Shown here one piece after another: positions 1-64,000 of a DNA stretch of 64,000 nucleotides. The notes beneath the pieces are model-generated. The model was not told where the DNA came from and searched no databases. It saw nothing but the letters and a program-made list of their open reading frames with translations. Within the stretch, counting starts at the first letter, position 1; every line of letters begins with the position of its first letter. The position numbers were made by a program, and so were the translations under genes. This stretch comes from a virus (Duplodnaviria; Caudoviricetes), in IMG/VR virus record IMGVR_UViG_2599185359_000001, positions 46,779-110,778 of that record; one strand, given 5' to 3'.

Positions 1-947
1 GGCAGCGTGATCTCGGAGCACAGGTTGGACTGCACGACCTTCAGGCCGAGCACCTTTTGGATCTCGGGGAGCATGCTGTTCACACGGTCCGAGAAGACGA
101 TGTACGGCTCGCCCAGCTCAAGGCGCGCGGTCACCAGCTTGATGAACAGCGCACGGGCATCGACCGTCTTGATGACGGCGCCGGTCTTGGGGCTCTTCAG
201 CTCCCAGACACGCTCTTCCTGCGTTTCGAGCCATACCTTGTCCATGAAGGCGTCGGGCACCATCACGCCGTGGTGGATGTTGTGCGCCTTGCGCCGCTGA
301 TCGCCGCCCTGGTGCCGGCGGATGTCGATGAACTCTTCGATCTCCGGGTGGGCGAGGTCGAGGTAGACGGCCGCCGAGCCGCGGCGCAGCGAGCCCTGGC
401 TGATCGCCTCGGTCTGAGCGTCCTGCCAGCGGACGAACGGAACGATGCCGCTGGTGGTGCCGGTGATCGAGCCGCCAATGGGCTCGTCGATCGAGCGCAC
501 GTCGCCCCAGAACGTGCCGATGCCGCCGCCCATCGCCGCGAGCCAGATGTTCTCGTGCACGCCCTGGGCGATCGACGTCATGCTGTCGCCGATGCGGTTG
601 AGGAAGCAGCTGATCGTCAGGCCGCGCTTGGTGCCGCTGTTCGAAAGGATCGGCGTTGCCGGCATGAAGTAGAGGCGCGAGATGGCGTCATACATGACCT
701 GGGCGTGGCCGGTCTTCTCGCCGCGCACGACTTCATCGGAGTTGGCGCAGGCGACGCGGGCGAACAGATCCTGGTAGCTCTCGCCCGGCAGGAGGTAGCG
801 GTCGCGCAGGGTCGCCTTGCCGAACTCGGTCAGCAGTGCGTCGCGGCTGTCGTCGATGGTGATCGACACGAGGGCGCTGGCCTCGGTCGGGTAATGGTAG
901 ACGCGAGTGGTCGCGCCCGGCGCTTGCGTGTCCGCAGCATCCGTCAT
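1..947 (-). CDS. nrdA: Ribonucleoside-diphosphate reductase class Ia alpha subunit (5' part; runs off left edge)
   Basis: Not in ORF track. ATG at 947 after AGGAG; reads SRDALLTEFGKATLRDRYLLPGESYQDLFARVA...FMPATPILSNSGTKRGLTISCFLN. Confidence 0.92.
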   Translation of the reverse strand, partial: MTDAADTQAPGATTRVYHYPTEASALVSITIDDSRDALLTEFGKATLRDRYLLPGESYQDLFARVACANSDEVVRGEKTGHAQVMYDAISRLYFMPATPILSNSGTKRGLTISCFLNRIGDSMTSIAQGVHENIWLAAMGGGIGTFWGDVRSIDEPIGGSITGTTSGIVPFVRWQDAQTEAISQGSLRRGSAAVYLDLAHPEIEEFIDIRRHQGGDQRRKAHNIHHGVMVPDAFMDKVWLETQEERVWELKSPKTGAVIKTVDARALFIKLVTARLELGEPYIVFSDRVNSMLPEIQKVLGLKVVQSNLCSEITL

Positions 948-995
948 GAAGGGGTTACTCCTAGGGTTGAACGTCGAGGGGATTGTATCAGACGT

Positions 996-1015
996 GTGTG
1001 TGTCGGTCGACACAT
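996..1015 (+). promoter_or_regulatory. Operator motif copy 1 (nrdA promoter spacer)
   Basis: GTGTGTGTCGGTCGACACAT; upstream of TG-a-TACAAT on minus strand. Confidence 0.7.
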
Positions 1016-1019
1016 TGCA

Positions 1020-1628
1020 TTAAGAAATAAGAGCCGCCATCATCCCCGCGAGCTGACGGAATTGTTCGCTGGCGATCGCCGCCTGCACGCCGGAGATGGC
1101 GTCGGCCTGGTGCTCCATGTCCTTGAGGATGTAGCCGCCGCGGTGCTCGATCTCGAACTCGTTCTTCCGGGGACCGACTCCCCACTCGACCGGACTGTCC
1201 GTGCGTTCGGTGAGGGCCAGCGCCCAGCGCATGATGTCCTCCTTGTCGGCAGTCTTCGAGCCTACCGAAGCCATCTTCACCTCAGCCGGGCTGACCTCGA
1301 TCAGCGGAATGGTGAGCGATGCGAGAATGCCGATCGCGATACCGAACGCGCTCGCTGCGTTCGCGCTCTGACCGCCAGACGGTACCTCAGCAGCACCAAC
1401 CCTGATCTGGTGCTGTGCGATCACCTCGCGCAGCTTGACCGCGTGAGCGCGTGCGCGGTGCATCTTGTCGCTCGAACTGCGAACCTGCTTGTTCTTGGTC
1501 TTCTCGGTCTTGATGGTGCTCATCTCGAGGACGCGGATGATCTTCCGGGTCTCCGTGCACACCTCGCACACCGCATAGCCGGTGTGCGTGAGGCTGGGAT
1601 CGATGCCCAGCATTCGAATGATTGTCAC
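1020..1628 (-). CDS. ruvC: RuvC-like Holliday junction resolvase
   Basis: LGIDPSLTHTG, AAEVP, SPAEVK..KTADKEDI and HQADAI catalytic motifs. Confidence 0.85.
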   Translation of the reverse strand: MTIIRMLGIDPSLTHTGYAVCEVCTETRKIIRVLEMSTIKTEKTKNKQVRSSSDKMHRARAHAVKLREVIAQHQIRVGAAEVPSGGQSANAASAFGIAIGILASLTIPLIEVSPAEVKMASVGSKTADKEDIMRWALALTERTDSPVEWGVGPRKNEFEIEHRGGYILKDMEHQADAISGVQAAIASEQFRQLAGMMAALIS

Positions 1629-1768
1629 TGCTTCCTCTTGAGCGCGAGGTGAGGGCAGCCGCCGGAATACAGGCGGCAGTTAAGCGGCGTCTTCGTCCCG
1701 CCGGCTGCGTGGTGCGTCTTGGCGGCCTCGACGATGCGTGCGGGTGCGCCGCAAGGGGCGCAGCTCAT
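1625..1768 (-). CDS. 47-aa Cys/His-rich micro-protein (not in ORF track)
   Basis: MSCAPCGAP...NCRLYSGGCPHL...; TGATG overlap with upstream gene and GTGA overlap with ruvC; fills the gap exactly. Confidence 0.6.
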   Translation of the reverse strand: MSCAPCGAPARIVEAAKTHHAAGGTKTPLNCRLYSGGCPHLALKRKQ

Positions 1769-2313
1769 CAGAACTGGCCCCATAGGGGGTTGGATTGATC
1801 GATGCTGTTCGTCACCTGCTCTTTCTTATCCTGCTGGGCGACCACAAAGCCCTCTGAGAGGATCTTGTGCATCGCCGCGTTCTTCTTGATCGCATCGACC
1901 ACGGCTGCCTGGATGTCGGCGACCTTGGCGCCGTCCAGGTAACTCTCGACCCGCTCAGCCAGGTCGCCGAAGCAGTTGATGATGTCATCCCAGGCCAGCT
2001 CGATCCATTCGACCGGACCCTTGTCGCAGACCCATTCGCCGTCGACCGGCATGACGAAGATGAGCCCGTCGCGTTTGCCGAGCCGGATCTCCTTCGCGTT
2101 GACGCGCGTACCGGTCGGCACGCTATGCCGGCGGTACCCCTTCTCCTTCACAGCGCACGCGCAGAGGATCGGGAGCTCGACAGGGTAGGGGCCGTGGACA
2201 CTCGCCCGGGCGAAGGCCGCGGCCAGCTTGACCAAATCCTTCACCGTCGAGGTATTTGCGGCCTTGGAGATCATGTCGGCGGTCACCTGGACCGCCGGTG
2301 CTTTCTTGCTCAT
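1768..2313 (-). CDS. Hypothetical phage protein
   Basis: ATG at 2313 (MSKKAPAVQ) after GAGG, directly downstream of sbcC. Confidence 0.7.
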   Translation of the reverse strand: MSKKAPAVQVTADMISKAANTSTVKDLVKLAAAFARASVHGPYPVELPILCACAVKEKGYRRHSVPTGTRVNAKEIRLGKRDGLIFVMPVDGEWVCDKGPVEWIELAWDDIINCFGDLAERVESYLDGAKVADIQAAVVDAIKKNAAMHKILSEGFVVAQQDKKEQVTNSIDQSNPLWGQF

Positions 2314-2323
2314 TGTGCCTCGT

Positions 2324-4300
2324 TCAGATGATGCTGACGCTTGCCCGGCCGCCCGACTTCTCCACCTGGATCGTCTTGCGCGCGTAGGCCGCGATGTCGT
2401 TGTGGCTGATGACCAGGACAGTGCCGCGGTCGCGGGCCTTCTCTTCGAGCACGCCCATGAGGCGTTCGAGGCCGGCTGCGTCGAGTGCGTCGTCGATCTC
2501 GTCGCCCAACCAAAGCTCAAGGCTCTTGGTCGCCCGGGTTGCGACGAGATCCTGGAGCGCGAGCGCGCATGCGAGCCGCGCCTTGCGCTTCTCGCCGCCC
2601 GACAGGTTGTTGAAGCTCGGCGCGCTGCCCGGCTTCTCCACCGTCACCGAGAACTTCTCGACCAGCTGGCCCTTCTTCGTCTCGGAAAGCGTGGTCCAGA
2701 ATGCATCGATCGCGCCGTCCGACAGGCTGCCGAGATAGTGTGCGGTCCGCTCGTTGAGGAAGGGCGTTGCCTCGTCCAAGCGATGGGCACGGACGCCGGC
2801 AGGCGCGAAGACGCCAGCAACAGCCTCGGCGTAACCAAGCTCTTCGGCCGCCTTCAGCAAAGACCCCTTGGACTTTTCGAGCTCGGCGGCGCGCGCGACG
2901 ACCGTGTCGTCGGCATCCTTCAGCATCTTGTTGAATGGGTTCTCGGCCGCAGCCTCATCCTTCCAACGCTTGCCGATGGTTTGGGCAGCGACGCGCAGGC
3001 GCTCGACTTCGGTTCGCGCCGCCTGGGCGATCTGAAGCTCGCGCTGCAGATTCTTCAGGCGAGCGCCCTCGGCTGACACGTCGGTCATGCTGGCGCGATG
3101 ATCGTCCAGATCCTTCTGGGCGGCGGTGACCGCACGCTCGAATGCAGCGACCTTCGACTTGGCGGCGTCACGGTGAGCGATGCACTTGTCTCGGTCGGCC
3201 CTCTGCGCCTTGAGCTTGGTCTCGGCGTTGGCGATCGCGTCGGCGAGATGCTCCTCCTCCAGCGGACGACCGCAATCATCGCACGGCTGCCCCACGCCGT
3301 TCTTGGTCCGCTCCAGCGCCGCTTCCGCCGCGGAAACGGATCGATCAGCTGCCGCGGCAGTCGTTTCTTCGGACGCCAACCGGCGCTGGATTTGCGCAAG
3401 CGCCGACTGCGCCTGCGTAAGGTCGGCCGCGAGGTCACGCTCGCGCGCGACTTCGGACTGCACGGCTTCGATCTTCTCCTGCGCATCGACGATGTCTTCG
3501 CGGACCTTCTTCAGGCCATCATCGTCGAGCTCGGCCTTCGCCGTCTGGAACGCCTTCACAGCGGCGCCGGTCTGCGTCTTGAGCCCAGCGATCTTCGTGA
3601 CCTGATCGGTGTCCCATTGTGTCTTCTGGTCGTTCAGACGCTCTACAGACGCGAGCGCGTCGCGGTGACGCTCGGTTGCTCGGTCGAATGCGATTTGCGC
3701 TTGTGCGCGCGTCTCAGCGACCTTGCGCATGCGTTCGCGCGCGATCTCATACGCCCCGGCGAGCACGTCAACGCCGGCGGCCTGCTCCACGAGGAGCTTC
3801 AGCTGACGGTCCGTCATGCGGGGGATGTCGGGCATCATTTCCTGCCCCGAGTAGACAGCGGCGTTGAACACTTCCTCGGAGCAGCCGAGCAAGCGCTCGA
3901 TCGCCTTCTGGGTGAGGGCAGTGGTCCCCTTCGTCGCGTCAATCCATTCGCCGGTCGCGGCGTCATGGTGCGCGAGGTTGAGGCTATTCTTGCCCTTCGG
4001 GTGCTTCCGGTAGCGGGTGACCCGCCAGAAATCGCCGTCGTCATCGATGGTGATCGACACGAGGGCGCCCTTGCCGACGATGGTATTGACGATGTCGTCG
4101 CCCGAGACGCCGCGCGCCGTCGAGCCCCACAGGCACCAGCTGATCGCATCGCCGATGGAGCTCTTGCCAGATCCGTTGCTGTCGGCGCTGGTCTCGTCGT
4201 TGTTGATGCCCGAGATGTGCGCCAGGCCGAGCGTGTCGAGGCTCAGCTTAGCCTCGCCGATCGCGAGCACGTTCTCGATCTGAACGTCGGTGAATTTCAT
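2324..4300 (-). CDS. sbcC: SbcC/Rad50 (gp46-like) SMC ATPase
   Basis: Start MKFTDVQIEN at 4300; Walker A NGSGKSS, zinc hook CDDC, signature LSGGEK, Walker B/D-loop DEIDDALD, ISH. Confidence 0.9.
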   Translation of the reverse strand: MKFTDVQIENVLAIGEAKLSLDTLGLAHISGINNDETSADSNGSGKSSIGDAISWCLWGSTARGVSGDDIVNTIVGKGALVSITIDDDGDFWRVTRYRKHPKGKNSLNLAHHDAATGEWIDATKGTTALTQKAIERLLGCSEEVFNAAVYSGQEMMPDIPRMTDRQLKLLVEQAAGVDVLAGAYEIARERMRKVAETRAQAQIAFDRATERHRDALASVERLNDQKTQWDTDQVTKIAGLKTQTGAAVKAFQTAKAELDDDGLKKVREDIVDAQEKIEAVQSEVARERDLAADLTQAQSALAQIQRRLASEETTAAAADRSVSAAEAALERTKNGVGQPCDDCGRPLEEEHLADAIANAETKLKAQRADRDKCIAHRDAAKSKVAAFERAVTAAQKDLDDHRASMTDVSAEGARLKNLQRELQIAQAARTEVERLRVAAQTIGKRWKDEAAAENPFNKMLKDADDTVVARAAELEKSKGSLLKAAEELGYAEAVAGVFAPAGVRAHRLDEATPFLNERTAHYLGSLSDGAIDAFWTTLSETKKGQLVEKFSVTVEKPGSAPSFNNLSGGEKRKARLACALALQDLVATRATKSLELWLGDEIDDALDAAGLERLMGVLEEKARDRGTVLVISHNDIAAYARKTIQVEKSGGRASVSII

Positions 4301-4479
4301 CGCGTTTCCTTCTCGATAAGGGAGGCTACCCGCTTCGTGATGCCTGGTTTGCCCTTCAGGCTTTGGAGGAGCGCCCTGCGGTTCCTGCGTGGGCTGGGAT
4401 TGATGACCGGGCAGAACTCCGGCTCCCAGGTGTGATGGTGGCTGCCGCCGCAGCACGGGCAGGGCGGAACCTCCATCAC
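4297..4479 (-). CDS. Small Cys/His-rich protein
   Basis: CPCCGGSHHH; 4-bp overlaps with both sbcD and sbcC. Confidence 0.55.
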   Translation of the reverse strand: MMEVPPCPCCGGSHHHTWEPEFCPVINPSPRRNRRALLQSLKGKPGITKRVASLIEKETR

Positions 4480-5531
4480 TCAGCTCCGACCATGCGGGCT
4501 TCGCGCAGCACATCCAGCGCATCGACGGCGATCCGCTTCTTGGACAGCTTGCCGGCGTCCAGGTGCTTTGCGACGTAGGAGGCGACGGACACCTCGAGTG
4601 TGACATTCTTCGTGCCAGTCGACTGTCCACGCGTGACTTCGCGCTTCTTGGAGCTGTGATCCACCCAGGCGAGCGCTCCAGCCTGCTTCAGCGCTTCGCG
4701 AGCGCTGGTGAGGGTGTCAGCGTCAGCATCCTTGAGACGAAGGCGCACATAGTTGCCGTTGACCGCGTCGACATCGATCTCGGCGACATCGTCGATATTG
4801 ACGAACTTCGGCGCCAGGCTTTCGTGAAACTCGACGCTGGTCGGGTCGACGATGAGGAAGCCGGCGAGGGTGCCGGGATCGCTCCAGGTCTGATGCGTCG
4901 TTGCACCGATCGAATAGACGCCGGGAGCCGGCTGCTGGTGGTGGTGGTAGTGCCCGATGAATACGCGGCGATAGCCCCACGCCTTCACCTCGGCCGGGTC
5001 GAGCCCGTGGTCGGGCAGGCCTTTGATGACGCCGTTCAGCGGCGCGTGAATGATGAGATCGCGCTCCGGGTCGGCACTGGCCTTGCAGACCTCCCGGAGC
5101 TCGTTCAGGTCCTCGATCCAGGGGACCATCATCACCTGCTCATCGTCGGCGGTGTCGATCAGGGTGGAGTTGGTGACCGCGGTGAAGCCGTCGAGCTCGT
5201 CGAGCGCCTGCATGGCGTTGCCGAGCGCCGAGGCGTGCTTCCCCTTGAGATCGTGGTTGCCCGCGAGCGCCCAAACGGACACGCCCTTAGCGATGATCCG
5301 CTTGAAGCAGGCGATGACGGGGTTCTGGACCTCGGGGTCGATCTTGCCGCGGACGTGGTAAAGATCGCCGCCGAGGAACAGATCCTTGCCTCCGGCCGCC
5401 AGCACCGCGTCAGCGCTACGCTCGAGTTCGCCCAGGATGATTGCCAGGCGGGTGTTCACGCCGTCCGCGTTGGTGGTAGCGAAAGCGGACCATTCGTGCG
5501 CGTGCTGGTCGCTGCTGAGGCCGTAGGGCAT
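4476..5531 (-). CDS. sbcD: SbcD/Mre11-like metallophosphoesterase nuclease
   Basis: SDQH, GGDLYH, GNHD, IIH and GHYH motifs; next to sbcC. Confidence 0.88.
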   Translation of the reverse strand: MPYGLSSDQHAHEWSAFATTNADGVNTRLAIILGELERSADAVLAAGGKDLFLGGDLYHVRGKIDPEVQNPVIACFKRIIAKGVSVWALAGNHDLKGKHASALGNAMQALDELDGFTAVTNSTLIDTADDEQVMMVPWIEDLNELREVCKASADPERDLIIHAPLNGVIKGLPDHGLDPAEVKAWGYRRVFIGHYHHHQQPAPGVYSIGATTHQTWSDPGTLAGFLIVDPTSVEFHESLAPKFVNIDDVAEIDVDAVNGNYVRLRLKDADADTLTSAREALKQAGALAWVDHSSKKREVTRGQSTGTKNVTLEVSVASYVAKHLDAGKLSKKRIAVDALDVLREARMVGAE

Positions 5532-5543
5532 AGGATCCGATCC

Positions 5544-6047
5544 TTAATTCGCGAGAGTGTCGAGTGCGGCTTCGGCGCCTTCCACAGCGGCCAGCGCATC
5601 GGTGGCGTCGTTACGCGCGATGTAGGAGGCGTGCTTCAGCTGCTCCGCTGCCGCGCGGAGGCAGTCGGTGACCGAGGTATTGCCGCGCATGGCAAAGCCA
5701 TCTGCCTCTCCGTTCAGGGCCGCAGCGCGGGCGTCCATTTCCTGCGCGAAATCGAACATGGCCTCGACGCTTTCCTCGGTTTCGTCGATCAAGCCCTCGA
5801 GCTCGGCGGCGGCTGCCTCATTCTGCTCGGCGGCCCAGGCGGCTTCCTTTGCCACAGCCTCTTCACGTTCCTGCTGAGCCTGCCGTTCCTTGATCGCAAC
5901 GGCGAGAGCGGCGGCCATCGGATGGCCGCTAGTCCGAACGAACTCGTTCGCCTGGTCGGCCGGCGTCGCGGCGGTCTTCGCTTCATCGTGGATGGCGCGG
6001 CACGCGCGTTCGGCGCGGGCGAAGCTCGAATGGTAGTTCATGGGCAA
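5544..6047 (-). CDS. Hypothetical coiled-coil protein
   Basis: ORF fills the gap, AAGGA RBS, Ala/Glu-rich. Confidence 0.6.
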   Translation of the reverse strand: MPMNYHSSFARAERACRAIHDEAKTAATPADQANEFVRTSGHPMAAALAVAIKERQAQQEREEAVAKEAAWAAEQNEAAAAELEGLIDETEESVEAMFDFAQEMDARAAALNGEADGFAMRGNTSVTDCLRAAAEQLKHASYIARNDATDALAAVEGAEAALDTLAN

Positions 6048-6050
6048 TCC

Positions 6051-6290
6051 TTACTGCTGGGCGGCCGACTGGCGTTCGCGACGGGCGATCTCCCGCGCGT
6101 CGCTATGCGGGTCGAGTGTGTGTCGGTTGGCACGCGACATGCGACCGAAGGCACCGGCGGGGACGCGTGCGAGCGACTTTTGCAGGCGCGTGGGTGCCGC
6201 GAACTGCTCGTTGAGCTTCTTGCCGGCGAGCTTCGCCTTGTGCGCCTCGAGGCGCTCGGCTTTGGTGGCGTTGTGCGGGAGGCGAGCCAT
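6051..6290 (-). CDS. Hypothetical basic protein
   Basis: ATG at 6290 (MARLPHNAT) after GGAGG, TGATG-coupled. Confidence 0.55.
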   Translation of the reverse strand: MARLPHNATKAERLEAHKAKLAGKKLNEQFAAPTRLQKSLARVPAGAFGRMSRANRHTLDPHSDAREIARRERQSAAQQ

Positions 6291-6406
6291 CAGCGGCAGG
6301 CCTCCACGGTCTTGGCGATCGTGAGCGCGATCAGCCCCCAGATCCCCAGATTGAAGAGCGCCGCGACCGTAATCCACTGGCGCACACTCAGAACGTCGAT
6401 ATTCAT
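6290..6406 (-). CDS. 38-aa single-TM micro-protein (not in ORF track)
   Basis: MNIDVLSVRQWITVAALFNLGIWGLIALTIAKTVEACR; GAAAGG RBS; TGATG overlap with next gene. Confidence 0.55.
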   Translation of the reverse strand: MNIDVLSVRQWITVAALFNLGIWGLIALTIAKTVEACR

Positions 6407-6422
6407 TGCTGACCTTTCGTCG

Positions 6423-6442
6423 GTGTGTGTTGTTTAACACTC
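6423..6442 (+). promoter_or_regulatory. Operator motif copy 2
   Basis: GTGTGTGTTGTTTAACACTC, overlapping a stop codon. Confidence 0.65.
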
Positions 6443-6871
6443 GACCTTGTTAGCGGTGCGTTTGCGCTTGCGCAAGCTGGGACCAAGAAATTTATTCGTG
6501 TAGCGCGTATACGGAAGCACCCGGTGCGCGCGGCCGCGATAGTCGGCCTTCGTGCGGTAAAGCTCGGCGTCATCGAAGTCATCGATCGGCGTCAGAAAGA
6601 TCCGGCGCTGCTCCTCGACGACGACCATCACAACGGAGACGTTGTGCTGTGGCGCGCGGCGGAGCAGCTCTCGATCAACGCCGATGCCTGCTTCGCCTCT
6701 CTCGATCGCTTCGGCGATTGACTTCGACCGGCCGCGCCAGATGTCACGCCCCTTCTGCTCCACGATCAGGAAGCGCGTCCCGCTGGGCGTCTCCATGATC
6801 TTGCCCTGCACCCTGGGCGCCACTTTCAGCAGCCCGATCCGCTTCATGCCCTGCGAGATAGGTCTCAGCAT
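6434..6871 (-). CDS. Hypothetical phage protein
   Basis: Globular-looking ORF; start uncertain (6871 or 6847); overlaps 3' end of upstream gene. Confidence 0.6.
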   Translation of the reverse strand: MLRPISQGMKRIGLLKVAPRVQGKIMETPSGTRFLIVEQKGRDIWRGRSKSIAEAIERGEAGIGVDRELLRRAPQHNVSVVMVVVEEQRRIFLTPIDDFDDAELYRTKADYRGRAHRVLPYTRYTNKFLGPSLRKRKRTANKVEC

Positions 6872-7355
6872 CTTCGACAGAGAGGCGTTGAAGGTAAATG
6901 GCGGTAATGCGGGTTTTTTCGTTGATGATGCGGGGGCCATAGTTCTGTCTCTGCCATTGCAGGAGCGCGCGCGCCGCTTCGTAGCTGGGCTTCTCCTGCA
7001 TGAGGTGGTTCATGGATGCGTGCACGGCGAGGATCTCGGCGATCGGGCCGGCGAAGAGAGCCTTGACGCGGCTGTAGCCGAACACCGTTTGCTTTTTGGC
7101 GTCGTAGAGGGCGATGACCTGGTCAATGCGCAGGCGCTGGGTCCACGCGACGCCCACGCGCACGGTGTTGGCGAACCGATTGAGGCCGGTCTCGTCCTGG
7201 AAGGGGATGGCGGGCACGAATATCGCGCAAGCCGTGCGGCGCTGCAGTTGGCACACGTCGTTGACCGCGCAGTGGTCGCACGGGAGCTTGCCGGCGCCGG
7301 ACGTATAGGTATCGTCGGGGCGACGCTTCAGCTGTCGTGTGTCCGTGTCGATCAA
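6744..7355 (-). CDS. Hypothetical protein with N-terminal Cys cluster (ASCH/PUA-like 'NTVRVG' region)
   Basis: CDHC..C..C, NTVRVGVAW; TTG start after GGAG. Confidence 0.65.
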   Translation of the reverse strand: MIDTDTRQLKRRPDDTYTSGAGKLPCDHCAVNDVCQLQRRTACAIFVPAIPFQDETGLNRFANTVRVGVAWTQRLRIDQVIALYDAKKQTVFGYSRVKALFAGPIAEILAVHASMNHLMQEKPSYEAARALLQWQRQNYGPRIINEKTRITAIYLQRLSVEDAETYLAGHEADRAAESGAQGAGQDHGDAQRDALPDRGAEGA

Positions 7356-7368
7356 GTATCATCTCCAT

Positions 7369-7408
7369 AAAAGAGCGCTCGCAAAGTGGTTAGACCTTGC
7401 GAGCGCTC
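7369..7408 (-). terminator. Intrinsic terminator
   Basis: 12-bp stem GAGCGCTCGCAA/TTGCGAGCGCTC followed by TTTT on minus strand. Confidence 0.7.
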
Positions 7409-7431
7409 GCTTCTACTTGGCTTGTGGTGGC

Positions 7432-7632
7432 TTACGCTGCTGCGTTCCAGCCGTTCACTACGTTGCGCTCCTCCGGGGCCAGCGACGCTCCCCACCCGGA
7501 GAAAATGAACTGCGGGTCGTCGCCGGTGATTTCACGAAATGCCTTCGCGACCGCGGCACGCATAGGAGCGTCCGAGCCCGGCGGAAGCTTCGACGCATCA
7601 ACTTCCCCGATCTTGCAGCCCCAGACCTTCAT
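7432..7632 (-). CDS. Hypothetical protein
   Basis: ATGA overlap with recA stop. Confidence 0.65.
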   Translation of the reverse strand: MKVWGCKIGEVDASKLPPGSDAPMRAAVAKAFREITGDDPQFIFSGWGASLAPEERNVVNGWNAAA

Positions 7633-8669
7633 GCTGCCGCGTCCTGCGCTTCGGCGATGTCGATCAGGATATCAAGGTTGGCCGGGTCCTCGTTCAGATG
7701 CTCGATGAAGGCCGCCTTGCCCTGGATCCGCTTGCTCTGCCAGGTGAACCAGGCGCCGCCCTGAATACCGAGCTCCGTCAGGTGTTCGGCGCCGATGTGG
7801 TCGATCATGGAGTCCATGACGTCGATGTAGCCGGTGCCATCCTTGCGCCACTTGAACTCCCAGCTGGTCTTCTGGAACGGCTGGTAAGTCTTGTTCTTGA
7901 TGGACTCGGCCTTGATCTTTTGCGCGATGACCTCCTTGGTCTTCTTGTCGCGCTCCATCTCCCGGCCGAGGAACAGACGCAGCGATGCGTAGTAGGGCAG
8001 GGCCTCGCCGCCCACCGTGTACCGCGGATCGCCATAAGCGACGCCCGGCTTCATGCGCAGCTGATTGAGGAAGATCGCGAGGACGTTGTTCTCGGTCACG
8101 AACTGGTTGAACGCCGGGAGCTCCTGACTGGCCGCCATCGCGAGCGCCAGATTGTCCTTCATGTTCTGCCCATCGCCCTCCTTCTTGTCGCGTGCGAGCT
8201 TGGCGGCCGGCACCATGCTTGCGAAAGAGTCGAACACCATCACGAGCGGCGCTTCGAACGGGATGATGTCGGCCTTGCGGATCGTCTCCATCCAATCGAT
8301 CGACTGGTCGAGCGAAGCCTCGAAGGAGCGGGGGCGCTTGTAGTTCCAGATCCCCGGCGTGTCGTCGAGCCCAAGCCCCTTGGCGAGGTTGAGCATGAAC
8401 GAACCTTCGTGATCTTTGAACCCTGCGGCGCCACCAGCCTTTTGAGCCTGCGCCATCACCGCGGTCGCCAGCTGCGTCTTACCGGCGCTCGGCGGCCCTG
8501 CGATCTCGACGATGCGACCGGTCTTGATGCCGCCGCCGCGATACTTGCCAGATAATGCGCGATCGAGGTTGGGGACGCCGGTGGAGAGGAACAGGTCGTG
8601 GTCGGAAACTTCATCCGACGTCACGCCGCCCTTGTCGAGAGCTCCAGCCAACTTTGCTGCGATACTCAT
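7629..8669 (-). CDS. recA: Phage RecA/UvsX-like recombinase
   Basis: STGVPNLDRAL, Walker A GPPSAGKT, VFDSFASM, FLNQLR, GGEALPYYASLRL, KNK. Confidence 0.92.
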   Translation of the reverse strand: MSIAAKLAGALDKGGVTSDEVSDHDLFLSTGVPNLDRALSGKYRGGGIKTGRIVEIAGPPSAGKTQLATAVMAQAQKAGGAAGFKDHEGSFMLNLAKGLGLDDTPGIWNYKRPRSFEASLDQSIDWMETIRKADIIPFEAPLVMVFDSFASMVPAAKLARDKKEGDGQNMKDNLALAMAASQELPAFNQFVTENNVLAIFLNQLRMKPGVAYGDPRYTVGGEALPYYASLRLFLGREMERDKKTKEVIAQKIKAESIKNKTYQPFQKTSWEFKWRKDGTGYIDVMDSMIDHIGAEHLTELGIQGGAWFTWQSKRIQGKAAFIEHLNEDPANLDILIDIAEAQDAAA

Positions 8670-9652
8670 TACTTTCCGAACTCCTGTTCAAGCTGAATAA
8701 ACGGGGAAATGAACTCGTCCATCTTCGAGAGCATGGACGTGAAGCCGAACTCGGCGCAGAACTTCTCGAAGGCTGCGCGGTCGACCTTGGCTTTGGTGCC
8801 GCGAATGTTGGTCGGGGCGGGGATATCCGGGTGACCCAGATCCATCATCTTCAGCGCGAACTCGAACCGGGCCTGAAGCTCGGTGTCATCGCGCAGCTTC
8901 TGGAACTTGGCCGGGAGCAGCTGCGGGTCGCCTTTCTTTGCCTTCGGCACAGTCTTGCCTGCTGCCAGCCACTTAGCGACGGCATCTTCTTGGCTGAGCC
9001 GCATAAAGCTGTGCACGCAGTCGAACACCGAGAGGAGCTCCACCGCGCCCGCGTGACCGATGCCGGTGCGAGGCTTGACGTTGTCGCCGGTGTCGCCCTG
9101 CAGCGCCTTGGCGTGAATGAACGCTTTTTGTGAGGCGAACTCGGTGAACTCGTGGAAGTTGGTCACCGTGACCTTGCGGTCGATCTTGTGATCGATCCAG
9201 GCGACGCCGCGCTCGACGAGCTGGATCCAGTCCTGGTCGCCGGTGATTAGCGTCACCTGATCGCCGCGGGCCAACGCCTTGCGCGTCAGGATCGCCGCCA
9301 TGTCGTCGGCTTCCATGTTGCCGGCGACGAGCTGTGAAATGCCGAGGAGGTGAAGGCCGCGAAACATGTCGCGACGCTGGGCCTTGTAGCGCTCGCGCTC
9401 GGCCATCTTCTCGGCGGTGTCGGTACGAGTGCCCTTGTAGTCGGGGAACTCGCTGTAGCGCCATGAGCGGCCATCCCAGAGGATGATCGGCGTAGCGGCC
9501 AGGCGGGTGCGGAGGATCTTCTGGATCGAGCGCAACATCCCGAAGATGGCGGTCGTCTCGCGTTCGCCTGCGTAGAGCTTGCCCTGCTTGCCGTTGCCGT
9601 GCTGCGCGGCGTGACCGACCGAGTTTCCGTCAATGTAGGTCCGGCGGATCAT
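8669..9652 (-). CDS. 5'-3' exonuclease / T4 RNase H-like flap nuclease
   Basis: IDGNS, WDG, YKGTR, MEADD, TGDQD, LQGDTGDN motifs. Confidence 0.88.
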   Translation of the reverse strand: MIRRTYIDGNSVGHAAQHGNGKQGKLYAGERETTAIFGMLRSIQKILRTRLAATPIILWDGRSWRYSEFPDYKGTRTDTAEKMAERERYKAQRRDMFRGLHLLGISQLVAGNMEADDMAAILTRKALARGDQVTLITGDQDWIQLVERGVAWIDHKIDRKVTVTNFHEFTEFASQKAFIHAKALQGDTGDNVKPRTGIGHAGAVELLSVFDCVHSFMRLSQEDAVAKWLAAGKTVPKAKKGDPQLLPAKFQKLRDDTELQARFEFALKMMDLGHPDIPAPTNIRGTKAKVDRAAFEKFCAEFGFTSMLSKMDEFISPFIQLEQEFGK

Positions 9653-9759
9653 GGTATTCCTGTCGGGTAGAGGGTGCGGGGGAGGGCAACGCGCGCTCCC
9701 CCGCCTTCAATCGGCGGCCTGGGCCGCCCGCCTGGAGCCGAAGCCCCAGGCACCTTCCG

Positions 9760-10794
9760 TCATTCGAGGCCGGCGAGGATGTCGTCGATGTCGTCCGAGT
9801 CCGCGGCGGCCGGTGCCGGCTTGGCGGCGGGCTTCGAGGCCGGCTTGGCGGCGGGCTTCGCCGGTTCCGGCTCGGCTTCGGGCTCTTCGTCGACGACCGA
9901 CGCGATCGCGGCGTCGAGATCGGCATCTTCGAAGTCGGCGTCCTCGACTGCCGGCGCTTCTTCCTCGTCCTCGTCGAGCACTTCGGTCACCGCCGCGGCG
10001 TTGGTCTTGCTCGCGGCAGCGGTGCCGCCCGCGTTGGTCAGGCGAGCCTGCGACGTCGACGACGCGCTCGTGATCGCTGCGGCAACGGTGATGCCCGCCG
10101 CGCCATTGATCTTGCCGAGGAACTCGAGCGCCTTGCCTTCGAGATTTTCGAACTGCGAGGCGATCCAGGCGTCGAGGTCGATCGCCTTCTCGAGGATCTT
10201 CGGCGTGAGCTTCGCCTTCTTCGGGGTCACCGTGAACTGGTACTTGGTGTCCATGCCCGAGCCCGATTTCTCGCACTTGAAGACGTGGCCGTTGTCGAGG
10301 CTGGCGATGTCGTAGTCAGGGTCTTCGTCGGTCCACGCCTCGAACTGCGACAGAATGCCGTCGAACGCACCTTCGCTGACCTCGATCAGCACCGGCTCGT
10401 TCGGCGCCTGATCCTTGTCGTCGAGGATGAGGGCGCAGAAGATCTCGCGCGGGCTGGCGAGCATCTTGCGGTAGTGCTCCTTCGTTTCCGCGTCCGGCGC
10501 CTGGCGCATGGCGTCGAAGAGCATCTCCTTGATCGGGTCACGCTCGCCATAGGTGATGTCGCGGTCACCGATGCCGAAGAAGCTCTGGCCGTCGAACGAC
10601 TTGAGGTAGGTCTTGCCATACTTGCGCGAGAAGTCGCCCGAGACGGTCGGCGTGCCCGAGGTGTCCGGCGCCGGCAGAATGCGGAACTTGGTCTCGCCGT
10701 TCTTGAACTTGTAGGGGCGGAGACCCTTGCTGCGGTTGGCTGCGATCGCCTGCCGCTTCTGCTGGATCCGCTCGCGTGCGGTGAGTGCGCCCAT
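9760..10794 (-). CDS. Single-stranded DNA-binding protein (gp32-like)
   Basis: FRILP N-terminus, KSGSGMDTKY, acidic tail DDIDDILAGLE; recombination operon context. Confidence 0.65.
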   Translation of the reverse strand: MGALTARERIQQKRQAIAANRSKGLRPYKFKNGETKFRILPAPDTSGTPTVSGDFSRKYGKTYLKSFDGQSFFGIGDRDITYGERDPIKEMLFDAMRQAPDAETKEHYRKMLASPREIFCALILDDKDQAPNEPVLIEVSEGAFDGILSQFEAWTDEDPDYDIASLDNGHVFKCEKSGSGMDTKYQFTVTPKKAKLTPKILEKAIDLDAWIASQFENLEGKALEFLGKINGAAGITVAAAITSASSTSQARLTNAGGTAAASKTNAAAVTEVLDEDEEEAPAVEDADFEDADLDAAIASVVDEEPEAEPEPAKPAAKPASKPAAKPAPAAADSDDIDDILAGLE

Positions 10795-10828
10795 AATTCC
10801 TAATGCTCCTGTGTTCACTTCGAATAGA

Positions 10829-10848
10829 GTGTGTGTCGTTCATAACTC
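10829..10848 (+). promoter_or_regulatory. Operator motif copy 3 (upstream of SSB)
   Basis: GTGTGTGTCGTTCATAACTC, weak right half. Confidence 0.55.
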
Positions 10849-10884
10849 GCGCGAGACACACCTGTCGCGCGGCTTCGTGGTGGG

Positions 10885-11436
10885 TTATTCGGTTGCGTCA
10901 GCCTCCTGTCGCATGGGCCGCGCCCGGTTGTTGCGTTGAGAACGGCGCTGGTCGTAGCTGGAGGCTGCTTCGCGTGCGTTCTGGATTACGAGATTGGATT
11001 TCAGCTGCGCCTGGGTCAGGATGCCCAGGGACTTCAGCATCTCCTCGCGCGTCTTGAACGCGTAATAGGCGACCTTGCAGATGGCTTCGATCTCGTCGGC
11101 GTCCATCTTCTTGATCTGCCACTCGCGTGAGGACTTATCGAGCGCGACGGCGGCGGCCACCATGTCTGCGGTCACCCGCTCGGGCTTGGTGTTGGTCTGG
11201 GAGGCCTCCTCCTCGGCGGCCTCGCGCAGCTTGGCGCGGTGGGTCGTCGTGAGCTTGGCCTCGATCGCCTTCAGGGTGAGCGCTACCTTAGCCGCCTGCT
11301 TCTTGGCTCGGGAGTGCTGGATACCGTACCAGGCGGCGCGAGCGGTCTGGGTTCGCATCGCCTCGGAGATGTCGCCGATCTCGGCGTCGATCTCCTTGAC
11401 GAACTCATCCACGTCGATGAAATCTTCAAGCGTCAT
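10885..11436 (-). CDS. Helical protein, possible UvsY-like recombination mediator
   Basis: Coiled-coil, AFKTREEML, located between dnaE and SSB. Confidence 0.45.
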   Translation of the reverse strand: MTLEDFIDVDEFVKEIDAEIGDISEAMRTQTARAAWYGIQHSRAKKQAAKVALTLKAIEAKLTTTHRAKLREAAEEEASQTNTKPERVTADMVAAAVALDKSSREWQIKKMDADEIEAICKVAYYAFKTREEMLKSLGILTQAQLKSNLVIQNAREAASSYDQRRSQRNNRARPMRQEADATE

Positions 11437-11457
11437 GCTGTTCTTTCGCTGGGTGTG

Positions 11458-11477
11458 ATGTGTGTTGTAACGCACGC
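11458..11477 (+). promoter_or_regulatory. Operator motif copy 4
   Basis: ATGTGTGTTGTAACGCACGC. Confidence 0.65.
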
Positions 11478-11487
11478 GCTCAGAAGG

Positions 11488-14400
11488 TCAACAAGAATTG
11501 TCGACCAGAGCGCGCACTTCGGAGAAAACTTTCGTCAGCGCTTCCCGCTTGCTCGCATCGTGATAGATCTGCGTTGGCTTGAACCCAACGATAACCGTGG
11601 CATCGAGCTCGGCCGAGTAGGTCTTGCGGCCGACATGATCGGCAAGGCCCTTCAGGTCGGGGTAGAATGTCTTGATTGCCTGCGGCCCGAGGAGCACGAT
11701 GACTGGCGGCTTCATCGCCGCGATTTCGCGGTAGAGGTAGGGCAGGGAGTCCGCCACTTCCTTGGCCGGCAGATCCCGCTCGCCCTTCTTCAGCGGCCGG
11801 CGAAGCACCCAGGTCCACACGGCGTCGTCAAGCCGCATACCGGCATCGTGGAGGCTCGGCGCCACATAGTTCACATAGGAGAACTGGTGCTTGAGCTCCT
11901 CGTAGTCGTTGAACGGCGCGTCCAGGATGACCATGAATTTCGGCGCGCGGCCGAGCTCGCATGGCACCGCAGCCTCGCCCAGGTTCGCCATCATATCTTC
12001 GACCACCTGCACCACCGTGTCGGCGACGAGATCGTCGACCGGGATGTCGCGGGTCGCGACGACGCCCTGGTCGCTAATTGCCGGCATCAGCTCGATCTGG
12101 TCACGCTGACGGGACGGGTCAGTCGACTTGGCTTGACCGGGCACGATGCGCGCGAACGCGCCGACGCGATCGAGATGGTCGATGGCCTTGCTGTTCACCG
12201 CGCGGCTCGGCACGCGAGCCTTGAAGTCCTCCATGCTCACAAACCGGCCAGGGCCGAAGGTCTCGGTTGTGGTCACCTTGTTCTTGCGGCGCCCGGTGCT
12301 GCTCTCGACGACGACGGGGTTCGGGTCCGAGCGCGCGGCCATGATTGCACTGGCGCCCTTCTCGGACACGTTCTTCACCGCGGACAGGGGCGCGATGATG
12401 ATGCAGTCGTTCAGCGGCTCGAACTGGCCCGTGGAAATGTTGACGTCGGGCGGGATGACCCGGATTTCGTCCTTGGCCGCCTGCTTCACGATGCTGGCGA
12501 GCTTGTCACTGTCCGCGATGCCCATGCTGGCGGTATAGAACTCGACCAGGTAGTGAGCCTTCAGGTAGGCGGCCTGATACGCGATCAGCGTGTATTCCAC
12601 GGCGTGGCTGCGATTGAACGCGTAGCCGGCGAAACCTTCGATGTCCGTGAAAAGGCGATCGGCGTCCGTGTCCGGCATGCCCGAGGTGTCGACGGCGCCC
12701 TGCACGAACTTGTCGCGCTGCTGGGCCATCATCACCGGGTCCTTTTTGCCCATCGCCTTGCGGAGCACGTCGGCTTCGCCAGGCGTGAAGCCGCAGAGGA
12801 CACGGGCGATCTGCATCACCTGCTCCTGGTAGGCGATCACACCATAGGTGTCCTCGAGGATGGGCTTGAGGCTCGGCCACGGGTAGCTCACGGCCTCGGT
12901 CCCGGCGCGGCGCCGGATGTATGCCTCGGTGATGCCCGCATCGAGCGGGCCGGGACGGTTCAGGGCGTTAAGCGCGACGAGATCCTCGAAGCTGAGCGAA
13001 GCAGTTTTCGCCATCTCCTTCAGCAGGCGCCGCACGGACCCGCCCTCGAACTGGAACACGCCGGCGGTCTTCGCGCCCGAGAAAATCGCGAGCGTTGCCT
13101 CGTCGTCCAGCGGCAGCTTGTTGATGTCGACGCGGACGTTCCGGCGCTGGAAGATGAGCTTGAGCGCCTGGTCGAACATGTCGAGCGTGGACAGGCCGAG
13201 CACGTCGAGCTTGATGAGCCCCTGCTCTTCGCTGACGCGCTTGTCCCAGTTGATCACGCGCGCGTCGCCGCGCTTCTCTACCACCGCGCGCTTGGTGAGC
13301 GGCTCGCCCGCGACAACGACGCCGCCGGCGTGCGTGCCATAGGCTCGCATCTTGCCCTCGAGCTTCAGCGCCCGATCCCAGATGTGCGGGAACTGCTCCG
13401 CAAACACCTGGATCTCATGCGTGGTTTCGAACGCGTCCTTCAGCCCGGCCGAAACGCCGTGGGTGTCGCCGATGAACTTCGTGGCGCCCAGCTGGTCCTG
13501 CGGGAGGCCATAGATGCGCGCGACGTCACGGATCGCACCGCGGGCGCCCATGGTGTTGTAGTTCACGATGCCCGCGACGTTCTCCGCACCATACCGGTCT
13601 GCCAGGTAGGCGATCACCTCTTCGCGGCGCGTGGACATGAAGTCGAGGTCGGCGTCGGGGAGATCGAGACGATCGGGGTTGATGAAGCGCTCGAACAGCA
13701 GCTTGAACCGGATCGGGTCCACGTCGGTGATGCCGACGAGATAGGCGACCAGGCTGCCGCCCACGGAGCCGCGGCCCGGGCCGACATAAATGCCCTTGCT
13801 CTTCGACCAGCGAACGAGATCGGACACCAGCAGGAAGTACGGCGCAAAGCCGAGGCGCCGAAGCGTGTCGAGCTCGAACTGGAGGCGCGGCAGGTATTCC
13901 GCCTTGAGCTCCGCCGGGCTCGGCTGGTGCGCGAAGATGGGCGCGGTGAAGCGATCGCTCCAGCCTTCCTTGCATAGGCGCTTGAGCTCTTCGTCAGGAT
14001 CGTTGGCGAGTGACGGCAGCGATGGGTCGAGCTTCGCCCATTTGTACTCGGCCAGCTCCACCAGACGCTCGGTGTTCATCAGCCCGCGCTTGAACTCGGC
14101 GCCCCAGTTGCGGCCATAGCGGTCGGCGACCGCGTTGCTGGCGCGCACTGTGGCGGCGGCCAGCTCCTTTACCGTGTGCGGCTGGTACCGCGGGACCGGC
14201 TGGAGGTAGTCGCTGTAGGGGCGACGATCGGCGATGCCCGCGTTGCAGCTATAAGCGTCGTCGTCGTGATCGAGCCAGAACGCCGGCTGCACCACCAGCG
14301 GCTCCCACTCGGGCATGGCGCTGAAACAGCCGTTCAACTTCGCCCAGTCGATCACGCGGTGGTTCTGTCGCGAGAAGTAGGGCGTGTCGCTCGGCACAAG

Positions 14401-14907
14401 CTCGTAGAAGCGCGCTACGAAGCGAACGCGCTGCGCGAGGTCAGACATCGCTTTGAGCATGTCGTCGCGCTGTGCGACGCTCTCAAGGTCACCGGTGCTT
14501 ATGACGAGACAGTCATCGTCTAGCGTCGACGCGAGATCGTCCCAGGTGACCCGCGGGACGAAGTAGAAGCGGTCAGCGTCGAACCCGCGGGTAAGCAGGC
14601 GGTAGAGCGACCGCATGCCCTCGTCGTTGGTGGGGTAGAGCTTGAGGAAGCATGCTGTCTCGCGCTCGCTTTTGTCGCGGCCAGCGTCCTCCTCCATGAT
14701 CACGCGGACGCGCACGCCGGCGAGGAGCCGCTTGTCGAGCTTGCCCAGCTTCTTCGTCGCCTCCACCACGGAGGAGATCGTCATAGTGTCGCAGATGCCA
14801 ACGACGTCAGCGCCCGCCTTCTCGGCCACGGCCGGCAGATCGTCGATGCCCAGGATGGACTCGCCAAGGGAGAAGTCGGTGCGCACACCGAGCAGGGGGT
14901 GGATCAT
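11488..14907 (-). CDS. dnaE: DNA polymerase III alpha subunit with C-terminal UDG-like domain
   Basis: GPGRGSVGGS, LLFERFINP, PDADLDF, HAGGVV, IKLDVLGL, YAFNRSHA; start 14907 with ATGA overlap. Confidence 0.95.
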   Translation of the reverse strand: MIHPLLGVRTDFSLGESILGIDDLPAVAEKAGADVVGICDTMTISSVVEATKKLGKLDKRLLAGVRVRVIMEEDAGRDKSERETACFLKLYPTNDEGMRSLYRLLTRGFDADRFYFVPRVTWDDLASTLDDDCLVISTGDLESVAQRDDMLKAMSDLAQRVRFVARFYELVPSDTPYFSRQNHRVIDWAKLNGCFSAMPEWEPLVVQPAFWLDHDDDAYSCNAGIADRRPYSDYLQPVPRYQPHTVKELAAATVRASNAVADRYGRNWGAEFKRGLMNTERLVELAEYKWAKLDPSLPSLANDPDEELKRLCKEGWSDRFTAPIFAHQPSPAELKAEYLPRLQFELDTLRRLGFAPYFLLVSDLVRWSKSKGIYVGPGRGSVGGSLVAYLVGITDVDPIRFKLLFERFINPDRLDLPDADLDFMSTRREEVIAYLADRYGAENVAGIVNYNTMGARGAIRDVARIYGLPQDQLGATKFIGDTHGVSAGLKDAFETTHEIQVFAEQFPHIWDRALKLEGKMRAYGTHAGGVVVAGEPLTKRAVVEKRGDARVINWDKRVSEEQGLIKLDVLGLSTLDMFDQALKLIFQRRNVRVDINKLPLDDEATLAIFSGAKTAGVFQFEGGSVRRLLKEMAKTASLSFEDLVALNALNRPGPLDAGITEAYIRRRAGTEAVSYPWPSLKPILEDTYGVIAYQEQVMQIARVLCGFTPGEADVLRKAMGKKDPVMMAQQRDKFVQGAVDTSGMPDTDADRLFTDIEGFAGYAFNRSHAVEYTLIAYQAAYLKAHYLVEFYTASMGIADSDKLASIVKQAAKDEIRVIPPDVNISTGQFEPLNDCIIIAPLSAVKNVSEKGASAIMAARSDPNPVVVESSTGRRKNKVTTTETFGPGRFVSMEDFKARVPSRAVNSKAIDHLDRVGAFARIVPGQAKSTDPSRQRDQIELMPAISDQGVVATRDIPVDDLVADTVVQVVEDMMANLGEAAVPCELGRAPKFMVILDAPFNDYEELKHQFSYVNYVAPSLHDAGMRLDDAVWTWVLRRPLKKGERDLPAKEVADSLPYLYREIAAMKPPVIVLLGPQAIKTFYPDLKGLADHVGRKTYSAELDATVIVGFKPTQIYHDASKREALTKVFSEVRALVDNSC

Positions 14908-15470
14908 TTCAGCTCCAAGGTTGCACCGTTGCGCTGCACGCGCTTGCACACGGTGAGAATAGAAACGGTCGCGTAGGTGCTGCGCTGCGCGTTCTGAGCG
15001 CTGAGCGAGAAGCTTTGCGCGATGCACGCGGTCAATTCGCGCATCGTGTGCGGTCGCTCTCGCAGCGCGCTGATGACGGCCGCCATGATGCGGTTCACGC
15101 CGGCCACGACTTCGATATGCGCGTGCCGCGGGTCGATGCGATTACGAACCATTTTGTCGATTGTGGAATGCGCTCGCAGATCCAGGTGCGTCTTGAGCGC
15201 CATCACGCCTTCTTCGTCCGGCATCGGGGCGGGCGGGGTTGGCTCGGGCTTCTTGCGAGCAGCTGCCTTCTCGGCGCGCGTCTTCCAAGCCTCACTCATT
15301 TTCTTACCCGTGCCGTCGCTGAAGCGATCAAGCAGGCGCATCATCTGCGGCCGACGCTTGTCTACCATAGTGGCACAGTCGGCGTGCGCCGCGCACGCGG
15401 TGCAGTTCGGCGAGCCCGCGTCGAACGCGAGCGAGGAGCCGAAGCAACCAGGGGCGGGCATGTGTGTCAC
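14904..15470 (-). CDS. Hypothetical Zn-finger / winged-helix protein
   Basis: PGCFG...CTAC...C N-terminus; helix-turn-helix-like C-terminus. Confidence 0.6.
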   Translation of the reverse strand: MTHMPAPGCFGSSLAFDAGSPNCTACAAHADCATMVDKRRPQMMRLLDRFSDGTGKKMSEAWKTRAEKAAARKKPEPTPPAPMPDEEGVMALKTHLDLRAHSTIDKMVRNRIDPRHAHIEVVAGVNRIMAAVISALRERPHTMRELTACIAQSFSLSAQNAQRSTYATVSILTVCKRVQRNGATLELK

Positions 15471-15479
15471 CTTGCACGG
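15460..15479 (+). promoter_or_regulatory. Operator motif copy 5 (dnaE operon start)
   Basis: ATGTGTGTCACCTTGCACGG. Confidence 0.65.
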
Positions 15480-15488
15480 ATCCAGATC

Positions 15489-15516
15489 AAAAAGGTGGGC
15501 GACATTCCTGTCGCCC
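15489..15516 (-). terminator. Intrinsic terminator after CobS-like gene
   Basis: GGGCGACA-ggaa-TGTCGCCC then ACCTTTTT. Confidence 0.6.
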
Positions 15517-15557
15517 GAGGTGAGGAGCCGAAGGTGAGCGCCTTCGACGGGAGTTGC

Positions 15558-16799
15558 TTATCCGAAGATGCGTTGCGCGGTCTGACGCACGGCCTCGGCC
15601 TGCGTGGAGTCCAGGCGATTTGCGTAGGCGAGCTCGATGCCCTTGCGGAACGCGCCGCCCTTGATCATGCCGATCATGGTCGCGCGGATCGATTCACGCG
15701 GTGAGATCGGGAGCGACAGTTCGCCATTGCCGTACATCTGGCGGATGCGGCTGGCGAAATCGACCATCTTCTCCGCGACGTCCTGGCTGACGCCGACGCG
15801 CTGCTTCAGGATTTCGATTTCCGTCTTCGTCTCGGGATAGTGGACCTGGATGGTCACGCCAAAGCGTGAGTAGGCGGCGGCGTTGCCGATCTTGGTGCCG
15901 CTGTAGAGACCGGTATCGTCGCCCGAGCCGTTGGTGTTGCCCGTCGCGATGAAGCGGAAATTCGGGTGCGGCTTGACCAGACGCTGATGGGGAGGGGCCT
16001 CCTTGATGTAGAGCGGCTTGCCCTCGAGGATCGGCTGATAGACCGCGATCACGGCGGGGTGCGCGAAGTCGTATTCGTCGGCGACATATACCCAGCCGCG
16101 CATCATGGCCTCGGCGAGGGGGCCGTAATCGAACTCGGTGCCCCCGTTGCGGACGACCATCTGCCCGATGATGTGCGCCTCTTCGGTGGTGTCGGTGTGC
16201 TGGACACGGACCCAGGGACGATGGAGGCGGGCGCAAATCTGCTCGACCAGCGACGTCTTGCCGGTGCCGTGCATCCCCCAGGCGAGCAGCGGGAAGTTGA
16301 GCTGCACGGCCATCACGGCATCCTTGAGCTCTTCGGCGCGGAAGACGTAGCTGTCGTCGATCGCCGGCACCGCCTCGGCATCGGAGACGTCCAGGTTTTG
16401 CATCACGTCGATCTGGATGGGGTCACCCTGCGACGCGCCGCGCTTGGGCGGCGAGCGAAGCTCGTCGGTCAGCGGCATGTCGAACACCTCGAACATGGGC
16501 TTCTTGACGGTCGTGCCCGGCTGGGTGAACGGGAGAACCTTGGCCGCCATCTTCTGGCTGGCCTCGTCCTGGGCGCGACGCTCAGCGGCCCGCCGGGCGG
16601 CGGCCTCTTCGAACGTTTTGCTTTTGGTCGGCGCTTCGGGGTAGTCCGCCTTGTACTTCTGCTCCGTGACGCCAGGATGGGCGTTCGCGAGATGCTTGGG
16701 GATGAAGTGCTCGGCCGATCCGCAGATCTGGCAGAGGACCTTATCGCCGGCTGCGTCGTAATAGCCTTCAGGCTGCTTGAGTGCGGTCGCGGTGCTCAT
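15558..16799 (-). CDS. CobS/MoxR-family AAA+ ATPase with N-terminal C2H2 zinc finger
   Basis: CQIC..H...H; GMHGTGKT; VADEYD; FIATGNTNG; SPR. Confidence 0.88.
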   Translation of the reverse strand: MSTATALKQPEGYYDAAGDKVLCQICGSAEHFIPKHLANAHPGVTEQKYKADYPEAPTKSKTFEEAAARRAAERRAQDEASQKMAAKVLPFTQPGTTVKKPMFEVFDMPLTDELRSPPKRGASQGDPIQIDVMQNLDVSDAEAVPAIDDSYVFRAEELKDAVMAVQLNFPLLAWGMHGTGKTSLVEQICARLHRPWVRVQHTDTTEEAHIIGQMVVRNGGTEFDYGPLAEAMMRGWVYVADEYDFAHPAVIAVYQPILEGKPLYIKEAPPHQRLVKPHPNFRFIATGNTNGSGDDTGLYSGTKIGNAAAYSRFGVTIQVHYPETKTEIEILKQRVGVSQDVAEKMVDFASRIRQMYGNGELSLPISPRESIRATMIGMIKGGAFRKGIELAYANRLDSTQAEAVRQTAQRIFG

Positions 16800-16831
16800 T
16801 TCTCACTCCTCAGTGCGCTTTTGCGCTTTCG

Positions 16832-16851
16832 ATGTGTGTCAGTTACCACAC
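16832..16851 (+). promoter_or_regulatory. Operator motif copy 6
   Basis: ATGTGTGTCAGTTACCACAC. Confidence 0.72.
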
Positions 16852-16875
16852 GCACAAACCAATTCAAGCGGGAAT

Positions 16876-16895
16876 GTGTGTGGCAGTTCGCATTG
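16876..16895 (+). promoter_or_regulatory. Operator motif copy 7
   Basis: GTGTGTGGCAGTTCGCATTG, 44 bp from copy 6. Confidence 0.55.
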
Positions 16896-16897
16896 GA

Positions 16898-18331
16898 TCA
16901 GCCGACAATGAAGCGCTTTAGCAGCGCCAGCAGCTGCCGGGGCATCTCGTTGACATCGTTGATGACGATGGCGTTGCTGTAATAGGCGGTGGGGCCTGCA
17001 TGCTGAATGCCCACGCCTACCAGGTCGATGCCCGAGGCCTCGATCGCCTTCACCACCTGGCGGGACTGCCGGGCATAGGCGCCATAGTCTTCCGCGCTGC
17101 GGGCTTCAAAGACCAGGCTGCCCGGCTCGCCGTCGGTCATGCAGATGAGGATCTTGCGGCGCTCCTTACGCTGCAGAAGGCGACGGGCTGCGAACTCAAG
17201 GCCACAACCTTCCGGCGTGTAACCCATGTTGTACCCGCATGCGCCGGTTTGGCCGCGTGAGTTGTGAACATGCCCGAAACGCCGCATCACCGGGATCGTC
17301 CAACGCTCCTCGAACGCCTTGAACTTCGGCATCACGATCGGGAACATGCGGTGAATCTTCGCAACCTCGTCCGCGGCGCGCACCTCCTGCAGGTAGCCAT
17401 GTTCGCGGACGCGCGGATCCTCCGTTTTGTCGGTAAAGCCCAGGCACTCGAACGCGATGCCGAGTTTCGCGAGGACCGAACCAAGCGCGTATGAGGCCTC
17501 CGTGGCAAGCACGGTGCGGGCGCCGTTCATTGACCCGGAGCAGTCGATCAACAGCGACAAGGCGGTGTCGAGGCTCTCCGCCTCCTGCCGGCGCGTGAAT
17601 ACACGGTCGTCATTCGCCATGATGCGGTGCAGGTTCGGCCCATGCAGCCGGCCGGAACGCATGCCCGGCACGCGCTTGACCTGGCTACGGGCGGCGATCA
17701 GCCGGCGGAGATCCTTCTGCAGCGGCCCCGTCGCCGATGCGACCTTCTGATCGATACCTTCGAGGCTCACCTGATCGGGAATGGCGATGTCGACCATGGC
17801 GTCAAAGTCTCGCGTGAAGACGCGGAACTCTTCGCCAGCGGCATCCTCGATCTGCTTGCGGATGAACTCCTGCATCAAGGCGTCCATGTCCTTGATCTGA
17901 GAGGCGTCAACCTCGATGATCTTGTCGTCTTCCTCCTCGCGCTCGCTTTCAAAGTCGCCGCCGTGGTTCGTGTTGCTGACGTCCGGCCTGCGCGAGCCTG
18001 CGTCGACCGGGATGCTGCCGAACGGGAAATCCTCGAGGTCTTCGTCCTGCTCGTCCTCGGCGTCTTCCTCGTCGGTGTCGCTGGGGCGGCGGCGCGGGCC
18101 GTCCTCGTCGTTATCGAGGTCGGTGTCGAAGTCGATTTCGGCGCCATCGTCCTGGTAGTCCCAGTTCTCGAGCATGCTCTCGAGCCACTTGGCGTCTTCA
18201 ACATAGCTGCGGAACTCAGGATCGCCGGCGACGTAGCGGTTCATCGCCGCGACGTGTTCGGGCGGCCAGAAGGTTTCGTCGGGACCACACTCGTCGATGA
18301 GGTCCATCGCTTCGTTGACGGAGAGCTTCAT
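16898..18331 (-). CDS. CobT-like C-terminal half (vWA domain) with N-terminal anti-sigma-like helical domain
   Basis: FRVFTRDFD, SGRL, MIDAS DCSGSM, MTDGEP, VGVGI. Confidence 0.82.
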   Translation of the reverse strand: MKLSVNEAMDLIDECGPDETFWPPEHVAAMNRYVAGDPEFRSYVEDAKWLESMLENWDYQDDGAEIDFDTDLDNDEDGPRRRPSDTDEEDAEDEQDEDLEDFPFGSIPVDAGSRRPDVSNTNHGGDFESEREEEDDKIIEVDASQIKDMDALMQEFIRKQIEDAAGEEFRVFTRDFDAMVDIAIPDQVSLEGIDQKVASATGPLQKDLRRLIAARSQVKRVPGMRSGRLHGPNLHRIMANDDRVFTRRQEAESLDTALSLLIDCSGSMNGARTVLATEASYALGSVLAKLGIAFECLGFTDKTEDPRVREHGYLQEVRAADEVAKIHRMFPIVMPKFKAFEERWTIPVMRRFGHVHNSRGQTGACGYNMGYTPEGCGLEFAARRLLQRKERRKILICMTDGEPGSLVFEARSAEDYGAYARQSRQVVKAIEASGIDLVGVGIQHAGPTAYYSNAIVINDVNEMPRQLLALLKRFIVG

Positions 18332-18333
18332 AA

Positions 18334-19626
18334 TCAATTCCGCGATCCCTTCATCAGCTGCCCCAGGCGGCGGCGTGCATTGCGCAGCATGCCCGAAACT
18401 TCACTTTCCGACTTGCTCATCTCCTTCGAGATTTCACTCACCGACATCTTGCGTTGCTTATACAGAAATAGAGCTTTGCGTTCAGTGGGATCTAGTTGCT
18501 TCAGCGCGTCCGTGATCGAGAGACCGCTTTTCCCGCTGCCCGGGCGATCGCCTTCATCTTGGTCATCGGCGTCCCCATCATCTGCTTCTCCGGCGCTAAC
18601 TTCCGAGTCGTCATCGGCGGCATCGCGGTCGTCTTCCCCGCTTTCGCCCTCGCCATGGTCGTCCGACGAACCGTCGCCTTCATCGTCCCCGCCGGTGCCC
18701 GCGCAGCTATCGGCGTCATCGCCATCTTCACCGTCGCTCTGACCTTCGCCGTCTCCGTGACCCTCTGCGTCGCCTTCGTCCTCGGCGCTTTCGTTCTGCC
18801 CCTGGTCGTCGGAGGCATCTTCTGCATCCGGGGTGTCGTCGGCGTCTTCATCCGAGGTGTCGTCCGAGGTGTCGTCGGCGTCTTCGTCTGCGGGATCGGG
18901 CGACGACGGTGCCGGCGGAGGCGGCGCCTTCTCTTCGCCCTTCTCGGGCTCGGGCTCGGGCTTGGGCTCGCGCTTGGGCGGCTTCATCGCCTCCAGCATC
19001 GCCTCGACGATCTCTTCGACGTCGTCGAAGGTCTCCATCGCCTTGAGGCGCCGGGAGAGATCGGGCAGGCGGCTTAGCAGCGGCATGAAGTGCGGCCAAA
19101 GCTTGTGAGCGTCCATATGCTCCTGAAAAGCCTTCTGACCGGCCAGCGCGCGCATTGCGGCCACCATGACCCCGCCGAGCGCCTGGCCGGCATCGCCAGA
19201 GGCAAGCGCCTTCTCGATCGCGGGATGGATCATGGTCGGGATGAACTGCTCGTACATCCGCTCGAGATTCTCTTTGGTGCCCGGCAGATCGCGCGGGAGA
19301 AGCTTCTCAAGCCGGATGTCCTCCACGATATTGATGAGCGCTGCGGCCTTTGCCGTCCGGCCGGCCTTCGTCGCGCGAGCGAACGGGGTATAGAAGATGT
19401 GGCCGACCTCATGGTCGAGGTAACCGTGGATCGCCGCGAGCAGCTCGTCCGACGCGTTGTCGTTCAACTCGGGCAGCACCAGCTTGAGCGCCTTGTTGCC
19501 CTTGGTAGCGACATAGGGCTGGTGGCCGCGGAATTGTACCGCGATGCCGTCCCGCGTGAGGAGCCGAACGGTCTTCGCCAGCGAGTCGCGATGCGACACT
19601 GCCTTCAACGCTCCCGGTGCGCTCAT
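18334..19626 (-). CDS. CobT-like N-terminal half (HExxH domain, acidic linker) with C-terminal sigma70 region-4-like HTH
   Basis: ATG at 19626 after GGAGGAG; GYLDHEVGH, NIVEDIRLE; D/E-rich linker; LDPTERKAL...MSVSEISKEMSKSESEVSGMLRNARRRL. Confidence 0.8.
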   Translation of the reverse strand: MSAPGALKAVSHRDSLAKTVRLLTRDGIAVQFRGHQPYVATKGNKALKLVLPELNDNASDELLAAIHGYLDHEVGHIFYTPFARATKAGRTAKAAALINIVEDIRLEKLLPRDLPGTKENLERMYEQFIPTMIHPAIEKALASGDAGQALGGVMVAAMRALAGQKAFQEHMDAHKLWPHFMPLLSRLPDLSRRLKAMETFDDVEEIVEAMLEAMKPPKREPKPEPEPEKGEEKAPPPPAPSSPDPADEDADDTSDDTSDEDADDTPDAEDASDDQGQNESAEDEGDAEGHGDGEGQSDGEDGDDADSCAGTGGDDEGDGSSDDHGEGESGEDDRDAADDDSEVSAGEADDGDADDQDEGDRPGSGKSGLSITDALKQLDPTERKALFLYKQRKMSVSEISKEMSKSESEVSGMLRNARRRLGQLMKGSRN

Positions 19627-19640
19627 CGTTGCTCCTCCAT

Positions 19641-19660
19641 GTGTGTGTTGCTCTGCATAC
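19641..19660 (+). promoter_or_regulatory. Operator motif copy 8
   Basis: GTGTGTGTTGCTCTGCATAC. Confidence 0.72.
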
Positions 19661-19669
19661 GATCGCGAT

Positions 19670-19714
19670 AAAGAAAGAGCGCGAAGCAGTCTAGTGGCTT
19701 CGCGCTCTTCTTTT
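19670..19714. terminator. Bidirectional intrinsic terminator downstream of repressor
   Basis: AAGAGCGCGAAGC/GCTTCGCGCTCTT stem flanked by A- and T-tracts. Confidence 0.75.
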
Positions 19715-19764
19715 GTGTCATGCTTTGGCAGCGAGCTCTTCAGCGACACCGCTTGCGATCGGTG

Positions 19765-20340
19765 TCAGAGCTTCGCCAGGAACTCGTCGAGCGCCTTCCG
19801 CTGTACCGGCGTAAGACCCGCCGGGTGGTGGTTGCGGATCGCCTCGACGATCGGCACTTCGCCCAGGCTCATCCAGCGACGCGACGGATTACGATCGGTC
19901 ACAACGTCACGCAGCACATTCACGACATTCTGCGGCAGGCTGTCGAGCTCGGCGCCGGCCAGCGCCTCCAGGTCGGTCGCTACGAAGCTGTCGCTACCCT
20001 TCGCCTTGGGGGCGGCCCGGGCGCCAGAGAGCATGCGCGCCCAGTCGATTTCGGGGTGCCGCTGCTCGAGCACAGCCATGATGAAATCGCCAGCGTTGAG
20101 CTTGAGAACGCGAGCAATGTCCGGGGCACGATCGATGGGAATGGGCACGCGGCCGGCGGCCATGTGCGACAGCACCACGGCCGTCTTGTAGTTCAACAGC
20201 TTTGCGACGGCGCGCTGGTTCCACTGCTTCTCACGCTCGACCTGATTAAGGCCGTCCGCGAGCATTTTGGTAGCACGGGTGTGCTGAAAGGGGTAATCAC
20301 CCTCCGCTGCGTTCAGATTGATTGCCGTCGTTACTGCCAT
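19765..20340 (-). CDS. XRE/Cro-CI family HTH repressor (candidate immunity repressor)
   Basis: ATG after GAGGAGG; WNQRAVAKLLNYKTAVVLSHMAAGRVPIPIDRAPDIARVL HTH; own promoter, operators and terminator. Confidence 0.72.
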   Translation of the reverse strand: MAVTTAINLNAAEGDYPFQHTRATKMLADGLNQVEREKQWNQRAVAKLLNYKTAVVLSHMAAGRVPIPIDRAPDIARVLKLNAGDFIMAVLEQRHPEIDWARMLSGARAAPKAKGSDSFVATDLEALAGAELDSLPQNVVNVLRDVVTDRNPSRRWMSLGEVPIVEAIRNHHPAGLTPVQRKALDEFLAKL

Positions 20341-20378
20341 CTTATTTGCCTCCTCGTTGCTGCGTCGCTCGCTGCCTG

Positions 20379-20398
20379 ACGCTGGTGTTAACACACAC
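20379..20398 (-). promoter_or_regulatory. Operator motif copy 9 (repressor +1 region, inverted)
   Basis: GTGTGTGTTAACACCAGCGT on minus strand. Confidence 0.55.
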
Positions 20399-20399
20399 T

Positions 20400-20427
20400 T
20401 GGTTAGCGACACTGCACACGTTGTCAA
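20400..20427 (-). promoter_or_regulatory. Putative sigma70 promoter of repressor
   Basis: TTGACA-N16-TAACCA (gcTAACCA, alphaproteobacterial-type -10) on minus strand. Confidence 0.55.
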
Positions 20428-20524
20428 CAGTGTTACTCTCGCTAACAGGGCATTTCGTCAGAACGAAAACAGAACATACTGGCTCAGTCACCTCCATTCG
20501 CTTGGAAAGCTTCGAAGCCACGAA

Positions 20525-20544
20525 ATATGTGTCGACATGCACAC
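20525..20544 (+). promoter_or_regulatory. Operator motif copy 10
   Basis: ATATGTGTCGACATGCACAC. Confidence 0.62.
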
Positions 20545-20596
20545 CAACATGAACGGCATGTTAACGCCTACCATTTCGGGTATGTTTCGGACGGCA

Positions 20597-21685
20597 CTAC
20601 GCGTAAGGGTTCCGCAATTTGATCTTGATCCCCAGTGCCTTCGAATACGGCAATGCTCGATCAATAGCTTTCCTTACGATCTCACCCGCAACCTCGGCCG
20701 GATCCTTCCCCCGCGGCAAGAAGCCGATGCGGACTGCGAAGCCGTAGCGCACCAGTTTTTCAGCGGCTTTGACGGCGCCAGTCAGCGCCGCGCGCTCGCC
20801 GTCCCAAAGGATGGTGATGATCTTGAGCCCTGCCGCCTTTAGCTCCATCAGCGCCTGCAGCTGCGTCGGCATGCCAGGCTCAGCGTCCAAGGTGAGATTC
20901 TTGCCGAATGAGCCGATGGCCCCGATCCCGCGCCAGTTGCGATCGCCGTCTATTGCAGCCTGGATTGCCCAAACGTCGGGCGCGCCTTCCCCCATCACGG
21001 CGTGCGCCCAGCCCTCCACCTTCGCGCGATGGCCGTTATAGAGGTACCTTGCCGTGGAGCTCAGGCGAGCGGGGAAGAGATACTTTGGATCCGCTTTTCC
21101 CGTGACATCGCGGCCCTGGAATGTGACCAGTTGCCCGCCGAGATCCCGGATGGGGATGATCACACGGCCGGAAAACACCTTGCGCCGGTCATTGCCGTCC
21201 TCGTCCTTATAGAAGAACGCTCCATCGTGACACATCCTTAGCTCGAACGCCGTCTGGATGGCGGCCGAGAAGCCGCGGTCGTTCAGGTAGGGAATGCCCG
21301 CGGCGCCGGCGGCCACACTCATCGGGAGCTTGAGTGCGCCCGACAATGCGGGGGTTACCTGCTTCCGCACGCGCTGCTTGGGCCGCCAGCCGCCGCCCTT
21401 TGCGATCTCGTCAAACTTCGCGCCAATCGCCTTGTTGTCCTCTGTCGCCAGGTGAGCGGCGGCGAAAGTCCACAGGTTGAATTTCGTGTCGCAAGAGCCG
21501 TGGAAGCAGTTGCCGTAGCCCGAGTCTACTCCCAGGTAGACCTTCCAGCTGGACCCGCCGCACTTGGGGCACTCGCGAATGTTGAACTGGCGCCCGCGGC
21601 TGCCAGATGTCTGGCGATATTCGATCCCCTCATATTCAAGGAAGTCTTCCGGCGTGACGTTCTGGTAGCCGCTATCGCCGTTCAT
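20597..21685 (-). CDS. Phage DNA primase (Zn finger + TOPRIM)
   Basis: CPKC..CFHGSC, GRVIIPIRD, FQGR, PKY, GEG, WDGE, KDP; TGATG-coupled to helicase. Confidence 0.85.
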   Translation of the reverse strand: MNGDSGYQNVTPEDFLEYEGIEYRQTSGSRGRQFNIRECPKCGGSSWKVYLGVDSGYGNCFHGSCDTKFNLWTFAAAHLATEDNKAIGAKFDEIAKGGGWRPKQRVRKQVTPALSGALKLPMSVAAGAAGIPYLNDRGFSAAIQTAFELRMCHDGAFFYKDEDGNDRRKVFSGRVIIPIRDLGGQLVTFQGRDVTGKADPKYLFPARLSSTARYLYNGHRAKVEGWAHAVMGEGAPDVWAIQAAIDGDRNWRGIGAIGSFGKNLTLDAEPGMPTQLQALMELKAAGLKIITILWDGERAALTGAVKAAEKLVRYGFAVRIGFLPRGKDPAEVAGEIVRKAIDRALPYSKALGIKIKLRNPYA

Positions 21686-23013
21686 CAGTCGAAGCCCATG
21701 AACTCGGTGAGGAACCGCATGCACTTCAGGTCCTGCTTGAACCGCATCCGCACACCGCTCTCGGCGTTTCGCATTTCGGAGAAGTAGAGAACCACCTCAC
21801 CGTTCGCGCGCTCGTCGACCGACTGGTTGATGGTGATCAGCACGTCGGCCGTGCGGACCACTTCGTAATCGTCGGCCGCGTCAGTGCCGTCCGAGACGTT
21901 TCGCTGCGCCTTCTGAGTGCCGGTGCGGTTGGTCTGGTAGCCGGTGATGACCGCGGCGTTGAAGGTGGTCCCCATCGCGCGCAAGTCCTGACCGACTTCG
22001 GCCAAGCCGAACCGCTTGTCCTGGTACTGCTGCTCCGGCCTCATGATGCCCAGGTAGTCGACGACGATCAGGTCATAGTCCTGGCCGTTCGCCTGCTTCT
22101 TCTTCAGGATGCGGACGAGCTCAGAGACCTTGAGCGTGCGGATCGGGAACGCCTGGACGTCGAAGACGCCGAGGCCGGGCTTCTTCTCCCATGCCTCGAG
22201 CGCGGCATCGACTTCGGCCTGGCGCTGGACCAGCTCCTTGAAGGCCACACCAGAGACGTTCGCGTCGCTGCGATCCTCGATGATGTCCTCAGAGACTTCG
22301 CAGCTGGCATAGAAGACGCGGAAGCCCGCCTCGGCCGCCTTGAGCGCGAAGGTGATCATCGAGGCGGTCTTGCCCGACTTCGGCGGCCCCATGAGGATAT
22401 TCAGCTCCTTGCGACCCCAGCCGCGGTGCGGCGTCAGCTGGTTGTCGAGCTCGGGGAAGCCGGTGGTGATGCCGCCGTTCGTGTAGCCGCCTGCTGCTGC
22501 CTGCGCGCGCCGCTGCTGACGGTTCGCGCGCCCCGACGTGAAGGTGCGCGCCACCTGCGCGTCCGTCGCGCCGACCTGCTTCGCCTCCTCAATTGCGGCG
22601 AGCCCCTTGAAGATCTTGGTCTGATCTTGGCTATCCAGCGCGTCAGCGAGGCCCATTGTGGCGTTCTCGAGCGCGGCGTGGCGGGCGAAATCGGCGATGG
22701 TGTCGATCACGAACTGTCGGTCGGCCAGCGGATCGCGGTGCAGCACGCCGAGAAGCCGCTTCACCTCATCGAAGTCGGCGATCTTCACCTTCTTCGCAGC
22801 GACGAGGCGCTTCATCACCTGCACATAGGTCTGCAGGGTGGGGCAGTGGCCGTATTTCTCCAGGTAGATCTTCTGGATCGCGACGATCGCGGCGAGGGAC
22901 TCGTTCTCGAAATACTCGGGCAGCACCAGGCCGCCGACCGATTGCACGAACACGTTGTCGCGCAGATAGTGGGCAGCAAGCTGCTCCTGAAAGGCTTGAT
23001 CGAACTGAGACAT
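21685..23013 (-). CDS. dnaB: DnaB-like replicative helicase
   Basis: ITTGFPELD, GPPKSGKT, SCE, IVVDYLGI, QTNR; ATG at 23013. Confidence 0.88.
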   Translation of the reverse strand: MSQFDQAFQEQLAAHYLRDNVFVQSVGGLVLPEYFENESLAAIVAIQKIYLEKYGHCPTLQTYVQVMKRLVAAKKVKIADFDEVKRLLGVLHRDPLADRQFVIDTIADFARHAALENATMGLADALDSQDQTKIFKGLAAIEEAKQVGATDAQVARTFTSGRANRQQRRAQAAAGGYTNGGITTGFPELDNQLTPHRGWGRKELNILMGPPKSGKTASMITFALKAAEAGFRVFYASCEVSEDIIEDRSDANVSGVAFKELVQRQAEVDAALEAWEKKPGLGVFDVQAFPIRTLKVSELVRILKKKQANGQDYDLIVVDYLGIMRPEQQYQDKRFGLAEVGQDLRAMGTTFNAAVITGYQTNRTGTQKAQRNVSDGTDAADDYEVVRTADVLITINQSVDERANGEVVLYFSEMRNAESGVRMRFKQDLKCMRFLTEFMGFD

Positions 23014-23023
23014 GAACCCTCTG

Positions 23024-23043
23024 GTGTGTGTCACTTCGCATAC
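23024..23043 (+). promoter_or_regulatory. Operator motif copy 11 (dnaB)
   Basis: GTGTGTGTCACTTCGCATAC. Confidence 0.72.
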
Positions 23044-23084
23044 GCTGCAGGGTGCGATGCGTCAATGCGGTTTGCAGCCGCGGA

Positions 23085-23879
23085 TCAATTAGCGATGAGG
23101 CGGGCGCGCTCGACTTGATGCTTGCCGAAAAAGGCGAGGGCGTCATCCACGGGCAGCTGGGGCGTGCGGTAGACGACGTTGGCGAGACCGGTCGCCTTAT
23201 CTGCGCGCTGCTGGATCTGTTCTATCAGCCAGGCGCGATAGGCGTCCTGGGCGGGCAGCCCGGCGTAGTTTTCCACCTTGAACATAGGGTGCTGCGCGGT
23301 GAAAAGCCGGCTCTCGCTCAGCTTCTCCCATTCTTCGACCACCAGGGCGCCGAGCTTGGGGGAATAGAGCTGCGCGGGCTGGGGCAAGCGGGTCCACATC
23401 GTGTCGATCGCCACTTGGTTCGCCAGCCGGACGAACTGGTCATAGGGCATGCCGAGCGCGTCACAGGTGAGCATCGCGTTCCACATGCCGGTGATGTGCT
23501 TGGCATCGCGGTCCCAGATCTCCTCCACCGTGTACTGGACCGGAGCCACGCCGATCAGCGCGGACCCCAGGCGCTTCCCCTGTGAGGCGGACTGCCGGGC
23601 GCGCTCGCGAGTGAAGCGACGCGCTGCGATCTTGAAGGACCGATAATAGTGGTGCGCGAAGAGCAGGAAGCTGTGGCCCGGCGATAGCCGGCGATAGTCC
23701 CACCACTTCGTCCCGTAGACCGCCGCGACGTCCTTGATGTGCCGCTTGGGCACATGCGCCGCGATCAGGCCCTCGATCCTGGCGGCCGGCAGGTTCGTTC
23801 CGAAGAACGCGCCCTGCACGGCCGCCATAAGGACGGCGTCGTCAGCGTGATCCTGTGCTGAGAAGACGCCGAGGGTCAT
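23085..23879 (-). CDS. Conserved-type phage protein upstream of helicase (possible loader)
   Basis: TKWWDYR...RLPQPAQLY; ATGA overlap with phoH. Confidence 0.6.
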   Translation of the reverse strand: MTLGVFSAQDHADDAVLMAAVQGAFFGTNLPAARIEGLIAAHVPKRHIKDVAAVYGTKWWDYRRLSPGHSFLLFAHHYYRSFKIAARRFTRERARQSASQGKRLGSALIGVAPVQYTVEEIWDRDAKHITGMWNAMLTCDALGMPYDQFVRLANQVAIDTMWTRLPQPAQLYSPKLGALVVEEWEKLSESRLFTAQHPMFKVENYAGLPAQDAYRAWLIEQIQQRADKATGLANVVYRTPQLPVDDALAFFGKHQVERARLIAN

Positions 23880-24694
23880 GCGTTGCCGAGCGGCTGGGCG
23901 GAGTAGTTGAAGAAGTCAGGCACGGGGTTGGTGACCGGAGCGTCGCGCTCGCGCGGCTCATCGGCGTAGCCGAGGCACACTTCCTTCGCGATGCCCGAGC
24001 GCACGATGTCATCGATCCCGAAGCGCACATAGCCGAACTGCGGGTGGCTCTTGAAGCGCTTGACCGCGTCAGCGAGGCCGGAAGGGCCGGTGATGTCCGT
24101 CTGCTTCAGGTCGCCGTCGACGATCATCGACGTGCCTTCACCGATGCGGGACAGGAACATCTTCATCTGCTTGGGCGTGGTGTTCTGCGCCTCGTCCAGC
24201 AGCACCGTGCAGTTCGAGAAGGTTCGACCGCGCAGCATGCCCAGCGGGGCGATCTCGATCCGGCCCGTCTTGAGGAGGTACTCGACGAAGCTGGTTCCCA
24301 GGCGCTCGTTCAGAATGTCGATGACTGGCTGCGCCCAGGGGAGGACCTTGTCTTCGAGCTCGCCCGGGAAGAAGCCGAGCTCTTCGCCGGCGCCGACTGC
24401 GGGGCGGGTCAGGACGAAACGATGCTCGTTGTCCTCGATCAGACGGTCGGCCGCGGTCGCAGTGGGAACGAACGTCTTGCCGGTGCCGAACTCGCCCTCA
24501 ACGAAGGTGATCGGGTAGACGTTGACGGCGTTGGCAAGCGAGGCTTGAGCGTCGGTCAGTGGTGCCCAGGCCTTGCGCTTGAAGGGGGCACGGGGAACTT
24601 GGAGGCTGTCACCGGGAAGCTCGTTGCGCGGCGCACGCTGCTGTTTGCTGTTGCGGCGCGCTTGCTTCCCGGTGTTACGGGCCTGCTTGGTCAT
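23876..24694 (-). CDS. phoH: PhoH-family ATPase
   Basis: GEFGTGKT, TRPAV, LGFFPG, RGRTF, LDEAQN, DGDLKQTD, DIVRSG. Confidence 0.92.
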   Translation of the reverse strand: MTKQARNTGKQARRNSKQQRAPRNELPGDSLQVPRAPFKRKAWAPLTDAQASLANAVNVYPITFVEGEFGTGKTFVPTATAADRLIEDNEHRFVLTRPAVGAGEELGFFPGELEDKVLPWAQPVIDILNERLGTSFVEYLLKTGRIEIAPLGMLRGRTFSNCTVLLDEAQNTTPKQMKMFLSRIGEGTSMIVDGDLKQTDITGPSGLADAVKRFKSHPQFGYVRFGIDDIVRSGIAKEVCLGYADEPRERDAPVTNPVPDFFNYSAQPLGNA

Positions 24695-24721
24695 TAGTCA
24701 CTCCTAACGCTGTGCGTTGAC

Positions 24722-24741
24722 GTGTGCGTTCTTGCACACAC
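24722..24741 (+). promoter_or_regulatory. Operator motif copy 12 (phoH)
   Basis: GTGTGCGTTCTTGCACACAC. Confidence 0.68.
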
Positions 24742-24787
24742 ATTCTACACGACGCAAGAAGTTTCGTCGCGGCTTAATCGCCGCGCG

Positions 24788-25270
24788 TTATGCCAGCTCG
24801 AAATGCGGGCTGTCGGTCTCGCCCTTTTCCCGCGGCCGGCCGTTCTGGTTCCAGTCGGCGCCCCAGCGGAGCGAGACCCTCTCGAGCTTGGCTGCCTCAA
24901 GCACCAGCTTGGCCAGGGCGTCGAACCGCTTCAGGTTGTTCCAGTCGACGGGGTAGGGGATCAGATCCACCGCGTGCCCGAAGCCGTCCTTCTGTTTGCG
25001 GTGCTTGCTGTTCAGCGGATCGCTGAGCCAGGTGACCTTCGGCAGTCCCGGCGCCGCATGCACCGCCGGGACGCCCTTGGCGGCGCACTGGGCCGCAGTA
25101 CGACCCTTGCCGTAGTTGATATAGCACTGCTGATCGGTGCGCACGCCCTCGATTACCTTGAAGTCCAGGTCGGCGGTTGCCATCAGAGCAGCGCGCGTCA
25201 CCACGCGCACGATATCGGGATGAACACCCTTCAGATGGGCAAGGGATTCACTGCCCAGACGGATTGCCAT
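24788..25270 (-). CDS. Endolysin, M15 family (L-Ala-D-Glu-type) peptidase
   Basis: LKGVHPD, EGVRT, SKH...GHAVDL, WGADW, DSPHFEL. Confidence 0.88.
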   Translation of the reverse strand: MAIRLGSESLAHLKGVHPDIVRVVTRAALMATADLDFKVIEGVRTDQQCYINYGKGRTAAQCAAKGVPAVHAAPGLPKVTWLSDPLNSKHRKQKDGFGHAVDLIPYPVDWNNLKRFDALAKLVLEAAKLERVSLRWGADWNQNGRPREKGETDSPHFELA

Positions 25271-25284
25271 TGCTCTCTCCTACT

Positions 25285-25304
25285 GTGTGTTTCGTACCGC
25301 ATAG
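25285..25304 (+). promoter_or_regulatory. Operator motif copy 13 (endolysin)
   Basis: GTGTGTTTCGTACCGCATAG. Confidence 0.55.
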
Positions 25305-25377
25305 GCCGCGGTCGCGGGTTTGGTTGGGACGGTTTGCGAGGGGCGGCTCAGCCAGAGCGCGAGCGCGGCAAACCCCC

Positions 25378-25761
25378 TCACTTCAAGCCGTCCTTGTCGG
25401 CGTCGGCGTCGCCCACGCTCTTGCCGAAGGTGGGCAGGAACATGCGCGCGAAGTAGCTGGCGACCTTGATCGGGCTATCCGCGAACTGCCGGCTGGTCTT
25501 GAGCACGCCGGCAAGGACGTTCTCGCAAACGACCGCAGCCACGCCAGCCAGGAACAGGGTCGCGTAGAAGTTCCAGTGCAGATCCTGCAGAAACCCCCAG
25601 CCTACAACGGCGCCTGCGCCACCATAGACGCAGCCGGCCAGCAGCGAGGTCCAGCGGCGCTTCACGTCGCTGACCATGGACTGCAGCAGGATCAGGATCG
25701 CTCCGCCCGTGAACAGCCAGATGTGCTGGATGAGCGTTGCCTTCTCGTTCTCAATCGGCAC
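25378..25761 (-). CDS. Holin-like membrane protein
   Basis: Three hydrophobic segments and a charged C-tail, directly upstream of endolysin. Confidence 0.6.
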   Translation of the reverse strand: MPIENEKATLIQHIWLFTGGAILILLQSMVSDVKRRWTSLLAGCVYGGAGAVVGWGFLQDLHWNFYATLFLAGVAAVVCENVLAGVLKTSRQFADSPIKVASYFARMFLPTFGKSVGDADADKDGLK

Positions 25762-26119
25762 TTCGGTTCCCTTCGCCCCACAGATACTTGTCGACGGGAC
25801 CGACCTCCTTGCTCAGCGTGACCGCGACGAAGATGTGCGCGAGTGTGAACAGGATGCCGGCGACTGCGTGAATGAAGAAGAAGCGCTGCCCGTAGGGGGT
25901 AGCGATGCTCCAGTCGTTGCGAATGCCGAACTCGACCAGGACGCCGGTCAGGTACAGCGATAGGCAGGTACTGGCGGTGACCCAGGCGTAGAGCACCGCA
26001 TTGCGCTTGCCTCGGAAGTAGTCGGGCACTTTGAAGCGCCAGTGCTTCCCGGAGCCGACCGCCACGATACCCGAGATGATCGCGAGGATCGACATGACGA
26101 GCGTGAAGCCCACAATCAT
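25751..26119 (-). CDS. Membrane protein of lysis cassette (holin/antiholin candidate)
   Basis: Three TM segments; overlaps both neighbours. Confidence 0.55.
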   Translation of the reverse strand: MIVGFTLVMSILAIISGIVAVGSGKHWRFKVPDYFRGKRNAVLYAWVTASTCLSLYLTGVLVEFGIRNDWSIATPYGQRFFFIHAVAGILFTLAHIFVAVTLSKEVGPVDKYLWGEGNRSAD

Positions 26120-26298
26120 GCGGCGCGCTCGCTGGGGCTGTGAAAGCCTACCGGGCTTGTCGGTTTGTGTTCAGCCTGCACATCGACGGGCTGATCGCTC
26201 TCATATTCGATGGCGATTGCCATCTTCCGGCGGCGGGCGCGAAGGAAAAGCCAGACGGCAACCCCCAGCGCGAGCAAGCCAATGCTCATCCAATTCAT
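26116..26298 (-). CDS. Small single-TM protein, first gene of lysis operon
   Basis: TM followed by RARRRK; GAGGA RBS. Confidence 0.55.
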   Translation of the reverse strand: MNWMSIGLLALGVAVWLFLRARRRKMAIAIEYESDQPVDVQAEHKPTSPVGFHSPSERAA

Positions 26299-26312
26299 GC
26301 GCTTCCTCGCGT

Positions 26313-26332
26313 GTGCGTGTCAGTTGGCACAT
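26313..26332 (+). promoter_or_regulatory. Operator motif copy 14 (lysis promoter)
   Basis: GTGCGTGTCAGTTGGCACAT. Confidence 0.7.
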
Positions 26333-26359
26333 ACTAACATGAACGCGAAGAAGCGGCAA
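26331..26359 (-). promoter_or_regulatory. sigma70 promoter of lysis operon
   Basis: TTGCCG-N17-TAGTAT with extended TG; operator copy over -10/+1. Confidence 0.65.
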
Positions 26360-26366
26360 TGAAGGC

Positions 26367-26690
26367 TTAGGTGGCGGGCTGCTCCACCAGCGTCTTGGAC
26401 AGCTCCTCGATCTGCTGTGCGATCGGGAGCGCGTCGTAGCGCAGGATGGTGCTGACCCGCTCCAGCCGGGTGTAGGTGTCCCGGTCGATCGTAGGCATCG
26501 AGGCGCTGATCGACTGTACGACAGAGTTGATCATCGCGGGCGTGAGGATGTCGGCGAGCGTGCCGAAAGACTTGAGCTTGGCAATCCGCGCAGCTTCCTT
26601 CTCCTGCTGGGCAGCGCGGGCTTGCTTCTCCTGCAGCGCCTGAAGTGTAGCGAGCTCCTCCGCCGTCAGCGTGTCTTGTTCCATAACCAT
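26367..26690 (-). CDS. Hypothetical (tail fibre-associated) protein
   Basis: AAGGAG RBS; downstream of fibre. Confidence 0.65.
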   Translation of the reverse strand: MVMEQDTLTAEELATLQALQEKQARAAQQEKEAARIAKLKSFGTLADILTPAMINSVVQSISASMPTIDRDTYTRLERVSTILRYDALPIAQQIEELSKTLVEQPAT

Positions 26691-26699
26691 GTCTTCTCC

Positions 26700-26855
26700 T
26701 TAGCTTTGATCGTTCGTTTCTTCCGACGAAGGGAACGGTGAGGGCACCATCTCGAAGGAGTGCCCCTCCTGCGCGTTCATGAGCAAGTCCTCCGGGGACT
26801 CCGCGTAGACCCGCTTCACTTCCACGCCGTTCTCTTTTACTGCATACCAGGGCAT
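26700..26855 (-). CDS. 51-aa protein, possible fibre chaperone (not in ORF track)
   Basis: MPWYAVKENGVEVKRVYAES...; GAGG RBS, 2 nt after fibre stop. Confidence 0.6.
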   Translation of the reverse strand: MPWYAVKENGVEVKRVYAESPEDLLMNAQEGHSFEMVPSPFPSSEETNDQS

Positions 26856-26857
26856 TC

Positions 26858-29800
26858 CTACCTCTTCACTTCTTCTGCCATGAGCTGGACATAGCTGACG
26901 TCGAAAAACGCCGCGGCCGAGGTCGAGTTTGTTTTCGTCACCTCAAACTCGAGCCACATCGTCGTTGTGCCCGGCAGCGGTGCGGTGAGTGCCCAGAACG
27001 TGTATGGGGTGCGCTTGTAGGGATCGACAGGGATGGTCCTGCTGATGGGGAACACCTCGCCATTGGACTGCCTGAGCATGAGCCTGGCGTTGCAGCCGCC
27101 GGTCCCCTGCGTATCCTGGGAAAGGATTGCCTCGAACTGGGCATCGACCCGCATGCGGCCGCCAGTGTACCCGAAGGTGATGGCTTCCGAGTTAGTTCTC
27201 GTCACCGTGAACTGGGGGCCGCTCGCCGTGGCGCGGAACCCGAGTTGCACTGTGCTCACAGCGTTCGAGATCGAGCTATTGGCCATCGCTCGCGTATTGA
27301 CGGACCCGGTGACGAACAAGTCCCCGCTGATCAACACGTCACCGACGATGTCGACGCCAGCGCGACCGTTCGCATCCGCGCGGATCATCAGCTGAGCGCG
27401 GTTATTCCCCGCAACCGCAACGACTTCCCAGAAGGCAGCGGTGCGACCGTTCAGGTTCGAAACCGCGCTCTCCGTAGTGGTGACGCGCGCGGTCAGGTTG
27501 CCGGTGCTGTCGAGCGCCTTCTTACCCTTTATTTCGCCGTCCGTAGCCGGTCGAACGACGCACCGGTGCCAGTAGGTGTCGCTCGAAGACCCATCAAACC
27601 CGAAGGCCTCCCAGCCGCCCATTGCATGAAGCGACAAATTGGTCTGCGCGGAATTGTAGACCAGAACACTCCAGGTTCGACGATTATACCCAGGACCTGA
27701 ATACGTAAAATCGTTGATGTCGGGTGTATTACCAAAGCCAATTTTATAATTCTCGCGGTACCAGAAGTCGATGTAAATTCCCGACCCCTGCCAATTGCCC
27801 TCGAACTGCTCAACCTCTGCCTCGATGACATACCAGCCCGCGGGGATATTTTCGAGATCCTGCTTCAGGCCGATGTTACTGTTACCGACGCGGTGCATGT
27901 AGACTGGCACCGTACCATTGCGCCCGGGGTTTGTGGTCGACGGAGTAACGGTCGACCCGTTACCTCCTCCCCACGGGTTCCAGCCTGTTGGAGCAGAGCC
28001 GGTGAAAGGTGCAGTGAACCGCGCGTTTTTGTTCATTGCGATATCAGACGACGCTTCAATGACGGCGGTTCGCGACGCCAAGGCGCCGGTGTCGCTGACG
28101 CGCGCCGTTTCTTCGGACTGGATCCTCGCCAGCAGCTGGCTGCCCTGCGAGCCGTCGAGCTGCGCCTCCGTTTTGGTGATCCGGTCGCCCAACGCGCTGT
28201 CCTGCGCGGCCCTGGTCGTCTCTTCGGTCACGATGCGAGCAATCGCCTGGCTGGAGACCTCCAACGCGCGCCCTGCCTTCACTTCCGCATCGCTCGCGAC
28301 ACGGATGGAGCAGCGGTGCCAGGTTAGGTCCTTATCGTCAGACCCGAACCCAGTATAGTTGGTCATCAGGTGGAAGTTGCCGTCAGCGTCGGCATCCTTG
28401 TGAACCAGCAGGCTCCAACGGCGGTTGCCGAGTTGAGTGGCGCTGGCGACATCCGCGTTGTCGGGTGCCGTGTCGAAGGTCAGGTTCCAACGGCCGGAGA
28501 TAGACACGCCGGCGCCCCGCCAGCTGCCGCTGTTCAGATCAACATCCGCTTCGATGACATACCAGCCCGCACCCTTGAGGGTCGCGAGGGACTGATACAC
28601 GCCGGAATTGATGTTGCCGGAGGACGTCTGTCGCAAAGCCCAGGTCTGCGATACGCGATCTTCGGTTACCCGGGAGATCGTATGCACGTCGCCCCAGAAC
28701 TGCCACCCTGTCGGAATTTCCTGGCCATCAGGCCAGATCTCGAAGAATGCGTTGGCGTTCAGCGCGCCAGTAGCCGCGCCATTAGACGACTCCACCACGC
28801 TTACCCGATTTGCCAAGGCATCGTCGGCCGTCGCGCGCGCGGTCTCTTCAATGATGATGCGTGCCTTCAGCGCGCTGTCCTGATCGCCCTTGAGCTGAGC
28901 TTCAGTGGTCGAAAGCCGATCGCTCAGCGCCACGTTGTCGCGCGCGCGGACAAGCGCCTCGTCGGTCACCGCAGCTTCGGCCCGGTCTGCGATGGTCTTG
29001 GCGCTGACGATGGAGGTCGTGAGCGTACCCTCGGCACCCTTGGCCCGTTCGACCTCCGCGGTCAGGTCGCTCCGCACCTTCTCCGCCTCGGCGCGCGCGG
29101 CGTCGACAGCCTGGTCGATCTCTGCCTTCACCTTCAGGAACTGATCGCGCGCGGCAACGACGTTACCCGTCGCGTCCTTGACGGCGTCGGCGATGTCTTC
29201 TGCCGGCACGCCGCCGACGCTCGTTCCCGGCGGGGCGCCGACCGTCGCATTGTTGGCGGGCTTGCCTGGTCCGTTCACACCGTCCCAGTCAGCGAGCTTG
29301 GAGGCTCGATCGATGATTGCGGCGTCGAGATCCGCCTGCGCCGCATTCATGGTGGCGAACGCGGCCTGAAATTCCGCGGGCTCCACGGGGGTGTCTTGCG
29401 TGAAGTCGTTCCACTTGGGCTCGAGCCCAGCGAGGTACGCGCGCAGCGCGACGTTCGCGCCGTTGGCCGCGTCGATGTAGGTGTCCACGCCGCCGAGCTG
29501 GAGCGCCTTTGCGCGCGAGGCGTTTAATGAAGCGGTCAGCTGGTTGTAGAGCAGCAGCACCTGCGGCTTCTCTGCGCGCGACAGTACCCGGTCGCTCGTG
29601 ACGCCCAGTAGGTCGAGAATGACCTGGCTGGCGTCTACGCCGTGGATGGTGCCTGTGATGTCGCCATTGAACGAGATCTTGTCGACCGGGCGGTAGCGCA
29701 GCGTTTGCGCAGCCATCCAGTCAGAGAAGATGAAGCCGCCCGGCGCGACATCGTCATCTACCTTGCGGTAGCCGCGGACCTTGAAGCTGTAGAACTTGTC

Positions 29801-29875
29801 GGCGGCCACCCCAGGCAGGATGATCGAGCGCTTGCTCGAGGGTACGAAAACAGAAGTCTCGGGGAGCGTCGTCAT
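26858..29875 (-). CDS. Tail fibre / receptor-binding protein
   Basis: KPANNATVGA motif, coiled-coil repeats (EETARA..D.AL..R), two homologous CBM-like modules; follows tail tip gene. Confidence 0.75.
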   Translation of the reverse strand: MTTLPETSVFVPSSKRSIILPGVAADKFYSFKVRGYRKVDDDVAPGGFIFSDWMAAQTLRYRPVDKISFNGDITGTIHGVDASQVILDLLGVTSDRVLSRAEKPQVLLLYNQLTASLNASRAKALQLGGVDTYIDAANGANVALRAYLAGLEPKWNDFTQDTPVEPAEFQAAFATMNAAQADLDAAIIDRASKLADWDGVNGPGKPANNATVGAPPGTSVGGVPAEDIADAVKDATGNVVAARDQFLKVKAEIDQAVDAARAEAEKVRSDLTAEVERAKGAEGTLTTSIVSAKTIADRAEAAVTDEALVRARDNVALSDRLSTTEAQLKGDQDSALKARIIIEETARATADDALANRVSVVESSNGAATGALNANAFFEIWPDGQEIPTGWQFWGDVHTISRVTEDRVSQTWALRQTSSGNINSGVYQSLATLKGAGWYVIEADVDLNSGSWRGAGVSISGRWNLTFDTAPDNADVASATQLGNRRWSLLVHKDADADGNFHLMTNYTGFGSDDKDLTWHRCSIRVASDAEVKAGRALEVSSQAIARIVTEETTRAAQDSALGDRITKTEAQLDGSQGSQLLARIQSEETARVSDTGALASRTAVIEASSDIAMNKNARFTAPFTGSAPTGWNPWGGGNGSTVTPSTTNPGRNGTVPVYMHRVGNSNIGLKQDLENIPAGWYVIEAEVEQFEGNWQGSGIYIDFWYRENYKIGFGNTPDINDFTYSGPGYNRRTWSVLVYNSAQTNLSLHAMGGWEAFGFDGSSSDTYWHRCVVRPATDGEIKGKKALDSTGNLTARVTTTESAVSNLNGRTAAFWEVVAVAGNNRAQLMIRADANGRAGVDIVGDVLISGDLFVTGSVNTRAMANSSISNAVSTVQLGFRATASGPQFTVTRTNSEAITFGYTGGRMRVDAQFEAILSQDTQGTGGCNARLMLRQSNGEVFPISRTIPVDPYKRTPYTFWALTAPLPGTTTMWLEFEVTKTNSTSAAAFFDVSYVQLMAEEVKR

Positions 29876-29881
29876 GCGGGG

Positions 29882-29910
29882 AGTATATACGTGTGTCGTC
29901 ACACACGCAA
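29882..29910 (-). promoter_or_regulatory. sigma70 promoter, leaderless, for tail fibre
   Basis: TTGCGT-N17-TATACT then 6 nt to ATG 29875; operator fills the spacer. Confidence 0.65.
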
Positions 29911-29935
29911 TAAAGGCGTGCGCGACAACACACTG
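29889..29935. promoter_or_regulatory. Operator motif copies 15 and 16 (inverted pair)
   Basis: ACGTGTGTCGTCACACACGC (+) and CAGTGTGTTGTCGCGCACGC (-). Confidence 0.7.
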
Positions 29936-32900
29936 TTAGGCGGTTTCTGCGCTCCAAGCCACCTCGAAGCCATCGATCGAAGCGTCCTTGCCCTTCCACT
30001 CCCACTCGAAGCTGATGTCGGCGGAGCCATCGCTGTTGATGACATGCTCGACATCGCCGGCGGACGTAATCGGCGCCATGATTGCGCTCCCGTCCCGGTT
30101 GTTGCCTTTGGTCGGATCGGTCGGCGCGTACGGACTCACGGCGATAGAGAACTTCTTCTCCACCCACTCGGAAAGGCTCGAATCACTGGTGGAACGGACC
30201 TGAGCCACATAATTCCCCGTGTCGAGGCCCGAGATCGTGAGCGACCGCTCGACGTGCTCGCCAAGACTGGTCCAGGTCTGCGCGGTCGCGCGCCGATAAC
30301 GCGCCTCGTAGGCTTGGACCCCGGTCATATCGGCTGGCTCATCCCACGCCATCTCAGCGACGCCAACGACAGCAAAGTTCGTCGGCGTCACCGCGACGTT
30401 TCGAGGACCGTCCAGCGCGGCATAGAGAACTGCCACCGTCCCCTTCACAGAGGGCGCGGACGCGAATGGAGCGCGATCGCCGCGGGTGTTATAGGCCACC
30501 ACCTTGAACTCGGGCACATCGCCCTCATTCACCGCGACCATCAACTCGTTCGAGTTCACCGCAGAACCGGCCGAGCGGAAGGCTGAGCCGTTAATGCTGA
30601 CGTAGACGTCGGCGCCCGCATAATTGCGAATGTTGATCGGGTTCCAGTGCACGCGCGCCGTGATGGTTTTGCGATTGGCTGCGACCAGGCGCTCGTAGTC
30701 GAACAGGAGCATTGAGACATGCGGGACCTGACGGTCGGTGACCACCGTCACCGGGATCGGGATCTCGACTTCAGCCGGCCCATAGACGCCTTCGTGATAT
30801 TCGACGAAGGTCAGTCGGCGCTTCTCGATGCCCGACCCGCTGATCCCGGTGAGGGTGTATGGCTTCCGAACCTGCTCGATCTTGCCAAAGATGAAGTTCG
30901 CCCCCTCGGCGGGCGCTTGTGGGAGATCGGCGACGAGCTCGACCACATTGGTCTCAGCCGGGCCGCTCGTGGTGACGTCATACTGCAGGACGACGTCCGT
31001 CGCCCACAGGTTCACCTGCGTGCCTGGGAACATCAGCGGCGGCTTCACGGCCAACGTGATCGTGTGATAGGGATTTCCGTCCCGAAGCTGCACGATCTCG
31101 TAGTCCTGGCCGTCCATGATGAGACGCTTGGCCTTGGTCGCCTCGACACTATCGCCGGTCACCAGAAGCTTCTGCCCTACGATGCTGTAGATCGCGTTCT
31201 GGCCGGTGTGGATGGCGTCGAAGTGGACGATGGTCGAGTAGCGGGCACCTGCCTCGATCTGCACGTTCTGGTCGAGCACGAGCTTCCGCGTTGTGCTGCC
31301 CGCGAACAGACGGCCGCTGTTCGCCCAGGCCATCATGTCGTGCTGGATCAGCGCGACGTCGCCCAGCAGCACGTTGATGGAGTCCATGGCCGTGTCGAAC
31401 GTCAGCGTGCGGATCAGCAGCCGGTTCTGGTAGATGGCGCGCCACAGCTCCTTCGTGGCCTGGGTCACGTTGTCGATGCCGGGGAACGACACCTGCGCCA
31501 CGCGCGAGATCTCGTTGAAGGTCACCGCCTTGGGGTCGACGTACCGGATCGTCTTCTGCTTGTTGCGGTCGTTGCGGTCGTAATAGGTGATCTCGTATTC
31601 GTTCGACCGGTCGGCCATGGACATGTAGCTCAGCTCGAGCGAACCCTTGAGGATGTTCGCCTGAGTAAAGCTGGCGACCGGCTCGCGTGGCTTATCGACT
31701 GCGACGCTGATCTTGGTGCCGAATGGGATGGGTGCTGCGTGGCCGATCCGCCAGACCGCGCGCAGCGCATCGCTGAGATTTGAGTTGGTGTCGAACACGC
31801 CGTTGAAGGTGATATTGTTCGCCGCGCAGTATTCAGCGAACTCAATGATCCGCGGCCAGTCGATGCGCCTGGTCGGAACGCCGGCGCCTCGCTCGATGCC
31901 GGCCAGGATGTCGACACCGCACCACGCGGGGTTGTTCGTCCACGCCTTCTCGGTCGGATTGCCCTCGATGTCATAGAGCTGAACGCGACTGCCCTTCACG
32001 CGCGCGGTGACGGTCGGGATGGCGCTCAGCTGCTCGTTGAGCTTGATCTTCAAGGCCAGGTATGCGGTGCCGCGCATCGCCACTGGATCCACCGTGATCT
32101 CCGCGACGTCGGTCAGATAAACCTCGTCCAGCTTGTACTGATCGGTGGAGGTGGCGTTCGTTCGCCGGATGCGGGTCTGATAGAAGCCATGCGCCAGCTG
32201 CGCGGACTCGAAGGAGCGGCGGATCTGGCGAGTGCGGCTGTCGGTGACCGTTTGTGAGAACGTGGCTACGCTGGGGTATGCCACAAGCCGCGTGATCTGT
32301 GCGCCCGGCGCCGCTCGCACCTCGTAGTCGCCACGCGGCAGCGCGACGTCATACTGGCCGGAGACGTAGGGCGTGATGTCGGTGTCGCCGGCAATGCTGC
32401 CGTCCCCACTGGCGTCGAAGATGTACCCGGGCGAAGCGACGGCGTTCAAGGGCACGGTGACCCACTCGTCGGTCCCGGCCTTGCGATACTGGACGGCGCC
32501 GGTGCTCTGCGAAACCTCCGAGGTCTTGGTTTGCGAGTGGGCGATGAAGCGCAGGATGTCCTTCAGCTGCACGCCATCGCGGTCGATGTCGATATAGTCG
32601 TAGGAGCCGTTCTGCCACTCGACCGGCTGGTAGTTGCCCAGCGGCTCGCGAGTAACCGGATCGACCTGCCGCGCCTCCATCTGGAAGGTGACAGAGCGAT
32701 TGCTATAATCGCCCTTCTTGCTGTCGATGTTCACCAGGCCCTGCGAGAAGGCCACATCCCATCGGATCTTGTCGACCGCGGAGGTGGTATAGTGCTCGAC
32801 CCAACCCGTATCGATCTTCTGGGACTTGTTGCTCTGGACCGTCGAGCCGTCAAACCAGGGGTGCGCCGCCTCATTCAGCGTGCCCTTGCTCACATAGTAT

Positions 32901-33559
32901 TCGACGTCCGTGAACGAGCTGATCGGCTGCTCATTGAGCTCGATGCCTTCCACGCTCTCCACTTCCCCGTCGTTGAGCACGACGCGCATGTAGAGGTACT
33001 GATCGTCCCCCACATTCTTAGTGAAGCAGTCGGCCAGGTTGCCCGCCGTGCGGAACTCGCCGTAGATGACAGGGTAGGGGATGTTCTCCGTTGCGGAGTT
33101 CTTCGCGCCGTCGATGCCGTAGGATCGGCTGTCGTCGTTATCCGCCTTTTTCGGAGCCTTGGGCGCCAGTAGGAACGCGCTGGCCAGGCCGAGGCCGATC
33201 GCGATGCCGATCGATGCGATCTGGCCGATACCGGGGATGAACTGGACGGCGATCATCGCGACCTGCATCAGCACGCGCAGCACCGACTTGAACCCGTCGC
33301 CGCCCTGGGGGACGAGCACGAGACCCAACTGGTCGCCGCGTGAGAGCTTGTGGCCGAGTTTGTCGGCCGGCTGGATCTCCTCCCCATTGAGGAAGACCAT
33401 CCACTCGCACTCTTCGGGCAGGCCTTCGAGATAGTCGGAAAGCGTCGCAGACTTGCGCCAGGCAAGCTCGTGCTTCTCGACGGTCTCGGGCTCGAAGGCG
33501 TTGTAGAGCACGCTGAGGTGCACGACGTTCTTCTGGCGCGGCGGCTTAACCATAGACAT
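29936..33559 (-). CDS. Tail tip / host-specificity protein (lambda I+J-like fusion)
   Basis: N-terminal ubiquitin-like domain (LVPQGG), PYPVIYGE, WTNNPAW, FNGVFD, FN3 domains. Confidence 0.85.
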   Translation of the reverse strand: MSMVKPPRQKNVVHLSVLYNAFEPETVEKHELAWRKSATLSDYLEGLPEECEWMVFLNGEEIQPADKLGHKLSRGDQLGLVLVPQGGDGFKSVLRVLMQVAMIAVQFIPGIGQIASIGIAIGLGLASAFLLAPKAPKKADNDDSRSYGIDGAKNSATENIPYPVIYGEFRTAGNLADCFTKNVGDDQYLYMRVVLNDGEVESVEGIELNEQPISSFTDVEYYVSKGTLNEAAHPWFDGSTVQSNKSQKIDTGWVEHYTTSAVDKIRWDVAFSQGLVNIDSKKGDYSNRSVTFQMEARQVDPVTREPLGNYQPVEWQNGSYDYIDIDRDGVQLKDILRFIAHSQTKTSEVSQSTGAVQYRKAGTDEWVTVPLNAVASPGYIFDASGDGSIAGDTDITPYVSGQYDVALPRGDYEVRAAPGAQITRLVAYPSVATFSQTVTDSRTRQIRRSFESAQLAHGFYQTRIRRTNATSTDQYKLDEVYLTDVAEITVDPVAMRGTAYLALKIKLNEQLSAIPTVTARVKGSRVQLYDIEGNPTEKAWTNNPAWCGVDILAGIERGAGVPTRRIDWPRIIEFAEYCAANNITFNGVFDTNSNLSDALRAVWRIGHAAPIPFGTKISVAVDKPREPVASFTQANILKGSLELSYMSMADRSNEYEITYYDRNDRNKQKTIRYVDPKAVTFNEISRVAQVSFPGIDNVTQATKELWRAIYQNRLLIRTLTFDTAMDSINVLLGDVALIQHDMMAWANSGRLFAGSTTRKLVLDQNVQIEAGARYSTIVHFDAIHTGQNAIYSIVGQKLLVTGDSVEATKAKRLIMDGQDYEIVQLRDGNPYHTITLAVKPPLMFPGTQVNLWATDVVLQYDVTTSGPAETNVVELVADLPQAPAEGANFIFGKIEQVRKPYTLTGISGSGIEKRRLTFVEYHEGVYGPAEVEIPIPVTVVTDRQVPHVSMLLFDYERLVAANRKTITARVHWNPINIRNYAGADVYVSINGSAFRSAGSAVNSNELMVAVNEGDVPEFKVVAYNTRGDRAPFASAPSVKGTVAVLYAALDGPRNVAVTPTNFAVVGVAEMAWDEPADMTGVQAYEARYRRATAQTWTSLGEHVERSLTISGLDTGNYVAQVRSTSDSSLSEWVEKKFSIAVSPYAPTDPTKGNNRDGSAIMAPITSAGDVEHVINSDGSADISFEWEWKGKDASIDGFEVAWSAETA

Positions 33560-33929
33560 AGGCTCCCAGCGGCTTGATGAGGGGGTCGCTGAGCCGGTCG
33601 GTAGTCACGCCAGTCGCGCCGGTGGTGTGGAGGTAGCGATCGCGCGCGATCGTGTAGCCGACATGGGCACCGAGCCCCTCGACGCGTAGCGTGACGAGCG
33701 AGTTGACGGTACCGAGCGGCACGCGCCTCCAGCGTCCCTTTTCGCGATCGATCAGGCTCTCGACCTCCTCGAGACTGCCGGGCGACACGAAGTCGGGGAG
33801 CTCGACGCCGTTACGACGGAACATCTCCTTGGCCAGGCCGTAGCAATCGAAAGTGCCCGGCCCGCGTGCGCCGCGCTCGAAGGGGAGCCCGAGGAGGTCG
33901 AAATAGTGGGGAACGACTTCAGCGATCAT
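33546..33929 (-). CDS. NlpC/P60 tail peptidase (lambda K-like)
   Basis: LGLPF..G.RGP..FDCYGL, GAHVG, YLH. Confidence 0.85.
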   Translation of the reverse strand: MIAEVVPHYFDLLGLPFERGARGPGTFDCYGLAKEMFRRNGVELPDFVSPGSLEEVESLIDREKGRWRRVPLGTVNSLVTLRVEGLGAHVGYTIARDRYLHTTGATGVTTDRLSDPLIKPLGAYVYG

Positions 33930-33947
33930 TCCCAGATTGTAGCATAT

Positions 33948-33967
33948 GTGTGTTCCAGTCACCACAT
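33948..33967 (+). promoter_or_regulatory. Operator motif copy 17 (NlpC leaderless promoter)
   Basis: GTGTGTTCCAGTCACCACAT; upstream of TG-c-TACAAT-6nt-ATG on minus strand. Confidence 0.6.
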
Positions 33968-34608
33968 TACAAGTTCATGCGAACCAGGCCTGTGAGCGCC
34001 CGAAAGTTGAGCAGGTTGCCCTTGACCGCGCACCCCCTAGGCCCGTCGCGGGTATAGTCGCAAACTGTCTCGGCGCCGGTGTATCCGCAGCCGTAGCCCC
34101 GGAAGCGCCATGCGCAGCTCGTCTTCGACTGCCGATGCTTGGGAAAGGCGATGTTGAGAAGGTTCTCGGCGCCGAGGGTGAAGCTGACCGCGTAATCCTT
34201 CACGCTGGAGGTGACGATCTGGAACCTCTCCTCGAACTCGACAGGGCGATCCAGCCGCGCTGTGTTGAGCACGATCATGACCGCCTCGGAGAAGATGCCG
34301 CCGGCCATCTCTTCCATGCGACGCTGAATGAAGCCGGTCTGATCCTGCGCCTCGATGGAGACCGAGGGAGCCTCATTCTGTTTCTGGTCGACATTGAGGC
34401 TGAAATTGCCCGCCAGGAACACGCGCGGCTTTCCGTCGCCATCCACCCCGAACACGATGTTCTCAGGGTTGCGGGCGATGCGGATGGTGTCGACCGTCTG
34501 CCGCGTGTTCGGATTGACGATGTTGACCTCGAGGAGAATGACCCAGGCCGTGTCAGACGAAACCTTGTTCTTGTCGATCACGCTCGCGACGGAAAGCTGG
34601 CGGCCCAA
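33967..34608 (-). CDS. Minor tail protein (lambda L-like)
   Basis: C-terminal CAWRFRGYGCGY..C......C Cys motif. Confidence 0.75.
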   Translation of the reverse strand: MGRQLSVASVIDKNKVSSDTAWVILLEVNIVNPNTRQTVDTIRIARNPENIVFGVDGDGKPRVFLAGNFSLNVDQKQNEAPSVSIEAQDQTGFIQRRMEEMAGGIFSEAVMIVLNTARLDRPVEFEERFQIVTSSVKDYAVSFTLGAENLLNIAFPKHRQSKTSCAWRFRGYGCGYTGAETVCDYTRDGPRGCAVKGNLLNFRALTGLVRMNL

Positions 34609-34610
34609 AA

Positions 34611-34970
34611 CTATACCTCAGTCATCTTGATGGTGATGTCCCACATGCGATTGCGGCCGACACCCACATACTTCGTCTTCACCTCGTCGAACCGAACCTG
34701 GTGAAAGGTTCCATGCAGATAGTCGAAGTAGGTGAACGGAAGGCTTCGTGTGTGTGCGGCTTCGAACGCCATTATGGTCTGATAATCGGCGTGAGGCAAT
34801 GCGATAAATCCGGTCGTGAACGTGATCCGCCGCGCGCGGGTGAACCGCGGACGACGGAACTCGTAACCGCCTTCGGTGTCGCTCTTGACGGTGTTATCCT
34901 CCAGGACACGATCGAAGAGCGACGGGCTCTCGCCGCGCGAAAGGACCGGTTGGGTAGGGAACTGCGCCAT
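34611..34970 (-). CDS. Distal tail protein (lambda M-like)
   Basis: Follows tape measure; EGGYEFRRPRFTR, VRF, C-terminal TEV. Confidence 0.7.
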   Translation of the reverse strand: MAQFPTQPVLSRGESPSLFDRVLEDNTVKSDTEGGYEFRRPRFTRARRITFTTGFIALPHADYQTIMAFEAAHTRSLPFTYFDYLHGTFHQVRFDEVKTKYVGVGRNRMWDITIKMTEV

Positions 34971-37900
34971 TACTGCCTCACTGCCGCGACCGCGTTGCGC
35001 AGCCGCCCATCTTTGCCCATGGCCTCCAGGACCACATCGACGATCATGTCCCGGCCGTTGAACCGGGTGTCACCCTGTTCAGCGTCGACTTCATGGCCGC
35101 TGTTGTTGATGACGTTGACCTCGACCTTCGCCGGGTGGCCGCCGCCGTAGCCCGTCTTGCCGAGGAGCCGCTGCTGCTCGCGGGTCAGCACCACCTCGTC
35201 GTCCAGGCCGATCATCGGAACCTCACCCGACTTCAGCTGACGGCCGCCGATCCAGCCGCCGCCGTGATACTTCTTGGCGTTGGCGAACACGTCAGCAGGG
35301 ACGTGTGCGCTTGCCGACGCGGCGCCGATGACGCCGCCAGTGTGTGCGGTGCCCACCAGAACGCTGCCGATGCCACCCAGAACGCCCTTCAGGGGGCCGC
35401 CGAGCGGGATGCCGTTGCCGATGCCCGGACCCATATCGAACGTGGGCTGGTCGCCAGGCATGATGTTGCTCCCGCCCGAACCGTAGCCGATCTGTGCGCC
35501 CGAGTTGACCTTGCCGGTCGTAGAGAAGCCGCCGCCGAGCTGCCCCTTCAGGAACGTGCCCATCGACACCTTCTCGCCGGCAGCATTGTTCGCCATGCCG
35601 ATTGCCGACAGGATCGAGTATGCGATCATCGCCTGGAGGATCACCTGCAGGATCTTCTTCAGGATGTCGCCAACCAGGTCGCCGAAGTTGGTGTTCGCCT
35701 CCGTCATGCCCTGGACGATTGAACCGAGCGCCTGGGCCATGGACTGCTGGATGCCCTGGCCGAGGCTCGCCCACTGGCGCGCCTGCTGGATGAGCGCACC
35801 TTCGGCCGCGCGCTCGTTGCGCGCTTCAGCTGCGGCCTTCCACGACAGAAAAGCCTGCTCGGCGCGCTGCTTCTCCGCCGCGCTCATTTGGGCGTTGTTG
35901 CGCACCGCCTCAAGCAGGACCTGCTGACGCGTCATCTCACGGCTGAAGTTCGCCTCGCGCTGCTGGTCCTCGTTCATGAGGCTGATGCGAATCTCTTCGG
36001 CGGTATCCTCCCAGCCCTTGACGGTGTGCGCGGCATCAGCGCGCTCGATTGCCGCCACGATCTCGTCGATCTTCTGCTTGGCGTTCTCGAGTTCTTGGCC
36101 CGAGAGCCCGATCAGCTTGTCAGCGAAACGCGAGCGGATCTGCGCCAGCCGTTGGTCGGCCTCCATCGTCCCGCGGTTGAACGAGGTCCAGAACTCGTTG
36201 CCCTCGGTGGTAGCCTGCGCGAGATCGCCAGCGAGGCCGTCCATGACCTTCTTCACGTCCTGTTGCTTGGCCGTATCGTCGATCGCCGAGGCCATGTCGC
36301 GCAGCTGCTGGATCTGCTGCGGGGTGAGGCCGAGATGGTCTGGGCTCGCTGCCAGCTGCGCATTGAACTTTGCAAGCTCGCCCTTGCCGTCCGTGAGACG
36401 GTCGTTGAGCTGCGCCAGGCGGCCGGCCATGGAAACGATGCGGCTTTCGAAGGCGTCCTCCTGGGCATTCGCCTTGCGCGCATGAGCGAGCGCGTCCGTC
36501 GCCGTGGCAGCGCGGCGGATGCGGCTGATCTGCTCTTCGGTGGCACCGGCGTACTTGCCGCCGGCCAGCTCTGCGTTGAACTTGGCCAGGGCCGGACCGC
36601 TGCCGTTCATGCGCGCGGCCGCGGCCGCAGCTGCACCGTCAGCGGAAACAGCGGCGCGCTCCCACTTCGAAAGACCCTTGGCGCCGTTGCCGGCCAACTG
36701 ACCCAAGGCCTGGGCGCCCTGAGCGACCTTCGCCTGGCCCTCTTGGACCAGCTCACGAGCCTTGTTGACGGTCGCGATCAGCGGGTCCAGCTCCCACTGC
36801 GCCTTACCCGACGAGCGCGCTCGCGCCAGGTCGGTTCGGGCCTTGGCCAGCGTCTGCTGGTCCATCGCGAGCTTCGCTCGGTCAAACGCGGCGGTTCGCG
36901 CCTGCATCTTGGCGAGGGCGCCCTTGTCGCCCTTTTCCAGATCGGCCTGCAGCTTGTCCATGTCTTGGCCGTACTGCTCGCCCATGCGATTCAGGACGTT
37001 GGTGCGGTTCGAGATCAGGCCGTCCCACCGCTTGTTGGACTCGTCCATCGCCAGCTGCGGCTGCGACTGCTTGATCTGACCCGCAAGCTTCGCGTCTTCA
37101 GCCTGAAGCTCAGCGCGGCGCTTGGCGCGCGCGTCGTTCCCGCGCACGTTGAGGCCCGTATCCCACCAGTGCTCGCCCTTCTCGACGGAGATCCCGAGGA
37201 GGGGGTTCTGGGCCTCGTTCTCCTTCATCTCGCGCGCGATGCGCTCACGCCGGGCAACCAGGGTCTGCATGTCGGATAGATTGCCCAAACCCTGGCGCAG
37301 TCGCTCAGCGGCGGCAGCGGCACGATCTGCCTGCGTCTCAAAGACGCCGGCCGCCTGGGCGGCCTGATAGAGGGCGACGCCAATCATCACCGCCGGGTGG
37401 AGGGCGAGAGTCATGGCGCCCTGCAGCGCGCGGGTAGCACCGCTGGCGAGCGTGGCTGCCGTGGCCATGGCACGCTTGCCGAGGGTGTTTGCGGTCTCGG
37501 CAAGCGTCAGGCGCTCGGTTGCAGCCGTCTCGGCAGCCATGGCTGCGGCCAGCTGAAGCTCCAGCTGGATCTGCTTTTCCTTCTGCACGAGAATGGCGAA
37601 GCCGCTGCGCTGGGCAGTCTGCGATGCAGCATTGGTGCCCGCGGTAGCGAAGCCCTCGCGCTCGATAGCCGCGGCCAGCTCGGCTTCGACCGCGACCAGG
37701 CGCTGCTTGAGCGAGATCTCCTGCGCCGTCTGGGCGCGACGCTGGGACGCTTGGGTCGCCACCTCAGCCTCAACCTGCATCAGCGCCTGCTCAGCGAGCG
37801 TGCGCGCCCTCACCGCCTGGGTAAGCTCCGCCTCGACGACTGCCTGCTGGCGAACGAGCGTGCCCAGTTGGCGCGAGCGGTCAGCTCGAGTGAGGGAGCT

Positions 37901-39550
37901 GTTGTTCGCAACCGCGTCCGCCTGTGCGCGCGCAACATTGACGCGCTCGATCGCCGCGATCTCTTCCGCGGCGGCGAGCTGCGCTTGCGCGCGGGCCTGC
38001 TGGATCGCCGGGTTATTGCCGATGTTCTTCAAGGCTGCGGCGTTGGCCTTCTCCGTAGCAGCGTCCAGCTGCACCTGAAGCGCGGTAACGCGGTTCCGTG
38101 CATCGCTGACGGCCTTGGCTGCCGAAGAAGCGGCGGCACGGTCTGCAGCCGTAGCCACCGCCTGATTTGCGGCCTTCAGCTCGGACAGTGCGGCGATCTC
38201 GGCGCGGATCTTCCCGATCTGACGTTCACGCTCCGCGGTGGTGGTGCGGATCGCGTTGATCATCGTTCGTTCTTGCTCGGCGACCGCGCGGTTGCGAGCC
38301 ACCTCCATCCCCATGCGGTTGCGCTCCAGGACCCACAGGTTCTGGGTGGTGACGTTGCCGCGGAGCACCTGACCATAGGCGGCGGCCTCGGTGCGGGCTG
38401 CGGCAATGGAAACACTGAGGGCGCGGAGGGACGCGACGGCTTCCTGTGCGCCGGTCAAGATCCAGGCACCAAAGCGCTTCGCGGTCAGCGCGGCGATACC
38501 GATCGCGATGGCCTTGATGCCGGCGCCGATCTCATTGCGGAACTCTACGGCGACCCGGATCGCGCCCGCGATCGAGGAGGCGATCGAATTGACGGCGCCG
38601 CCGAGACCTGCAGCGAGCTGACGCCCCTCGGACCCTTTGAGCAGGTCGTTCAGATCCTTCAGGCCCTTGACGCTGGTCGCAAACAGGCCGCCCTTTTCGT
38701 CCAGCCCGGTGAAAGCCGTCGAAAGGGACATGATGTTGGTGCGGAGCTCGGCCAGCTGGCCGGTCATCGTCGCCGCGAGCTTGCCGCCAGCGCCCGTATA
38801 GACGCGCTGCATTTCCGCGAACATCAGCGCCAGAGCGGGGCCGGCGCGCACGGTGCCGGTCGCAACCTCCTTGGACAGCTGTGCGACCGTCTTGCCCATC
38901 GAGCGAGCCATCAGGCTCATAGCGTTCGGGACGGCCTCACCCAGCTGCTGCCGGAGCTCTTCCATCGACACGACACCCTTGCCCGCCATCTGTTGGATGG
39001 CGATCGAGGCGCGGTGCATGGTATCGGAGGTGCCGCCGAACGAAGCCACCGCGTCAGCGAGAGCCTGGAGCGAGCCGTCCCGCGGATCGAGCTTCGCTGA
39101 GCGGAACTTCACGAACGCGTCGGTCAGATCGTCGACCGCGAAGCCGGTCTTTCGGGCCATGTCGAACAGCTCGGAGAGGTTCTCCTTGGCCTCGGTGGCC
39201 TTCCCCAGCGCCGTCGTCTGGTTCGACAGGCCCTTCATCAGCACGGTCAGGCGTTCGACTTTGGCCGACTGCTGCAGCAATGCGCCGACCCAGCCCACGG
39301 CGAGGTCGCGCACATTGAGGAGCGCGAGGCGCATGTTGCCGAGGATCAGAACGTAGTCGCGCAGCTTCTGCAGCGGCGTCGACATCGCGCTGCCCGCGCG
39401 GTCAAAGGTGTCGGTGAATTTGCGGACGGAGGATGACGACTTGTCGACGTTGCCGCCGAAGGTGCGCATCTGCGCGCCGGCCTGAGCCAGGCGACCTGAA
39501 TACCGACCGGTATCAAGATCCAGAACTAGACTAAGCCGGCGCGTTGCCAC
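34970..39550 (-). CDS. Tail tape measure protein
   Basis: 1526 aa, Ala-rich helical; QMAGKGVVSMEELRQQLGEAVP; C-terminal HTGG/YHGGG..GEVP. Confidence 0.92.
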   Translation of the reverse strand: MATRRLSLVLDLDTGRYSGRLAQAGAQMRTFGGNVDKSSSSVRKFTDTFDRAGSAMSTPLQKLRDYVLILGNMRLALLNVRDLAVGWVGALLQQSAKVERLTVLMKGLSNQTTALGKATEAKENLSELFDMARKTGFAVDDLTDAFVKFRSAKLDPRDGSLQALADAVASFGGTSDTMHRASIAIQQMAGKGVVSMEELRQQLGEAVPNAMSLMARSMGKTVAQLSKEVATGTVRAGPALALMFAEMQRVYTGAGGKLAATMTGQLAELRTNIMSLSTAFTGLDEKGGLFATSVKGLKDLNDLLKGSEGRQLAAGLGGAVNSIASSIAGAIRVAVEFRNEIGAGIKAIAIGIAALTAKRFGAWILTGAQEAVASLRALSVSIAAARTEAAAYGQVLRGNVTTQNLWVLERNRMGMEVARNRAVAEQERTMINAIRTTTAERERQIGKIRAEIAALSELKAANQAVATAADRAAASSAAKAVSDARNRVTALQVQLDAATEKANAAALKNIGNNPAIQQARAQAQLAAAEEIAAIERVNVARAQADAVANNSSLTRADRSRQLGTLVRQQAVVEAELTQAVRARTLAEQALMQVEAEVATQASQRRAQTAQEISLKQRLVAVEAELAAAIEREGFATAGTNAASQTAQRSGFAILVQKEKQIQLELQLAAAMAAETAATERLTLAETANTLGKRAMATAATLASGATRALQGAMTLALHPAVMIGVALYQAAQAAGVFETQADRAAAAAERLRQGLGNLSDMQTLVARRERIAREMKENEAQNPLLGISVEKGEHWWDTGLNVRGNDARAKRRAELQAEDAKLAGQIKQSQPQLAMDESNKRWDGLISNRTNVLNRMGEQYGQDMDKLQADLEKGDKGALAKMQARTAAFDRAKLAMDQQTLAKARTDLARARSSGKAQWELDPLIATVNKARELVQEGQAKVAQGAQALGQLAGNGAKGLSKWERAAVSADGAAAAAAARMNGSGPALAKFNAELAGGKYAGATEEQISRIRRAATATDALAHARKANAQEDAFESRIVSMAGRLAQLNDRLTDGKGELAKFNAQLAASPDHLGLTPQQIQQLRDMASAIDDTAKQQDVKKVMDGLAGDLAQATTEGNEFWTSFNRGTMEADQRLAQIRSRFADKLIGLSGQELENAKQKIDEIVAAIERADAAHTVKGWEDTAEEIRISLMNEDQQREANFSREMTRQQVLLEAVRNNAQMSAAEKQRAEQAFLSWKAAAEARNERAAEGALIQQARQWASLGQGIQQSMAQALGSIVQGMTEANTNFGDLVGDILKKILQVILQAMIAYSILSAIGMANNAAGEKVSMGTFLKGQLGGGFSTTGKVNSGAQIGYGSGGSNIMPGDQPTFDMGPGIGNGIPLGGPLKGVLGGIGSVLVGTAHTGGVIGAASASAHVPADVFANAKKYHGGGWIGGRQLKSGEVPMIGLDDEVVLTREQQRLLGKTGYGGGHPAKVEVNVINNSGHEVDAEQGDTRFNGRDMIVDVVLEAMGKDGRLRNAVAAVRQ

Positions 39551-39566
39551 TTCCTCATCCTCTCGT

Positions 39567-39586
39567 GTGTGTGTTGGTTAGGACTT
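39567..39586 (+). promoter_or_regulatory. Operator motif copy 18 (tape measure)
   Basis: GTGTGTGTTGGTTAGGACTT. Confidence 0.6.
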
Positions 39587-39913
39587 GCCGGAGGCAAAGC
39601 GATCCCGCAGCTCGTCGAACTTGGCCTCATCGAACTTCTTCTCGACCACCACCGGGCTATCGAGCTCCAGTCGGAGCGACTCCACCAGTGCCGTGACGGG
39701 CTCTTTGCTCTGCGCCGCGGCGGTGATCAGGAGTCGAAAGGTTCGCTGGTCGCGCTCGGCACGGATGCGATCGATCTGGCGATTGTACGACCAGAAGGTG
39801 CGAAGCGGGAGCTTCAAGACTTCCCGGTAGCTCATGCCGTATTCAGCGGAGACACGAGCTACGAAGAACGGGAAGTCGATCTGCTTTAGCTCTGCTCCGC
39901 CACCTCGTTTCCC
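39578..39913 (-). CDS. Tail assembly chaperone, frameshifted (gpGT-like) part
   Basis: -1 frame open from slippery GGGAAAC (39907-39913) through LKQIDFPFFVARV...MSYREVLKLP. Confidence 0.75.
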   Translation of the reverse strand, partial: GKRGGGAELKQIDFPFFVARVSAEYGMSYREVLKLPLRTFWSYNRQIDRIRAERDQRTFRLLITAAAQSKEPVTALVESLRLELDSPVVVEKKFDEAKFDELRDRFASGKS

Positions 39914-40272
39914 ACCGTGACGCCTTCACCGGCGTCGGGCGAGGACACTTCGTTGATCTTGGAGCTCATATCGTTGAGCCAGCCGAAGATCGTGAAGAGC
40001 GAGGGGGTGGGGAGCTCGCCGACCGGCAGCGTCGGAAAGAACTCCTGGATGCTGTCTCGGATCATCGAGACGACTTCGACCATGTCCTGGTCGCCGATCG
40101 CTTCGGCGTCGGCCACCATCTGCTGCTGCTTCATCGCTCGCTTCTGCTGCTCGATGAAGCCGTCGACGTCGAGCACCTTCATGTAATGAGACGTGCCCTT
40201 GTGCTTCACTGCGATGTCGGAGACGTCGTGCTCGAGGTCGTCCAGGTTCAGGATTTTCGGTTCGTTGCCCAT
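39886..40272 (-). CDS. Tail assembly chaperone (gpG-like)
   Basis: Between major tail and tape measure; ends GTG GGA AAC. Confidence 0.78.
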   Translation of the reverse strand: MGNEPKILNLDDLEHDVSDIAVKHKGTSHYMKVLDVDGFIEQQKRAMKQQQMVADAEAIGDQDMVEVVSMIRDSIQEFFPTLPVGELPTPSLFTIFGWLNDMSSKINEVSSPDAGEGVTVGNEVAEQS

Positions 40273-40331
40273 GGTAACTCTTGCTGCTGTGTGGAGGGTG
40301 AGGGGAGGGGCACTGCCCCTCCCCAGGCTGG

Positions 40332-40847
40332 TCAGGCGGCCGCCGGGTCGCCCATGGTGAAGAGCTCACCGGTGGTCAGATCGACGAAGCCCTCGAACTC
40401 GACGGCGAAGACCTTCTGGTCGTCGTGCTTGAAGGCGAACGAGAAATCGCCCTTCACCGAGGCCAGGCTGATCGTGACGTCCTTGCTCTTGTCGTTGGCC
40501 GCGCGGGCGAACGGGTGCAGGACGAGCTCGCCGGCCTGGGCGCGCAGCGAGGTGCCGACCGCCGACTTGATCACGAGCTTCTTGGAGGCGCCGGTGCCGA
40601 TCAGGGTCGATCCGGGAACGCAGGCGGCGAGCTTGGTGAGGTCGCTCTCGGCCATCGGGAACTTCACCTTGACGGAGCGGCCCTTGATGACGTTGTCCAC
40701 GACCGTGTCGCCGTACTGATCGACGGTGATCGGCGTCACCTCGGTGCCGAACTCCACTTCGACGCCGCCCTTGGTCAGGCCGAGGTCGGTGCCCTTATAG
40801 GTGCCCGTGCAGGGACCCATTTCCAGATTGTCGAAATCGCTTGCCAT
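40332..40847 (-). CDS. Major tail tube protein
   Basis: DLGLTKGGVEVE, VDQYG, LVLHP; position before chaperones. Confidence 0.82.
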   Translation of the reverse strand: MASDFDNLEMGPCTGTYKGTDLGLTKGGVEVEFGTEVTPITVDQYGDTVVDNVIKGRSVKVKFPMAESDLTKLAACVPGSTLIGTGASKKLVIKSAVGTSLRAQAGELVLHPFARAANDKSKDVTISLASVKGDFSFAFKHDDQKVFAVEFEGFVDLTTGELFTMGDPAAA

Positions 40848-40888
40848 TGCATGCTCCAAAATGAATATCGTGAAGCATCATACCATAA

Positions 40889-40908
40889 GTGTGTGTCACT
40901 TGCCACAC
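40889..40908 (+). promoter_or_regulatory. Operator motif copy 19 (major tail promoter)
   Basis: GTGTGTGTCACTTGCCACAC; upstream of TG-g-TATGAT on minus strand. Confidence 0.72.
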
Positions 40909-40915
40909 GCTTGGA

Positions 40916-41299
40916 TTATACGAGAGCGAAGCCCAATCGAAAGCGGACGCTCGTCTCGATGTCGTCGGCTTCGCCGCGCGGGTAGCTGATCGGCCTGGTC
41001 ATCGGTCGACACCAGACCACTTTGACACCGTCGCCCTCAACGCGTTCGAGCGTCAGCGCCTTGGCGACCCTCTCCGCAACGGCAAATCCCTCAAGCGGAT
41101 CGGGGTTACGAACGACCGCCTGAATCTGCGACGAGAAGAAGCCACCAAGCCCCTCATCGATTTCGTGGCCGGATAGCGGATCAATCAGCATGACGCCGCG
41201 CGGGACGTCTGCGGGCAGCGTGCCGACGAACAGGTCCACGCCAGACTGCGCGATGCCAGCTGCCTCGATGAACGTTGCGAGATAGATCAGGTGCTTCAC
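40916..41299 (-). CDS. Tail terminator / minor capsid-type protein
   Basis: DLFVGTLP, IQAVVR; synteny. Confidence 0.6.
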   Translation of the reverse strand: MKHLIYLATFIEAAGIAQSGVDLFVGTLPADVPRGVMLIDPLSGHEIDEGLGGFFSSQIQAVVRNPDPLEGFAVAERVAKALTLERVEGDGVKVVWCRPMTRPISYPRGEADDIETSVRFRLGFALV

Positions 41300-41763
41300 A
41301 GATTCATCAATCCTTCTACCAGTTCGTCGAGGATCTCGTCGAACTCATGATCATGCTCGGCCAGCGCTCGCTCCAGGAAGAGCGGCCCGACCTTGTTCTT
41401 GGGGCTCATCATCATCTTGGCGCGCGATGCCGGCCCCAGTTTCCAGTCGAAGCTCTCGTGCAGCCACACAGCGTAGAGGTCGACATTCACCCCGCCTACC
41501 ATCCCGCCGATCTCGATCGTCGTCTCGATGCGGCCGCCGGCGCCGTACTGCTCGCGAATGCGGTGCGACTTCTCCAACTCGTGACCAGGCGCCTCGCCGC
41601 GGCGCGAGCCCTTCCAGTCCACGGGTGAGTTGGCGATCGACTGCTCCATCACAACCTTGGTCACCTGGCGCATATGCCGCAGCCCGCGTTTGCTGGTGGT
41701 TGCTCCCTCCCGCGCGAAGTGTGCGCCGAGCTCCGTTGCGCCGGTGCCCTTGAAGTAGAGCAT
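41296..41763 (-). CDS. HK97 gp10-like neck protein
   Basis: SPVD..LEKS, YAVWLHE, GPLFLERAL. Confidence 0.65.
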   Translation of the reverse strand: MLYFKGTGATELGAHFAREGATTSKRGLRHMRQVTKVVMEQSIANSPVDWKGSRRGEAPGHELEKSHRIREQYGAGGRIETTIEIGGMVGGVNVDLYAVWLHESFDWKLGPASRAKMMMSPKNKVGPLFLERALAEHDHEFDEILDELVEGLMNL

Positions 41764-42113
41764 CAGAGGTCTGCCCTGATGTGGCAATCGAGCTCGAGGT
41801 GATCCAGGCGCCCCATGACGTCCGCACGCGGTTGGACGATCGACACCTCCAGCGTATAGCCGTAGACCCGCAGCAGATCCCCGCACTTCACATCGAACTG
41901 CTTGCCCGCAAGGATTTTGGCGGTCGCCTCGTGCTGCTCAGCTGCGCCGCGGGACGCGGAGCTGTCCGCGCGGACGCTAGTGTGTGCGCTGGTGTCCTTC
42001 AGGTCCACGACCGATATGGCGATCGGCTGCGGCGCGAAGAAGCTTTCCTTGCCGGTGATGGAGCGCTTGGCGGCTTTCTTCAGCCATTCCGCCCGTGCGT
42101 TGGGAACGAACAT
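41763..42113 (-). CDS. Head closure / head-tail joining protein
   Basis: TSVRADSSASRG, beta-rich; synteny. Confidence 0.6.
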   Translation of the reverse strand: MFVPNARAEWLKKAAKRSITGKESFFAPQPIAISVVDLKDTSAHTSVRADSSASRGAAEQHEATAKILAGKQFDVKCGDLLRVYGYTLEVSIVQPRADVMGRLDHLELDCHIRADL

Positions 42114-42122
42114 TGTCGGGTC

Positions 42123-42875
42123 CTATGGCTTGATGGTGAGGGTTGCCTGGCTCGAGGGGTGAAAAACCTCGGCCTTGATGTCGTAGTAGAGCGGGCGGTC
42201 ATCGTCGGCGGAGACAATCCGCACCTGCTCGCCGAACCATCGGTAGCTTGCGTCCGGGTGCGTGATCGTGACCGCATCCCATCCGAACTCGGCAACGCTG
42301 TCCATGTAGACCTCGTTGTAGATATTCAGGAGATGCTGCCGATAAACGTCGCGCATGTGCTTGGTCGACTTGAAGCTGCGGCCAGCGCGATCGACGAAGC
42401 GGAACGCTGGCGCCTGACTGTCTTCGATCATCACAGCTGCCGTGGCGGATGACGGCGTATGGCGGCCCGAGCGCACGTACAGATCCACTCGCAGGGCATT
42501 CGTCTGGTTGTGCTGAGCCATCGCCATCACGTCGCGGTCGACCTGCGCGGCGATGATGCGCGCGGTGTAGAGCGCCGCGCTGAAGATGAAGTCTGCGAAG
42601 CGATCGGGGATCGTGCGCTGCTTCGCTTCGAGATCGGTCATAGCGCGCTCGTGCGCAGCGATAGCGATCGTTTGCGTGTCATCGTTCAGCTGCGCTTGCT
42701 CTGCGCTCACAAACGCTCGCGCAGCGTCTAGCGCGGTATGAAACGCATCGCTGCGCAAGCTCTCGTCGGTTGCCCCGCGCCGGAACACCACTTCGGCCTG
42801 GCCGACGAGCTGGGCGGTGAAGCCTTGGTACCGCTGCACCGCGCGCTCTGCCATTTCGCTGATCGCGTAGATCAC
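42123..42875 (-). CDS. Minor head/morphogenesis protein
   Basis: GTG at 42875 (GTGA overlap); FVDRAGR and C-terminal FHP motifs. Confidence 0.6.
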   Translation of the reverse strand: MIYAISEMAERAVQRYQGFTAQLVGQAEVVFRRGATDESLRSDAFHTALDAARAFVSAEQAQLNDDTQTIAIAAHERAMTDLEAKQRTIPDRFADFIFSAALYTARIIAAQVDRDVMAMAQHNQTNALRVDLYVRSGRHTPSSATAAVMIEDSQAPAFRFVDRAGRSFKSTKHMRDVYRQHLLNIYNEVYMDSVAEFGWDAVTITHPDASYRWFGEQVRIVSADDDRPLYYDIKAEVFHPSSQATLTIKP

Positions 42876-43702
42876 GCCCGCAGCACCCCGAACTGCAGAA
42901 CGACATAGCGCTTCAGTTCCTCGAACGCCTGCCGGCTGACCGGCAGGTTCAAGTAGGGCTTCGAGCTGAAGAAGATCGAACTCTCGCCGATCGTTTCCGA
43001 GATGACGCCGTCCTGGCGCTTTTTGCCGACCGCATCGCCGCCAAGCAGGACGTTGGCCTCCATCAGCTGCGCGCGCTTCACCGCCCGGCGGAACTGGTCG
43101 GGCAGCGCGTCGAACTGCTCGACCGTGAGCGATCGCAAACGGAGCCGCCGGGTGGTGTCGAATGGTTCGTCGGCCCCGGTGCCATAGGCGGCATAGCTCG
43201 ACGCGTGGGTCATCGGGTCGATGTGGCTGATCTTGAAGATCATGCGCGCGATCCTCTCGAATGCCTCCGCAAGCGCCCCCTGGCGCATCGTGAGGCTGGA
43301 GGTTACGTCCCATCCGTCCAGCGTGGGGCCGAAGCTGCTGCGGACCGACAGCGCCTCTGCGTAGCTCATGAAGCTGTTGACCATGACGACGAGCGGGCGG
43401 GAGGCGACCAGCACGAAGAAGTCGCGCGCCTCGACGGGGCCATCGGCCGTCTTGAAGGACACGACAATCTCCCGCCCGGCGCTGGGGATGTCCGCGGCGA
43501 GCGTCAGGTGTTCAGCTTCGATGCGGAACGCAGCTGCATCAGCGCCGGCCACGAACGACGAAACTGGACCCGCCGCGATGGGCAGGCCTCGATCGTCATA
43601 GAGTGCCCACTCGGCAGCGGTTGCCGCGATCGCCTGCCCGGCATCGTCGAGCGCAGGGATGGCGAAGGTCGCGGCACGGCCGCTGGTGCAGCTGCTCTGC
43701 AT
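42872..43702 (-). CDS. Head-tail connector/adaptor
   Basis: NSFMSYAEA, VKRAQLMEA, ISETIGESS. Confidence 0.65.
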   Translation of the reverse strand: MQSSCTSGRAATFAIPALDDAGQAIAATAAEWALYDDRGLPIAAGPVSSFVAGADAAAFRIEAEHLTLAADIPSAGREIVVSFKTADGPVEARDFFVLVASRPLVVMVNSFMSYAEALSVRSSFGPTLDGWDVTSSLTMRQGALAEAFERIARMIFKISHIDPMTHASSYAAYGTGADEPFDTTRRLRLRSLTVEQFDALPDQFRRAVKRAQLMEANVLLGGDAVGKKRQDGVISETIGESSIFFSSKPYLNLPVSRQAFEELKRYVVLQFGVLRA

Positions 43703-44220
43703 CAGAGGACCGCCTGCGCGGCCTGAGCCTTGAGGATCTCCTCGACCAACTCGCGGATGCCGCGGCCATTGACGCCGAGCGGCTTGCCGATCTCCCGCAG
43801 CCCCTTGATGCCGTCATTGCCGCCGATCGCCTCCAGCTCGGCGCGAGTGTAGATCACGAAATCAGCGTCCAGCTCGGTCGCCTTGGCCTGAGCGGCTTCC
43901 AGGGCCACCTTCTCCTCGGCCTTGCGCGCGGCCTCGGCCTCGATCAGCGCCGCGCGGTCGATCTCGTCGGTGCGCTTCACGATGTCCAGGGTCTTCGCCT
44001 GCTCGACGACGGTGATGGGGGAATGATGCATACGCAGCGCGAGCATGGCAGGGCCGATCTGTTCGCCGGTCTCGGCGTCGACCACCTTCACGCTGGAGGC
44101 GATACGGTTGATCTGACGAGCGTCGAGATCCTCGACCGACACGCCGTTCTGGAACTGCGCCTTGAAACCGAAGTTGCCGGTGAAATTTTCCCAGCCGGCG
44201 CTGGTGATACGTACCTTCAT
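43702..44220 (-). CDS. Virion-associated protein with C-terminal HeH/LEM-like domain
   Basis: ATG at 44220 after GGAG; YTRAELEAIG...GLREIGKPLGV. Confidence 0.65.
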   Translation of the reverse strand: MKVRITSAGWENFTGNFGFKAQFQNGVSVEDLDARQINRIASSVKVVDAETGEQIGPAMLALRMHHSPITVVEQAKTLDIVKRTDEIDRAALIEAEAARKAEEKVALEAAQAKATELDADFVIYTRAELEAIGGNDGIKGLREIGKPLGVNGRGIRELVEEILKAQAAQAVL

Positions 44221-44234
44221 GGAACTCTCCAAAC

Positions 44235-44265
44235 AAAAGAGGGCCGGGACATGCCCGACCCTCTC
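44235..44265 (-). terminator. Terminator after major capsid gene
   Basis: AGAGGGTCGGG-catgt-CCCGGCCCTCT-TTTG. Confidence 0.65.
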
Positions 44266-44282
44266 CCAGGGCAACAGAATAT

Positions 44283-44304
44283 GTGTGTGCCACATCGCAC
44301 ACAC
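44283..44304 (+). promoter_or_regulatory. Operator motif copy 20
   Basis: GTGTGTGCCACATCGCACACAC. Confidence 0.7.
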
Positions 44305-44309
44305 AAGAA

Positions 44310-45212
44310 TCAAATGTTGGTGATGCCCTTCAGACGGGCCAGCGAGCGGGTCGACTTGAGTGCGGTGCCGCAATACCACTTCATGCGGTACCGCTCGACG
44401 TCCTTGTTCTGCACCGTGCCGATCGACTGGACCCGGAAGCCCGCGGTCGGCCCGCCGAAGATGCCGTGCATGCCATCCGCCTCGTTGAAGCGCACCGCAT
44501 AGATCGAGCAGCTCTTGCTCTTGGTGCCGTGCAGCTCGTCGCCGGGGAGGAAGTCGTTGATGATGATCGGCGTCCGGCGATAGGCGGGAACGCTGATGCC
44601 CGTGCCGGGGAGCGTGACGTCGTTCGGCGTGGTGCCGCCCAGGTTGCGCAGCATGGCGAGGATCGCGTCGTGCGTACCGCCGCGCATCACCAGCGCGTCG
44701 GCGCCCAGCGGAACCATGCGGAGCAGCTGGTCGAGACGCTCGAACGTCAGTGCTTCGCCGTCGCCCGAGGTCGGCAGCACCTGGTTGTCGGCGCAGAGCT
44801 CGGAGATGCCGTCGAACGACTTGGGGTCGGTGCCCGAATTGCCGGTCGCCAGGGTGCGCTGGAACTTGCGCGCCATGCCCTTCGCCTTCGCCGCGATCTG
44901 GGTCGCGGTCTGGTCGTTGGTGTCCGACATGGTCTCGTCGAGGAAGTTGTCGATGTCGACGTCGCCGATCAGGATGCGCAGCTTCGCCACGACCTCGTCG
45001 AACTCGGCGCCGCCCTCGGGGACGGTGTCGTACGGGTCGAGGAACTCGCCCTCGCTCAGCGTCTTCTCGCGATTATACATGTAGGCCTTGCCCACGACGC
45101 GCTTGAACGGCAGCATCGCGAACATGGCGTCATTGTCGATGATCTCTTCGATCACGCCCTGCTCCAGGACGTTGTTCGAGAGCTTCTCAGCTTCGACACG
45201 AAGCAACGGCAT
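44310..45212 (-). CDS. Major capsid protein (HK97 fold)
   Basis: GVIEEII, YMYNRE, GDVDIDNF, FDGI, SIYAV, ARLKGI; strong AGGAG RBS. Confidence 0.88.
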   Translation of the reverse strand: MPLLRVEAEKLSNNVLEQGVIEEIIDNDAMFAMLPFKRVVGKAYMYNREKTLSEGEFLDPYDTVPEGGAEFDEVVAKLRILIGDVDIDNFLDETMSDTNDQTATQIAAKAKGMARKFQRTLATGNSGTDPKSFDGISELCADNQVLPTSGDGEALTFERLDQLLRMVPLGADALVMRGGTHDAILAMLRNLGGTTPNDVTLPGTGISVPAYRRTPIIINDFLPGDELHGTKSKSCSIYAVRFNEADGMHGIFGGPTAGFRVQSIGTVQNKDVERYRMKWYCGTALKSTRSLARLKGITNI

Positions 45213-45250
45213 TGATCTCTCCTAAAACTTCGAAATTCTTTTCGGTGCCC

Positions 45251-45279
45251 ATCATACCAAATGCCGACTGTGTGTGCAA
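45251..45279 (-). promoter_or_regulatory. sigma70 promoter of major capsid gene
   Basis: TTGCAC-N17-TATGAT with extended TG; -35 at the centre of a perfect 16-bp inverted repeat. Confidence 0.7.
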
Positions 45280-45295
45280 GCACACACAGTCGGCA
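45262..45295. repeat. Operator motif copy 21 inside perfect 16-bp inverted repeat
   Basis: TGCCGACTGTGTGTGC-AA-GCACACACAGTCGGCA. Confidence 0.8.
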
Positions 45296-45302
45296 GGCGT
45301 GG

Positions 45303-46067
45303 TTATCGAGCTTCGCGGAGCGCCTTCAGGCCCATCGAAAGCTTCGTGTGGCGATCGACCGGCTTGTCGCCGCTCTTGCCTTCCATCGTGCGCGATCCCG
45401 CACCGGGCGTGATCTTGCTCTTCAGGAACGTGTCCTTGTCCGGCTCGCCGTCGACCACCTTCTTCATCGCATCATCGAACGAAAGCGGCTTGCCCTTGGC
45501 GTCCATCACCATCGCGCGACCGGCGGCACCCTTGGGCTTGTCGTAGACCACCGGCACGCGGTTCTCGATCTCGACATAGTCACCGTACAGGCGCTCCGCC
45601 TTGGCGGGCGTGAGGATGGTCTCGGCGGCGAAGAACTTGCTGGTCGCAAACGCAACCTGGCGCCGCGCGAGAGCGGCGTCTGCGATCGCCTGAGCATGCT
45701 CCGTACGGAGGTTGTCGCGCTCGGCCTGCGCCGCAGTCAGTTGAGCCTGATGCTCTTCGTTCTGCAGTTCACGCAGGCGCTCGAAGTTGCCTTCCGCGCG
45801 GGCGCGCTCTGCCTCGGCGTCTCGTGCCGCACGGTCGAGCTCGGCGACCCGGGTCGCGTTGGCCCGGGCAGCCTCGGGATCGATGCCCTCGAAGCGAGCG
45901 GCGGCGGTGCGCGCCTCTGCGAGCTCGGCGCGAACACGCTCCAGCTCGGCGGCGGCTTCATCGCCTGCATTCCCACCGGCGGGGCGGCGGGCTGCTTCGG
46001 CAGCAGCAGCTTCGGCGGCCTCCCGAGCAGCCGCTTCTGCGGCCAGGCGCTGTTCTTCTTCGTCCAT
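45303..46067 (-). CDS. Capsid scaffolding protein
   Basis: Coiled-coil N-terminus, position upstream of capsid, PGAGS C-terminus. Confidence 0.75.
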   Translation of the reverse strand: MDEEEQRLAAEAAAREAAEAAAAEAARRPAGGNAGDEAAAELERVRAELAEARTAAARFEGIDPEAARANATRVAELDRAARDAEAERARAEGNFERLRELQNEEHQAQLTAAQAERDNLRTEHAQAIADAALARRQVAFATSKFFAAETILTPAKAERLYGDYVEIENRVPVVYDKPKGAAGRAMVMDAKGKPLSFDDAMKKVVDGEPDKDTFLKSKITPGAGSRTMEGKSGDKPVDRHTKLSMGLKALREAR

Positions 46068-46092
46068 GAATACTCTCTATTTGCTCTGTGAA

Positions 46093-46112
46093 GTGTGTAC
46101 CATAACACACAT
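46093..46112 (-). promoter_or_regulatory. Operator motif copy 22 (scaffold)
   Basis: ATGTGTGTTATGGTACACAC on minus strand; TTCCAA-N17-TATGGT. Confidence 0.7.
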
Positions 46113-46163
46113 GCCGTTTTGTTGGAAGGCTGTGCGCTGACATGGCTCGTCCGCGCGCGCTCC

Positions 46164-46210
46164 AAAAAGAAGGCTCGCGATGCCTGGAGCTACCCAAACA
46201 TCGCGAGCCT
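46164..46210 (-). terminator. Intrinsic terminator
   Basis: AGGCTCGCGATG/CATCGCGAGCCT stem followed by TCTTTTT. Confidence 0.7.
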
Positions 46211-46235
46211 CAGTCGAAACGGATGTGTTACGCTA

Positions 46236-49200
46236 TCAGACGAGCGGCAGGCGGGATTCCACCCGCGCCCACCAGTCCCGAAGGCTCAGGATGTCGAAGA
46301 GGCCGGCCGCGCACCCCGCGGCGAGCCGCTGCACGAGCTGGTTGAAGTTGTCGTCGTTCTGGGCGGGTCCGTAATGCATATAGCACACCAGGTCTTTACC
46401 ACCGTCGATTGCGTCCAGGACCTCGGCGTAGGCCTTGTCGACAAGATTGGTGCTACCGCCTGCTGCCGTGGTGTCGTCGAACGATGCGGCCGGGCAGCGA
46501 ATGGCGAAGTAGGGGTCAAGGCCGTAGCCAGTGTAAACGCCATTGCCGCTGCCGGCCGAGCCCATGCGCCCGAACTTATAGCCCGCGCCAAGAAGCGCGT
46601 CCTCCATCTTGCCGATTTGGAAGGCAGCGTCCTTGAGGTGGAAGTTGGCAAGGCCGCCGGTGATCGCCGGCACATTGCCCGACATGGTAACGGTTCCGGT
46701 GGCGCCTTCGACGTCGACCGACAGAATGGTAAGTCCATCCGGCACGCCCAAAGCGAACATCGTCATGCCAGGCACGAGGTAGGTCGTGTCCACGTTCGTG
46801 AGCTGCGCCGTGCCACTGGCGGTGTAGGTCACCCCCCTGCGCGAGGCTGAGAAGTAGCACGTTCGCGAAGCCCCGGCCGGGATTGCCCGGTCGAAAACCA
46901 GGTCGACCTGCGACCGCCCGTTGCGCTTCATCTGAAGCAGAACAGGGTTGCCCGAGGCGCCCGTGTTCTTCACAACCATGCCGGCGGCGATACCTTGGTT
47001 TACAATGGTGTTCGCCAACGTGATCGTGCTCGTCCCGTTCGGCGTCAACGCGATCGCGTGATTGGGCGCGCCGCCGCCGCCCCAATACGTCCCCGCGCCG
47101 AACGACCAACAGAACAGCTTTGCGTCGTCAGCGTTCGAGAAACCACCCGCGATTGCGCGGTCGCGCAGGGCGTTCAGTTGCTCGACGGCCGCAGCTGGCG
47201 AGGTGAACATCGTGAAGGACTCGTCAGCGGGGCCGCTGTCGAGACTCCACGTCCACCCATAGTCGTTCCTGAGCGACAGAGCCTGGGCGGCGGTTAGATT
47301 CGTGGCGCCGTTGGTGCTCAACACGTCCTGGCAGAGGAAGCCGGTGCCCACGAACGGGTAGGGCATTCCAGCTGCGATGCCCGCGGCCTTCATAGCCGGC
47401 GCCGCCTTAGTGATCTGGCCGACGTTGCCGTCATCGAAAGTCAGGACGATCGCAGGCTTGATCCGCTGCGGGCGGATCAGCGCATCCACCTTCACCGAAG
47501 CGTTTTTGTTGCCAAGGTTCTGCAGCTGAAGCGCAAGCTGCTTCGTGCCAGCCCCTGCGTCCGTCAGCTTTGCGCCAGTCCATGAGCCGCCAGCGCGCAA
47601 GCGCGAAGCTTTGAAGGTCAGCCATCGCTTGCCACGATTGTACGGGTAAAAGTCGGTATTGGGCGCGAGGCCAGAGGCGGGGTCGAACGACGGGATGTAG
47701 GTCTGCCCGTTGGTCGTGAGGCGCAAGACGGCAGCATACAGGGAGGTGTTGTACACATCCATGCCGACATCGATGCAAACGCCGATCAGGTCCCAGCTGG
47801 CGGGATCATCGTTCGCGCCGATGCTCGGGGTCGTGAGCGACGGAAGGTTGACGCCCAGCATGTTGACCTGCACCGCGCCGGTGCCCTGCACGACAGGCCC
47901 AACGACCTGCATCGATGCGCCGCTGCTCACGGTGCGGGAGCCGAGCGTATCGAAGCCGTCGAGCAGCGTGTACGGCGTCATGGTCGCGACCGGCGTGGTG
48001 GGAACGAACGCACCAATGCTGGCAGCCGCGCCCTTGGTGGCATACCGCGCGATATAGTCTGCCTTCCGTGCCGCGATGTCTGTCAGGCCGCTATTGCCCG
48101 ACCCAGTGGGATACGGGTTCGCGAAGATCGCCTGGTGATCGGTGAAGGCTTTCATGTTGGCCAGGTTGCCCTGGTTGGTGAGCTTCGCGGCCCCTGTGAT
48201 GGTGGCCGTGATCGGCCCCGCGCAGACGTTCCCCGTCACGACGAGATCGCCATACACCCCAGTGACATTGATCGCCGGGATCGAGCCCGCAAGAGTCGGG
48301 TCGATCAGGTCGAGCGCGCTCGGATCGTTGATGGCCGTGTTGTTGCGAACGTAGATGTTCACGCCGACCGCGCCTGCGACATTGCCGCTCGAGTCCTTCA
48401 CCACCATCGCGATGCTGTTGGCGTTCGACGTCTGGAAGCAGTTATTCTCGATGTAGATGTTCTGGTAGGTCGGTCCGGTAGCGTTCCACGGCCCAGCGAA
48501 CACGCCGTGCAGGCCGGCATAGCCGCCGTCTCCACCATTGCCGCGGATGATCATGTTGCCACGCACGATCAGATCGCCGAGCACCGGCCCCGTCGTCGTG
48601 GTGGTCGAGAGGGTGTTGATCTGCACGAAATCGGGGTGCGCCTGGCTGCCGGCCGGCGTCAGCTTGTCGATCACAAGGTTGTTCGTGACGGTGACGCTGC
48701 CCGCGTTCGTGAACTGCATCCCATCCTCACCCATGTTGATGAAGGTGTTCGCGTCGACGAGAATGTTGTTCGACTGCGTGCCGTTCACGCCCATGGCAAT
48801 GTTCGTCGCGAGGTTCTTGAACGTGTTATTGCGGATCGTCACATTCTGAACGGCACCGTTCTTGAGGATACCGTAGCTGTAGGTGGACGAGTCATCCACC
48901 TCGAAGCGGTTATTCTCGACGATGTAGTTGTCGCCGGTGAAACGGACGCACTCGACGCCGGGTCCTGAGAGCAGGCTCGTCCAGCGCAGGCCGCGGAGCG
49001 CGAAGCCTCCCGCGATGAAGAAGTTGCTGATCGTCGCCTTGTAGACGTTGTCAGCCGTGAGCACGGCATGGTTGCTCCCGGAGAACGTGCCGGTGGGCGC
49101 AGCGATCCTGGGTCCGGTCGTCCCCTGCGAAGCGTAGTTGCCATTGCGAAGGATGACCGTCTCGCCATAGGCCGCACCATGCGCCGCAAGCTCTGCCGCA

Positions 49201-50417
49201 GTTGCTACGTGGCGAGCGTTGCTGACCGTGACCACGCTGGCCGTCACGGCCCAGCCGGCGCCATCCGATACGCGCAGGCTGTACGAGGCCGCGAGCGCCG
49301 GGGGAGCAGCGCCTGCGGTGCCTGCGAGCACGAGCTTATTGTTGACGATGGTGAAGAGGCCGCCCGCGTCACCCCCGACGATCGCCGGCGTGCCCGAGCC
49401 GGAATACCCCAGGTCGAAAGCACCCATCCCGCGGCGGGTATTCGCGCCCAGCGGAACCGTGAGGGTCGCATCGTCGTCATTGAGGATCGTGCCAGCGCTG
49501 GTGACGGTGCCGATACCAGGCACGAAGACGGTGATGATGAAGTTTTCGTTCGGCTCGACCTTCATGTCGCCGATCACCTTCACGGTGACAGTCTTGACGC
49601 TCTCGTTGGCAGCGAAAAGATCGGCGCCGGTCACCTGCACGACATCATCGGCGCTGATCGGGTTGGTGGCGCCGGGCGTCACTGCCCAGGTGAAGGGTGC
49701 AGGGCCAACAAAGCCATCGCGCTTGAGCGTGACGGTGTAGACGAACGATGTCGTGCCGCTGTTGCCTTCGGGCAGCTCGATCGGATCCGAAATCGAAAGC
49801 GTCGGATTTGCCGGGATCGGCGGAACGACCTCGAGCGAGCCGAGCACGACGCCGGTCAGGTCGCTGCTCGCAAGCAGCTCGCCCTTCTTGTTGCGGCCGA
49901 TCGTTTGATAGCCGATCCGATAGCCACGATCTTCGCGCGAGAAGCGGTAATCGGTGACGTCGGGATAGCTGATGACGGTATAGCCGTCGGTACCCGCCCG
50001 CACCCACCGGCCGCCGGCACGAACGCCGCCGGTGATATTCGCGTCGATAGCCGAAACGAGATCGCCGACGCGGGGGCTCGAGGGAGCGGTTAGCGTGGGC
50101 TTCGACGAGGCGACCGGAAGCGAAGCCGCCGTGATGGTGATCTTCAGTTCCGTCTGCTGCCGCGGCGTCTGCGCATCAGGGTTCCATTCCTCGACAATGA
50201 TCGAGAACTTCTTCACCTGGTCCGGCAGAACCTCGAGGCGGTTGACCTTGAGCTCGGTACCGACGAGCTTCACTCGACTGCCAGCGCTATCGATCAGCCT
50301 CAGCTTCCCGCCGGCGCTGACGTTCTGGATGGTGCCGATGGGCGTATCGGGGGCCGCCCCTTCGGCGATGGTGGCGGCGCTGAGCACGAGCGGCACCAAG
50401 GGCGCGATAAAGCTCAC
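46236..50417 (-). CDS. 1393-aa multidomain protein: cadherin/Ig-like, Calx-beta, right-handed beta-helix, NodB/CE4 polysaccharide deacetylase
   Basis: EGNSG..FVYTVTL..EPNENF..GTILNDD; repeated xxxNNxF turns; IVLTFDDG ... LVCYMHY; GTGA overlap with portal. Confidence 0.75.
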   Translation of the reverse strand: MSFIAPLVPLVLSAATIAEGAAPDTPIGTIQNVSAGGKLRLIDSAGSRVKLVGTELKVNRLEVLPDQVKKFSIIVEEWNPDAQTPRQQTELKITITAASLPVASSKPTLTAPSSPRVGDLVSAIDANITGGVRAGGRWVRAGTDGYTVISYPDVTDYRFSREDRGYRIGYQTIGRNKKGELLASSDLTGVVLGSLEVVPPIPANPTLSISDPIELPEGNSGTTSFVYTVTLKRDGFVGPAPFTWAVTPGATNPISADDVVQVTGADLFAANESVKTVTVKVIGDMKVEPNENFIITVFVPGIGTVTSAGTILNDDDATLTVPLGANTRRGMGAFDLGYSGSGTPAIVGGDAGGLFTIVNNKLVLAGTAGAAPPALAASYSLRVSDGAGWAVTASVVTVSNARHVATAAELAAHGAAYGETVILRNGNYASQGTTGPRIAAPTGTFSGSNHAVLTADNVYKATISNFFIAGGFALRGLRWTSLLSGPGVECVRFTGDNYIVENNRFEVDDSSTYSYGILKNGAVQNVTIRNNTFKNLATNIAMGVNGTQSNNILVDANTFINMGEDGMQFTNAGSVTVTNNLVIDKLTPAGSQAHPDFVQINTLSTTTTTGPVLGDLIVRGNMIIRGNGGDGGYAGLHGVFAGPWNATGPTYQNIYIENNCFQTSNANSIAMVVKDSSGNVAGAVGVNIYVRNNTAINDPSALDLIDPTLAGSIPAINVTGVYGDLVVTGNVCAGPITATITGAAKLTNQGNLANMKAFTDHQAIFANPYPTGSGNSGLTDIAARKADYIARYATKGAAASIGAFVPTTPVATMTPYTLLDGFDTLGSRTVSSGASMQVVGPVVQGTGAVQVNMLGVNLPSLTTPSIGANDDPASWDLIGVCIDVGMDVYNTSLYAAVLRLTTNGQTYIPSFDPASGLAPNTDFYPYNRGKRWLTFKASRLRAGGSWTGAKLTDAGAGTKQLALQLQNLGNKNASVKVDALIRPQRIKPAIVLTFDDGNVGQITKAAPAMKAAGIAAGMPYPFVGTGFLCQDVLSTNGATNLTAAQALSLRNDYGWTWSLDSGPADESFTMFTSPAAAVEQLNALRDRAIAGGFSNADDAKLFCWSFGAGTYWGGGGAPNHAIALTPNGTSTITLANTIVNQGIAAGMVVKNTGASGNPVLLQMKRNGRSQVDLVFDRAIPAGASRTCYFSASRRGVTYTASGTAQLTNVDTTYLVPGMTMFALGVPDGLTILSVDVEGATGTVTMSGNVPAITGGLANFHLKDAAFQIGKMEDALLGAGYKFGRMGSAGSGNGVYTGYGLDPYFAIRCPAASFDDTTAAGGSTNLVDKAYAEVLDAIDGGKDLVCYMHYGPAQNDDNFNQLVQRLAAGCAAGLFDILSLRDWWARVESRLPLV

Positions 50418-52054
50418 TTATTCAATTCCTTCTCCTTGTCGGGCGCCTTCACGGACCCTTGATTGTTTTCGCCCTGGCTGTTTCGCTTGCCGGGGACGCG
50501 GCCCTTTCCGAGGGTTGGCTGGGCAGAGAGTGCAGACGCGGCATCGATCACGGGCTCTTCGAGCCAGTCGTTCTCGATGTCGTCTTGGATCTCCTTGAGA
50601 TCTGCTTCCGAAGCTTGCGGGAACATCTTCTCGGACAGCCGCGCCATCTGCTTGCGGCGGAGCTTCTTCGGAGCGTTCATCACGGAGAGACGCTGCGCAT
50701 TGTCCATTTCGTCGGCGAGGTTGCGCACGTCGAATGTCTGCGGGTAGCTGACGAGCTCCTCGGTATCCTGGAGCTCCTCGACATCGCCGGACCAGGCGTT
50801 CACCAGGCGCACCAGGTTGTGCTCGACGTTCTGAAGCGACCGCGCCTTCGCGGCGAGCATCGCGTTGATCTTCTCGAAATCGTAGGCCTTGGCGACGCCG
50901 CTGGAATTGTCGATGCCGGTGGCGTTGTCTTCCTTCGTCCGTTCGCCGGCCATGCCGATCGAGTGATAGATCTCGCCGACGATCTTGGTGACGGCCTTGA
51001 GGATCAGCTCGGGCTGGCTGACGTCAGGCGAGATGTACGTGGGGGCGGCGCCACCCTCGGCGTTGTAGCCGAACACGCGCTTGGTCCCCATGACCTGCAT
51101 GTTCGACATCTGATCCTGGTCGATATCGCTGTCGTCACCGGCGCCGCCCTCGGTGGGCAGCATGCCCTGAAACGGGATTGCCAGCTGCGAGAAGGTCTGA
51201 TCCGTGACGATCACGTCGAGACAGGACAGGTAATTCGCGACCGTCCGGTCCATATAGGCAACGTCTTCGACCAGCCCGTCGACCTTGTAGAGCTCGTCCG
51301 AGGTGATGTGGTCGGCGGGGAAGATCGGGACGATGCCCAGGCCGTGCTCACGCACGGACGCCAGATCGAGCTCTGCGGTGCGCTCACGCCCCTTCTTCGC
51401 GACCTTGATGACCGCGGTGAAATCCTTGGTCCAAAGCCGGAACTGCTCGGTCACATCGCCGGAGGAGGTGAGGGGGTTCGCGTCGTCGCGCGCGAACTCG
51501 CCGTTCATGAACCATTCGAGCTCGCCGTCTTCATCGAAGGCGTAGTCGTAGGCCTGCATCGGCTTGATGAAGTATGCGTAGATGCGCCCCTTGGCGGCCT
51601 TGCGGTCAGCTTCGGTGACGACATCTGCGGGGATCGAATTGTCGACCACGACCCAGAGCCGACCGAAGGTGCTCGACCACTTCGCGATCGATTCCATCAG
51701 GTCGCAGATGGGGCGCTTCAGCAGCGTGGCTGCGCCCCAGAACTCCTTGACCGCCGGCGGCAGCTCTTCGCTCCGCGCGATCGCGCCCTTGAAGACGTAC
51801 TTGTTGACGAGGCCGACGACCTCCTTGGAGTGCGGGAAGCGATATGCGCGCTTCTTGCGCTCCGCGAACTCCTTGCGGCCCTCCTTTGGGTAGGTGAAGA
51901 GGTTCTTCTCGATCCACGAGCGGCCGCCGCGGTAGCACGCTTCCAGGAAACGCCAGTGGTCGAGGTTTTCCTTGAACTCGGGGTGCCGGCGATCGATCAG
52001 CTTCAAGAGCTGCTCGGACGATGCTGCTTTCAGCGCGGAGAGATCGACAGACAT
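50414..52054 (-). CDS. Portal protein
   Basis: Follows TerL; HGLGIVP, SSGVAKAYDF, YPQTFD; leaderless ATG at 52054. Confidence 0.85.
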   Translation of the reverse strand: MSVDLSALKAASSEQLLKLIDRRHPEFKENLDHWRFLEACYRGGRSWIEKNLFTYPKEGRKEFAERKKRAYRFPHSKEVVGLVNKYVFKGAIARSEELPPAVKEFWGAATLLKRPICDLMESIAKWSSTFGRLWVVVDNSIPADVVTEADRKAAKGRIYAYFIKPMQAYDYAFDEDGELEWFMNGEFARDDANPLTSSGDVTEQFRLWTKDFTAVIKVAKKGRERTAELDLASVREHGLGIVPIFPADHITSDELYKVDGLVEDVAYMDRTVANYLSCLDVIVTDQTFSQLAIPFQGMLPTEGGAGDDSDIDQDQMSNMQVMGTKRVFGYNAEGGAAPTYISPDVSQPELILKAVTKIVGEIYHSIGMAGERTKEDNATGIDNSSGVAKAYDFEKINAMLAAKARSLQNVEHNLVRLVNAWSGDVEELQDTEELVSYPQTFDVRNLADEMDNAQRLSVMNAPKKLRRKQMARLSEKMFPQASEADLKEIQDDIENDWLEEPVIDAASALSAQPTLGKGRVPGKRNSQGENNQGSVKAPDKEKELNK

Positions 52055-52060
52055 CGCGCC

Positions 52061-52089
52061 AGTATATCTGAAACTGTGTGTGTTGTCAC
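52061..52089 (-). promoter_or_regulatory. sigma70 promoter, leaderless, for portal
   Basis: GTGACA-N17-TATACT then 6 nt to ATG; operator over -35. Confidence 0.62.
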
Positions 52090-52095
52090 CCACAC
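52076..52095 (+). promoter_or_regulatory. Operator motif copy 23 (portal)
   Basis: GTGTGTGTTGTCACCCACAC. Confidence 0.75.
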
Positions 52096-52102
52096 GCTAC
52101 GG

Positions 52103-53362
52103 TCAATAGGACCAGCCCACGAGCTTGGAGAAGCGGTTCCCGAACAGGTAGTGGATCGGGTAGCCAAGCGCGTCGCACATGTGCTCGACACCCTGGCTCT
52201 TATCCACCTGGGGCGTGCCAGCCTTGTAGATCGTCTGGTTGAGGCTCTCGATCAGGTGCCGGCACTTCTCGTCGATGAACAGTCGACCTTCGCCCTCGGC
52301 ATTTGAGAACATGCCATTGACGGTCGCGACACGATCCGAGACCAGCGGGTGCTTCTTCTTGTAGATGATTTTCCTGAAGCCGCGCGATCGGAAGACGTCC
52401 AGGTCGGACTCGCCTCGCGAAGAGTTTCGGTTGGCGCCGGCCGGGTCGGGATAGAGCGTCATCTGCGCCTTGTGGCGGAAATATCGACGCTCCAGCTCGT
52501 CGCATACCTCCGGCACGTTGGAGCTGGGCAGCTTAATTTCATCGACGACCCAGACCTGGCCGCTGGGCTGCCGCTGCATGATCACGGTCGACATTGGATC
52601 GACGTTGAAGTCCTGCCCCAGGATGATCGGCAGCGCGGGGTTGAAGGGGTAGCGGCCGACATGCTTCTTCTGATCGAACGCGTAATAGACGCGGCCGGAC
52701 ATGCTCTCGAAGCTGGCCTCGAACTCCTGGCGGAACGTTTTCGGATCCAGGTTCTCTCGCGCGTGCCGGATTTCGCTCGGCGGGAAGAACGGCGACATGA
52801 TCGTCGGGAACTGCCACGAAATCCACTGGCCGCTCCGCTGGTTCTTGCGGATCTGACCCTTGGCATAGAGCTCGTAGAAGTGGTTGTAGCTCTTCGGAGT
52901 GCCGATGATGAGCGCACGACCCTTGGTGGTCGTCAGCGTCGGATAGAGCACCTTCTCCCAGACGTCAGGGCGGAAGTCCTGCATCTCGTCGCAGATGCAG
53001 AAGTGCAGCGCGCGGCCGCGGAGCGTGTCGGGGCGGTCCGCCCCCTTGAGCTGGATGACGGTGCCGTTGATCAGCCGGACCTCAAGGCGGGTCTCGTGCT
53101 TCTTGGCGATCCAGGACTGCGGAAGAGCCTCGATCAGCTCATCCCACATGATCTCGCGGGCCATCGAGAAGGTCGGCGCCACATACCAGATGGTGCGGCG
53201 GCCGGCACCCTTCGCGGCGCGGATCAGCTCGATGCGAGAGAGGTGGGTCTTCCCAAACCGGCGGCCGGCGACCAGGATGCGGAAACGCGCGGCATGCCGA
53301 AACACCGCGGCTTGGCCGTGGTGCAGCTTAAGGTCGATCTTCGGGAGGGGAAAATAGGTCAC
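52103..53362 (-). CDS. Terminase large subunit
   Basis: AGRRFGKT, YVAPT, LRG, CDE, IGTP, FRQEFEASF, GQDFN, HMCDALGY; GTG at 53362. Confidence 0.93.
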   Translation of the reverse strand: MTYFPLPKIDLKLHHGQAAVFRHAARFRILVAGRRFGKTHLSRIELIRAAKGAGRRTIWYVAPTFSMAREIMWDELIEALPQSWIAKKHETRLEVRLINGTVIQLKGADRPDTLRGRALHFCICDEMQDFRPDVWEKVLYPTLTTTKGRALIIGTPKSYNHFYELYAKGQIRKNQRSGQWISWQFPTIMSPFFPPSEIRHARENLDPKTFRQEFEASFESMSGRVYYAFDQKKHVGRYPFNPALPIILGQDFNVDPMSTVIMQRQPSGQVWVVDEIKLPSSNVPEVCDELERRYFRHKAQMTLYPDPAGANRNSSRGESDLDVFRSRGFRKIIYKKKHPLVSDRVATVNGMFSNAEGEGRLFIDEKCRHLIESLNQTIYKAGTPQVDKSQGVEHMCDALGYPIHYLFGNRFSKLVGWSY

Positions 53363-53364
53363 GA

Positions 53365-53940
53365 TCAGTCGTCGAGACTGTCGTCGCTGCCCTCTTCGTC
53401 TTCGTCCTCGAGGCCTTCCAGGTAGCTGGCCTCGTTGCCTTCGCGGATCGCGTCCAGCTCGCTCTCGCTGTACTCGCCGACATTCAGATCCGGCAGCGAC
53501 GCGCCTTCGCCGAGGAGATCCTCGATCTGCAGGATGTCCCAGCTCTCGACGCGAGCTTTCTGGATAACCGCCATCGCATTCTTCAGCGTCAGCACGTCGG
53601 CATTGGCAGTCGCTACCGAGCCGTTGTTCTTCCCGGCGTTGATCACCTTGGACATCACCATCTTGGCGATGGCGTCGGTCCATTTGGCATAATTGTCGCG
53701 GGTCTCCGTCGCCTGCTGAACCTGGCGCTCGCGCTCGGCGCGGGCCACGTCCTCGACCTCGGTCGTAACTTCGGCCAGGCGGGAGCCCTTCGTGATCCCA
53801 CGAGCATGCAGACCCTGCTGGATCGCTTGCTTCGACACGCCGAACTGCTCAGCGAGATCACGAAGGTTCTTCTCGCCGCGCTCGTAGAGCGTCACGATCG
53901 TGGCCCAGTCCGAGGGCGACAGGCGAGACGGGGCAGCCAC
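53365..53940 (-). CDS. Terminase small subunit (N-terminal HTH)
   Basis: LRDLAEQFGVSKQAI; directly upstream of TerL; GTG at 53940. Confidence 0.75.
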   Translation of the reverse strand: MAAPSRLSPSDWATIVTLYERGEKNLRDLAEQFGVSKQAIQQGLHARGITKGSRLAEVTTEVEDVARAERERQVQQATETRDNYAKWTDAIAKMVMSKVINAGKNNGSVATANADVLTLKNAMAVIQKARVESWDILQIEDLLGEGASLPDLNVGEYSESELDAIREGNEASYLEGLEDEDEEGSDDSLDD

Positions 53941-53985
53941 GTTCAGCGAACTCCGGGGGCAACAGAGAGGGCACGAACGGGCTGC

Positions 53986-54005
53986 ATGTGTGTTAGAATA
54001 CACAC
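53986..54005 (+). promoter_or_regulatory. Operator motif copy 24 (terminase)
   Basis: ATGTGTGTTAGAATACACAC. Confidence 0.75.
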
Positions 54006-54023
54006 AACCGAGGTTTTGAGCAA
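53995..54023 (-). promoter_or_regulatory. sigma70 promoter of terminase operon
   Basis: TTGCTC-N17-TATTCT; operator over -10. Confidence 0.62.
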
Positions 54024-54119
54024 CCCCTCTTGGCTTCGCTGCACTCCGCGGGTTCTCTTGGCAGCAAAATTGGTCAGTCATGCTGACCTTTGACAAAAAA
54101 GAACGTGCCGAAAGGCGCG

Positions 54120-54240
54120 TTCTATTCTTCGAACGAAGTGAGAAGAATAACGAATCTATGAATCATATATATAAACTAATATATATATAAATATAACTAA
54201 TACCGCGTGCGTGATGCGCGTGCGTATATACGCGTGCGCG
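54120..54240. other. AT-rich non-coding island with repeats and palindrome
   Basis: ATATATATAAA twice, three CGCGTGCG, palindrome GCGTATATACGC, TATTCTTC/GAAGAATA inverted repeat. Confidence 0.6.
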
Positions 54241-54570
54241 CTAGGGGGTTCCGATATTCCCCGAACTCGCGGAGGGCAGGGCAGTGGGCCTTACGAGATC
54301 ACGCCCAGCATCAGTCGCGGCGAGGGTCCTGACCTTGCGGGATCGGCGCAGGACGAGCCCGTCCTCCCTTACCAAGCCGTGCGCCACCAGGTGGCGGAGG
54401 GTGCAGATCATCGCGCCCCGCGTCGTGCCGGGCGCGGTGGCCTCGATCAGCTGGTGAACATCGAGCAACGAGCCATCGGGGTTACCCTTGACCAGGGCCT
54501 TGAGCACCGCGTGCTGCTTGGAGGTCATCATCAGACCCCGGCGCTTCTCGGCGTAGGGTTTGAGCGCCAT
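54241..54570 (-). CDS. Winged-helix DNA-binding protein
   Basis: LDVHQLIE...TRGAMICTLRHLVAHGLV...TDAGR. Confidence 0.65.
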   Translation of the reverse strand: MALKPYAEKRRGLMMTSKQHAVLKALVKGNPDGSLLDVHQLIEATAPGTTRGAMICTLRHLVAHGLVREDGLVLRRSRKVRTLAATDAGRDLVRPTALPSASSGNIGTP

Positions 54571-55484
54571 CAGACGACCAGCCTTTCGGTCGCGTGCTGG
54601 CGGTCGAAAGCGGTGATTGGCAGCACGTCGGGAAGCTTCGTGCCCACGTCGGGGTTTGTGAATATCCCGTAGAGCGGCGAGGCGAGAACCATCTGCTGCA
54701 GCGCGTGCACGCAGTCCCGCATGGACATGTTGGCGACCCGGCGCTCACCGACCCCGCCCAGGCTCTTGCCGGTCTTCTCCAGCGCCGAGTGGCGGTAGTA
54801 GAAATCTTTCGTCGCTGCCTCGACCGCGGCGCGCTCGATCGATTCCTTTTCGAGCCACTCGTCCAGGATCGCTTCCAGGTCGGCGGGATCGCTGGCGAAG
54901 GTGGCGCGGAAGAACTTGATCCCCACATCGTACATGTTGGACCGCATCGGCTTCACGAACTGGAACCCGGCCTTGTGGGCGAACATGTTGTATTTCGACA
55001 TCGAGCTCTGGATCTCGATGAAGCGCTTGCCCTCCATTCGACTTGCGATGTTCGTGAACCGGTAGGCGAGGCCGGCGCCGCGGTACATCGTGTCGACTAC
55101 GACCCGGGCGACGACGGACATGTTCGCATTGATCCACTTCATGCGGAACTGGTTCGTCATCTTGTTGTCCTGGCCGGTCGGCTTCAGCTTCGGTAGCACG
55201 ACGTGGCGCTCCTTCAGCAGCAGCTTCGGGCTCGCCATCACCAGCACCCCGATCAGCTCGTCGCCCAGCTTCAGCGTGAAGTGGTGGCTGCCGGCCGGAA
55301 GGCTGCCCGATTGCTTGTAGTGGAGCGCCTCCAGCGTGCGCCAGTCGTCGATCGTGCCGCGCTGTACGGTCATCTCGTCGATCAGCGATAGCTTCGGGCG
55401 CGGCGACGCAACGCGTTCAGCCTCCCAGGGAAATTTCGGGTTGACGTCGAGCGTGCGCGTCTCTAGGTGTGTGTCAGTCAACAT
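54570..55484 (-). CDS. GNAT-fold acetyltransferase-like protein
   Basis: LEALHY, VVARVVVDTMYRGAGLA acetyl-CoA motif, MSKYNMF..AGF; ATG at 55484. Confidence 0.75.
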   Translation of the reverse strand: MLTDTHLETRTLDVNPKFPWEAERVASPRPKLSLIDEMTVQRGTIDDWRTLEALHYKQSGSLPAGSHHFTLKLGDELIGVLVMASPKLLLKERHVVLPKLKPTGQDNKMTNQFRMKWINANMSVVARVVVDTMYRGAGLAYRFTNIASRMEGKRFIEIQSSMSKYNMFAHKAGFQFVKPMRSNMYDVGIKFFRATFASDPADLEAILDEWLEKESIERAAVEAATKDFYYRHSALEKTGKSLGGVGERRVANMSMRDCVHALQQMVLASPLYGIFTNPDVGTKLPDVLPITAFDRQHATERLVV

Positions 55485-55486
55485 CG
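55467..55486 (+). promoter_or_regulatory. Operator motif copy 25 (over GNAT start and ABC stop)
   Basis: GTGTGTGTCAGTCAACATCG. Confidence 0.65.
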
Positions 55487-56121
55487 TTCGTCTCGATCTT
55501 GATCCGGTCGTGAAAGCGCTTGGTGACCATGAGGGACGGGGCAAGTTCCTCAAGGAGATCAGTGTGGGTGGTTGCGACGATCAGCGTTTTGCCGTGGGCG
55601 CGAGCGACCTTGGCGAGATTCCAGGCGACGATCTTCGCGGTGACGCGATCGAGCACGGCGCCGAACTCGTCTGCTACCCAGACGTCAGCGCCGCCCTCGA
55701 CCAGCTTCGCCAGGCGGAAGCGATAGCGCTGGCCATCGGAAAGCTCACCGGGCTTGCGGATGTACAGGTAGGCGTCGGACAAGCCCGCCACCGACAGGAG
55801 GCGAATTGCTTCAGCCAGTCCCTCACCGCCCAGCTGGTCGATGAGCGCTTTGTGCAAGTCCAGATCGACGGCGTCTATGTTGGCGACAGATTGGCCCGCC
55901 TCTGCAAGCTTCTCGGCGAGCGCGCGCAGCAGGACCGACTTGCCGGCGCCTGACTGGCCGCAGATGTAGACGACGTCGCCCGGCTTCACCTCCAGCTCGA
56001 CCTTGTCGAGAACGGTGAACTCGCGGTCTTCCAGGCCGAGCCCGAAAGCTTCGGCGACCTTGATGACCCGCTCCGAGCGCGCTGTGCGGCTCTGGAATGC
56101 GGCGTGAAGCTCAACCTTCAT
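55474..56121 (-). CDS. Soluble ABC-family ATPase
   Basis: GQSGAGKS, LSDGQRYR, VADEF, ATTH; no permease nearby; ATG at 56121. Confidence 0.85.
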   Translation of the reverse strand: MKVELHAAFQSRTARSERVIKVAEAFGLGLEDREFTVLDKVELEVKPGDVVYICGQSGAGKSVLLRALAEKLAEAGQSVANIDAVDLDLHKALIDQLGGEGLAEAIRLLSVAGLSDAYLYIRKPGELSDGQRYRFRLAKLVEGGADVWVADEFGAVLDRVTAKIVAWNLAKVARAHGKTLIVATTHTDLLEELAPSLMVTKRFHDRIKIETNDVD

Positions 56122-56399
56122 CGGGCGTCTCCGTACACGTCCCAGGCATAGCCGGCGGGCTCGGGGTCGAAACAAAGCTCGTCGTCCAGATCTTCCCATT
56201 CGTCATCGGGTACGTCGAGCTCTTCGCCAGCGCCGCCCTCACAAGCGGCACCCCCGTCTTCGAGACCCTGCGCCGCGTCGACGATGTCGTCGAAGAGCTG
56301 GCCGGGCGAGGGGAAGCAGGCGAGCCAGCCGCGGAGCGCGGCGAGGTAGATCCTGGGGTTCCGCACAAAGAACACCCAATGCGTCGGCAGAATAGGCAT
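56118..56399 (-). CDS. Small acidic hypothetical protein
   Basis: ATGA overlap with ABC ATPase. Confidence 0.55.
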   Translation of the reverse strand: MPILPTHWVFFVRNPRIYLAALRGWLACFPSPGQLFDDIVDAAQGLEDGGAACEGGAGEELDVPDDEWEDLDDELCFDPEPAGYAWDVYGDAR

Positions 56400-56405
56400 A
56401 GCTGG

Positions 56406-57086
56406 TCACCGTCCACGGCAAAATTCCACGAAGGCTTCGGCGCCGGTCTTCCCGGTGTCGGCCTCGATCTGTGCGATGAAGCGGCGCACGTCGCGCACCG
56501 CGGCAATGGGGATGGCGTTGAAGCCCAAGGCCTTGGTCAGCTTCTCTTCCGACGCATCGGTCTTGGCGACCTTCTCCTCGGTCTCGGCATCCTGCCGATC
56601 GATGTCGGCGTCCAGGTCAGTCGAGATCGCGGCGATGTCGACGGTGCCCAGGTCCTCGATCAGGAAGTCGAGCTCGTGCTCCTCAAAGCCGAGCGCCGCG
56701 ATGTCGACGTCATCGGCGTCCATCAGGCGCTTCAGCTCCTCCGCCATGAAGCCGCTGTCGTATTCCGTCGACGCGGTCTTGTTGTGCGCGATGCGCGCGG
56801 CGTCTGCCTGGTTCTTCGAAAGGTGGGCGGCGTGCTTCACCGGCACCGTCGTGTGGCCGAGCGCGACCAGGGCTTCATACCGACCGTGGCCAGCGATCAG
56901 CACGCCTTCGAGATCGACGATCAGGGCGTCGAACAGACCGTCAGCCGAGATGCTCGCCTTCAGCTTCGCGATATGCTGCGGCGAGTGCACCTTGGTGTTT
57001 TTGGCGTAAGGTTTGACCTTGTCGATCGTCCACATCTCCGTGGGCAGACGGACCAGGTCATAGGGATCGTGTGTGTTGCTCAACAC
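56406..57086 (-). CDS. ParB/Srx N-terminal-domain protein
   Basis: KPYAKNTKVH, SISADG, IAGHGR, ARIAHN. Confidence 0.85.
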   Translation of the reverse strand: MLSNTHDPYDLVRLPTEMWTIDKVKPYAKNTKVHSPQHIAKLKASISADGLFDALIVDLEGVLIAGHGRYEALVALGHTTVPVKHAAHLSKNQADAARIAHNKTASTEYDSGFMAEELKRLMDADDVDIAALGFEEHELDFLIEDLGTVDIAAISTDLDADIDRQDAETEEKVAKTDASEEKLTKALGFNAIPIAAVRDVRRFIAQIEADTGKTGAEAFVEFCRGR

Positions 57087-57088
57087 AT
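57069..57088 (+). promoter_or_regulatory. Operator motif copy 26 (over ParB start)
   Basis: GTGTGTGTTGCTCAACACAT. Confidence 0.72.
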
Positions 57089-57265
57089 GCCTCCTTCACG
57101 AAAAAGATCGTCGATTCCCTGCGGCTCAACTTCCTCGAAGAGATCGCCGCTCGTGCACATGCGGCACGTCCGCGGCTTGTCGCGGTTCACGCACCCGGCG
57201 CAGTCATCGAACTGCCAGTGGGGCAGGGTCTCGGGCTCGTCGTGGAAATCGTCACACAGCGGCAT
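57080..57265 (-). CDS. Small CxxC-CxxC metal-binding protein
   Basis: CAGC...CRMC; overlaps both ParB genes. Confidence 0.55.
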   Translation of the reverse strand: MPLCDDFHDEPETLPHWQFDDCAGCVNRDKPRTCRMCTSGDLFEEVEPQGIDDLFREGGMC

Positions 57266-57932
57266 CGTTGTCGTCCTTCAGCAGCAGAAAGGCGAGCGCG
57301 TCGCCGGCGTTGGTCAGATCGTCTTCCTTGGTGAAGCCCTGCTCGCTCATCGTCTTCTTGATGAGGTCGGAGATGCGAGCGGCGTCGTTCAGCCCGTTGC
57401 GGAAGCGCATGGTCTGGTGGGTCTTCGCGAGCTTGGGCGCGGGCGTCTCGTCCTCGCCGTCGTCTTCATCCTCGTCGAGCGTGGGCTGGTCGATGTCGAG
57501 ATCGTCGATGTCGACCGACAGACTTGCCGTGATCGCGCTGATGTCGCGTTGGCTCCAGGGCAACACGGCCTCCAGGTCGCCGGCGTTCAGCTCGCTCAGC
57601 AGCTCCGAAAGCTTCAGCGTGTCGTCGATGCCATAGCGCGCGTTGTCGGCCAGGCTGATCTCCTTGGCCTTCTCGTCGCTGATCACGCCCAGGTTGATGC
57701 AGGGCACCTCGTCCATGCCGAGCTCGATTGCCTGCTCGTTGCGATGCCAGCCGCCGATGCACTCATGGGCGATCGGGCCGCCGCCGCCGTCCAGCAGACG
57801 GATCAGGATCGGCTTGAAGAAGCCGTTGCGCTCGATCGAGGCGCGCAGCTTCTCTTCGTTCTCGTGCGAGACGACGTTCGCATTCCACGGGCTGGCGGTG
57901 ATCGTGCGAGGGTCTCGCATCTCATATTTCAT
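57252..57932 (-). CDS. ParB/Srx N-terminal-domain protein
   Basis: PWNAN, SIERNGFFKPI, IGGWHR, ISLADN. Confidence 0.85.
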   Translation of the reverse strand: MKYEMRDPRTITASPWNANVVSHENEEKLRASIERNGFFKPILIRLLDGGGGPIAHECIGGWHRNEQAIELGMDEVPCINLGVISDEKAKEISLADNARYGIDDTLKLSELLSELNAGDLEAVLPWSQRDISAITASLSVDIDDLDIDQPTLDEDEDDGEDETPAPKLAKTHQTMRFRNGLNDAARISDLIKKTMSEQGFTKEDDLTNAGDALAFLLLKDDNDAAV

Positions 57933-57953
57933 CGGGTCAAAAGCCTCTTTTGC

Positions 57954-57973
57954 ATGTGTGTCATCCTACACTG
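57954..57973 (+). promoter_or_regulatory. Operator motif copy 27
   Basis: ATGTGTGTCATCCTACACTG. Confidence 0.68.
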
Positions 57974-58030
57974 TTTCGCCGACGTGAGGAAGCCAAATCT
58001 TAGACACTTCTGGTAAGGTGGTTACAGTAC

Positions 58031-58050
58031 GTGTGTGTCGGTAAGCACTA
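58031..58050 (+). promoter_or_regulatory. Operator motif copy 28
   Basis: GTGTGTGTCGGTAAGCACTA. Confidence 0.68.
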
Positions 58051-58075
58051 GACCCGGTAAGGTGAAACCGGTAAG

Positions 58076-59722
58076 ATGCGCTCGATGAAGAAGATTGCGC
58101 GCATCCTGGCGAACCCCGTCGTGGCGAAGGTCGAACTGAACGACGATCCCACGAAACTGGCTCTCTCGAACGCTATGAGCTTCGTGGTTGAAGGCCACGA
58201 GCATATGGGCAATGGAGGCTGGGACGGGCGCTCTACCTTGTTCGACTGGAGCACCAGCAAATTTCCGGCGGGCTTCGTCACCACGGCGATCGCTACGCTG
58301 CAGGAGGCCGGGTACGAGGTTCAGATCGTGCGCAAGCCTCTGCCGGCGCCGCTCGGGCCGATGCCGACGCAAGGGTTCCCCATCGTCGACAGCTACGCGC
58401 CCGACCCGAACCGCGACTACCAGTTCAAGGCGGTGCGGATCCTCGAGAAGCAGGGAAGCTACATCGCCCAGGTCGCGACCGGCGGCGGCAAGTCGCGCAT
58501 CGCCGCGATGTGCATCACACGCATCGGCCGCAAGACGATGTTCATCACCACGCGCTCGGCGCTCCTCTACCAGATGGGTGAAGCGCTCGACGAGGCAGGC
58601 AAGCATATCCTAGCCCAGCTCTCCGATGACGAGCTTCTCGCCGCCATGAGCGTCGAGATGGCGACCCGACTGAAGACGTTCACCGTCAGTTACGTCGGCG
58701 ACAGTCAGTGGGACACCTCGGGCGACGTCGTGTGCGCGATGGTGCAAACACTCGGCCAGCGCGTGGCGCCCCACGAGGTCAAGATAGGCACGTCCCAGGT
58801 CGAGCAGAAGCTCGCCGCGGAGCGTTGGAAGCAGCGCTATGACGAAGCGATCGCGTTCCTCGACAGCATCGAGTTCGTTATTGGCGAAGAGGCGCATGAG
58901 GCCGGCGGCGGGGCATATTACGAGGTGCTCGGCCTCTGCCGGAACGCGCACTACCGTTTGGCGCTCACCGCGACCCCGATGATGCGCGACGGTGAGAGCG
59001 ATATGCGGCTGATCGCGCGCTTTGGTCCCATCCGCCTGCGCGTCACCGAGGCGTTCCTGATCAACTGCGGCATCCTCGCGAAGCCGTTCTTCAAGTTCAT
59101 CCCGATCGGCGCGAAGGAACAGCCCCCGACGCTGCGGCGGGCGACAGCCTGGCAGAAGGCCGAGGAGCTCGGCATCGTCAACAACCCCACGCGCAACAAG
59201 CATGTCTGCGCCGAGACCATTCGCGGTTCGCGCTGGGGGCTGCCTGTGGGCATTCTGGTGAAGCGCCAGAAGCACGGCAAGATCTTGCACGAGATGCTGA
59301 AGCAGGTCGGCATGAAGGGCGAGTTTATCTTCGGTGAGAGCGGCAACGCCAAGCGCAAGGCCGCGCTCGATAAGCTCGCCTCGGGCGAATACGACTATGT
59401 GATCGGCTCAACCATCATCGACGTCGGCGTCGACGTCCCGGCGCTGCAGATCCTCATCATGGCCGGCGGCGGCAAAGCAGAAGTCGCTGTGCGACAGCGG
59501 ATCGGGCGCGCGCTACGCAAAAAGCGCAAGACCCCGAATTTCGCGTTCATCGTCGAGTTCGACGACGGCAACAACAAGCACCTCATCAAGCACGCAAAAG
59601 CCCGCCGGGCGATCGTCGAGCAGACCGACGGCTTCAAGGAAGGCGTGCTCGCGAAGGGCAAGGACTTCGACTTCCGCGGCCTGGGCTTCACCCGTCCTCT
59701 CCCGCAGGCGATGGCGGCATGA
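58076..59722 (+). CDS. Superfamily 2 (DEAH-like) helicase
   Basis: ATGGGKS, EEAH, LTATP, DVGVDVP, QRIGRALR; true start may be 58085. Confidence 0.9.
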   Translation: MRSMKKIARILANPVVAKVELNDDPTKLALSNAMSFVVEGHEHMGNGGWDGRSTLFDWSTSKFPAGFVTTAIATLQEAGYEVQIVRKPLPAPLGPMPTQGFPIVDSYAPDPNRDYQFKAVRILEKQGSYIAQVATGGGKSRIAAMCITRIGRKTMFITTRSALLYQMGEALDEAGKHILAQLSDDELLAAMSVEMATRLKTFTVSYVGDSQWDTSGDVVCAMVQTLGQRVAPHEVKIGTSQVEQKLAAERWKQRYDEAIAFLDSIEFVIGEEAHEAGGGAYYEVLGLCRNAHYRLALTATPMMRDGESDMRLIARFGPIRLRVTEAFLINCGILAKPFFKFIPIGAKEQPPTLRRATAWQKAEELGIVNNPTRNKHVCAETIRGSRWGLPVGILVKRQKHGKILHEMLKQVGMKGEFIFGESGNAKRKAALDKLASGEYDYVIGSTIIDVGVDVPALQILIMAGGGKAEVAVRQRIGRALRKKRKTPNFAFIVEFDDGNNKHLIKHAKARRAIVEQTDGFKEGVLAKGKDFDFRGLGFTRPLPQAMAA

Positions 59723-60009
59723 CCAATCTGCCGATACCGCTGACGACGAAAACCGTCAGCACCAAGGTGGCGCCGGACGCGTGGGGTAGGGTGGGCGAGC
59801 TCGCCGCCAGGCTCGGCGCGCGGAAATCCGACATCGTGTCGATCTGCCTGCTCTTCATGGACGAGGAGCTCATCGAACAAAAGCTGGCAGAGCAGGCGCG
59901 GGCGCTTGAGAGCATGCCCAAGGCGGTGAGGGGGCTGCTGCGCGATGCTGACAAGCTGAACGCCGATCAGCGCCGTGCGATCATCGAAGCTCTTTCTGAT
60001 CCTGAGTGA
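59719..60009 (+). CDS. Ribbon-helix-helix-like DNA-binding protein
   Basis: TVSTKV...VGELAARLGARKSDIV. Confidence 0.5.
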   Translation: MTNLPIPLTTKTVSTKVAPDAWGRVGELAARLGARKSDIVSICLLFMDEELIEQKLAEQARALESMPKAVRGLLRDADKLNADQRRAIIEALSDPE

Positions 60010-60030
60010 AGATTGCTCTTGCTCGGTCGC

Positions 60031-60050
60031 GTGTGTGTTGCTACACACAC
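60031..60050 (+). promoter_or_regulatory. Operator motif copy 29 (near-perfect dyad)
   Basis: GTGTGTGTTGCTACACACAC inside TTGCTC-N17-TACACA. Confidence 0.75.
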
Positions 60051-60081
60051 GTCAGCAACAATGCAAATGGAGTTCAGGTTC

Positions 60082-60327
60082 ATGAAGTTTGGTGATTTTG
60101 TCGCGGAGGTCATCGCCCGCATTCTTCCGACCCAGTCGGTTGACGTGCTGGTGAAGAGCCTCACGAAGCTGGCCGCGAAGCTCGACGCTGCCGAGCGTCT
60201 TCACAACGACCGCGCCCGTCTGCTGCGCGATGAGGTCAATCGTCTGCGCGCCGAAGCGTTCGCCGCCGAGCAGGAAGCCGCGCGTGCGGGTCGCACCCGC
60301 GACAAGATCGCAGATCTCACCGCCTAA
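60082..60327 (+). CDS. Hypothetical coiled-coil protein
   Basis: ATG at 60082 after GGAG. Confidence 0.6.
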   Translation: MKFGDFVAEVIARILPTQSVDVLVKSLTKLAAKLDAAERLHNDRARLLRDEVNRLRAEAFAAEQEAARAGRTRDKIADLTA

Positions 60328-60354
60328 CCGAACGCTACCAGGAAGAGCTGCGGC

Positions 60355-60918
60355 ATGAGCGCCACCGTGAAAATCATTGGGATCTGTGGTCATCCGAAGC
60401 ACGGCAAGAGCGCCGCGCAGCTCTTCCTTCAGCACCAGGGCGTCACGCCAGTCGACGACAGCCGCACGCTGCGTCGACTGGCGATGATCCGCTACGGCCT
60501 TTCTTGGGACGATGTCACGACCCAGGAAGGCAAGGCCCGCTACATCCGCCGTCCCGACTATGGCGACACGGTGGCGGTGCGGCAGGCGATCGGCGATCTG
60601 GGCAAGGAATACGAGACCAAACACGGGCCGAACTATTGGATGGAGCGCGCGATCGCCAAAGCGAAGCGCTACAGCTCTCCGATCAGCTTCGGCAGTGTGC
60701 GCATGGGCCAGGCTCATGCAATCCGCGCGGCAGGCGGGCTCACGATTGCAGTGGTCAATCCCCGCCTGCCGCTTTCCACTCACGATTTTGACCAGTTCGA
60801 CCCCGCGGGTGTGGACTGCTGGGTCCAGAACGACGGCGACCTCGCTCTCTTCGAGCGCCGCGTCCTGCAGGCGGCAGCTCCATACCTGCACGGCGAGCAG
60901 CCCAGGGGCACCCAATGA
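60355..60918 (+). CDS. Deoxynucleoside monophosphate kinase (T4 gp1-like)
   Basis: IIGICGHPKHGKS, TQEGK, VRQAIGDLG, NYW, VQNDG. Confidence 0.75.
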   Translation: MSATVKIIGICGHPKHGKSAAQLFLQHQGVTPVDDSRTLRRLAMIRYGLSWDDVTTQEGKARYIRRPDYGDTVAVRQAIGDLGKEYETKHGPNYWMERAIAKAKRYSSPISFGSVRMGQAHAIRAAGGLTIAVVNPRLPLSTHDFDQFDPAGVDCWVQNDGDLALFERRVLQAAAPYLHGEQPRGTQ

Positions 60919-61178
60919 CACGAGATCTATTCGCCGACCTCGCACGCGAGGCGATCCTTCACACCGACATCGAACTGCTGAACAAGCACAACGTCTCCGA
61001 CGACACGATGTCGATTATGGCCGCCGAGCACGCGGCGCGCACCGAGACTCTTGCAAAGGCGATCGACCCGACGCTCGGCAAGGCCCTGCTGCTGATGATC
61101 GCTGGACACCTCATGAAGGCAGCCAAGCAGATCGACGCGGCGACAGTTCAAGAGCCGGAGCTTGTGACCCATGGCTGA
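60915..61178 (+). CDS. Hypothetical protein
   Basis: ATGA overlap. Confidence 0.6.
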   Translation: MTRDLFADLAREAILHTDIELLNKHNVSDDTMSIMAAEHAARTETLAKAIDPTLGKALLLMIAGHLMKAAKQIDAATVQEPELVTHG

Positions 61179-61731
61179 TCTGTGGTCGCTGATACCGTTC
61201 CGGCGGATGCTGCCCGGCGAGACCCTGCGCTATGAGCGGCAGCACTCGCTTCCAGAGTCTCTCGATGCGGCTCTGCCTGACGAGACCGTCCCTGGTTCGG
61301 TTGCGGAACTTGAAGAGCTTCGCGGACAATTGCGGGACGCGCGCTCCACGATCGACGTGCTCCAGGGGTGCCTGCGCTCGCAACGGGGCCAATTGATCAC
61401 GGCGCGCGCGGATGCTGCCGACGTCTCGGTTCGGCTAGGTGTCGCTCAGCTTGAGGCTACCGGTCTGCAAGAAACCAACACGGCGTTAAGCGAGTCACTC
61501 GCAGCCGTGACGGCCGCGCTCGAGGAACTCGCGCAAACCGAGACTGCGGCGCGCGCGTTCATGGACGTGTTGGCGATCCGTGGCTCCGGCGGCATTCCGC
61601 TATTCCGTGCGAACGACGACGCGGCGCCGGCCGACATCCAGATGCTCAAGCACGCCGTGCTGACGCTGCAAGCCCGCCTGGAGGGTGCCCCGCTGCCCGA
61701 GCTGGTCACGCTCGACCGGGTGCTGAATTGA
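61171..61731 (+). CDS. Hypothetical coiled-coil protein
   Basis: Overlaps both neighbours. Confidence 0.6.
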   Translation: MADLWSLIPFRRMLPGETLRYERQHSLPESLDAALPDETVPGSVAELEELRGQLRDARSTIDVLQGCLRSQRGQLITARADAADVSVRLGVAQLEATGLQETNTALSESLAAVTAALEELAQTETAARAFMDVLAIRGSGGIPLFRANDDAAPADIQMLKHAVLTLQARLEGAPLPELVTLDRVLN

Positions 61732-62162
61732 TCCCTTGGACGCTCCTGGCGCCCCTGAAACCCCTGGCCACGCCTGTCGCAGCGATCGCAGTTGTCGCCG
61801 CGGCGTGGTGGGGGTTCTCGTCGTGGCGCGAGAACCTGGTCGAGAGCGCCGATGCCCGCGGCTTTGCGCGCGCCGAGGAGCTCTACAAGGCTCAGGTCGA
61901 GGCCGCGAACAAGGTCGCCGAGCATGACACCAACCAGATGGACCGAATGGCTCTGGTGCTCGGCGCTCTCACGCAAAACCGAACGCAGGAGCTTCGGGTT
62001 AACCTGGCGCCCGCGCAGGAGAGGATGAAGAATGAAGTTGCCGCTGACCCTCGCTATCGTGAGTGCGTTGTCACTGACGGCATGCTCGCGAACATCAACG
62101 CTCAGCGTGCCGCCGTCGACGCCGCCGTCGCTGCCAGCAATCCCAAGCCAGTTGGACGTTGA
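61728..62162 (+). CDS. Inner-membrane spanin (Rz-like)
   Basis: N-terminal TM then coiled coil, C-terminal Cys; overlaps lipoprotein gene. Confidence 0.68.
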   Translation: MIPWTLLAPLKPLATPVAAIAVVAAAWWGFSSWRENLVESADARGFARAEELYKAQVEAANKVAEHDTNQMDRMALVLGALTQNRTQELRVNLAPAQERMKNEVAADPRYRECVVTDGMLANINAQRAAVDAAVAASNPKPVGR

Positions 62163-62337
62163 CCCCAAGCCGCTCGGCGCGCTTGCGGACGGTGCCATGG
62201 GCACGCTGACTATCACGGGCTCGGTCGACGCGCAGGCCTATGGGGAGCTCGCGATCCGCTATAACGGCCTCCGCGACTTCTATGCGTGCGTCCGCGAACA
62301 GCTGACATTCCACGCGGCGGCGGAGCTCTGCAAGTGA
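62032..62337 (+). CDS. Outer-membrane spanin lipoprotein (Rz1-like)
   Basis: Signal peptide with lipobox LTAC, Pro-rich, overlapping Rz in another frame. Confidence 0.7.
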   Translation: MKLPLTLAIVSALSLTACSRTSTLSVPPSTPPSLPAIPSQLDVDPKPLGALADGAMGTLTITGSVDAQAYGELAIRYNGLRDFYACVREQLTFHAAAELCK

Positions 62338-62570
62338 TCGAGAACATTCGGTATGTCGGCGATCTCGCCGGCGCGATCGGCTGGGCGCTGCTCAAGGTGC
62401 CCGTTCTGATGGCTGGCTTGGGTCTGTGGGTGGCGATAGTGCTTGGCGCGAAGAAGTGCTTCCGCCGCTGGCGCATCTACAGCCACCATCCGCTGGCGAA
62501 GCGGATCCGCGTGTTCCTGCGCGCCCGGCGGGCGGCAAGAGAATCGAAGGCCGCCGCAAATTCCCGTTGA
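62334..62570 (+). CDS. Small membrane protein
   Basis: GTGA overlap; TM followed by basic tail. Confidence 0.5.
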   Translation: MIENIRYVGDLAGAIGWALLKVPVLMAGLGLWVAIVLGAKKCFRRWRIYSHHPLAKRIRVFLRARRAARESKAAANSR

Positions 62571-62594
62571 CGGCGGCGGAGTATGTGCTAACCA
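62567..62594 (+). promoter_or_regulatory. Putative promoter of xis-int
   Basis: TTGACG-N16-TAACCA with extended TG; operator over -10. Confidence 0.55.
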
Positions 62595-62602
62595 ACACAC
62601 AC
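62583..62602 (-). promoter_or_regulatory. Operator motif copy 30 (xis)
   Basis: GTGTGTGTTGGTTAGCACAT on minus strand, 1 nt before the xis ATG. Confidence 0.72.
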
Positions 62603-62603
62603 C

Positions 62604-62828
62604 ATGACGCAACAAGCTGAAAAATCCCGGTGGGAGGGACCCCTCCCATTCACCCCCAGGATGCTCGATGCGGACCTGGCTGCTCTTTACATGGGCGTCT
62701 CCCGACGCAAGTTTCTGACCCGTGTTGAACAACACACCTATCCCGCTCCTACTCGGGATGGTGGCAACACGGTCTGGGATCGACACGTCCTGGATCGATA
62801 TCTGGATGCCCGGTCGGGCCTCGCATGA
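62604..62828 (+). CDS. xis: Excisionase / AlpA-like HTH
   Basis: PRMLDADLAALYMGVS..F......YPAP......VWDR..LD; overlaps integrase. Confidence 0.75.
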   Translation: MTQQAEKSRWEGPLPFTPRMLDADLAALYMGVSRRKFLTRVEQHTYPAPTRDGGNTVWDRHVLDRYLDARSGLA

Positions 62829-64000
62829 GGCTGCCGGCGGTGGAGAGCGACATGGAACGACCGAAGGTCAAATACTGTCAGTGGCAGAAGGGCACGCTGT
62901 ATTTCGGGATCAAGGGCAAGGACGGGCGGACTTCCTACACCGCGCTTCCGCACCCCAGCCACCCGGATTTCGCCAGCTGCTATGAGCCGCTGAAGAACGC
63001 GCACGAGGCGCGCAAGAAAGCGAAGAAGGAGAAGGTCGACACCGCGAGCGGATCGCAGCGCTATTACATCACCGGCTCGTTCAAAGCACTCGTTCACGAG
63101 GCCGAGAAGTCGCGAGCGTATCGGGACATGGCGCAGAGCACCCGCGAGAACGTGGATCGCTATTACCGCACCATCATCGCCGACTGGGGCGACAAGCTGG
63201 TCGCGGAGCTCGAGCCCGCCGATGTCGATCGGCGCATCGATGAGCCGGACATGGCGAGCTACCCGGGCAAGACGCTGAACTATCTGAAGTACCTGGCCGA
63301 TCTCATCGACCTGGGCATTCGCCGCGGCTACCGCAAAGACAAATACAACCCCGCGCGCGACGCCGAGCGGCCGGAGACCGGCGAGCGGCTCCCATGGCCC
63401 GACGACGTCTATGAGCGAGCGATTGACCGGGCCAGCGACATGATCCGGCTCGCGATCCAGCTGGGTGTCTACACGGGCCAGCGGATCTCCGACTGCATTC
63501 GCATCGAGCGCCAGGAGCTCCTGGCTTGCGCGGCCGCGGGTGAGCCTATGTCGCTCGTTCAGAAAAAGACGGGCGTTGAGGTGTTCATCCCGATCCACCC
63601 AGAGCTGGCTGCGATCGTCGAGGCGTTCCCGGCGAGCCCTGACGCGCCGACGGTACTCTACAACCGTCTGGGCCGCCCGTTTCCAAAGCCGGATCAGATC
63701 CAGGATCGGCTGAAGAAGCTGATGCTCGATCTGGGGTATTTCGACGAGGTCGAGCGCGCGGGCGAGGAGAAGCGCGACACGCGCTTCAAATTCCACGGGC
63801 TGCGCAAGCTCGCGGCGTGCCACCTGGTGGAGGCCGGCGCGACGCCGCACGAGGTGAGCGCCATCTGCGGCATGGATATTCAGACTGTGATCCATTACAC
63901 ACGCGGCGTCGCGAAGCGTAAGCTGTCGCGCGGGTTCAGCGACCGCATGAACACGATCAAACCGGGGCAGGAGCGCCCGGATCTGCGCTTGGTCGCTTGA
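62825..64000 (+). CDS. int: Tyrosine recombinase (phage integrase)
   Basis: TGQRISD (R), QKKTG (K), FHGLRK (HxxR), VIHY (Y); stop at 64000. Confidence 0.93.
   Translation: MRLPAVESDMERPKVKYCQWQKGTLYFGIKGKDGRTSYTALPHPSHPDFASCYEPLKNAHEARKKAKKEKVDTASGSQRYYITGSFKALVHEAEKSRAYRDMAQSTRENVDRYYRTIIADWGDKLVAELEPADVDRRIDEPDMASYPGKTLNYLKYLADLIDLGIRRGYRKDKYNPARDAERPETGERLPWPDDVYERAIDRASDMIRLAIQLGVYTGQRISDCIRIERQELLACAAAGEPMSLVQKKTGVEVFIPIHPELAAIVEAFPASPDAPTVLYNRLGRPFPKPDQIQDRLKKLMLDLGYFDEVERAGEEKRDTRFKFHGLRKLAACHLVEAGATPHEVSAICGMDIQTVIHYTRGVAKRKLSRGFSDRMNTIKPGQERPDLRLVA

Follow-up and report, generated by a model that had tools for sequence, protein, structure and literature searches.

The C1 repressor of P1, a temperate phage of ~100 kb, is a single protein whose operators overlap promoters for replication, lysis, and late regulation; these operators are 17 bp long, asymmetric, and AT rich, and number fewer than 20. 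On IncP plasmids, the element-encoded regulators KorA and KorB control many operons of a ~60- to 100-kb replicon through palindromic operators, and KorB is a ParB homologue. Repressors of the lambda, 434, and P22 type and the C proteins of restriction-modification systems use two to six operators within one control region. In Cluster A mycobacteriophages such as L5, the stoperators of gp71 are 13-bp, asymmetric, monomer-bound sites of uniform orientation (PMC9283540, PMC6550527). Cluster O mycobacteriophages carry more than 30 copies of a 17-bp dyad repeat genome-wide, many of them intergenic, for which the binder is unknown; most are unrelated to promoters, their orientation follows no rule, and roughly one-third are within genes (PMC4351075).

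Here we describe a GTGTG...CACAC quasi-palindrome of 19 to 23 bp that is present in ~47 copies, at gene junctions, throughout a prophage of a sphingomonad. From comparative sequence evidence we consider it probable, though well short of certain, that the motif is the operator of P0001, a prophage-encoded helix-turn-helix (HTH) repressor of the XRE family, and that the sites form a silencing network. If true, many-operator silencing like that of L5 and P1 would operate in a phage group in which none has been described. P0001 resembles the lambda-type repressors and C proteins in its N-terminal five-helix HTH and in the dyad operators that adjoin the genes of its distant homologues, but it would serve ~47 sites, and unlike the lambda-type repressors it has no S24 cleavage domain. 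As with P1 C1, the operators of one repressor would lie over promoters of many operons in a large temperate phage, but the motif sequence is plainly different and we take C1 to be another kind of protein. KorA and KorB likewise pair an element-encoded regulator with palindromic sites at many operons; unlike KorB, however, the ParB-like proteins here are excluded as the binder by a motif-free relative. The closest likeness in layout is to Cluster A phages, in which dozens of phage-specific sites also occupy short intergenic gaps genome-wide, mostly in one orientation, and site specificity also differs among related phages (PMC9283540, PMC6550527). Stoperators are recognized as 20 to 35 or more dispersed intergenic sites, and here 43 of the 47 sites are at gene junctions even though 89% of the DNA is coding. 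In contrast to Cluster A, the site is a quasi-palindrome rather than an asymmetric 13-bp monomer site, its orientation is biased rather than uniform (at co-directional junctions, 33 sites are co-oriented with transcription and 8 are reversed), the prophage encodes a separate CI-like repressor, and the 13 PDB sequences matching P0001 at E values up to 10 include none named as a Cluster A (gp71-type) repressor chain. Cluster O repeats are similar as dyads scattered over the genome, with many intergenic copies (PMC4351075), but for the motif described here there is a candidate binder, and promoters overlap at least a third of the sites.

The window, meaning the whole stretch of 64,000 nucleotides that was analyzed, belongs to a 109.5-kb (109,468-bp) prophage at tRNA-Glu, and attR lies within tRNA-Glu 131 nt past the window end. 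The consensus site is AGCGTGTG-N10-CACACGCT, which includes an internal ACA; read along the transcribed strand, the site is AGCG-TGTG-N7-ACACACAY, and one arm is far more conserved than the other. Sites were scored with a position matrix derived from the motif sites. All 30 sites listed by an earlier sequence-only reading hold the sequence described, and 28 of them reach the threshold of at least 14 bits (the exceptions are 20379 and 29916, both given as minus strand, at 9.0 and 11.9 bits). After de-duplication, the matrix found 47 sites in the prophage and 10 in the remaining 4,662,848 bp, a roughly 200-fold difference in density that makes the motif element specific. Moreover, the strict pattern GTGTG-N8-12-CACAC gave 13 matches where 0.26 were expected, contig C16 has 31 copies of the octamer GTGTGTGT and all other contigs combined have 5, and the nonamer TGTGTGTYR occurs 34 times within the prophage and twice on the rest of C16. 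In each of 100 genomes of the same family, zero to two pattern matches were found. Sixteen further sites extend over the 45 kb left of the window and reach attL. We conclude that a chance origin of the motif is excluded.

Sites are found in the replication, packaging, head, tail, lysis, and int/xis modules (Table 1). The earlier statement that they mark most gene junctions was too broad, as about 40 of 154 junctions carry one, but a site is present in 16 of the 22 gaps of 60 to 99 nt and in 30 of the 53 gaps that measure 60 nt or more. The report that gene bodies contain no full copy nearly holds; three sites of 16 to 18 bits had been missed (6116, 62721, and 63886), and the first and last of these are inside open reading frames (ORFs). 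The six sigma-70 promoters quoted in that reading are all present, and sigma-70-like promoters overlap 14 to 19 of the 47 sites, the rest having no recognizable promoter. The register between motif and promoter varies, such that the site may lie over the −10/+1 region, over the −35 element and spacer, or in the +1 region, and with such variety the motif fits occlusion, not the role of a core promoter element.

Table 1. Motif sites and associated features in window coordinates; for motif sites, the strand is that on which RTGTGTGTYR..CACA is read
Feature	Position	Strand	Bits	Context
Motif site	996..1014	+	18	Local genes minus; −35 inside motif, TCGACC-N17-TACAAT
Motif site	6116..6134	+	18	In 3' part of plus-strand ORF 4563-6437
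Motif site	6423..6441	+	26	At stop codon of ORF 4563-6437
Motif site	10832..10850	-	15	Reversed relative to flanking genes
Motif site	11458..11476	+	24	DNA polymerase/196-aa gene junction; overlapped by TTGACC-N16-TACAAC; junction site conserved in G101
Motif site	15460..15478	+	17	CobS-like AAA+ gene/185-aa gene junction; conserved in G101
Motif site	16832..16850	+	24	Upstream of CobS-like gene; early-type geometry, CTTGAAT-N11-TGTGGTAACTG-ACACACAT
Motif site, weaker tandem	16876..16894	+	14	44 nt from 16832 site
Motif site	19641..19659	+	21	Between HTH-gene terminator and CobT_N gene; conserved in G101
Intrinsic-terminator-like hairpin	19669..19709	-		13-bp stem and T-rich run just after HTH gene; read from sequence
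P0001, candidate operator-binding protein, 191 aa	19765..20340	-		XRE/lambda-repressor-like five-helix HTH, residues ~20-100
Compact palindrome GTGTGTGTTAACAC	20385..20398	-	9.0	Half-site variant, earlier 20379(-); ~+1 to +15 of HTH-gene promoter
HTH-gene promoter, sigma-70-like	20400..20427	-		TTGACA-N16-TAACCA, read from sequence
Motif site	20525..20543	+	18	Downstream of primase gene
Motif site	23024..23042	+	24	Upstream of DnaB-like helicase gene; conserved in G101
Motif site, near-palindromic, reversed	24723..24741	-	22	M15 peptidase/PhoH junction
Motif site	25285..25303	+	19	14 nt upstream of M15 peptidase (lysis) gene; conserved in G101
Motif site	26313..26331	+	19	+1 region, just 3' of TTGCCG-N17-TAGTAT
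Motif site	29889..29907	+	22	In spacer of TTGCGT-N17-TATACT; ATG 6 nt past −10, looks leaderless
Weak site	29916..29938	+	11.9	Earlier 29916(-); minus reading 10.4 bits
Motif site	33948..33966	+	17	Holds −35 of TGGTGA-N17-TACAAT; ATG 6 nt after −10; conserved in G101
Motif site	39567..39585	+	15	Upstream of tape-measure gene
Motif site	40889..40907	+	23	Holds −35 of GTGGCA-N18-TATGAT; conserved in G101
Motif site	44283..44301	+	25	8 nt past capsid stop codon, then hairpin
Palindromic site	45269..45287	-	21	Scaffold-capsid junction; overlaps capsid promoter TGCACA-N16-TATGAT
Motif site, reversed	46094..46112	-	23	Upstream of scaffold gene; reversed orientation kept in relatives
Motif site	52076..52094	+	26	Terminase-portal junction; holds −35 of GTGACA-N17-TATACT; ATG 6 nt after −10
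Motif site	53986..54004	+	28	Upstream of small-terminase-like gene; −10 TATTCT inside motif (TTGCTC-N17-TATTCT)
Motif site	55467..55485	+	15	Overlapping junction of two ABC-ATPase-like genes; conserved in G101
Motif site	57069..57087	+	26	At start of ParB-like gene 56406-57086
Motif site	57954..57972	+	19	Upstream of ParB-like gene 57252-57932
Motif site	58031..58049	+	18	Divergent region before helicase gene 58076-59722
Top-scoring site	60031..60049	+	28	Perfect 8-bp-arm palindrome between convergent ORFs
Motif site	62584..62602	-	26	Covers −10/+1 of TTGACG-N16-TAACCA; upstream of small ORF and integrase
Motif site	62721..62739	-	16	Upstream of integrase gene
Tyrosine integrase gene	62840..64000	+		Runs off window end
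Motif site	63886..63904	-	16	Inside integrase gene

P0001 is the candidate binder named in the sequence-only reading. The AF2 model places five helices in its N-terminal domain (residues 22 to 38, 42 to 48, 55 to 62, 69 to 78, and 83 to 94; pLDDT, 85 to 91); its unassigned C-terminal domain is modelled poorly. The top Foldseek matches are all XRE-type regulators and include ClgR, C.BclI, and the N-terminal domain of lambda cI (TM score, 0.69). Searches with Pfam HTH_3 and HTH_31 gave 13.5 to 15 bits, below the gathering cutoffs of 23 to 27; homologues of P0001 are named as XRE family, some with PF13560 or PF01381. We conclude that P0001 has a predicted XRE-type HTH fold. Relatives share an invariant recognition helix, (V/I)(L/I)SHMAxGR, and the ACACACA core of the motif is likewise invariant among them. 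The promoter of the HTH gene itself carries the GTGTGTGT element, which suggests that the gene is autoregulated; among four close relatives, GTGTGTGT is in the HTH-gene promoter of three, and the complementary ACACACACA is in the 5' leader of the fourth. Having both a promoter and a terminator of its own, the gene could be expressed while its lytic neighbors are silent. The prophage also encodes, 26 kb left of the window, a CI-like S24 repressor that is distinct from P0001 and has other palindromes as its operators. The comparative evidence described below points to P0001 as the binder, but with a classical CI-like repressor also present it is probably not the sole switch.

The motif and the HTH gene occur together in relatives. 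Among loci anchored on DnaB, all 10 that have the HTH gene carry the motif, with three to nine sites each, and the five or six that lack the gene, including GC-rich ones, have no sites; apart from G105, the loci that lack the gene are also more distant relatives. G105 is a complete, colinear 103-kb phage with a 58% identical DnaB and no HTH gene; over its whole length, the matrix gives 3 weak hits and the heptamer ACACACA occurs 3 times. By contrast, phage G101 has a site at 17 of 24 comparable junctions despite protein identities of 35 to 70%. In seven of seven distant genomes (35 to 46% identity), the matrix scores highest at a TGTG...CACA palindrome no more than about 100 nt from the P0001 homologue, and in six of the seven the palindrome is in the intergenic region that the homologue shares with a divergent integrase or serine recombinase gene. 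Class B relatives have GTGCATG-N12-CATGCAC instead of the TGTG-N10-CACA found here, with the arm spacing changed by 2 bp and the dyad center shifted by 1 bp, a difference that is awkward for a rigid dimer.

We infer that P0001 binds the motif, is probably a dimer, represses transcription, and is expressed in the lysogen. At ~47 sites it would recognize the invariant ACACACA block together with the weaker TGTG arm, and at the 14 to 19 sites on core promoter elements it would exclude RNA polymerase. The other sites, 10 to 50 nt 5' of start codons at co-directional junctions, could cover promoters that are not recognizable; alternatively, they may be orientation-biased roadblocks against read-through, as stoperators are. 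The stand-alone HTH gene could be expressed from its own promoter, probably under autoregulation, while the lytic neighbors stay silent.

P0001 could instead use the same sites as a temporal or dual regulator of lytic growth, turning early genes off and helping late ones in the manner of phi29 p4, with a site over −10/+1 shutting early promoters and a site over −35 aiding late ones. We regard this as possible but unlikely. The HTH gene lies on the lytic strand within the replication module, a distinct CI-like repressor is present, and two site geometries roughly divide the early from the late regions. However, the distance from site to −10 element varies (1, 6, or 9 to 10 nt), which is unsuited to activation through a fixed contact, the −35 hexamers of the late promoters are fair as they stand, and in G105 the same junctions operate with no such system. 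Moreover, the distant homologues are divergent to recombinase genes, as repressors of such elements are.

It is distinctly unlikely that the motif is a promoter element in its own right, whether as an extended −10 followed by a conserved ACACACA discriminator and start region or as a site for a phage-modified RNA polymerase. Seven sites read cTTGCGC-N11-TGTGnTAnnnn-ACACACAY, the motif center is strongly conserved in G101 as TGGTAGA, a 5' hairpin directly follows several sites, and orientation tracks transcription. At other sites, however, the same blocks flank the −35 element or sit downstream of the −10 element, and the capsid and scaffold junctions have conserved copies in reverse orientation. 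In addition, G105 lacks the motif yet has promoters at the corresponding positions (for example, TATACT-ggcgcg-ATG upstream of portal), and the proteins scanned included neither a phage RNA polymerase nor a complete sigma factor.

There is a slimmer chance that the sites organize DNA, by looping or condensing the prophage or as a dispersed, parS-like partition set. The many dyad sites, the two ParB-like genes, the relatedness to ParA-bearing phage-plasmids, and the position of the top-scoring site between convergent genes, a setting in which one would not expect a promoter, would all suit such a role. Nonetheless, the sites track gene starts and follow the direction of transcription, and the P0001 homologues adjoin, and putatively autoregulate, small int modules rather than partition loci. 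A dispersed ParB-parS system in particular was rejected, as G105 keeps both ParB-like proteins (58 to 60% identity) without the motif.

The HTH gene might merely be linked to sites bound by something else, either a host CRP/FNR-type regulator or an unrecognized small phage protein, and this we find hardly probable: the sites contain TGTG-N8-CACA, a core that resembles what we take to be the CRP site, TGTGA-N6-TCACA, and 24 further proteins share with P0001 the pattern of presence in G101 and absence in G105, but the host chromosome is nearly devoid of sites, no DNA-binding domain was found in about a dozen of the 24 that were scanned, and the palindromes beside the distant homologues favor the P0001 family.

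An equally poor prospect is that the motif functions at the RNA level, its intergenic hairpin providing a terminator, a processing site, or a stabilizer: GTGTG and CACAC can pair, and the scaffold-capsid site sits in a hairpin with a 15-bp stem followed by TTTGG, the outer stem of which varies in sequence among relatives but remains complementary, but only this site has an extended stem, most stems are 4 to 5 bp with a 10-nt loop, and the arms are unequally conserved. Moreover, no covariation between the arms was detected over the 47 sites (z, ~0), the Watson-Crick counts equaled those of shuffled columns at each arm position, and the left-arm variants TATG and CGTG have no compensating change in the opposite arm, all of which speaks against an intrinsic terminator or structured RNA. 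The lack of arm covariation indicates that what is conserved is sequence rather than a hairpin. We conclude that the sequence comparisons support a motif that behaves as a protein-binding operator and not as a hairpin or core promoter element. We note that in RHph_N1_10 and SSU5 the capsid gene is likewise followed by its stop codon, a lineage-specific palindrome, and a hairpin.

The sequence-only reading had listed 30 copies of a GTGTG...CACAC site in the window, and the described sequence was present at all 30 coordinates. A position matrix was made from the sites, with GT-repeat registers de-duplicated, and at a cutoff of at least 14 bits 28 of the 30 were retained; the minus-strand copies at 20379 (9.0 bits) and 29916 (11.9 bits) fell short. 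The strict pattern GTGTG-N8-12-CACAC occurred 13 times in the window, compared with 0.26 expected from shuffles, and the octamer GTGTGTGT occurred 31 times on C16, the host contig that carries the prophage, compared with 5 times on the remaining contigs of the 4.77-Mb genome combined. Nonamer matches spanned C16:26,754-134,677, extending far to the left of the window. The proposed check against the host chromosome returned 47 sites in the prophage and 10 in the other 4,662,848 bp, such that the prophage is about 200-fold denser in sites. Genomes of the same family, sampled at one per genus (n = 100), contained 0 to 2 pattern matches each. The top match outside the prophage (18 bits) lay at C8:13463, on a 41.6-kb contig of the same genome with a GC content of 64%, nearer to that of the prophage than to that of the chromosome (67%).

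A prophage of about 109.5 kb is delimited by direct repeats, at least 40 bp long, that match the 3′ part of tRNA-Glu; the window (C16:72085-136084) makes up its right-hand 64 kb. The capsid protein was 47 to 56% identical to those of the Rhizobium phages RHph_N1_10 and RHph_Y2_11, Pseudomonas phage nickie, and Salmonella phage SSU5, and the prophage therefore belongs with the SSU5-like group, siphoviruses of 100 to 117 kb. Nearer relatives (capsid 70 to 89% identical) were uncultivated viral contigs and proviruses of Sphingomonas and Novosphingobium. Plus-strand open reading frames (ORFs) of the early region, such as P0002, appeared to be shadow ORFs opposite genes of the minus strand. A second integrase, of the P4 type and with an Arm-DNA-binding domain, a Phage_int_M domain, and a catalytic domain, adjoins the left att repeat, which suggests tandem integration of another element at that tRNA-Glu site.

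Read on the same strand as the neighboring genes, the motif consensus was AGCG-TGTG-c-n-n-A-n-Y-R-ACACACAY (about 23 bits in total), with a near-invariant right block and a weaker left arm. Forty-three of the 47 sites lay at gene junctions, though 89% of the DNA is coding, and 16 of the 22 gaps of 60 to 99 nt held a site. Of the sites at co-directional junctions, 33 were co-oriented with the genes and 8 were reversed, and in both the left and right prophage arms the motif switched strand where the genes did. A hairpin or terminator function was ruled out, as Watson-Crick pair counts equaled column-shuffle counts throughout the arms and flanks and variants of the left arm (TATG, for example) were accompanied by no compensating change in the other arm. 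Thus, the motif is conserved as sequence and not as a stem. The scaffold-capsid junction is an exception, where the motif lies innermost in a 15-bp stem, the outer part of which differs in sequence in relatives with complementarity kept.

The six promoters cited in the sequence-only reading were all found, and 14 to 19 of the 47 sites, looser cases included, overlapped a recognizable promoter; the other sites, which are the majority, overlapped none, and this counts against the operator reading. At seven sites, a cTTGCGC-like −35 element lay 11 nt upstream of the motif, which itself provided an extended −10 (TGTGn), the TAnnnn hexamer, and, from about −6 to +2, the block ACACACAY. At seven others, a −35-like hexamer (GTGACA, GTGGCA, or TGGTGA) lay in the variable motif center with a good TAnnnT 1, 6, or 8 to 9 nt downstream, and in three cases an ATG followed 6 nt past the −10, such that the late genes concerned appear to be leaderless. 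At a few sites, including 26313 and the promoter of the helix-turn-helix (HTH) gene discussed below, the motif lay just downstream of the −10. Because one conserved element occurs in several registers relative to polymerase-binding elements, the motif behaves as an operator would, and as neither core promoter elements nor activator sites with fixed contacts do. Several sites of the first geometry were directly followed by a hairpin with an AGCGGT loop. Such hairpins lay a few nucleotides past early-type sites at about C16 49000-60300 (for example, GGTCAGCGGTGACC); each would likely form the start of the transcript and could act as a 5′ stabilizer or recognition hairpin.

The motif was also found in related phages. 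Two close relatives (L015 and L064) had the same form of the motif as the prophage at the same junctions, and seven (L016, L018, L026, L029, L030, L034, and L065) had the variant gtgCATGgt..n..ACACACATGcac there. G101, a complete relative of 109 kb, contained 35 gene-oriented sites with the longer consensus GTGCATGGTAGAYNACACACATGCA. The suggested conservation check was borne out, as a site was present in both the prophage and G101 at 17 of 24 comparable junctions, and the proteins of the two are merely 35 to 70% identical. Counting against the operator reading, the two motif classes differed by 1 bp in the position of the dyad center and by 2 bp in arm spacing.

Candidates for the protein that binds the motif were sought among the prophage products. 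The two ParB-like proteins were ruled out, as both are conserved in the motif-free relative G105. The classical candidate would be the CI/LexA-like repressor, which has an S24 peptidase domain; its gene lies outside the window, 26 kb to its left, and a 115-bp control region separates it from a divergent 58-aa gene. The CI-like protein was rejected as the binder because the palindrome at its own gene is a different one and because G101, which has the motif, has no homologue of it. It probably serves the prophage as its SOS-inducible switch and is separate from the GTGTG network.

On six grounds, the product of window 19765-20340, which had been named earlier as the candidate repressor, fits as the binder much better than the CI-like protein. 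The N-terminal 100 residues gave a confident five-helix HTH model, the leading structural matches of which were all XRE-type regulators, lambda cI among them; Pfam HTH matches were below threshold, and homologues carry XRE family annotation. The gene is a stand-alone unit within the replication module, with a promoter (TTGACA-N16-TAACCA) followed by GTGTGTGTTAACAC and, past the stop codon, a terminator with a 13-bp stem. The GTGTGTGT element was present in the promoter of the homologue in three of four close relatives, and the complementary ACACACACA was present in its 5′ leader in the remaining one. Moreover, the presumed recognition helix was invariant across both motif classes, as was the ACACACA core. 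When loci of relatives were collected by alignment of DnaB homologues, co-occurrence of the HTH gene and the motif was perfect: the 10 loci with the gene held 3 to 9 sites each (2.8 to 6.7 per 10 kb), and the 5 to 6 loci that spanned the primase-CobT interval without the gene held none. Loci without motif and HTH gene included ones of 59 to 63% GC. A scan of viral contigs with a single primase protein found nothing. The location of the HTH gene on the lytic strand counts against the operator reading.

G105 is the most telling case of co-occurrence. This complete 103-kb phage, which has terminal repeats, is colinear with the prophage, has 65 proteins in common with it, and is as similar to it in DnaB and polymerase as G101 is. 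In G105, the primase gene adjoins CobT with the HTH gene missing between them, and the whole genome contained only three matrix matches, all weak. A de novo word search of G105 yielded only the Shine-Dalgarno-like GAAAGGTAA. Promoters were kept at the same junctions, including TATACT-ggcgcg-ATG before the portal gene in a layout identical to that of the prophage. A colinear relative without both protein and sites provides a natural control for an operator network. In a search for two families, a ParA-like gene but no integrase was found in G101 and neither was found in G105, which would fit a lysogeny-linked accessory layer.

Of 300 other host-family genomes, 8 encoded distant homologues of the HTH protein (35 to 46% identity). 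The best matrix matches (14 to 29 bits) lay within about 100 nt of the homologue gene in all seven genomes examined and, in six, within the intergenic region shared with a divergent recombination gene encoding a tyrosine integrase, an AlpA/Xis-like protein, or a serine recombinase. Homologue-adjacent sites accounted for three of the five strict pattern matches in one 3.0-Mb genome (G307) and two of the three in a 4.6-Mb genome (G290). Given the palindromes beside the homologues and the divergent genes, the family looks like one of recombination-module repressors that would read TGTG...CACA palindromes. A one-operator repressor of an int module is a plausible evolutionary origin of the network.

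Genome-wide operator sets occur in L5-like phages and P1. With moderate confidence, we favor the reading that the motif serves the HTH protein as its operator in a mainly repressive network. Transcription would be blocked by promoter occlusion at sites with recognizable promoters and, at the other sites, by occlusion of unrecognized promoters or by roadblocking. The orientation bias and short-gap location of the motif recall the stoperators of L5 (PMC9283540, PMC6550527), but the prophage site is longer and quasi-palindromic, and the HTH protein appears unrelated in sequence to L5 gp71, as none of its 13 PDB sequence matches (E up to 10) was named as a repressor chain from Cluster A. Cluster O mycobacteriophages contain an unexplained dyad repeat (PMC4351075). 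In full-text literature searches, we found no description of a repeated motif, conserved intergenic repeat, or repressor in SSU5-like phages, of a genome-wide operator system in SSU5-like phages or sphingomonad prophages, or of lysogeny control in the SSU5 supercluster, including SSU5-like phage-plasmids. If correct, the operator reading would give a first concrete handle on silencing in the supercluster, with a named protein, a 19- to 23-bp site, and 47 mapped targets, and a second, unrelated case of the genome-wide operator/stoperator strategy of L5 and P1. The sites could also serve to test the direction dependence of protein roadblocks.

More distant members of the supercluster had palindromes of their own. 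In RHph_N1_10, a 20-bp perfect palindrome, GTCAATCAATATTGATTGAC or GTAAATCAATATTGATTTAC, recurred at structural-gene junctions, and that genome yielded no homologue of the HTH protein. In SSU5, a TAAGTA..TACTTA palindrome was repeated at junctions, followed in several cases by a terminator-like hairpin, and a second repeat, AGAAAACAAATTGTTTAA, was also present. SSU5_041 follows the primase gene, on the other strand, and thereby occupies the position of the HTH gene in the prophage. In RHph_N1_10, SSU5, and the prophage alike, one palindrome copy followed the capsid stop codon and preceded a hairpin (a terminator hairpin in RHph_N1_10). We offer as a tentative and rather doubtful proposal that a small XRE repressor family normally autoregulating the int/xis module of integrative elements via one or two TGTG...CACA palindromes was expanded in a clade of Sphingomonadales phages of the supercluster (roughly 100 to 110 kb) to an orientation-biased network of 35 to 47 sites silencing every module, and that the palindrome sets of RHph_N1_10 (GTCAATCAATATTGATTGAC) and SSU5 reflect the same undescribed principle of lysogeny maintenance supercluster-wide, including in enterobacterial phage-plasmids that carry antibiotic resistance.

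Features of the prophage and its relatives, with locations in the window, on contig C16, or in compared records (L numbers)
Feature	Location	Strand	Remark
tRNA-Glu direct repeats	C16:26707 and C16:136215
P4-type integrase	L001:13223-14458 = C16:25307-26542	−
Tyrosine integrase	window 62840 onward
CI/LexA-like repressor	L002:13660-14373 = C16:45744-46457	+
Palindromes of CI-like control region	L002:13578-13594 and 13620-13636		GCGGTC-N4-GACCGC, two copies
Replication and other genes			DNA polymerase, DnaB, primase, split CobT, CobS, PhoH, two ParB-like
Packaging and structural genes			terminase, portal, scaffold, capsid, tape measure, J-like tail protein
ParB-like genes (two)	within window 56097-58016	−
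CobT genes	window 18334-19599 and 16898-18331	−
Putative modification genes (five)	L003:8658-9413, 11071-11694, 15166-15813, 15813-16697; L002:15195-16712
tRNA-Trp	window 26428-26508	+
624-aa ORF	window 4563-6437	+
Early-type sites with AGCGGT hairpin	window -23061, -19030, -18519, -11797, -36445
Leaderless-looking starts	window 52054-52075, 29875-29888, 33929-33947		TATACT or TACAAT, exactly 6 nt, ATG
RHph_N1_10 palindrome copies (examples)	L070 17226, 19899, 19959, 20920, 23199, 27087, 34008
SSU5 gaps with palindrome	L075 5462, 9062, 15575, 21906, 27463, 33435, 37987, 39035, 45106

CobT, a single gene in nickie and SSU5, is encoded by two genes in the prophage. The product of the N-terminal one carries at its end a sigma-70 region-4 domain (Sigma70_r4_2, 29.6 bits, residues 361 to 412), and its conservation in motif-free G105 covers only the first 205 residues. 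Genes for a PAPS-reductase-like protein, Nmad5, NUDIX, ThyX, and a DUF4942-methyltransferase were present in the prophage and G101 and absent from G105, and may constitute a module for nucleotide or DNA modification. ARAGORN called a tRNA-Trp that overlaps, on the other strand, a 107-aa ORF with conservation in G101, and one of the two calls may be spurious. A 624-aa ORF without a family match lies on the strand opposite to its neighbors, an orientation kept in G101, and contains one internal copy of the motif and another at its stop codon.

What the first reader, a model, noticed from the sequence alone, without database searches (positions are those of the whole stretch)
29800..30060. Tail tip and tail fibre are in frame and split inside an FN3-like domain by a stop, a promoter and two operators
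Seen: J ends ...SADISFEWEWKGKDASIDGFEVAWSAETA-TAA. The same frame stays open for 20 codons to the fibre ATG, which begins MTTLPETSVFVPSSKRSIILPGVAADKFYSFKVRGYR. These read as the first and last strands of one FN3 fold. The 60-bp spacer holds an inverted operator pair and a leaderless TTGCGT-N17-TATACT promoter. Inference: a once-fused gene was split so that the receptor-binding fibre is expressed separately and docks by beta-strand complementation, allowing modular swapping. Stop read-through giving a fusion of about 2230 aa is an alternative.
Basis: partly seen in the sequence, partly recalled or inferred. Interest (0 to 1): 0.7.

Follow-up and report, generated by a model that had tools for sequence, protein, structure and literature searches.

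The report
Tail fibre docked by split FN3 domain
In a prophage of a Sphingomonas-like bacterium, and in a whole clade of related phages, one small fibronectin-type domain is encoded half at the end of the tail-tip gene and half at the start of the tail-fibre gene, so the fibre most likely plugs onto the tail by rebuilding that domain from two proteins.

Summary
On the minus strand, J (29936-33559, 1207 aa) ends in the first half of Pfam DUF7359. The next gene, the fibre (ATG 29875, 1005 aa), begins with the second half. Each half passes Pfam's cut-off, and read through they give one domain (67.6 bits). A model of the joined segment is a single FN3 fold (Z 10-10.8): strands A-B-C come from J and C'-E-F-G from the fibre. 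J's half modelled alone does not fold.

This is not a one-off. Seventeen J homologues (43-59% identity) stop at the same place. Six loci carry a gene starting with the second half immediately downstream. About 21 clusters of fibres (359-2665 aa) start that way. More distant J proteins carry the domain uninterrupted and form a sister clade, so an ancestral fused gene is likely.

All six spacers keep a -35-like hexamer and a near-consensus -10 hexamer 6-7 nt before the start codon, with no Shine-Dalgarno. They also keep a GTGTG...CACAC palindrome, which occurs at 10 sites in this window (0.55 expected).

The shared reading frame is incidental: five of six relatives are out of frame or have stops in the spacer. 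Read-through is rejected.

Docking by domain reconstitution is inferred, not shown. An overlapping window of this same genome was flagged before; it is not other DNA.

The parts
29936..33559 (-). J-like tail tip / central fibre gene, 1207 aa (P0001), stop TAA at 29936-29938
   Evidence: phrog_31 'central tail fiber J' E 5e-106; Pfam FNIII-A_GpJ and Phage-tail_3; translation
30158..30421 (-). Complete FN3 domain of J (about aa 1047-1134), just before the half-domain
   Evidence: Weak Pfam fn3 hit at aa 1069-1132. Modelled at pLDDT 94-97 as a seven-strand sandwich in the J-alone model
29939..30103 (-). First half of DUF7359 / FN3 (strands A, B, C; J aa 1153-1207)
   Evidence: Pfam profile 6-59, E 1.4e-7. 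My own profile, positions 4-60. Strands VEHVI, ADISFEW and GFEVAWSAE in the joined model. Eleven invariant residues in this stretch across 17 homologues
29876..29935 (-). 60-nt spacer between the J stop and the fibre start; open and in frame here only
   Evidence: Relatives have spacers of 41-66 nt in other frames or with stops
29918..29933 (-). Weak hairpin GTGTGTTGTCGCGCAC followed by GCCTTTATTG (terminator-like; possibly a degenerate second palindrome)
   Evidence: Listed by the terminator scan, but the class is not above chance. A similar hairpin+TTTATT lies at the same place in L015
29882..29910 (-). Promoter-like element: TTGCGT (29910-29905), 17 nt, TATACT (29887-29882), then 6 nt to the ATG; no Shine-Dalgarno
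   Evidence: The same layout is conserved in L003, L005, L012, L015 and L022. The same -10/N6/ATG layout also occurs at 52054 and 33929
29891..29906 (.). Palindrome GTGTGTGACGACACAC overlapping the promoter spacer (operator-like)
   Evidence: One of 10 sites of GTGTG-N2-12-CACAC in the window, 0.55 expected. Equivalent palindromes occur in all six split loci
26858..29875 (-). Tail fibre gene, 1005 aa (P0002), ATG at 29875-29873
   Evidence: phrog_37064 'tail fiber protein' E 3.4e-7. Eighteen homologous fibres start within a few residues of the same point
29726..29860 (-). Second half of DUF7359 / FN3 (strands C', E, F, G; fibre aa 6-50)
   Evidence: Pfam profile 78-122, E 1.5e-7. My own profile, positions 61-143. 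Strands ETSVFVP, SIILPGVA, FYSFKVRGYRK and FIF in the joined model
29156..29875 (-). Conserved N-terminal anchor region of the fibre (about aa 1-240); relatives diverge beyond it
   Evidence: 53% identity to P0011 over aa 1-240, then only scattered modules match. Invariant columns occur only up to aa 169

Best explanation
An ancestral J-fibre gene was split inside the C-C' loop of an FN3-type domain (Pfam DUF7359), and the split has been kept throughout a clade of lambda-like siphophages of sphingomonads. J now ends with strands A-B-C. The separately made fibre begins with strands C'-E-F-G. The two polypeptides most likely rebuild one beta-sandwich non-covalently, which fastens the fibre to the end of the J central fibre.

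The fibre gene has its own sigma-70-type promoter. Its -10 hexamer lies 6-7 nt before the start codon, so the mRNA would be leaderless. The promoter is overlapped by a palindrome of the family that sits at many other promoters of this phage, so the fibre would be a separately regulated transcription unit.

Shown here: the split, its conservation, the fused relatives, the FN3 fold of the joined model, and the conserved spacer architecture. Inferred: physical reconstitution, the transcription start site, and regulator binding.
For: 1. Two halves of one family. Each half exceeds Pfam's cut-off, with complementary profile ranges of 6-59 and 78-122. Joined, they give 67.6 bits.

2. Conservation. 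Seventeen J homologues of 1210-1244 aa all end 5-11 residues after IDGFE. In 6 of 6 split loci with downstream DNA (the window, L003, L005, L012, L015, L022), the next gene begins with the second half. About 21 clusters at 50% identity start with it.

3. Both halves are the most conserved parts of their proteins. This shows in the invariant residues. Their scores against my own domain profile sum to 110-131 bits, against 143-187 bits for intact domains.

4. Fused relatives. P0012, P0044, P0045, L009-L011 and others carry the intact domain. They form a clade with 100% support, sister to the 30-row clade (100% support) that holds all split forms.

5. Fold. The joined model has pLDDT 90-97 across both halves. 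Whole solved FN3 domains (1ten 89 of 89 residues, Tencon 94 of 94) align over model residues 28-166 at Z 10-10.8, rmsd 1.6-2.4 A. All of the top 50 Foldseek hits are FN3.

6. J alone. The neighbouring complete FN3 is modelled at pLDDT 94-97. The half-domain scores 48-76 and strand C does not form.

7. Spacers. All six keep a -35-like hexamer, 17-18 nt, then TATACT, TATAAT (three times), TATTAT or GATAAT, then 6-7 nt to the start. None has a GGAG, although other genes of the phage do. A palindrome is present in all six and is enriched in the window, 10 sites against 0.55 expected.
Against:
- The joined model was built with an alignment of fused homologues, which biases it towards the intact fold. 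The J-alone control used a different alignment.
- P0021 and P0028 carry the first half followed directly by an unrelated domain of about 140 aa, with no second half in the same chain. The first half may therefore not always need a partner, or it may receive one in trans. Their loci could not be fetched.
- The window's promoter matches only 8 of 12 consensus positions and was not called by the scan.
- No RNA data exist for it.
- L005 and P0098 would start a leaderless mRNA with GTG, which is unusual for leaderless messages (general knowledge).
Confidence: 0.62

Rival explanations
1. The split is real and conserved, but the halves do not rebuild one domain. J's A-B-C remnant would be a flexible or differently folded tail. 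The fibre's conserved N-terminal region of about 170-240 aa would attach by another interface, for example by wrapping J or binding the preceding complete FN3, as complete FN3 domains contact each other in T5 pb3/pb4.
For: P0021 and P0028 have the first half followed directly by an unrelated domain. The conserved fibre anchor is much longer than the half-domain. In T5 the tip-to-fibre joint is made by loops between complete FN3 domains (PMC10038345). The model supporting reconstitution leans on fused homologues.
Against: FN3 core residues stay invariant in both halves across sequences that are otherwise 43-59% identical (J) or about 30-40% identical (fibres). That is hard to explain if neither half folds as FN3. 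An A-B-C fragment cannot form a closed sandwich alone, and it was modelled at pLDDT 48-76. In 6 of 6 loci both halves occur together.
Confidence: 0.22
2. Translational recoding (stop-codon read-through, frameshifting or ribosome bypass of the spacer) makes a fusion protein of about 2230 aa, at least part of the time.
For: In this window only, the 60-nt spacer is in frame and free of stops. In the model, the 21 extra residues sit in a surface loop of the domain without disturbing it.
Against: Frame offsets in the six split loci are 0, 2, 2, 1, 0, 2. L003 and L012 have in-frame stops a few codons after the J stop, and the other in-frame case, L015, has a TGA inside its spacer. The stop codons differ (TAA, TAG, TGA). 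No take-off and landing codons match across the loci, by my inspection of the sequences. What is conserved is a -10 hexamer at a fixed distance from the start codon, which is a transcription signal and not a recoding signal.
Confidence: 0.03
3. The stop is a recent inactivating mutation or an assembly error in a fused gene.
For: Fused homologues exist.
Against: The same break occurs in 17 J proteins and six loci from independent metagenomes and genomes. About 40-55 nt of non-coding insert replace only 2-5 codons. The source run's contig matches the window with no differences at depth 139.
Confidence: 0.01

Closest known systems
Phage T5 central fibre: BHP pb3 C-terminus joined to pb4 N-terminus (PMC10038345)
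   Same: A lambda/T5-type tail tip protein ends in FN3 domains, and the next protein continues the FN3 string. In T5 there are five consecutive FN3 domains: two on pb3 and three on pb4. The polypeptide break therefore lies within an FN3 string of the central fibre.
   Different: In T5 the break lies between complete domains, and contact is made by loops of the two neighbouring FN3 domains. Here the break lies inside one domain, in the C-C' loop, so neither protein has a complete copy.
Fused J-fibre proteins with intact DUF7359 (P0012, P0044, P0045, L009-L011; tandem arrays in P0004, P0054)
   Same: They share the same J body (34-36% identity), the same domain family and the same following motif (F.GD.TGTI). 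They are the likely ancestral state.
   Different: They are a single polypeptide, with no stop, spacer or promoter. In the split forms about 40-55 nt of regulatory DNA replace the S-S-A-Y-T-x-G stretch of the C-C' loop.
Insulin / IGF-1 receptor FnIII-2 domain, made of alpha and beta chains
   Same: This is an FN3 domain built from two polypeptides. The insert domain carries the furin site that separates the alpha and beta chains (PMC7039211). Receptor chains spanning residues 592-808 align with the joined model at Z 9.9-10. From memory, the insert is in the C-C' loop, the same loop as here.
   Different: There the split is made by proteolysis after the domain has folded as one chain, and disulfides help hold the chains. 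Here the halves are translated from two genes and must find each other.
Donor-strand complementation in chaperone-usher pili (general knowledge)
   Same: An incomplete Ig-like sandwich is completed by a strand from the next subunit, giving very stable non-covalent joints between structural proteins.
   Different: In pili one strand is donated, with a chaperone and strand exchange. Here four of the seven strands would come from the partner, and no chaperone is known.
Operator/'stoperator' networks of temperate phages
   Same: A short repeated site occurs at many promoters across the prophage, including the J/fibre spacer.
   Different: I tested only the palindrome's enrichment and positions. 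The binding protein, and whether it represses or activates, are unknown.

Membership tests
Pfam DUF7359 (PF24058) | Score above the gathering cut-off (27.5 bits) | tested here: met
   J half 31.7 bits and fibre half 31.7 bits. The joined match is 67.6 bits over profile 6-122, with one TAA inside
Pfam DUF7359 (PF24058) | Whole domain within one polypeptide | tested here: not met
   Profile 6-59 lies in J and 78-122 in the fibre, separated by a stop and 60 nt. It is a split member, not a standard one
Fibronectin type III fold | Seven-strand beta-sandwich that superposes on solved FN3 domains | tested here: met
   Shown on a predicted model of the joined halves: Z 10-10.8, rmsd 1.6-2.4 A, with whole FN3 chains aligned over model residues 28-166. 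The top 50 Foldseek hits are all FN3. Pfam fn3 itself does not hit this domain
Lambda J-type tip attachment / central fibre protein | Homology to the J body, and position after the tape measure and minor tail genes | tested here: met
   phrog_31 E 5e-106, plus PF24801 and PF13550. Tape measure at 34970-39550 and minor tail proteins upstream
Leaderless sigma-70 transcription unit | -10 hexamer 6-7 nt before the start codon, a -35-like hexamer at 16-18 nt, and no Shine-Dalgarno | tested here: met
   Present in 6 of 6 split loci. In the window the match is 8 of 12 positions
Leaderless sigma-70 transcription unit | Transcript 5' end at the start codon | not testable with these tools
   No RNA run is listed for this DNA
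Programmed stop-codon read-through | Downstream frame conserved and open in relatives | tested here: not met
   Offsets are 0, 2, 2, 1, 0, 2, with stops in the spacers of L003, L012 and L015
T4 gene 60-type translational bypass | Matching take-off and landing codons flanking the gap | tested here: not met
   Inspection of the six junctions finds no shared matching codon pair
Protein fragment complementation (two chains rebuild one domain) | Physical association of the two halves into one fold | not testable with these tools
The only support is indirect single-chain modelling

The most novel reading that the evidence does not exclude
A naturally split FN3 domain serves as a self-assembling plug and socket between the tail tip and exchangeable receptor-binding fibres. 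It is kept for a long evolutionary time in a phage clade, and it is coupled to a leaderless, operator-controlled promoter that arose inside the former coding sequence. In the window the -10 hexamer (TATACT) reads Tyr-Thr in the fibre frame, where fused relatives have a conserved Tyr-Thr. In L012 and L022 the -10 hexamer (TATAAT) keeps only the Tyr, reading Tyr-Asn. This would be a new way of attaching phage fibres and a ready-made handle for swapping them.
Probability: 0.5. Interest if true: 0.78.

Novelty: new variant of a known kind. Interest (0 to 1): 0.66.

Why it matters
How fibres are fastened to siphophage tail tips is known for only a few phages. The known joints use complete domains, collars or helix bundles (T5, lambda, F-pyocins). 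A joint made by rebuilding one FN3 domain from two proteins would be a new attachment principle.

It is directly testable with two short peptides of 80-90 residues each. It would also be useful: the 50-residue N-terminal half-domain could serve as a portable tag for loading foreign receptor-binding fibres onto these tails in laboratory phage-host work.

The case is also a clean natural example of gene fission inside a domain, with both fused and split states still living. It suggests that a promoter can be born within a former coding loop.

Tried and rejected
  - Phage GenBank blastn of the two genes: only a 240-nt weak hit in Pseudomonas phages.
  - DUF7359 in 400 genomes of the host's family: one further genome, with a fused domain.
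  - Domain-alignment scan of IMG/VR: only five loci.
  - Scans for P0021 and P0028 loci: only known relatives.
- **Literature.** No paper holds 'DUF7359'. None combines tail fiber with strand complementation or with gene fission.
- **Sequencing runs.** No RNA holder is listed. The contigs that were laid confirm the assembly, but the second run does not bridge the spacer.
- **Motif counts.** A simple count of GTGTG words is not enriched (96 found, 137 expected); only the palindromic arrangement is. A count of -10/N6-7/start layouts is not above my rough expectation. The three hits matter only because all three share the upstream GTGAC..ACACAC motif.
- **Ideas considered and dropped.** Intron or intein: the spacer is only 41-66 nt. 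Invertase (shufflon-type) switch: no matching inverted copies flank the fibre.


Full report
**What is there.** The finding lies on the minus strand of a lambda-like tail module. The gene order is tape measure (34970-39550), minor tail proteins, J, fibre, two small ORFs, then endolysin. The window is part of contig 16 of a 4.77-Mb genome. The closest named relatives of the J gene sit in a Sphingomonas MAG and a Novosphingobium genome.

J (33559-29939, 1207 aa) ends ...IDGFEVAWSAETA-TAA. Twenty sense codons follow in the same frame, then the ATG at 29875 that opens a 1005-aa fibre gene.

**Two halves of one domain.** Pfam DUF7359 (123 positions) hits J aa 1153-1201 on profile positions 6-59. 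It hits fibre aa 6-50 on positions 78-122. Each hit scores 31.7 bits against a cut-off of 27.5. A six-frame search that reads through stops finds a single match over positions 6-122 at 67.6 bits, with one TAA inside.

I modelled the joined segment (J 1130-1207, the stop read as Q, the spacer, fibre 1-90) with an alignment of 28 fused homologues. It folds at pLDDT 90-97 over both halves. Strands A (VEHVI), B (ADISFEW) and C (GFEVAWSAE) come from J. Strands C' (ETSVFVP), E (SIILPGVA), F (FYSFKVRGYRK) and G come from the fibre.

- All of the top 50 Foldseek matches are FN3 domains.
- With VIA-align, whole solved FN3 domains align over model residues 28-166, which covers both halves. Examples are tenascin 1ten (89 of 89 residues) and Tencon (94 of 94). 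The scores are Z 10-10.8 with rmsd 1.6-2.4 A.
- The break therefore lies in the C-C' loop.
- As a control, J's last 168 residues were modelled alone with 18 split homologues. The preceding complete FN3 scored pLDDT 94-97. The half-domain scored only 48-76, with a lone A-B hairpin and no C strand.
- These models are indirect evidence. The first leans on fused homologues, and the two-chain predictor was closed.

**The split is a conserved architecture.** A search with J's C-terminal 500 residues found 17 full-length homologues at 43-59% identity and 1210-1244 aa. All of them end 5-11 residues after the IDGFE motif.

With an alignment of these proteins I fetched loci from IMG/VR, metagenomes and genomes. 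I scanned their six frames with a domain profile built from fused copies. Six loci are split in the same place: the window, L003 (same contig as L021), L005, L012, L015 and L022. In each, J holds profile positions 3-60, and the very next gene begins with positions from 59-73 through 143.

A full-library search with the fibre's first 140 residues gave 377 hits. Among the best 150, about 21 clusters at 50% identity start with the second half (M..P.ETS..V.P.KRS..LPG.AAD.FY.F.VR.YR). Their lengths range from 359 to 2665 aa.

Both halves are the best-conserved parts of their proteins. Fibres stay alike for about 170-240 residues and then diverge. Distal parts are therefore exchanged behind a constant anchor.

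**Fused relatives.** Uninterrupted versions exist:
- P0012 (1737 aa), P0044 and P0045.
- The J proteins of L009-L011 (34-36% identity to the window's J).
- Proteins with tandem arrays, such as P0004 and P0054.

In a quick maximum-likelihood tree of the J body, the fused forms are one clade (support 100). It is sister to a 30-row clade (support 100) that holds all 19 split forms. Interspersed in that clade are nine J proteins whose C-terminus has been replaced and lacks the domain, and two (P0021, P0028) in which the first half runs straight into an unrelated domain of about 140 aa.

This pattern fits one ancient fission followed by C-terminal replacements. The tree is a quick one, is rooted only at the midpoint, and recombination could distort it.

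Aligned to fused domains, J stops at about the S-S-S stretch of the C-C' loop, and the fibre resumes at T-P-x-E-T. Only 2-5 codons are lost, and 41-66 nt of non-coding DNA are gained.

In the window the -10 hexamer (TATACT) reads Tyr-Thr in the fibre frame, where fused proteins have a conserved Tyr-Thr. In L012 and L022 the hexamer is TATAAT and reads Tyr-Asn, so only the Tyr is kept. The -10 box may therefore descend from those codons. This is a suggestion only.

**The spacer.** All six spacers share the same layout:
- a -35-like hexamer (TTGCGT, TTGTGT, TTGCAT, GTGACA, TAGATA or GTGCGT);
- 17-18 nt;
- a near-consensus -10 (TATACT, TATAAT three times, TATTAT, GATAAT);
- 6-7 nt;
- the start codon.

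None has a GGAG-type ribosome site, although other genes of this phage do. This is the geometry of a promoter for a leaderless mRNA.

Each spacer also holds a palindrome of the type (T)GC(A/G)TGTGT...ACACA(C/T)GCA. In the window, GTGTG-N2-12-CACAC occurs at ten intergenic sites against 0.55 expected. Several of these overlap promoter-like elements, and the distance to the -10 varies. That behaviour fits an operator better than a fixed promoter part.

Two further genes (starts at 52054 and 33929) have the same -10/N6/ATG layout with the same upstream motif. My palindrome count agrees with it, but I did not reproduce its 22-base word.

The second, upstream inverted repeat (29933-29918, followed by TTTATT) is shared only with L015 and looks like a weak terminator.

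**Rejected readings.**
- Read-through. Frame offsets are 0, 2, 2, 1, 0, 2, and the other in-frame case (L015) has a stop in its spacer. The window's open in-frame spacer is therefore incidental.
- Ribosome bypass. There are no matching take-off and landing codons.
- Pseudogene or assembly error. This is excluded by conservation and by the source contig matching without differences.

**Open point.** P0021 and P0028 show the first half without a second half in the same chain. Whether a fibre with the second half follows them could not be checked. This is the main reason I keep 0.22 on the rival that the halves do not co-fold.

**Comparison.**
- The nearest solved system is T5. There, pb3 ends with two FN3 domains and pb4 starts with three, but the break lies between complete domains and contact is made by loops (PMC10038345).
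- F-pyocin and lambda side fibres attach by OB rings and helix bundles (PMC13455828).
- The insulin receptor's FnIII-2 is an FN3 made of two chains after furin cleavage in its insert (PMC7039211). It aligns with the model at Z about 10, but it folds as one chain first.
- I found no paper on DUF7359 or on a split-domain fibre joint.

**Verdict.**
Gene fission inside an FN3 domain with its own promoter holds. Read-through does not, and the shared frame has no meaning.
- Docking by domain reconstitution is the best explanation (0.62) and awaits a binding or structural test.
- I class it as a new variant of a known kind, with interest 0.66.

Noticed in passing
window 16834-16851, 24722-24741, 40889-40908, 44283-44304, 45270-45287, 46093-46110, 52076-52095, 53988-54005, 60031-60050: Nine further GTGTG-N2-12-CACAC palindromes lie in intergenic positions, several of them overlapping promoter-like elements. 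Together with the junction site this makes 10 sites against 0.55 expected. They are probably binding sites for one phage regulator.
   Followed up: partly
window 52054 and 33929 (minus strand): Two more genes have a -10-like hexamer exactly 6 nt before their ATG, no Shine-Dalgarno, and a GTGAC..ACACAC motif upstream. They are candidate leaderless transcription units inside the structural region.
   Followed up: partly
window 33000-33559 (J aa 17-175): J's N-terminus matches ThiS/ubiquitin-like (PF02597, E 5.5e-4, below cut-off) and phrog_32 'tail assembly protein', followed by a hydrophobic stretch. This suggests a lambda gpI-like module fused to the front of J.
   Followed up: no
P0021 (aa 1233 on) and P0028 (aa 1353 on): These are J homologues in which strands A-B-C of the split domain run straight into an unrelated C-terminal domain of about 140 aa (NGDFSNGTTGW... 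type), with no second half in the chain. It is unexplained whether a fibre still docks there.
   Followed up: partly
P0054 (4005 aa), P0055 (6067 aa), P0004 (2454 aa): Giant phage proteins carry 7-17 tandem DUF7359 units. The unit runs from NxNDR to F.GD.TGTI and behaves as a repeatable fibre-shaft module.
   Followed up: no
window 34973-39550: The tape measure protein also matches an 'endolysin' phrog (phrog_1768, E 1.4e-57) over aa 23-425. It possibly carries a cell-wall-degrading domain.
   Followed up: no
window 28800-31000: A 2025 root metagenome run (X2) holds about half of the sampled words of this stretch, with contigs 90-99% alike on either side of the spacer. A close relative of this prophage therefore lives in a root community.
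   Followed up: partly
window 26858-29155 (fibre aa 240-1005): The fibre has a coiled-coil-like stretch and two similar modules (aa about 371-552 and 620-800, GWYVIEAEV... type). These modules recur in P0011, which suggests duplicated carbohydrate-binding-like domains.
   Followed up: no

Follow-up and report, generated by a model that had tools for sequence, protein, structure and literature searches.

The window analysed here, a stretch of viral DNA of 64,000 nucleotides, comes from a 109.5-kb prophage located at a tRNA-Glu gene of a Sphingomonas-like bacterium with a genome of 4.77 Mb. In the part of the window considered first, leftward genes for ABC-type ATPase-like and ParB-like proteins adjoin one another, and two of their junctions are occupied by copies of a repeated site (the focus sites). 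The features of this locus, in window coordinates, are the following.

54570–55484, minus strand: ABC-type ATPase-like gene, 304 aa; its first six codons are the motif, and its phrog_886 alignment runs from residue 24
55467–55486, minus strand: focus site 1, within an 11-nt gene overlap; central hexamer TGACTG-like, not −10-like
55474–56121, minus strand: ABC-type ATPase-like gene, 215 aa, ending inside focus site 1
56406–57086, minus strand: ParB-like gene, 226 aa, starting inside focus site 2
57069–57088, minus strand: focus site 2, covering the TGA of gene 57080–57265 and the GTG/TTG start of the ParB-like gene
57252–57932, minus strand: ParB_N-like gene that heads the leftward operon

At site 55467, the TGA of the upstream gene (55474–55476) and the ATG of the downstream gene (55484) both lie inside the motif, which is translated as MLTDTH. 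At site 57069, the upstream TGA (57080–57082) and the downstream GTG/TTG start (57086/57083) are likewise inside the motif, translated here as VLSNTH, and the SD (GGAGG) is upstream of it. An alternative start was looked for in gene 54570–55484 and none was found. The preliminary description of these copies as translated parts of zero-gap junctions is confirmed by the positions of the stops and starts, by the PHROG alignments and by the orthologues in a related phage (the relative), which together place the start of translation inside the motif at both sites. A third copy with an embedded start codon is found beyond the window, at C16:67221. Since in all three the start codon is inside the motif and the SD upstream, none of them can be the promoter of that gene.

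A directional site family confined to the prophage

On the mRNA strand, the GTGTGT-type motif reads GYGTG-N8-ACACACAC, a 22-base directional word in front of phage genes, with a conserved span of 20–23 bp that is bipartite and consists of a strong half and a weak half. The family is real and confined to the phage: the window contains 29 copies and the whole 109.5-kb prophage 51, and there are practically none in the remaining 4.66 Mb of the host genome (two marginal matches). Sites in the window were called with a PWM at a threshold above 19 bits; the next-best score below the 29 sites is 11 bits, and Markov simulations gave zero sites. The sites are clearly asymmetric, most of all in the version of the relative. 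In 48 of 50 prophage sites, T and G occupy columns 52–53, which correspond to −15/−14 of an extended −10 promoter. The other sites of the window are as follows.

996–1015, minus strand: 48 nt ahead of the start of the RNR large subunit
6116–6135, minus strand: within the 3′ end of ORF 6051–6290
6423–6442, minus strand: contains the TAA of the upstream gene, then SD; no −35
10829–10848, minus strand: 34 nt ahead of a start codon
11458–11477, minus strand: directly after the DnaE stop; promoter-like TTGACC-16-TACAAC, conserved in two relatives
15460–15479, minus strand: terminator 15 nt upstream; 3′ edge is the ATG of the 185-aa/DnaE operon; no SD
16832–16851, minus strand: class-1 site, −35 TTGAAT 16 nt before central TAACTG; in front of CobS
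16876–16895, minus strand: tandem site, 44 nt upstream of site 16832
19641–19660, minus strand: in the order terminator, motif, SD, ATG of the CobT_N gene, conserved in four phages
23024–23043, minus strand: before a DnaB-like gene; TTGACG-17-TATGCG, conserved in two relatives
24722–24741, minus strand: class-1 site, −35 TTGCGT; in front of PhoH
25285–25304, minus strand: immediately ahead of SD; 14 nt to ATG
26313–26332, minus strand: immediately ahead of SD; pair TTGCCG-17-TAGTAT
29889–29908, minus strand: 13 nt ahead of the tail-fibre gene start
33948–33967, minus strand: tail-gene junction
39567–39586, minus strand: fills the 27-nt gap ahead of the tape-measure gene; no −35
40889–40908, minus strand: 41 nt ahead of a tail gene start
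44283–44302, no strand: perfectly palindromic variant (9-bp stem) that follows the major-capsid stop and precedes a terminator
45268–45287, no strand: short-spaced palindrome within a 15-bp terminator-like hairpin
46093–46112, plus strand: anti-oriented site; reversed orientation conserved in the relative and in L002
52076–52095, minus strand: 21 nt ahead of the portal start
53986–54005, minus strand: 45 nt ahead of a small-terminase-like gene
57954–57973, minus strand: before the first leftward gene; central −10-like TAGGAT; 21 nt to ATG
58031–58050, minus strand: divergence point; overlaps the predicted +1 of the rightward promoter-like pair TAGACA-16-TACAGT (58001–58028)
60031–60050, no strand: near-perfect palindromic site in the rightward block
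62583–62602, plus strand: −35 TTGACG; xis ATG (62604) 1–2 nt past the motif
62720–62739, plus strand: within the xis ORF, about 110 nt ahead of int

About 36 of the 51 site positions are syntenic in the relative, at 66–84% nucleotide identity. The strong half is common to five phages, while the weak half is specific to each phage (GYGTGTG here, GTGCATGG in the relative), and the coding-embedded copies match the weak-half version of their own phage; this combination speaks for a reader encoded by the phage and for selection acting at the DNA level. In the relative (contig C126), the junction orthologous to 55467 carries the motif in the same register (MVTDTH) between diverged flanking codons, and the counterpart of 57069 has an ATG start within its own version of the motif, followed by the conserved N-terminus DPYDLV.LPTEMW. 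The shared register and the weak half of the phage's own type indicate that 55467 and 57069 are selected DNA sites and not promoters of the genes that they start. Wider searches found no related prophage among 100 related genomes, only cellular DnaE in a metagenome scan with DnaE, and iterons and coding repeats, with no dispersed junction motifs, in a de novo k-mer search of about 60 distant SSU5-like contigs. RHEph10, a distant relative, has a dispersed 20-bp palindrome of its own.

The polarity of the sites mostly follows transcription, as had been proposed, in 40 of 46 prophage copies and 44 of 51 copies in the relative, counts in which the sites are non-independent because the genes lie in three blocks, and it flips in both rightward blocks, including at xis. 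Two of the exceptions listed earlier, 20379 and 29916, score below 6 bits each and lie outside the family. The exception at 46093 is truly anti-oriented and conserved in two relatives, and 58031 is a family site, its position at the divergence point coinciding with a predicted rightward +1. A Chi-like or packaging-related polarity was rejected, as the orientation flips at transcription switches and not at the terminase/cos region.

Promoter-like and putative operator-only copies

The motif is laid on a core-promoter geometry, with TG at −15/−14, a variable hexamer at −12 to −7 and an almost invariant (AC)3–4 up to +1. TA at −12/−11 is present in only about 30% of the sites, and T at −7 in none. 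A −10-like central TA occurs in 13 of 23 sites with a −35 versus 17 of 80 without one (Fisher p = 0.002). Predicted −35 and/or −10-like features are seen in about 25–30% of the sites and are missing from the rest, so that about 30% of the copies look promoter-competent and the remainder operator-only. The −10 of the −35/−10-like pairs falls at columns 45, 50, 55 or 57, a variation of register relative to the motif that is expected for an operator overlaid on promoters. The predicted xis promoter has the motif over its +1, and the ATG of the 185-aa gene is, in four phages, the +1 predicted by the TG register. The TAGGAT in the centre of site 57954 is kept in the relative, and this site is probably P-left with its operator.

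Five sites in the window had been listed as lacking a promoter. The description holds for 6423 and 39567, which are without any −35, and fails for the other three: 11458 and 23024 contain the conserved promoter-like pairs given above, and 15460, with its upstream terminator and an ATG at the 3′ edge of the motif, shows in four phages the layout of a leaderless promoter. Conserved −35/−10 pairs, terminators lying upstream and a leaderless or short-leader arrangement make it probable that several sites called promoter-less are promoters.

Candidate binding proteins

When about 60 ORFs were scanned for the binding protein with Pfam and PHROGs, only weak candidates emerged, and Pfam revealed no regulator among about 40 small conserved ORFs. 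The L5-type immunity repressor is a monomer with an HTH and a 'stoperator' domain; no repressor of this type was recognised in the prophage by Pfam or PHROGs, and no HTH_3 was found there. Sigma70_r2, phage RNA polymerase and NusG paralogues were also looked for in the prophage and none was found, which speaks against the ops-like reading with a phage NusG/RfaH paralogue. A phage sigma factor was rejected as well: the sigma factor of RHEph10 (gp045) has no homologue here, and there is only a region-4 HTH, fused to CobT_N. Two proteins may be named, as candidate binders only.

14904–15461, minus strand: protein of 185 aa, Cys-rich at the N-terminus and with a winged helix at the C-terminus; nine homologues
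18334–19626, minus strand: CobT_N-like protein with a C-terminal sigma-70 region 4 HTH

The CI/S24 repressor is an unlikely binder of the motif. It has its own pair of GCGGTY-N4-RACCGC palindromes, so that its operators appear to differ from the GTGTGT motif, no GTGTGT site lies nearby, and it is absent from the motif-sharing relative, which therefore needs another lysogeny repressor.

Operators, stoperators and the alternative readings

The reading that we prefer, tentatively and at somewhat less than an even chance, is that the motif is a DNA-level site for a phage-encoded regulator, which would recognise a 22-bp word laid on the core-promoter geometry of the lineage, and that the operator-only copies are stoperators of the L5 type silencing the prophage. 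The site family itself, its confinement to the phage and its orientation, conservation and geometry are observed; what we infer is protein binding, its repressive nature and a block of elongation. The −10-like copies (about 30%), often with a −35 located 16–17 nt upstream or a terminator just before them, would be real promoters, where the factor would cover −10/+1 and block initiation. On the copies that are not −10-like, including 55467 and 57069, the factor would obstruct RNA polymerase arriving from upstream, and the site, being asymmetric and co-oriented, would act as an L5-type stoperator by which the prophage is kept silent.

In Cluster A mycobacteriophages (L5 gp71, Bxb1, the TipsytheTRex repressor), such an operator/stoperator network has been described (PMC9283540, PMC6550527). 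As there, the genome of a temperate phage contains tens of dispersed asymmetric sites, of which a minority lie in promoters (here predicted) and most in short intergenic junctions, some over start or stop codons; the orientation follows transcription, and the motif combines a conserved part with a part that differs between related phages. The Cluster A site is a 13-mer, whereas the motif described here is about 22 bp long, bipartite and overlaid on promoter geometry; the host is alphaproteobacterial and the phage a 110-kb SSU5-like siphovirus, a gp71-like repressor was not recognised in the Pfam/PHROG scans, and many −35-less copies look initiation-capable. The likeness to L5 that had been suggested at the outset is retained in part. 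More than 20 asymmetric sites, their placement at junctions and promoters, their orientation with transcription and the embedded non-promoter copies agree with it, and the stoperator reading is plausible; several sites are nevertheless probably promoters, the CI-like repressor has other candidate operators, and the binder scans gave weak candidates only. Two further points count against it: a roadblock would seem superfluous within an operon whose promoter is repressed anyway, and the strong half is conserved among relatives with proteins only 32–60% identical, more than expected for immunity specificity.

The main rival to the stoperator reading, in our estimate a doubtful one, is that all or nearly all copies are −35-less phage-specific promoters, at which GTG...ACACACAC is recognised by a phage factor (sigma-like, an activator or an appropriator) and transcription starts at the 3′ edge of the motif, the coding-embedded copies being internal or decaying promoters. 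It is favoured by the order of terminator, motif and ATG at 15460, where in four phages the ATG lies exactly 7 nt past the hexamer without an SD, by the arrangement kept in four phages at 19641, by the position of the xis ATG just past the motif, and by several −35-less copies situated 10–16 nt ahead of the start codon even where the gap is larger, the distance to the ATG being 10–14 nt in gaps of 60–138 nt. Two −35-less copies follow conserved terminators, which resembles initiation rather than a roadblock; the TG at the extended −10 position does not vary, late genes have −35-less copies only, and RHEph10 encodes its sigma factor at a syntenic locus. On the other hand, the prophage scans yielded neither sigma region 2 nor a phage RNA polymerase nor a NusG paralogue, T is never found at −7 of the hexamer, and TA at −12/−11 is missing from about 70% of the copies. 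Moreover, three conserved copies are downstream of the SD and start codon of their gene, the conserved copy 44283 would fire straight into a terminator, and the conserved anti-oriented copies would be antisense promoters. Extended −10 and leaderless promoters exist in Alphaproteobacteria, and the motif resembles the former in its TG at −15/−14 and hexamer at −12 to −7, with a start codon at the predicted +1 in two or three sites; it differs from host promoters in its 8-bp invariant (AC)n discriminator and phage-specific upstream half, and the host genome has no such sites.

It is improbable that the sites serve to dock a genome-organising or partition protein (ParB/KorB/Noc-like), or take part in some other DNA transaction, without acting directly on transcription. 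Binding to tens of scattered sites is known for ParB-type proteins, and the leftward operon begins with two ParB_N-like genes, in the module where the focus sites are found. The orientation, however, strictly follows gene direction and the placement is fixed relative to start codons; ParB-type sites are symmetric palindromes, while the motif is asymmetric, most clearly in the relative, and a search of the ParB-like proteins revealed no HTH.

Least probable of all is an RNA-level element, either an unstructured (CA)n translation enhancer, such as the CA repeats that enhance translation near start codons in E. coli, or a translational repressor site at ribosome-binding regions. This alternative, raised in the preliminary description, would fit the location of ACACACAC, which in many copies immediately precedes the SD and in three falls on codons 4–6, and the several sites that are less structured than shuffled sequence, but the predicted +1 at the 3′ end of promoter-type copies would leave the RNA without the motif, the weak half is phage-specific and conserved at a fixed spacing, neither of which a plain CA tract needs, and anti-oriented and palindromic copies are conserved. 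A hairpin or known RNA family was rejected too: a 5-bp stem is possible in only 12 of 51 copies and, in the relative, 9 of 56, compensatory changes are missing from the invariant half, most fold z-scores exceed 0, most sites folding no better than shuffled sequence, and Rfam gave no match.

Returning to the operator/stoperator reading, two further systems invite comparison. The C1 repressor of P1 binds dispersed asymmetric 17-bp operators. P1 is, like the present phage, a large phage of the phage-plasmid type with scattered, oriented operators overlapping promoters and with further immunity modules, and in P1 one repressor is involved; P1 operators are all promoter-associated, unlike the sites described here, and the comparison is one of arrangement. 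The T1-like phages (TLS) contain oriented intergenic repeats, for which stoperator, enhancer and UP-element readings were weighed and the question was left open (PMC11447400). Those repeats also lie between genes and along the direction of transcription, but TLS-type phages are virulent, and their repeats are AT-rich and further from start codons (PMC11447400).

We can speculate further that the operator-only copies are orientation-dependent roadblocks of a repressor unrelated to L5 gp71, and that stoperators evolved independently in an alphaproteobacterial SSU5-like lineage, with operators derived from the phage's own core promoter and placed even in start codons; this extended proposal is rather unlikely. 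To our knowledge, experimental tests of genome-wide silencing by operators and stoperators are confined to mycobacteriophages. A second, unrelated stoperator lineage, if true, would show that such silencing is a general means of holding large prophages inactive. The lineage concerned, large SSU5-like phages and phage-plasmids of Proteobacteria, has about 50 sites in which a conserved box is joined to a phage-specific one, with copies embedded at coding starts. If the sites are stoperators, they would offer a clean system for studying the one-directional arrest of RNA polymerase by a bound protein. If they are promoters instead, they would lay out how transcription is programmed in a little-known group of phages, leaderless mRNAs included, and would indicate that the host polymerase is redirected by a factor that has escaped detection.

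The prophage and its motif family

The window corresponds to positions 72085–136084 of C16, the contig of the host assembly (G000) that carries a prophage of 109.5 kb, and is wholly contained in that prophage. The prophage is bounded by 40-bp direct repeats (att; C16:26707–26746 and C16:136215–136254), of which the right-hand one is the 3' half of a tRNA-Glu(TTC) gene and adjoins the integrase; its GC content is 63%, versus 67% in the host. DnaE, portal, and terminase, ~40–45% identical in amino acids to those of Rhizobium phages RHEph10 and B1VFA, Pseudomonas phage nickie, and SSU5, place the prophage among the SSU5-like siphoviruses/phage-plasmids. It is integrated at tRNA-Glu(TTC), though its group is usually described as phage-plasmids. 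Leftward genes run from window position 57932 through the structural, lysis, and replication modules to about C16:33.9k, with rightward genes at both ends. The closest relative, a metagenome-assembled Sphingomonas genome (G101, contigs C8 and C126), is collinear, with 66–84% nucleotide identity. A 1393-aa ORF (46236–50417, minus strand) between the portal and scaffold-like genes, with a right-handed β-helix, a weak Calx-beta match, and no PHROG match, appears to be an insertion of 4.2 kb into the head module, since it is missing from the otherwise collinear relative.

The motif, an oriented bipartite word of ~22 bp, is real. With a seed-derived position weight matrix, 29 sites of the window scored above 19 bits and the next best position 11 bits, and second-order Markov simulations yielded no site above 15 bits. 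Throughout the 4.77-Mb assembly all sites above 15 bits fall in the prophage, bar two marginal matches, and the matrix re-estimated on the whole prophage gives 51 sites. On the mRNA strand, the consensus reads g-C/T-G-T-G, three loosely conserved bases, A, N, Y, R, and then ACACACAC. Five phages (the prophage described here, G101, L002, L178, and L179) have an enriched, co-oriented (CA)4 half; in the most distant of them, a marker protein is only 32% identical. About 36 of the 51 site positions are syntenic in G101. The weak half depends on the phage, being GYGTGTG here versus GTGCATGG in the relative and L178.

Polarity mostly follows transcription, as the preliminary description had proposed: 40 of 46 sites in the prophage, and in the relative 44 of 51, share the direction of the genes around them (counts that are non-independent, as the genes lie in three blocks), and the orientation reverses in both rightward blocks. 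Sites against gene direction either are close to palindromic or belong to divergent pairs. Among the exceptions listed earlier, 46093 is truly anti-oriented, its reversal being kept in the relative and L002, but 20379 and 29916 fall outside the family when scored with the matrix. Two motif-like perfect palindromes (44283–44302 and 45262–45295) form stable hairpins directly after the major-capsid and scaffold-like genes, an arrangement kept in the relative and L002; they may double as terminators or RNA-end structures. A different 20-bp palindrome, GTCAGTCAATATTGACTGAC, is scattered through RHEph10 (L011, 1–50000); it precedes many genes, in some cases with a terminator hairpin behind it, and has GTCAGTCA in common with the centre of some prophage sites.

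Promoter-like and promoter-less copies

When sites are aligned in the sense direction, ~20% of the copies in each phage carry a −35-like box, cacTTGCGCga, at one fixed column, 16–17 nt before the TA in the motif centre. This TA is present in 13 of 23 sites with the box versus 17 of 80 others (Fisher p = 0.002), and therefore two classes really exist, one promoter-type and one without σ70 features. The copies most informative in this respect, with all promoters and terminators being sequence predictions, are as follows.

11458: TTGACC-16-TACAAC, a pair conserved in the relative and L179
15460: intrinsic terminator 15 nt upstream; ATG of the 185-aa/DnaE operon at the 3' edge of the motif, leaving no room for an SD
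19641: after a terminator and before an SD and ATG, in four phages
23024: TTGACG-17-TATGCG, a pair conserved in the relative and L179
62604–62825: xis gene, arranged like 15460, with −35 TTGACG

The terminator–motif–ATG order of 15460 is the same in the relative, L179, and L178. With the A of ATG as +1, TG falls at −15/−14, the hexamer (TAAGTG in three phages) at −12 to −7, and ACACAC at −6 to −1, which is the textbook layout of a predicted extended −10, leaderless promoter. Thus, of five copies previously listed as having no visible promoter, 6423 and 39567 indeed lack a −35, but 11458 and 23024 have conserved −35/−10-like pairs and 15460 the leaderless layout.

Many small early genes at C16 about 46–60 kb (L013), downstream of the sites with −35-like boxes, have a leader hairpin between motif and SD, its stem covarying and its loop reading AGCGGT (e.g., GGTCAGCGGTGACC); these hairpins and the −35 make up a promoter cassette, about 90 bp long, that recurs. 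In the divergent region, directly before the helicase ATG, four direct GGTAAG repeats (three as CCGGTAAG) are contained in a 64-bp stretch (58012–58075, plus strand), one of them inside site 58031, and may represent a second operator or iteron set.

Copies overlapping start codons

Two copies, described earlier as lying in zero-gap junctions and being translated, do so:

55467: contains the TGA of the upstream gene (55474–55476) and the ATG of the downstream gene (55484)
57069: contains the upstream TGA (57080–57082) and the downstream GTG/TTG start (57086/57083); a GGAGG SD lies upstream of the motif

The PHROG alignment of the ATPase-like protein at 55467 begins at residue 24 and no alternative start precedes that residue; therefore, starts inside the motif are not artefacts of ORF extension. 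In G101, both junctions hold the motif in the same register, one encoding MVTDTH and the other MVSNTH, after which comes the conserved DPYDLV.LPTEMW. Adjacent codons have diverged but those spelling the motif are conserved, and the weak half of each copy agrees with its own phage's version. A third such copy (C16:67221) lies on a kinase-like gene, the orthologue of which starts 15 nt after the motif in the relative. Selection thus acts on all three copies as DNA sites, and none of them can be the promoter of the gene it overlaps.

Mode of action and possible readers

Tentatively, we favour an operator/stoperator reading, in which the target of a putative phage regulator is laid over core-promoter sequence. 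A copy with a −10-like hexamer would then be both promoter and operator, and a copy with any other hexamer an operator only; the latter would apply to 55467 and 57069, whose hexamers, TGACTG and TGAGCA, have G at −11. An asymmetric protein would be bound in one orientation ahead of RNA polymerase, as in L5 stoperators (PMC9283540, PMC6550527).

The main rival, somewhat unlikely, is that copies lacking a −35 are promoters that a phage factor helps to read. Motifs placed directly behind terminators, and the close spacing of 10–16 nt from motif to start codon, speak for it, but coding-embedded copies, copy 44283, which faces a terminator, and the failure to find a σ factor speak against it: the prophage has no σ region 2, RNA polymerase, or NusG paralogue. 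An organising or partition role is very improbable. The RNA-level (CA)n element considered in the preliminary description is highly improbable, and the evidence favours action at the DNA level: a 5-bp stem is possible in only 12/51 and 9/56 copies, the invariant half never compensates for changes in its partner, folding at most sites is no better than that of shuffled sequence, Rfam gives no match to the motif, and transcripts of promoter-type copies would lack it, since the predicted +1 lies at its 3' end.

Several proteins are weak candidates for the binder. One is a CobT_N protein ending in a σ region-4 HTH: the CobT-like gene (16898–19626, minus strand), adjoining a CobS/MoxR-like ATPase, is split in two, with the HTH, above the Pfam cut-off, ending the N-terminal half, and RHEph10 has a full σ factor gene at the matching locus. 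Another is a 185-aa protein with a Cys-rich N terminus and a predicted C-terminal winged helix (AF2 model, pLDDT 78), for which Foldseek matches to the ArsR/MarR fold are consistent but weak (E about 0.2–0.7); two ParB_N-like proteins are further possibilities. Only one gene, that of a CI-like S24 repressor (C16:45744–46457, with 45629–45743, outside the window), is transcribed against the lytic operons. The region upstream of it lacks the GTGTGT site and carries two GCGGTY-N4-RACCGC palindromes that recur at no other place in the prophage; the relative does not have this module.

The operators of P1 C1 are a parallel to this array. In the formal features of its sites, their length excepted, the array matches the L5 system. 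Also comparable are the oriented repeats, so far unexplained, of T1-like phages (PMC11447400). Our literature search returned no paper on the motif or, for SSU5-like or Sphingomonas phages, on a network of this kind. The combination of a conserved box with a phage-specific one, absent from the host genome, implies that the putative reader of the motif is encoded by the phages themselves.
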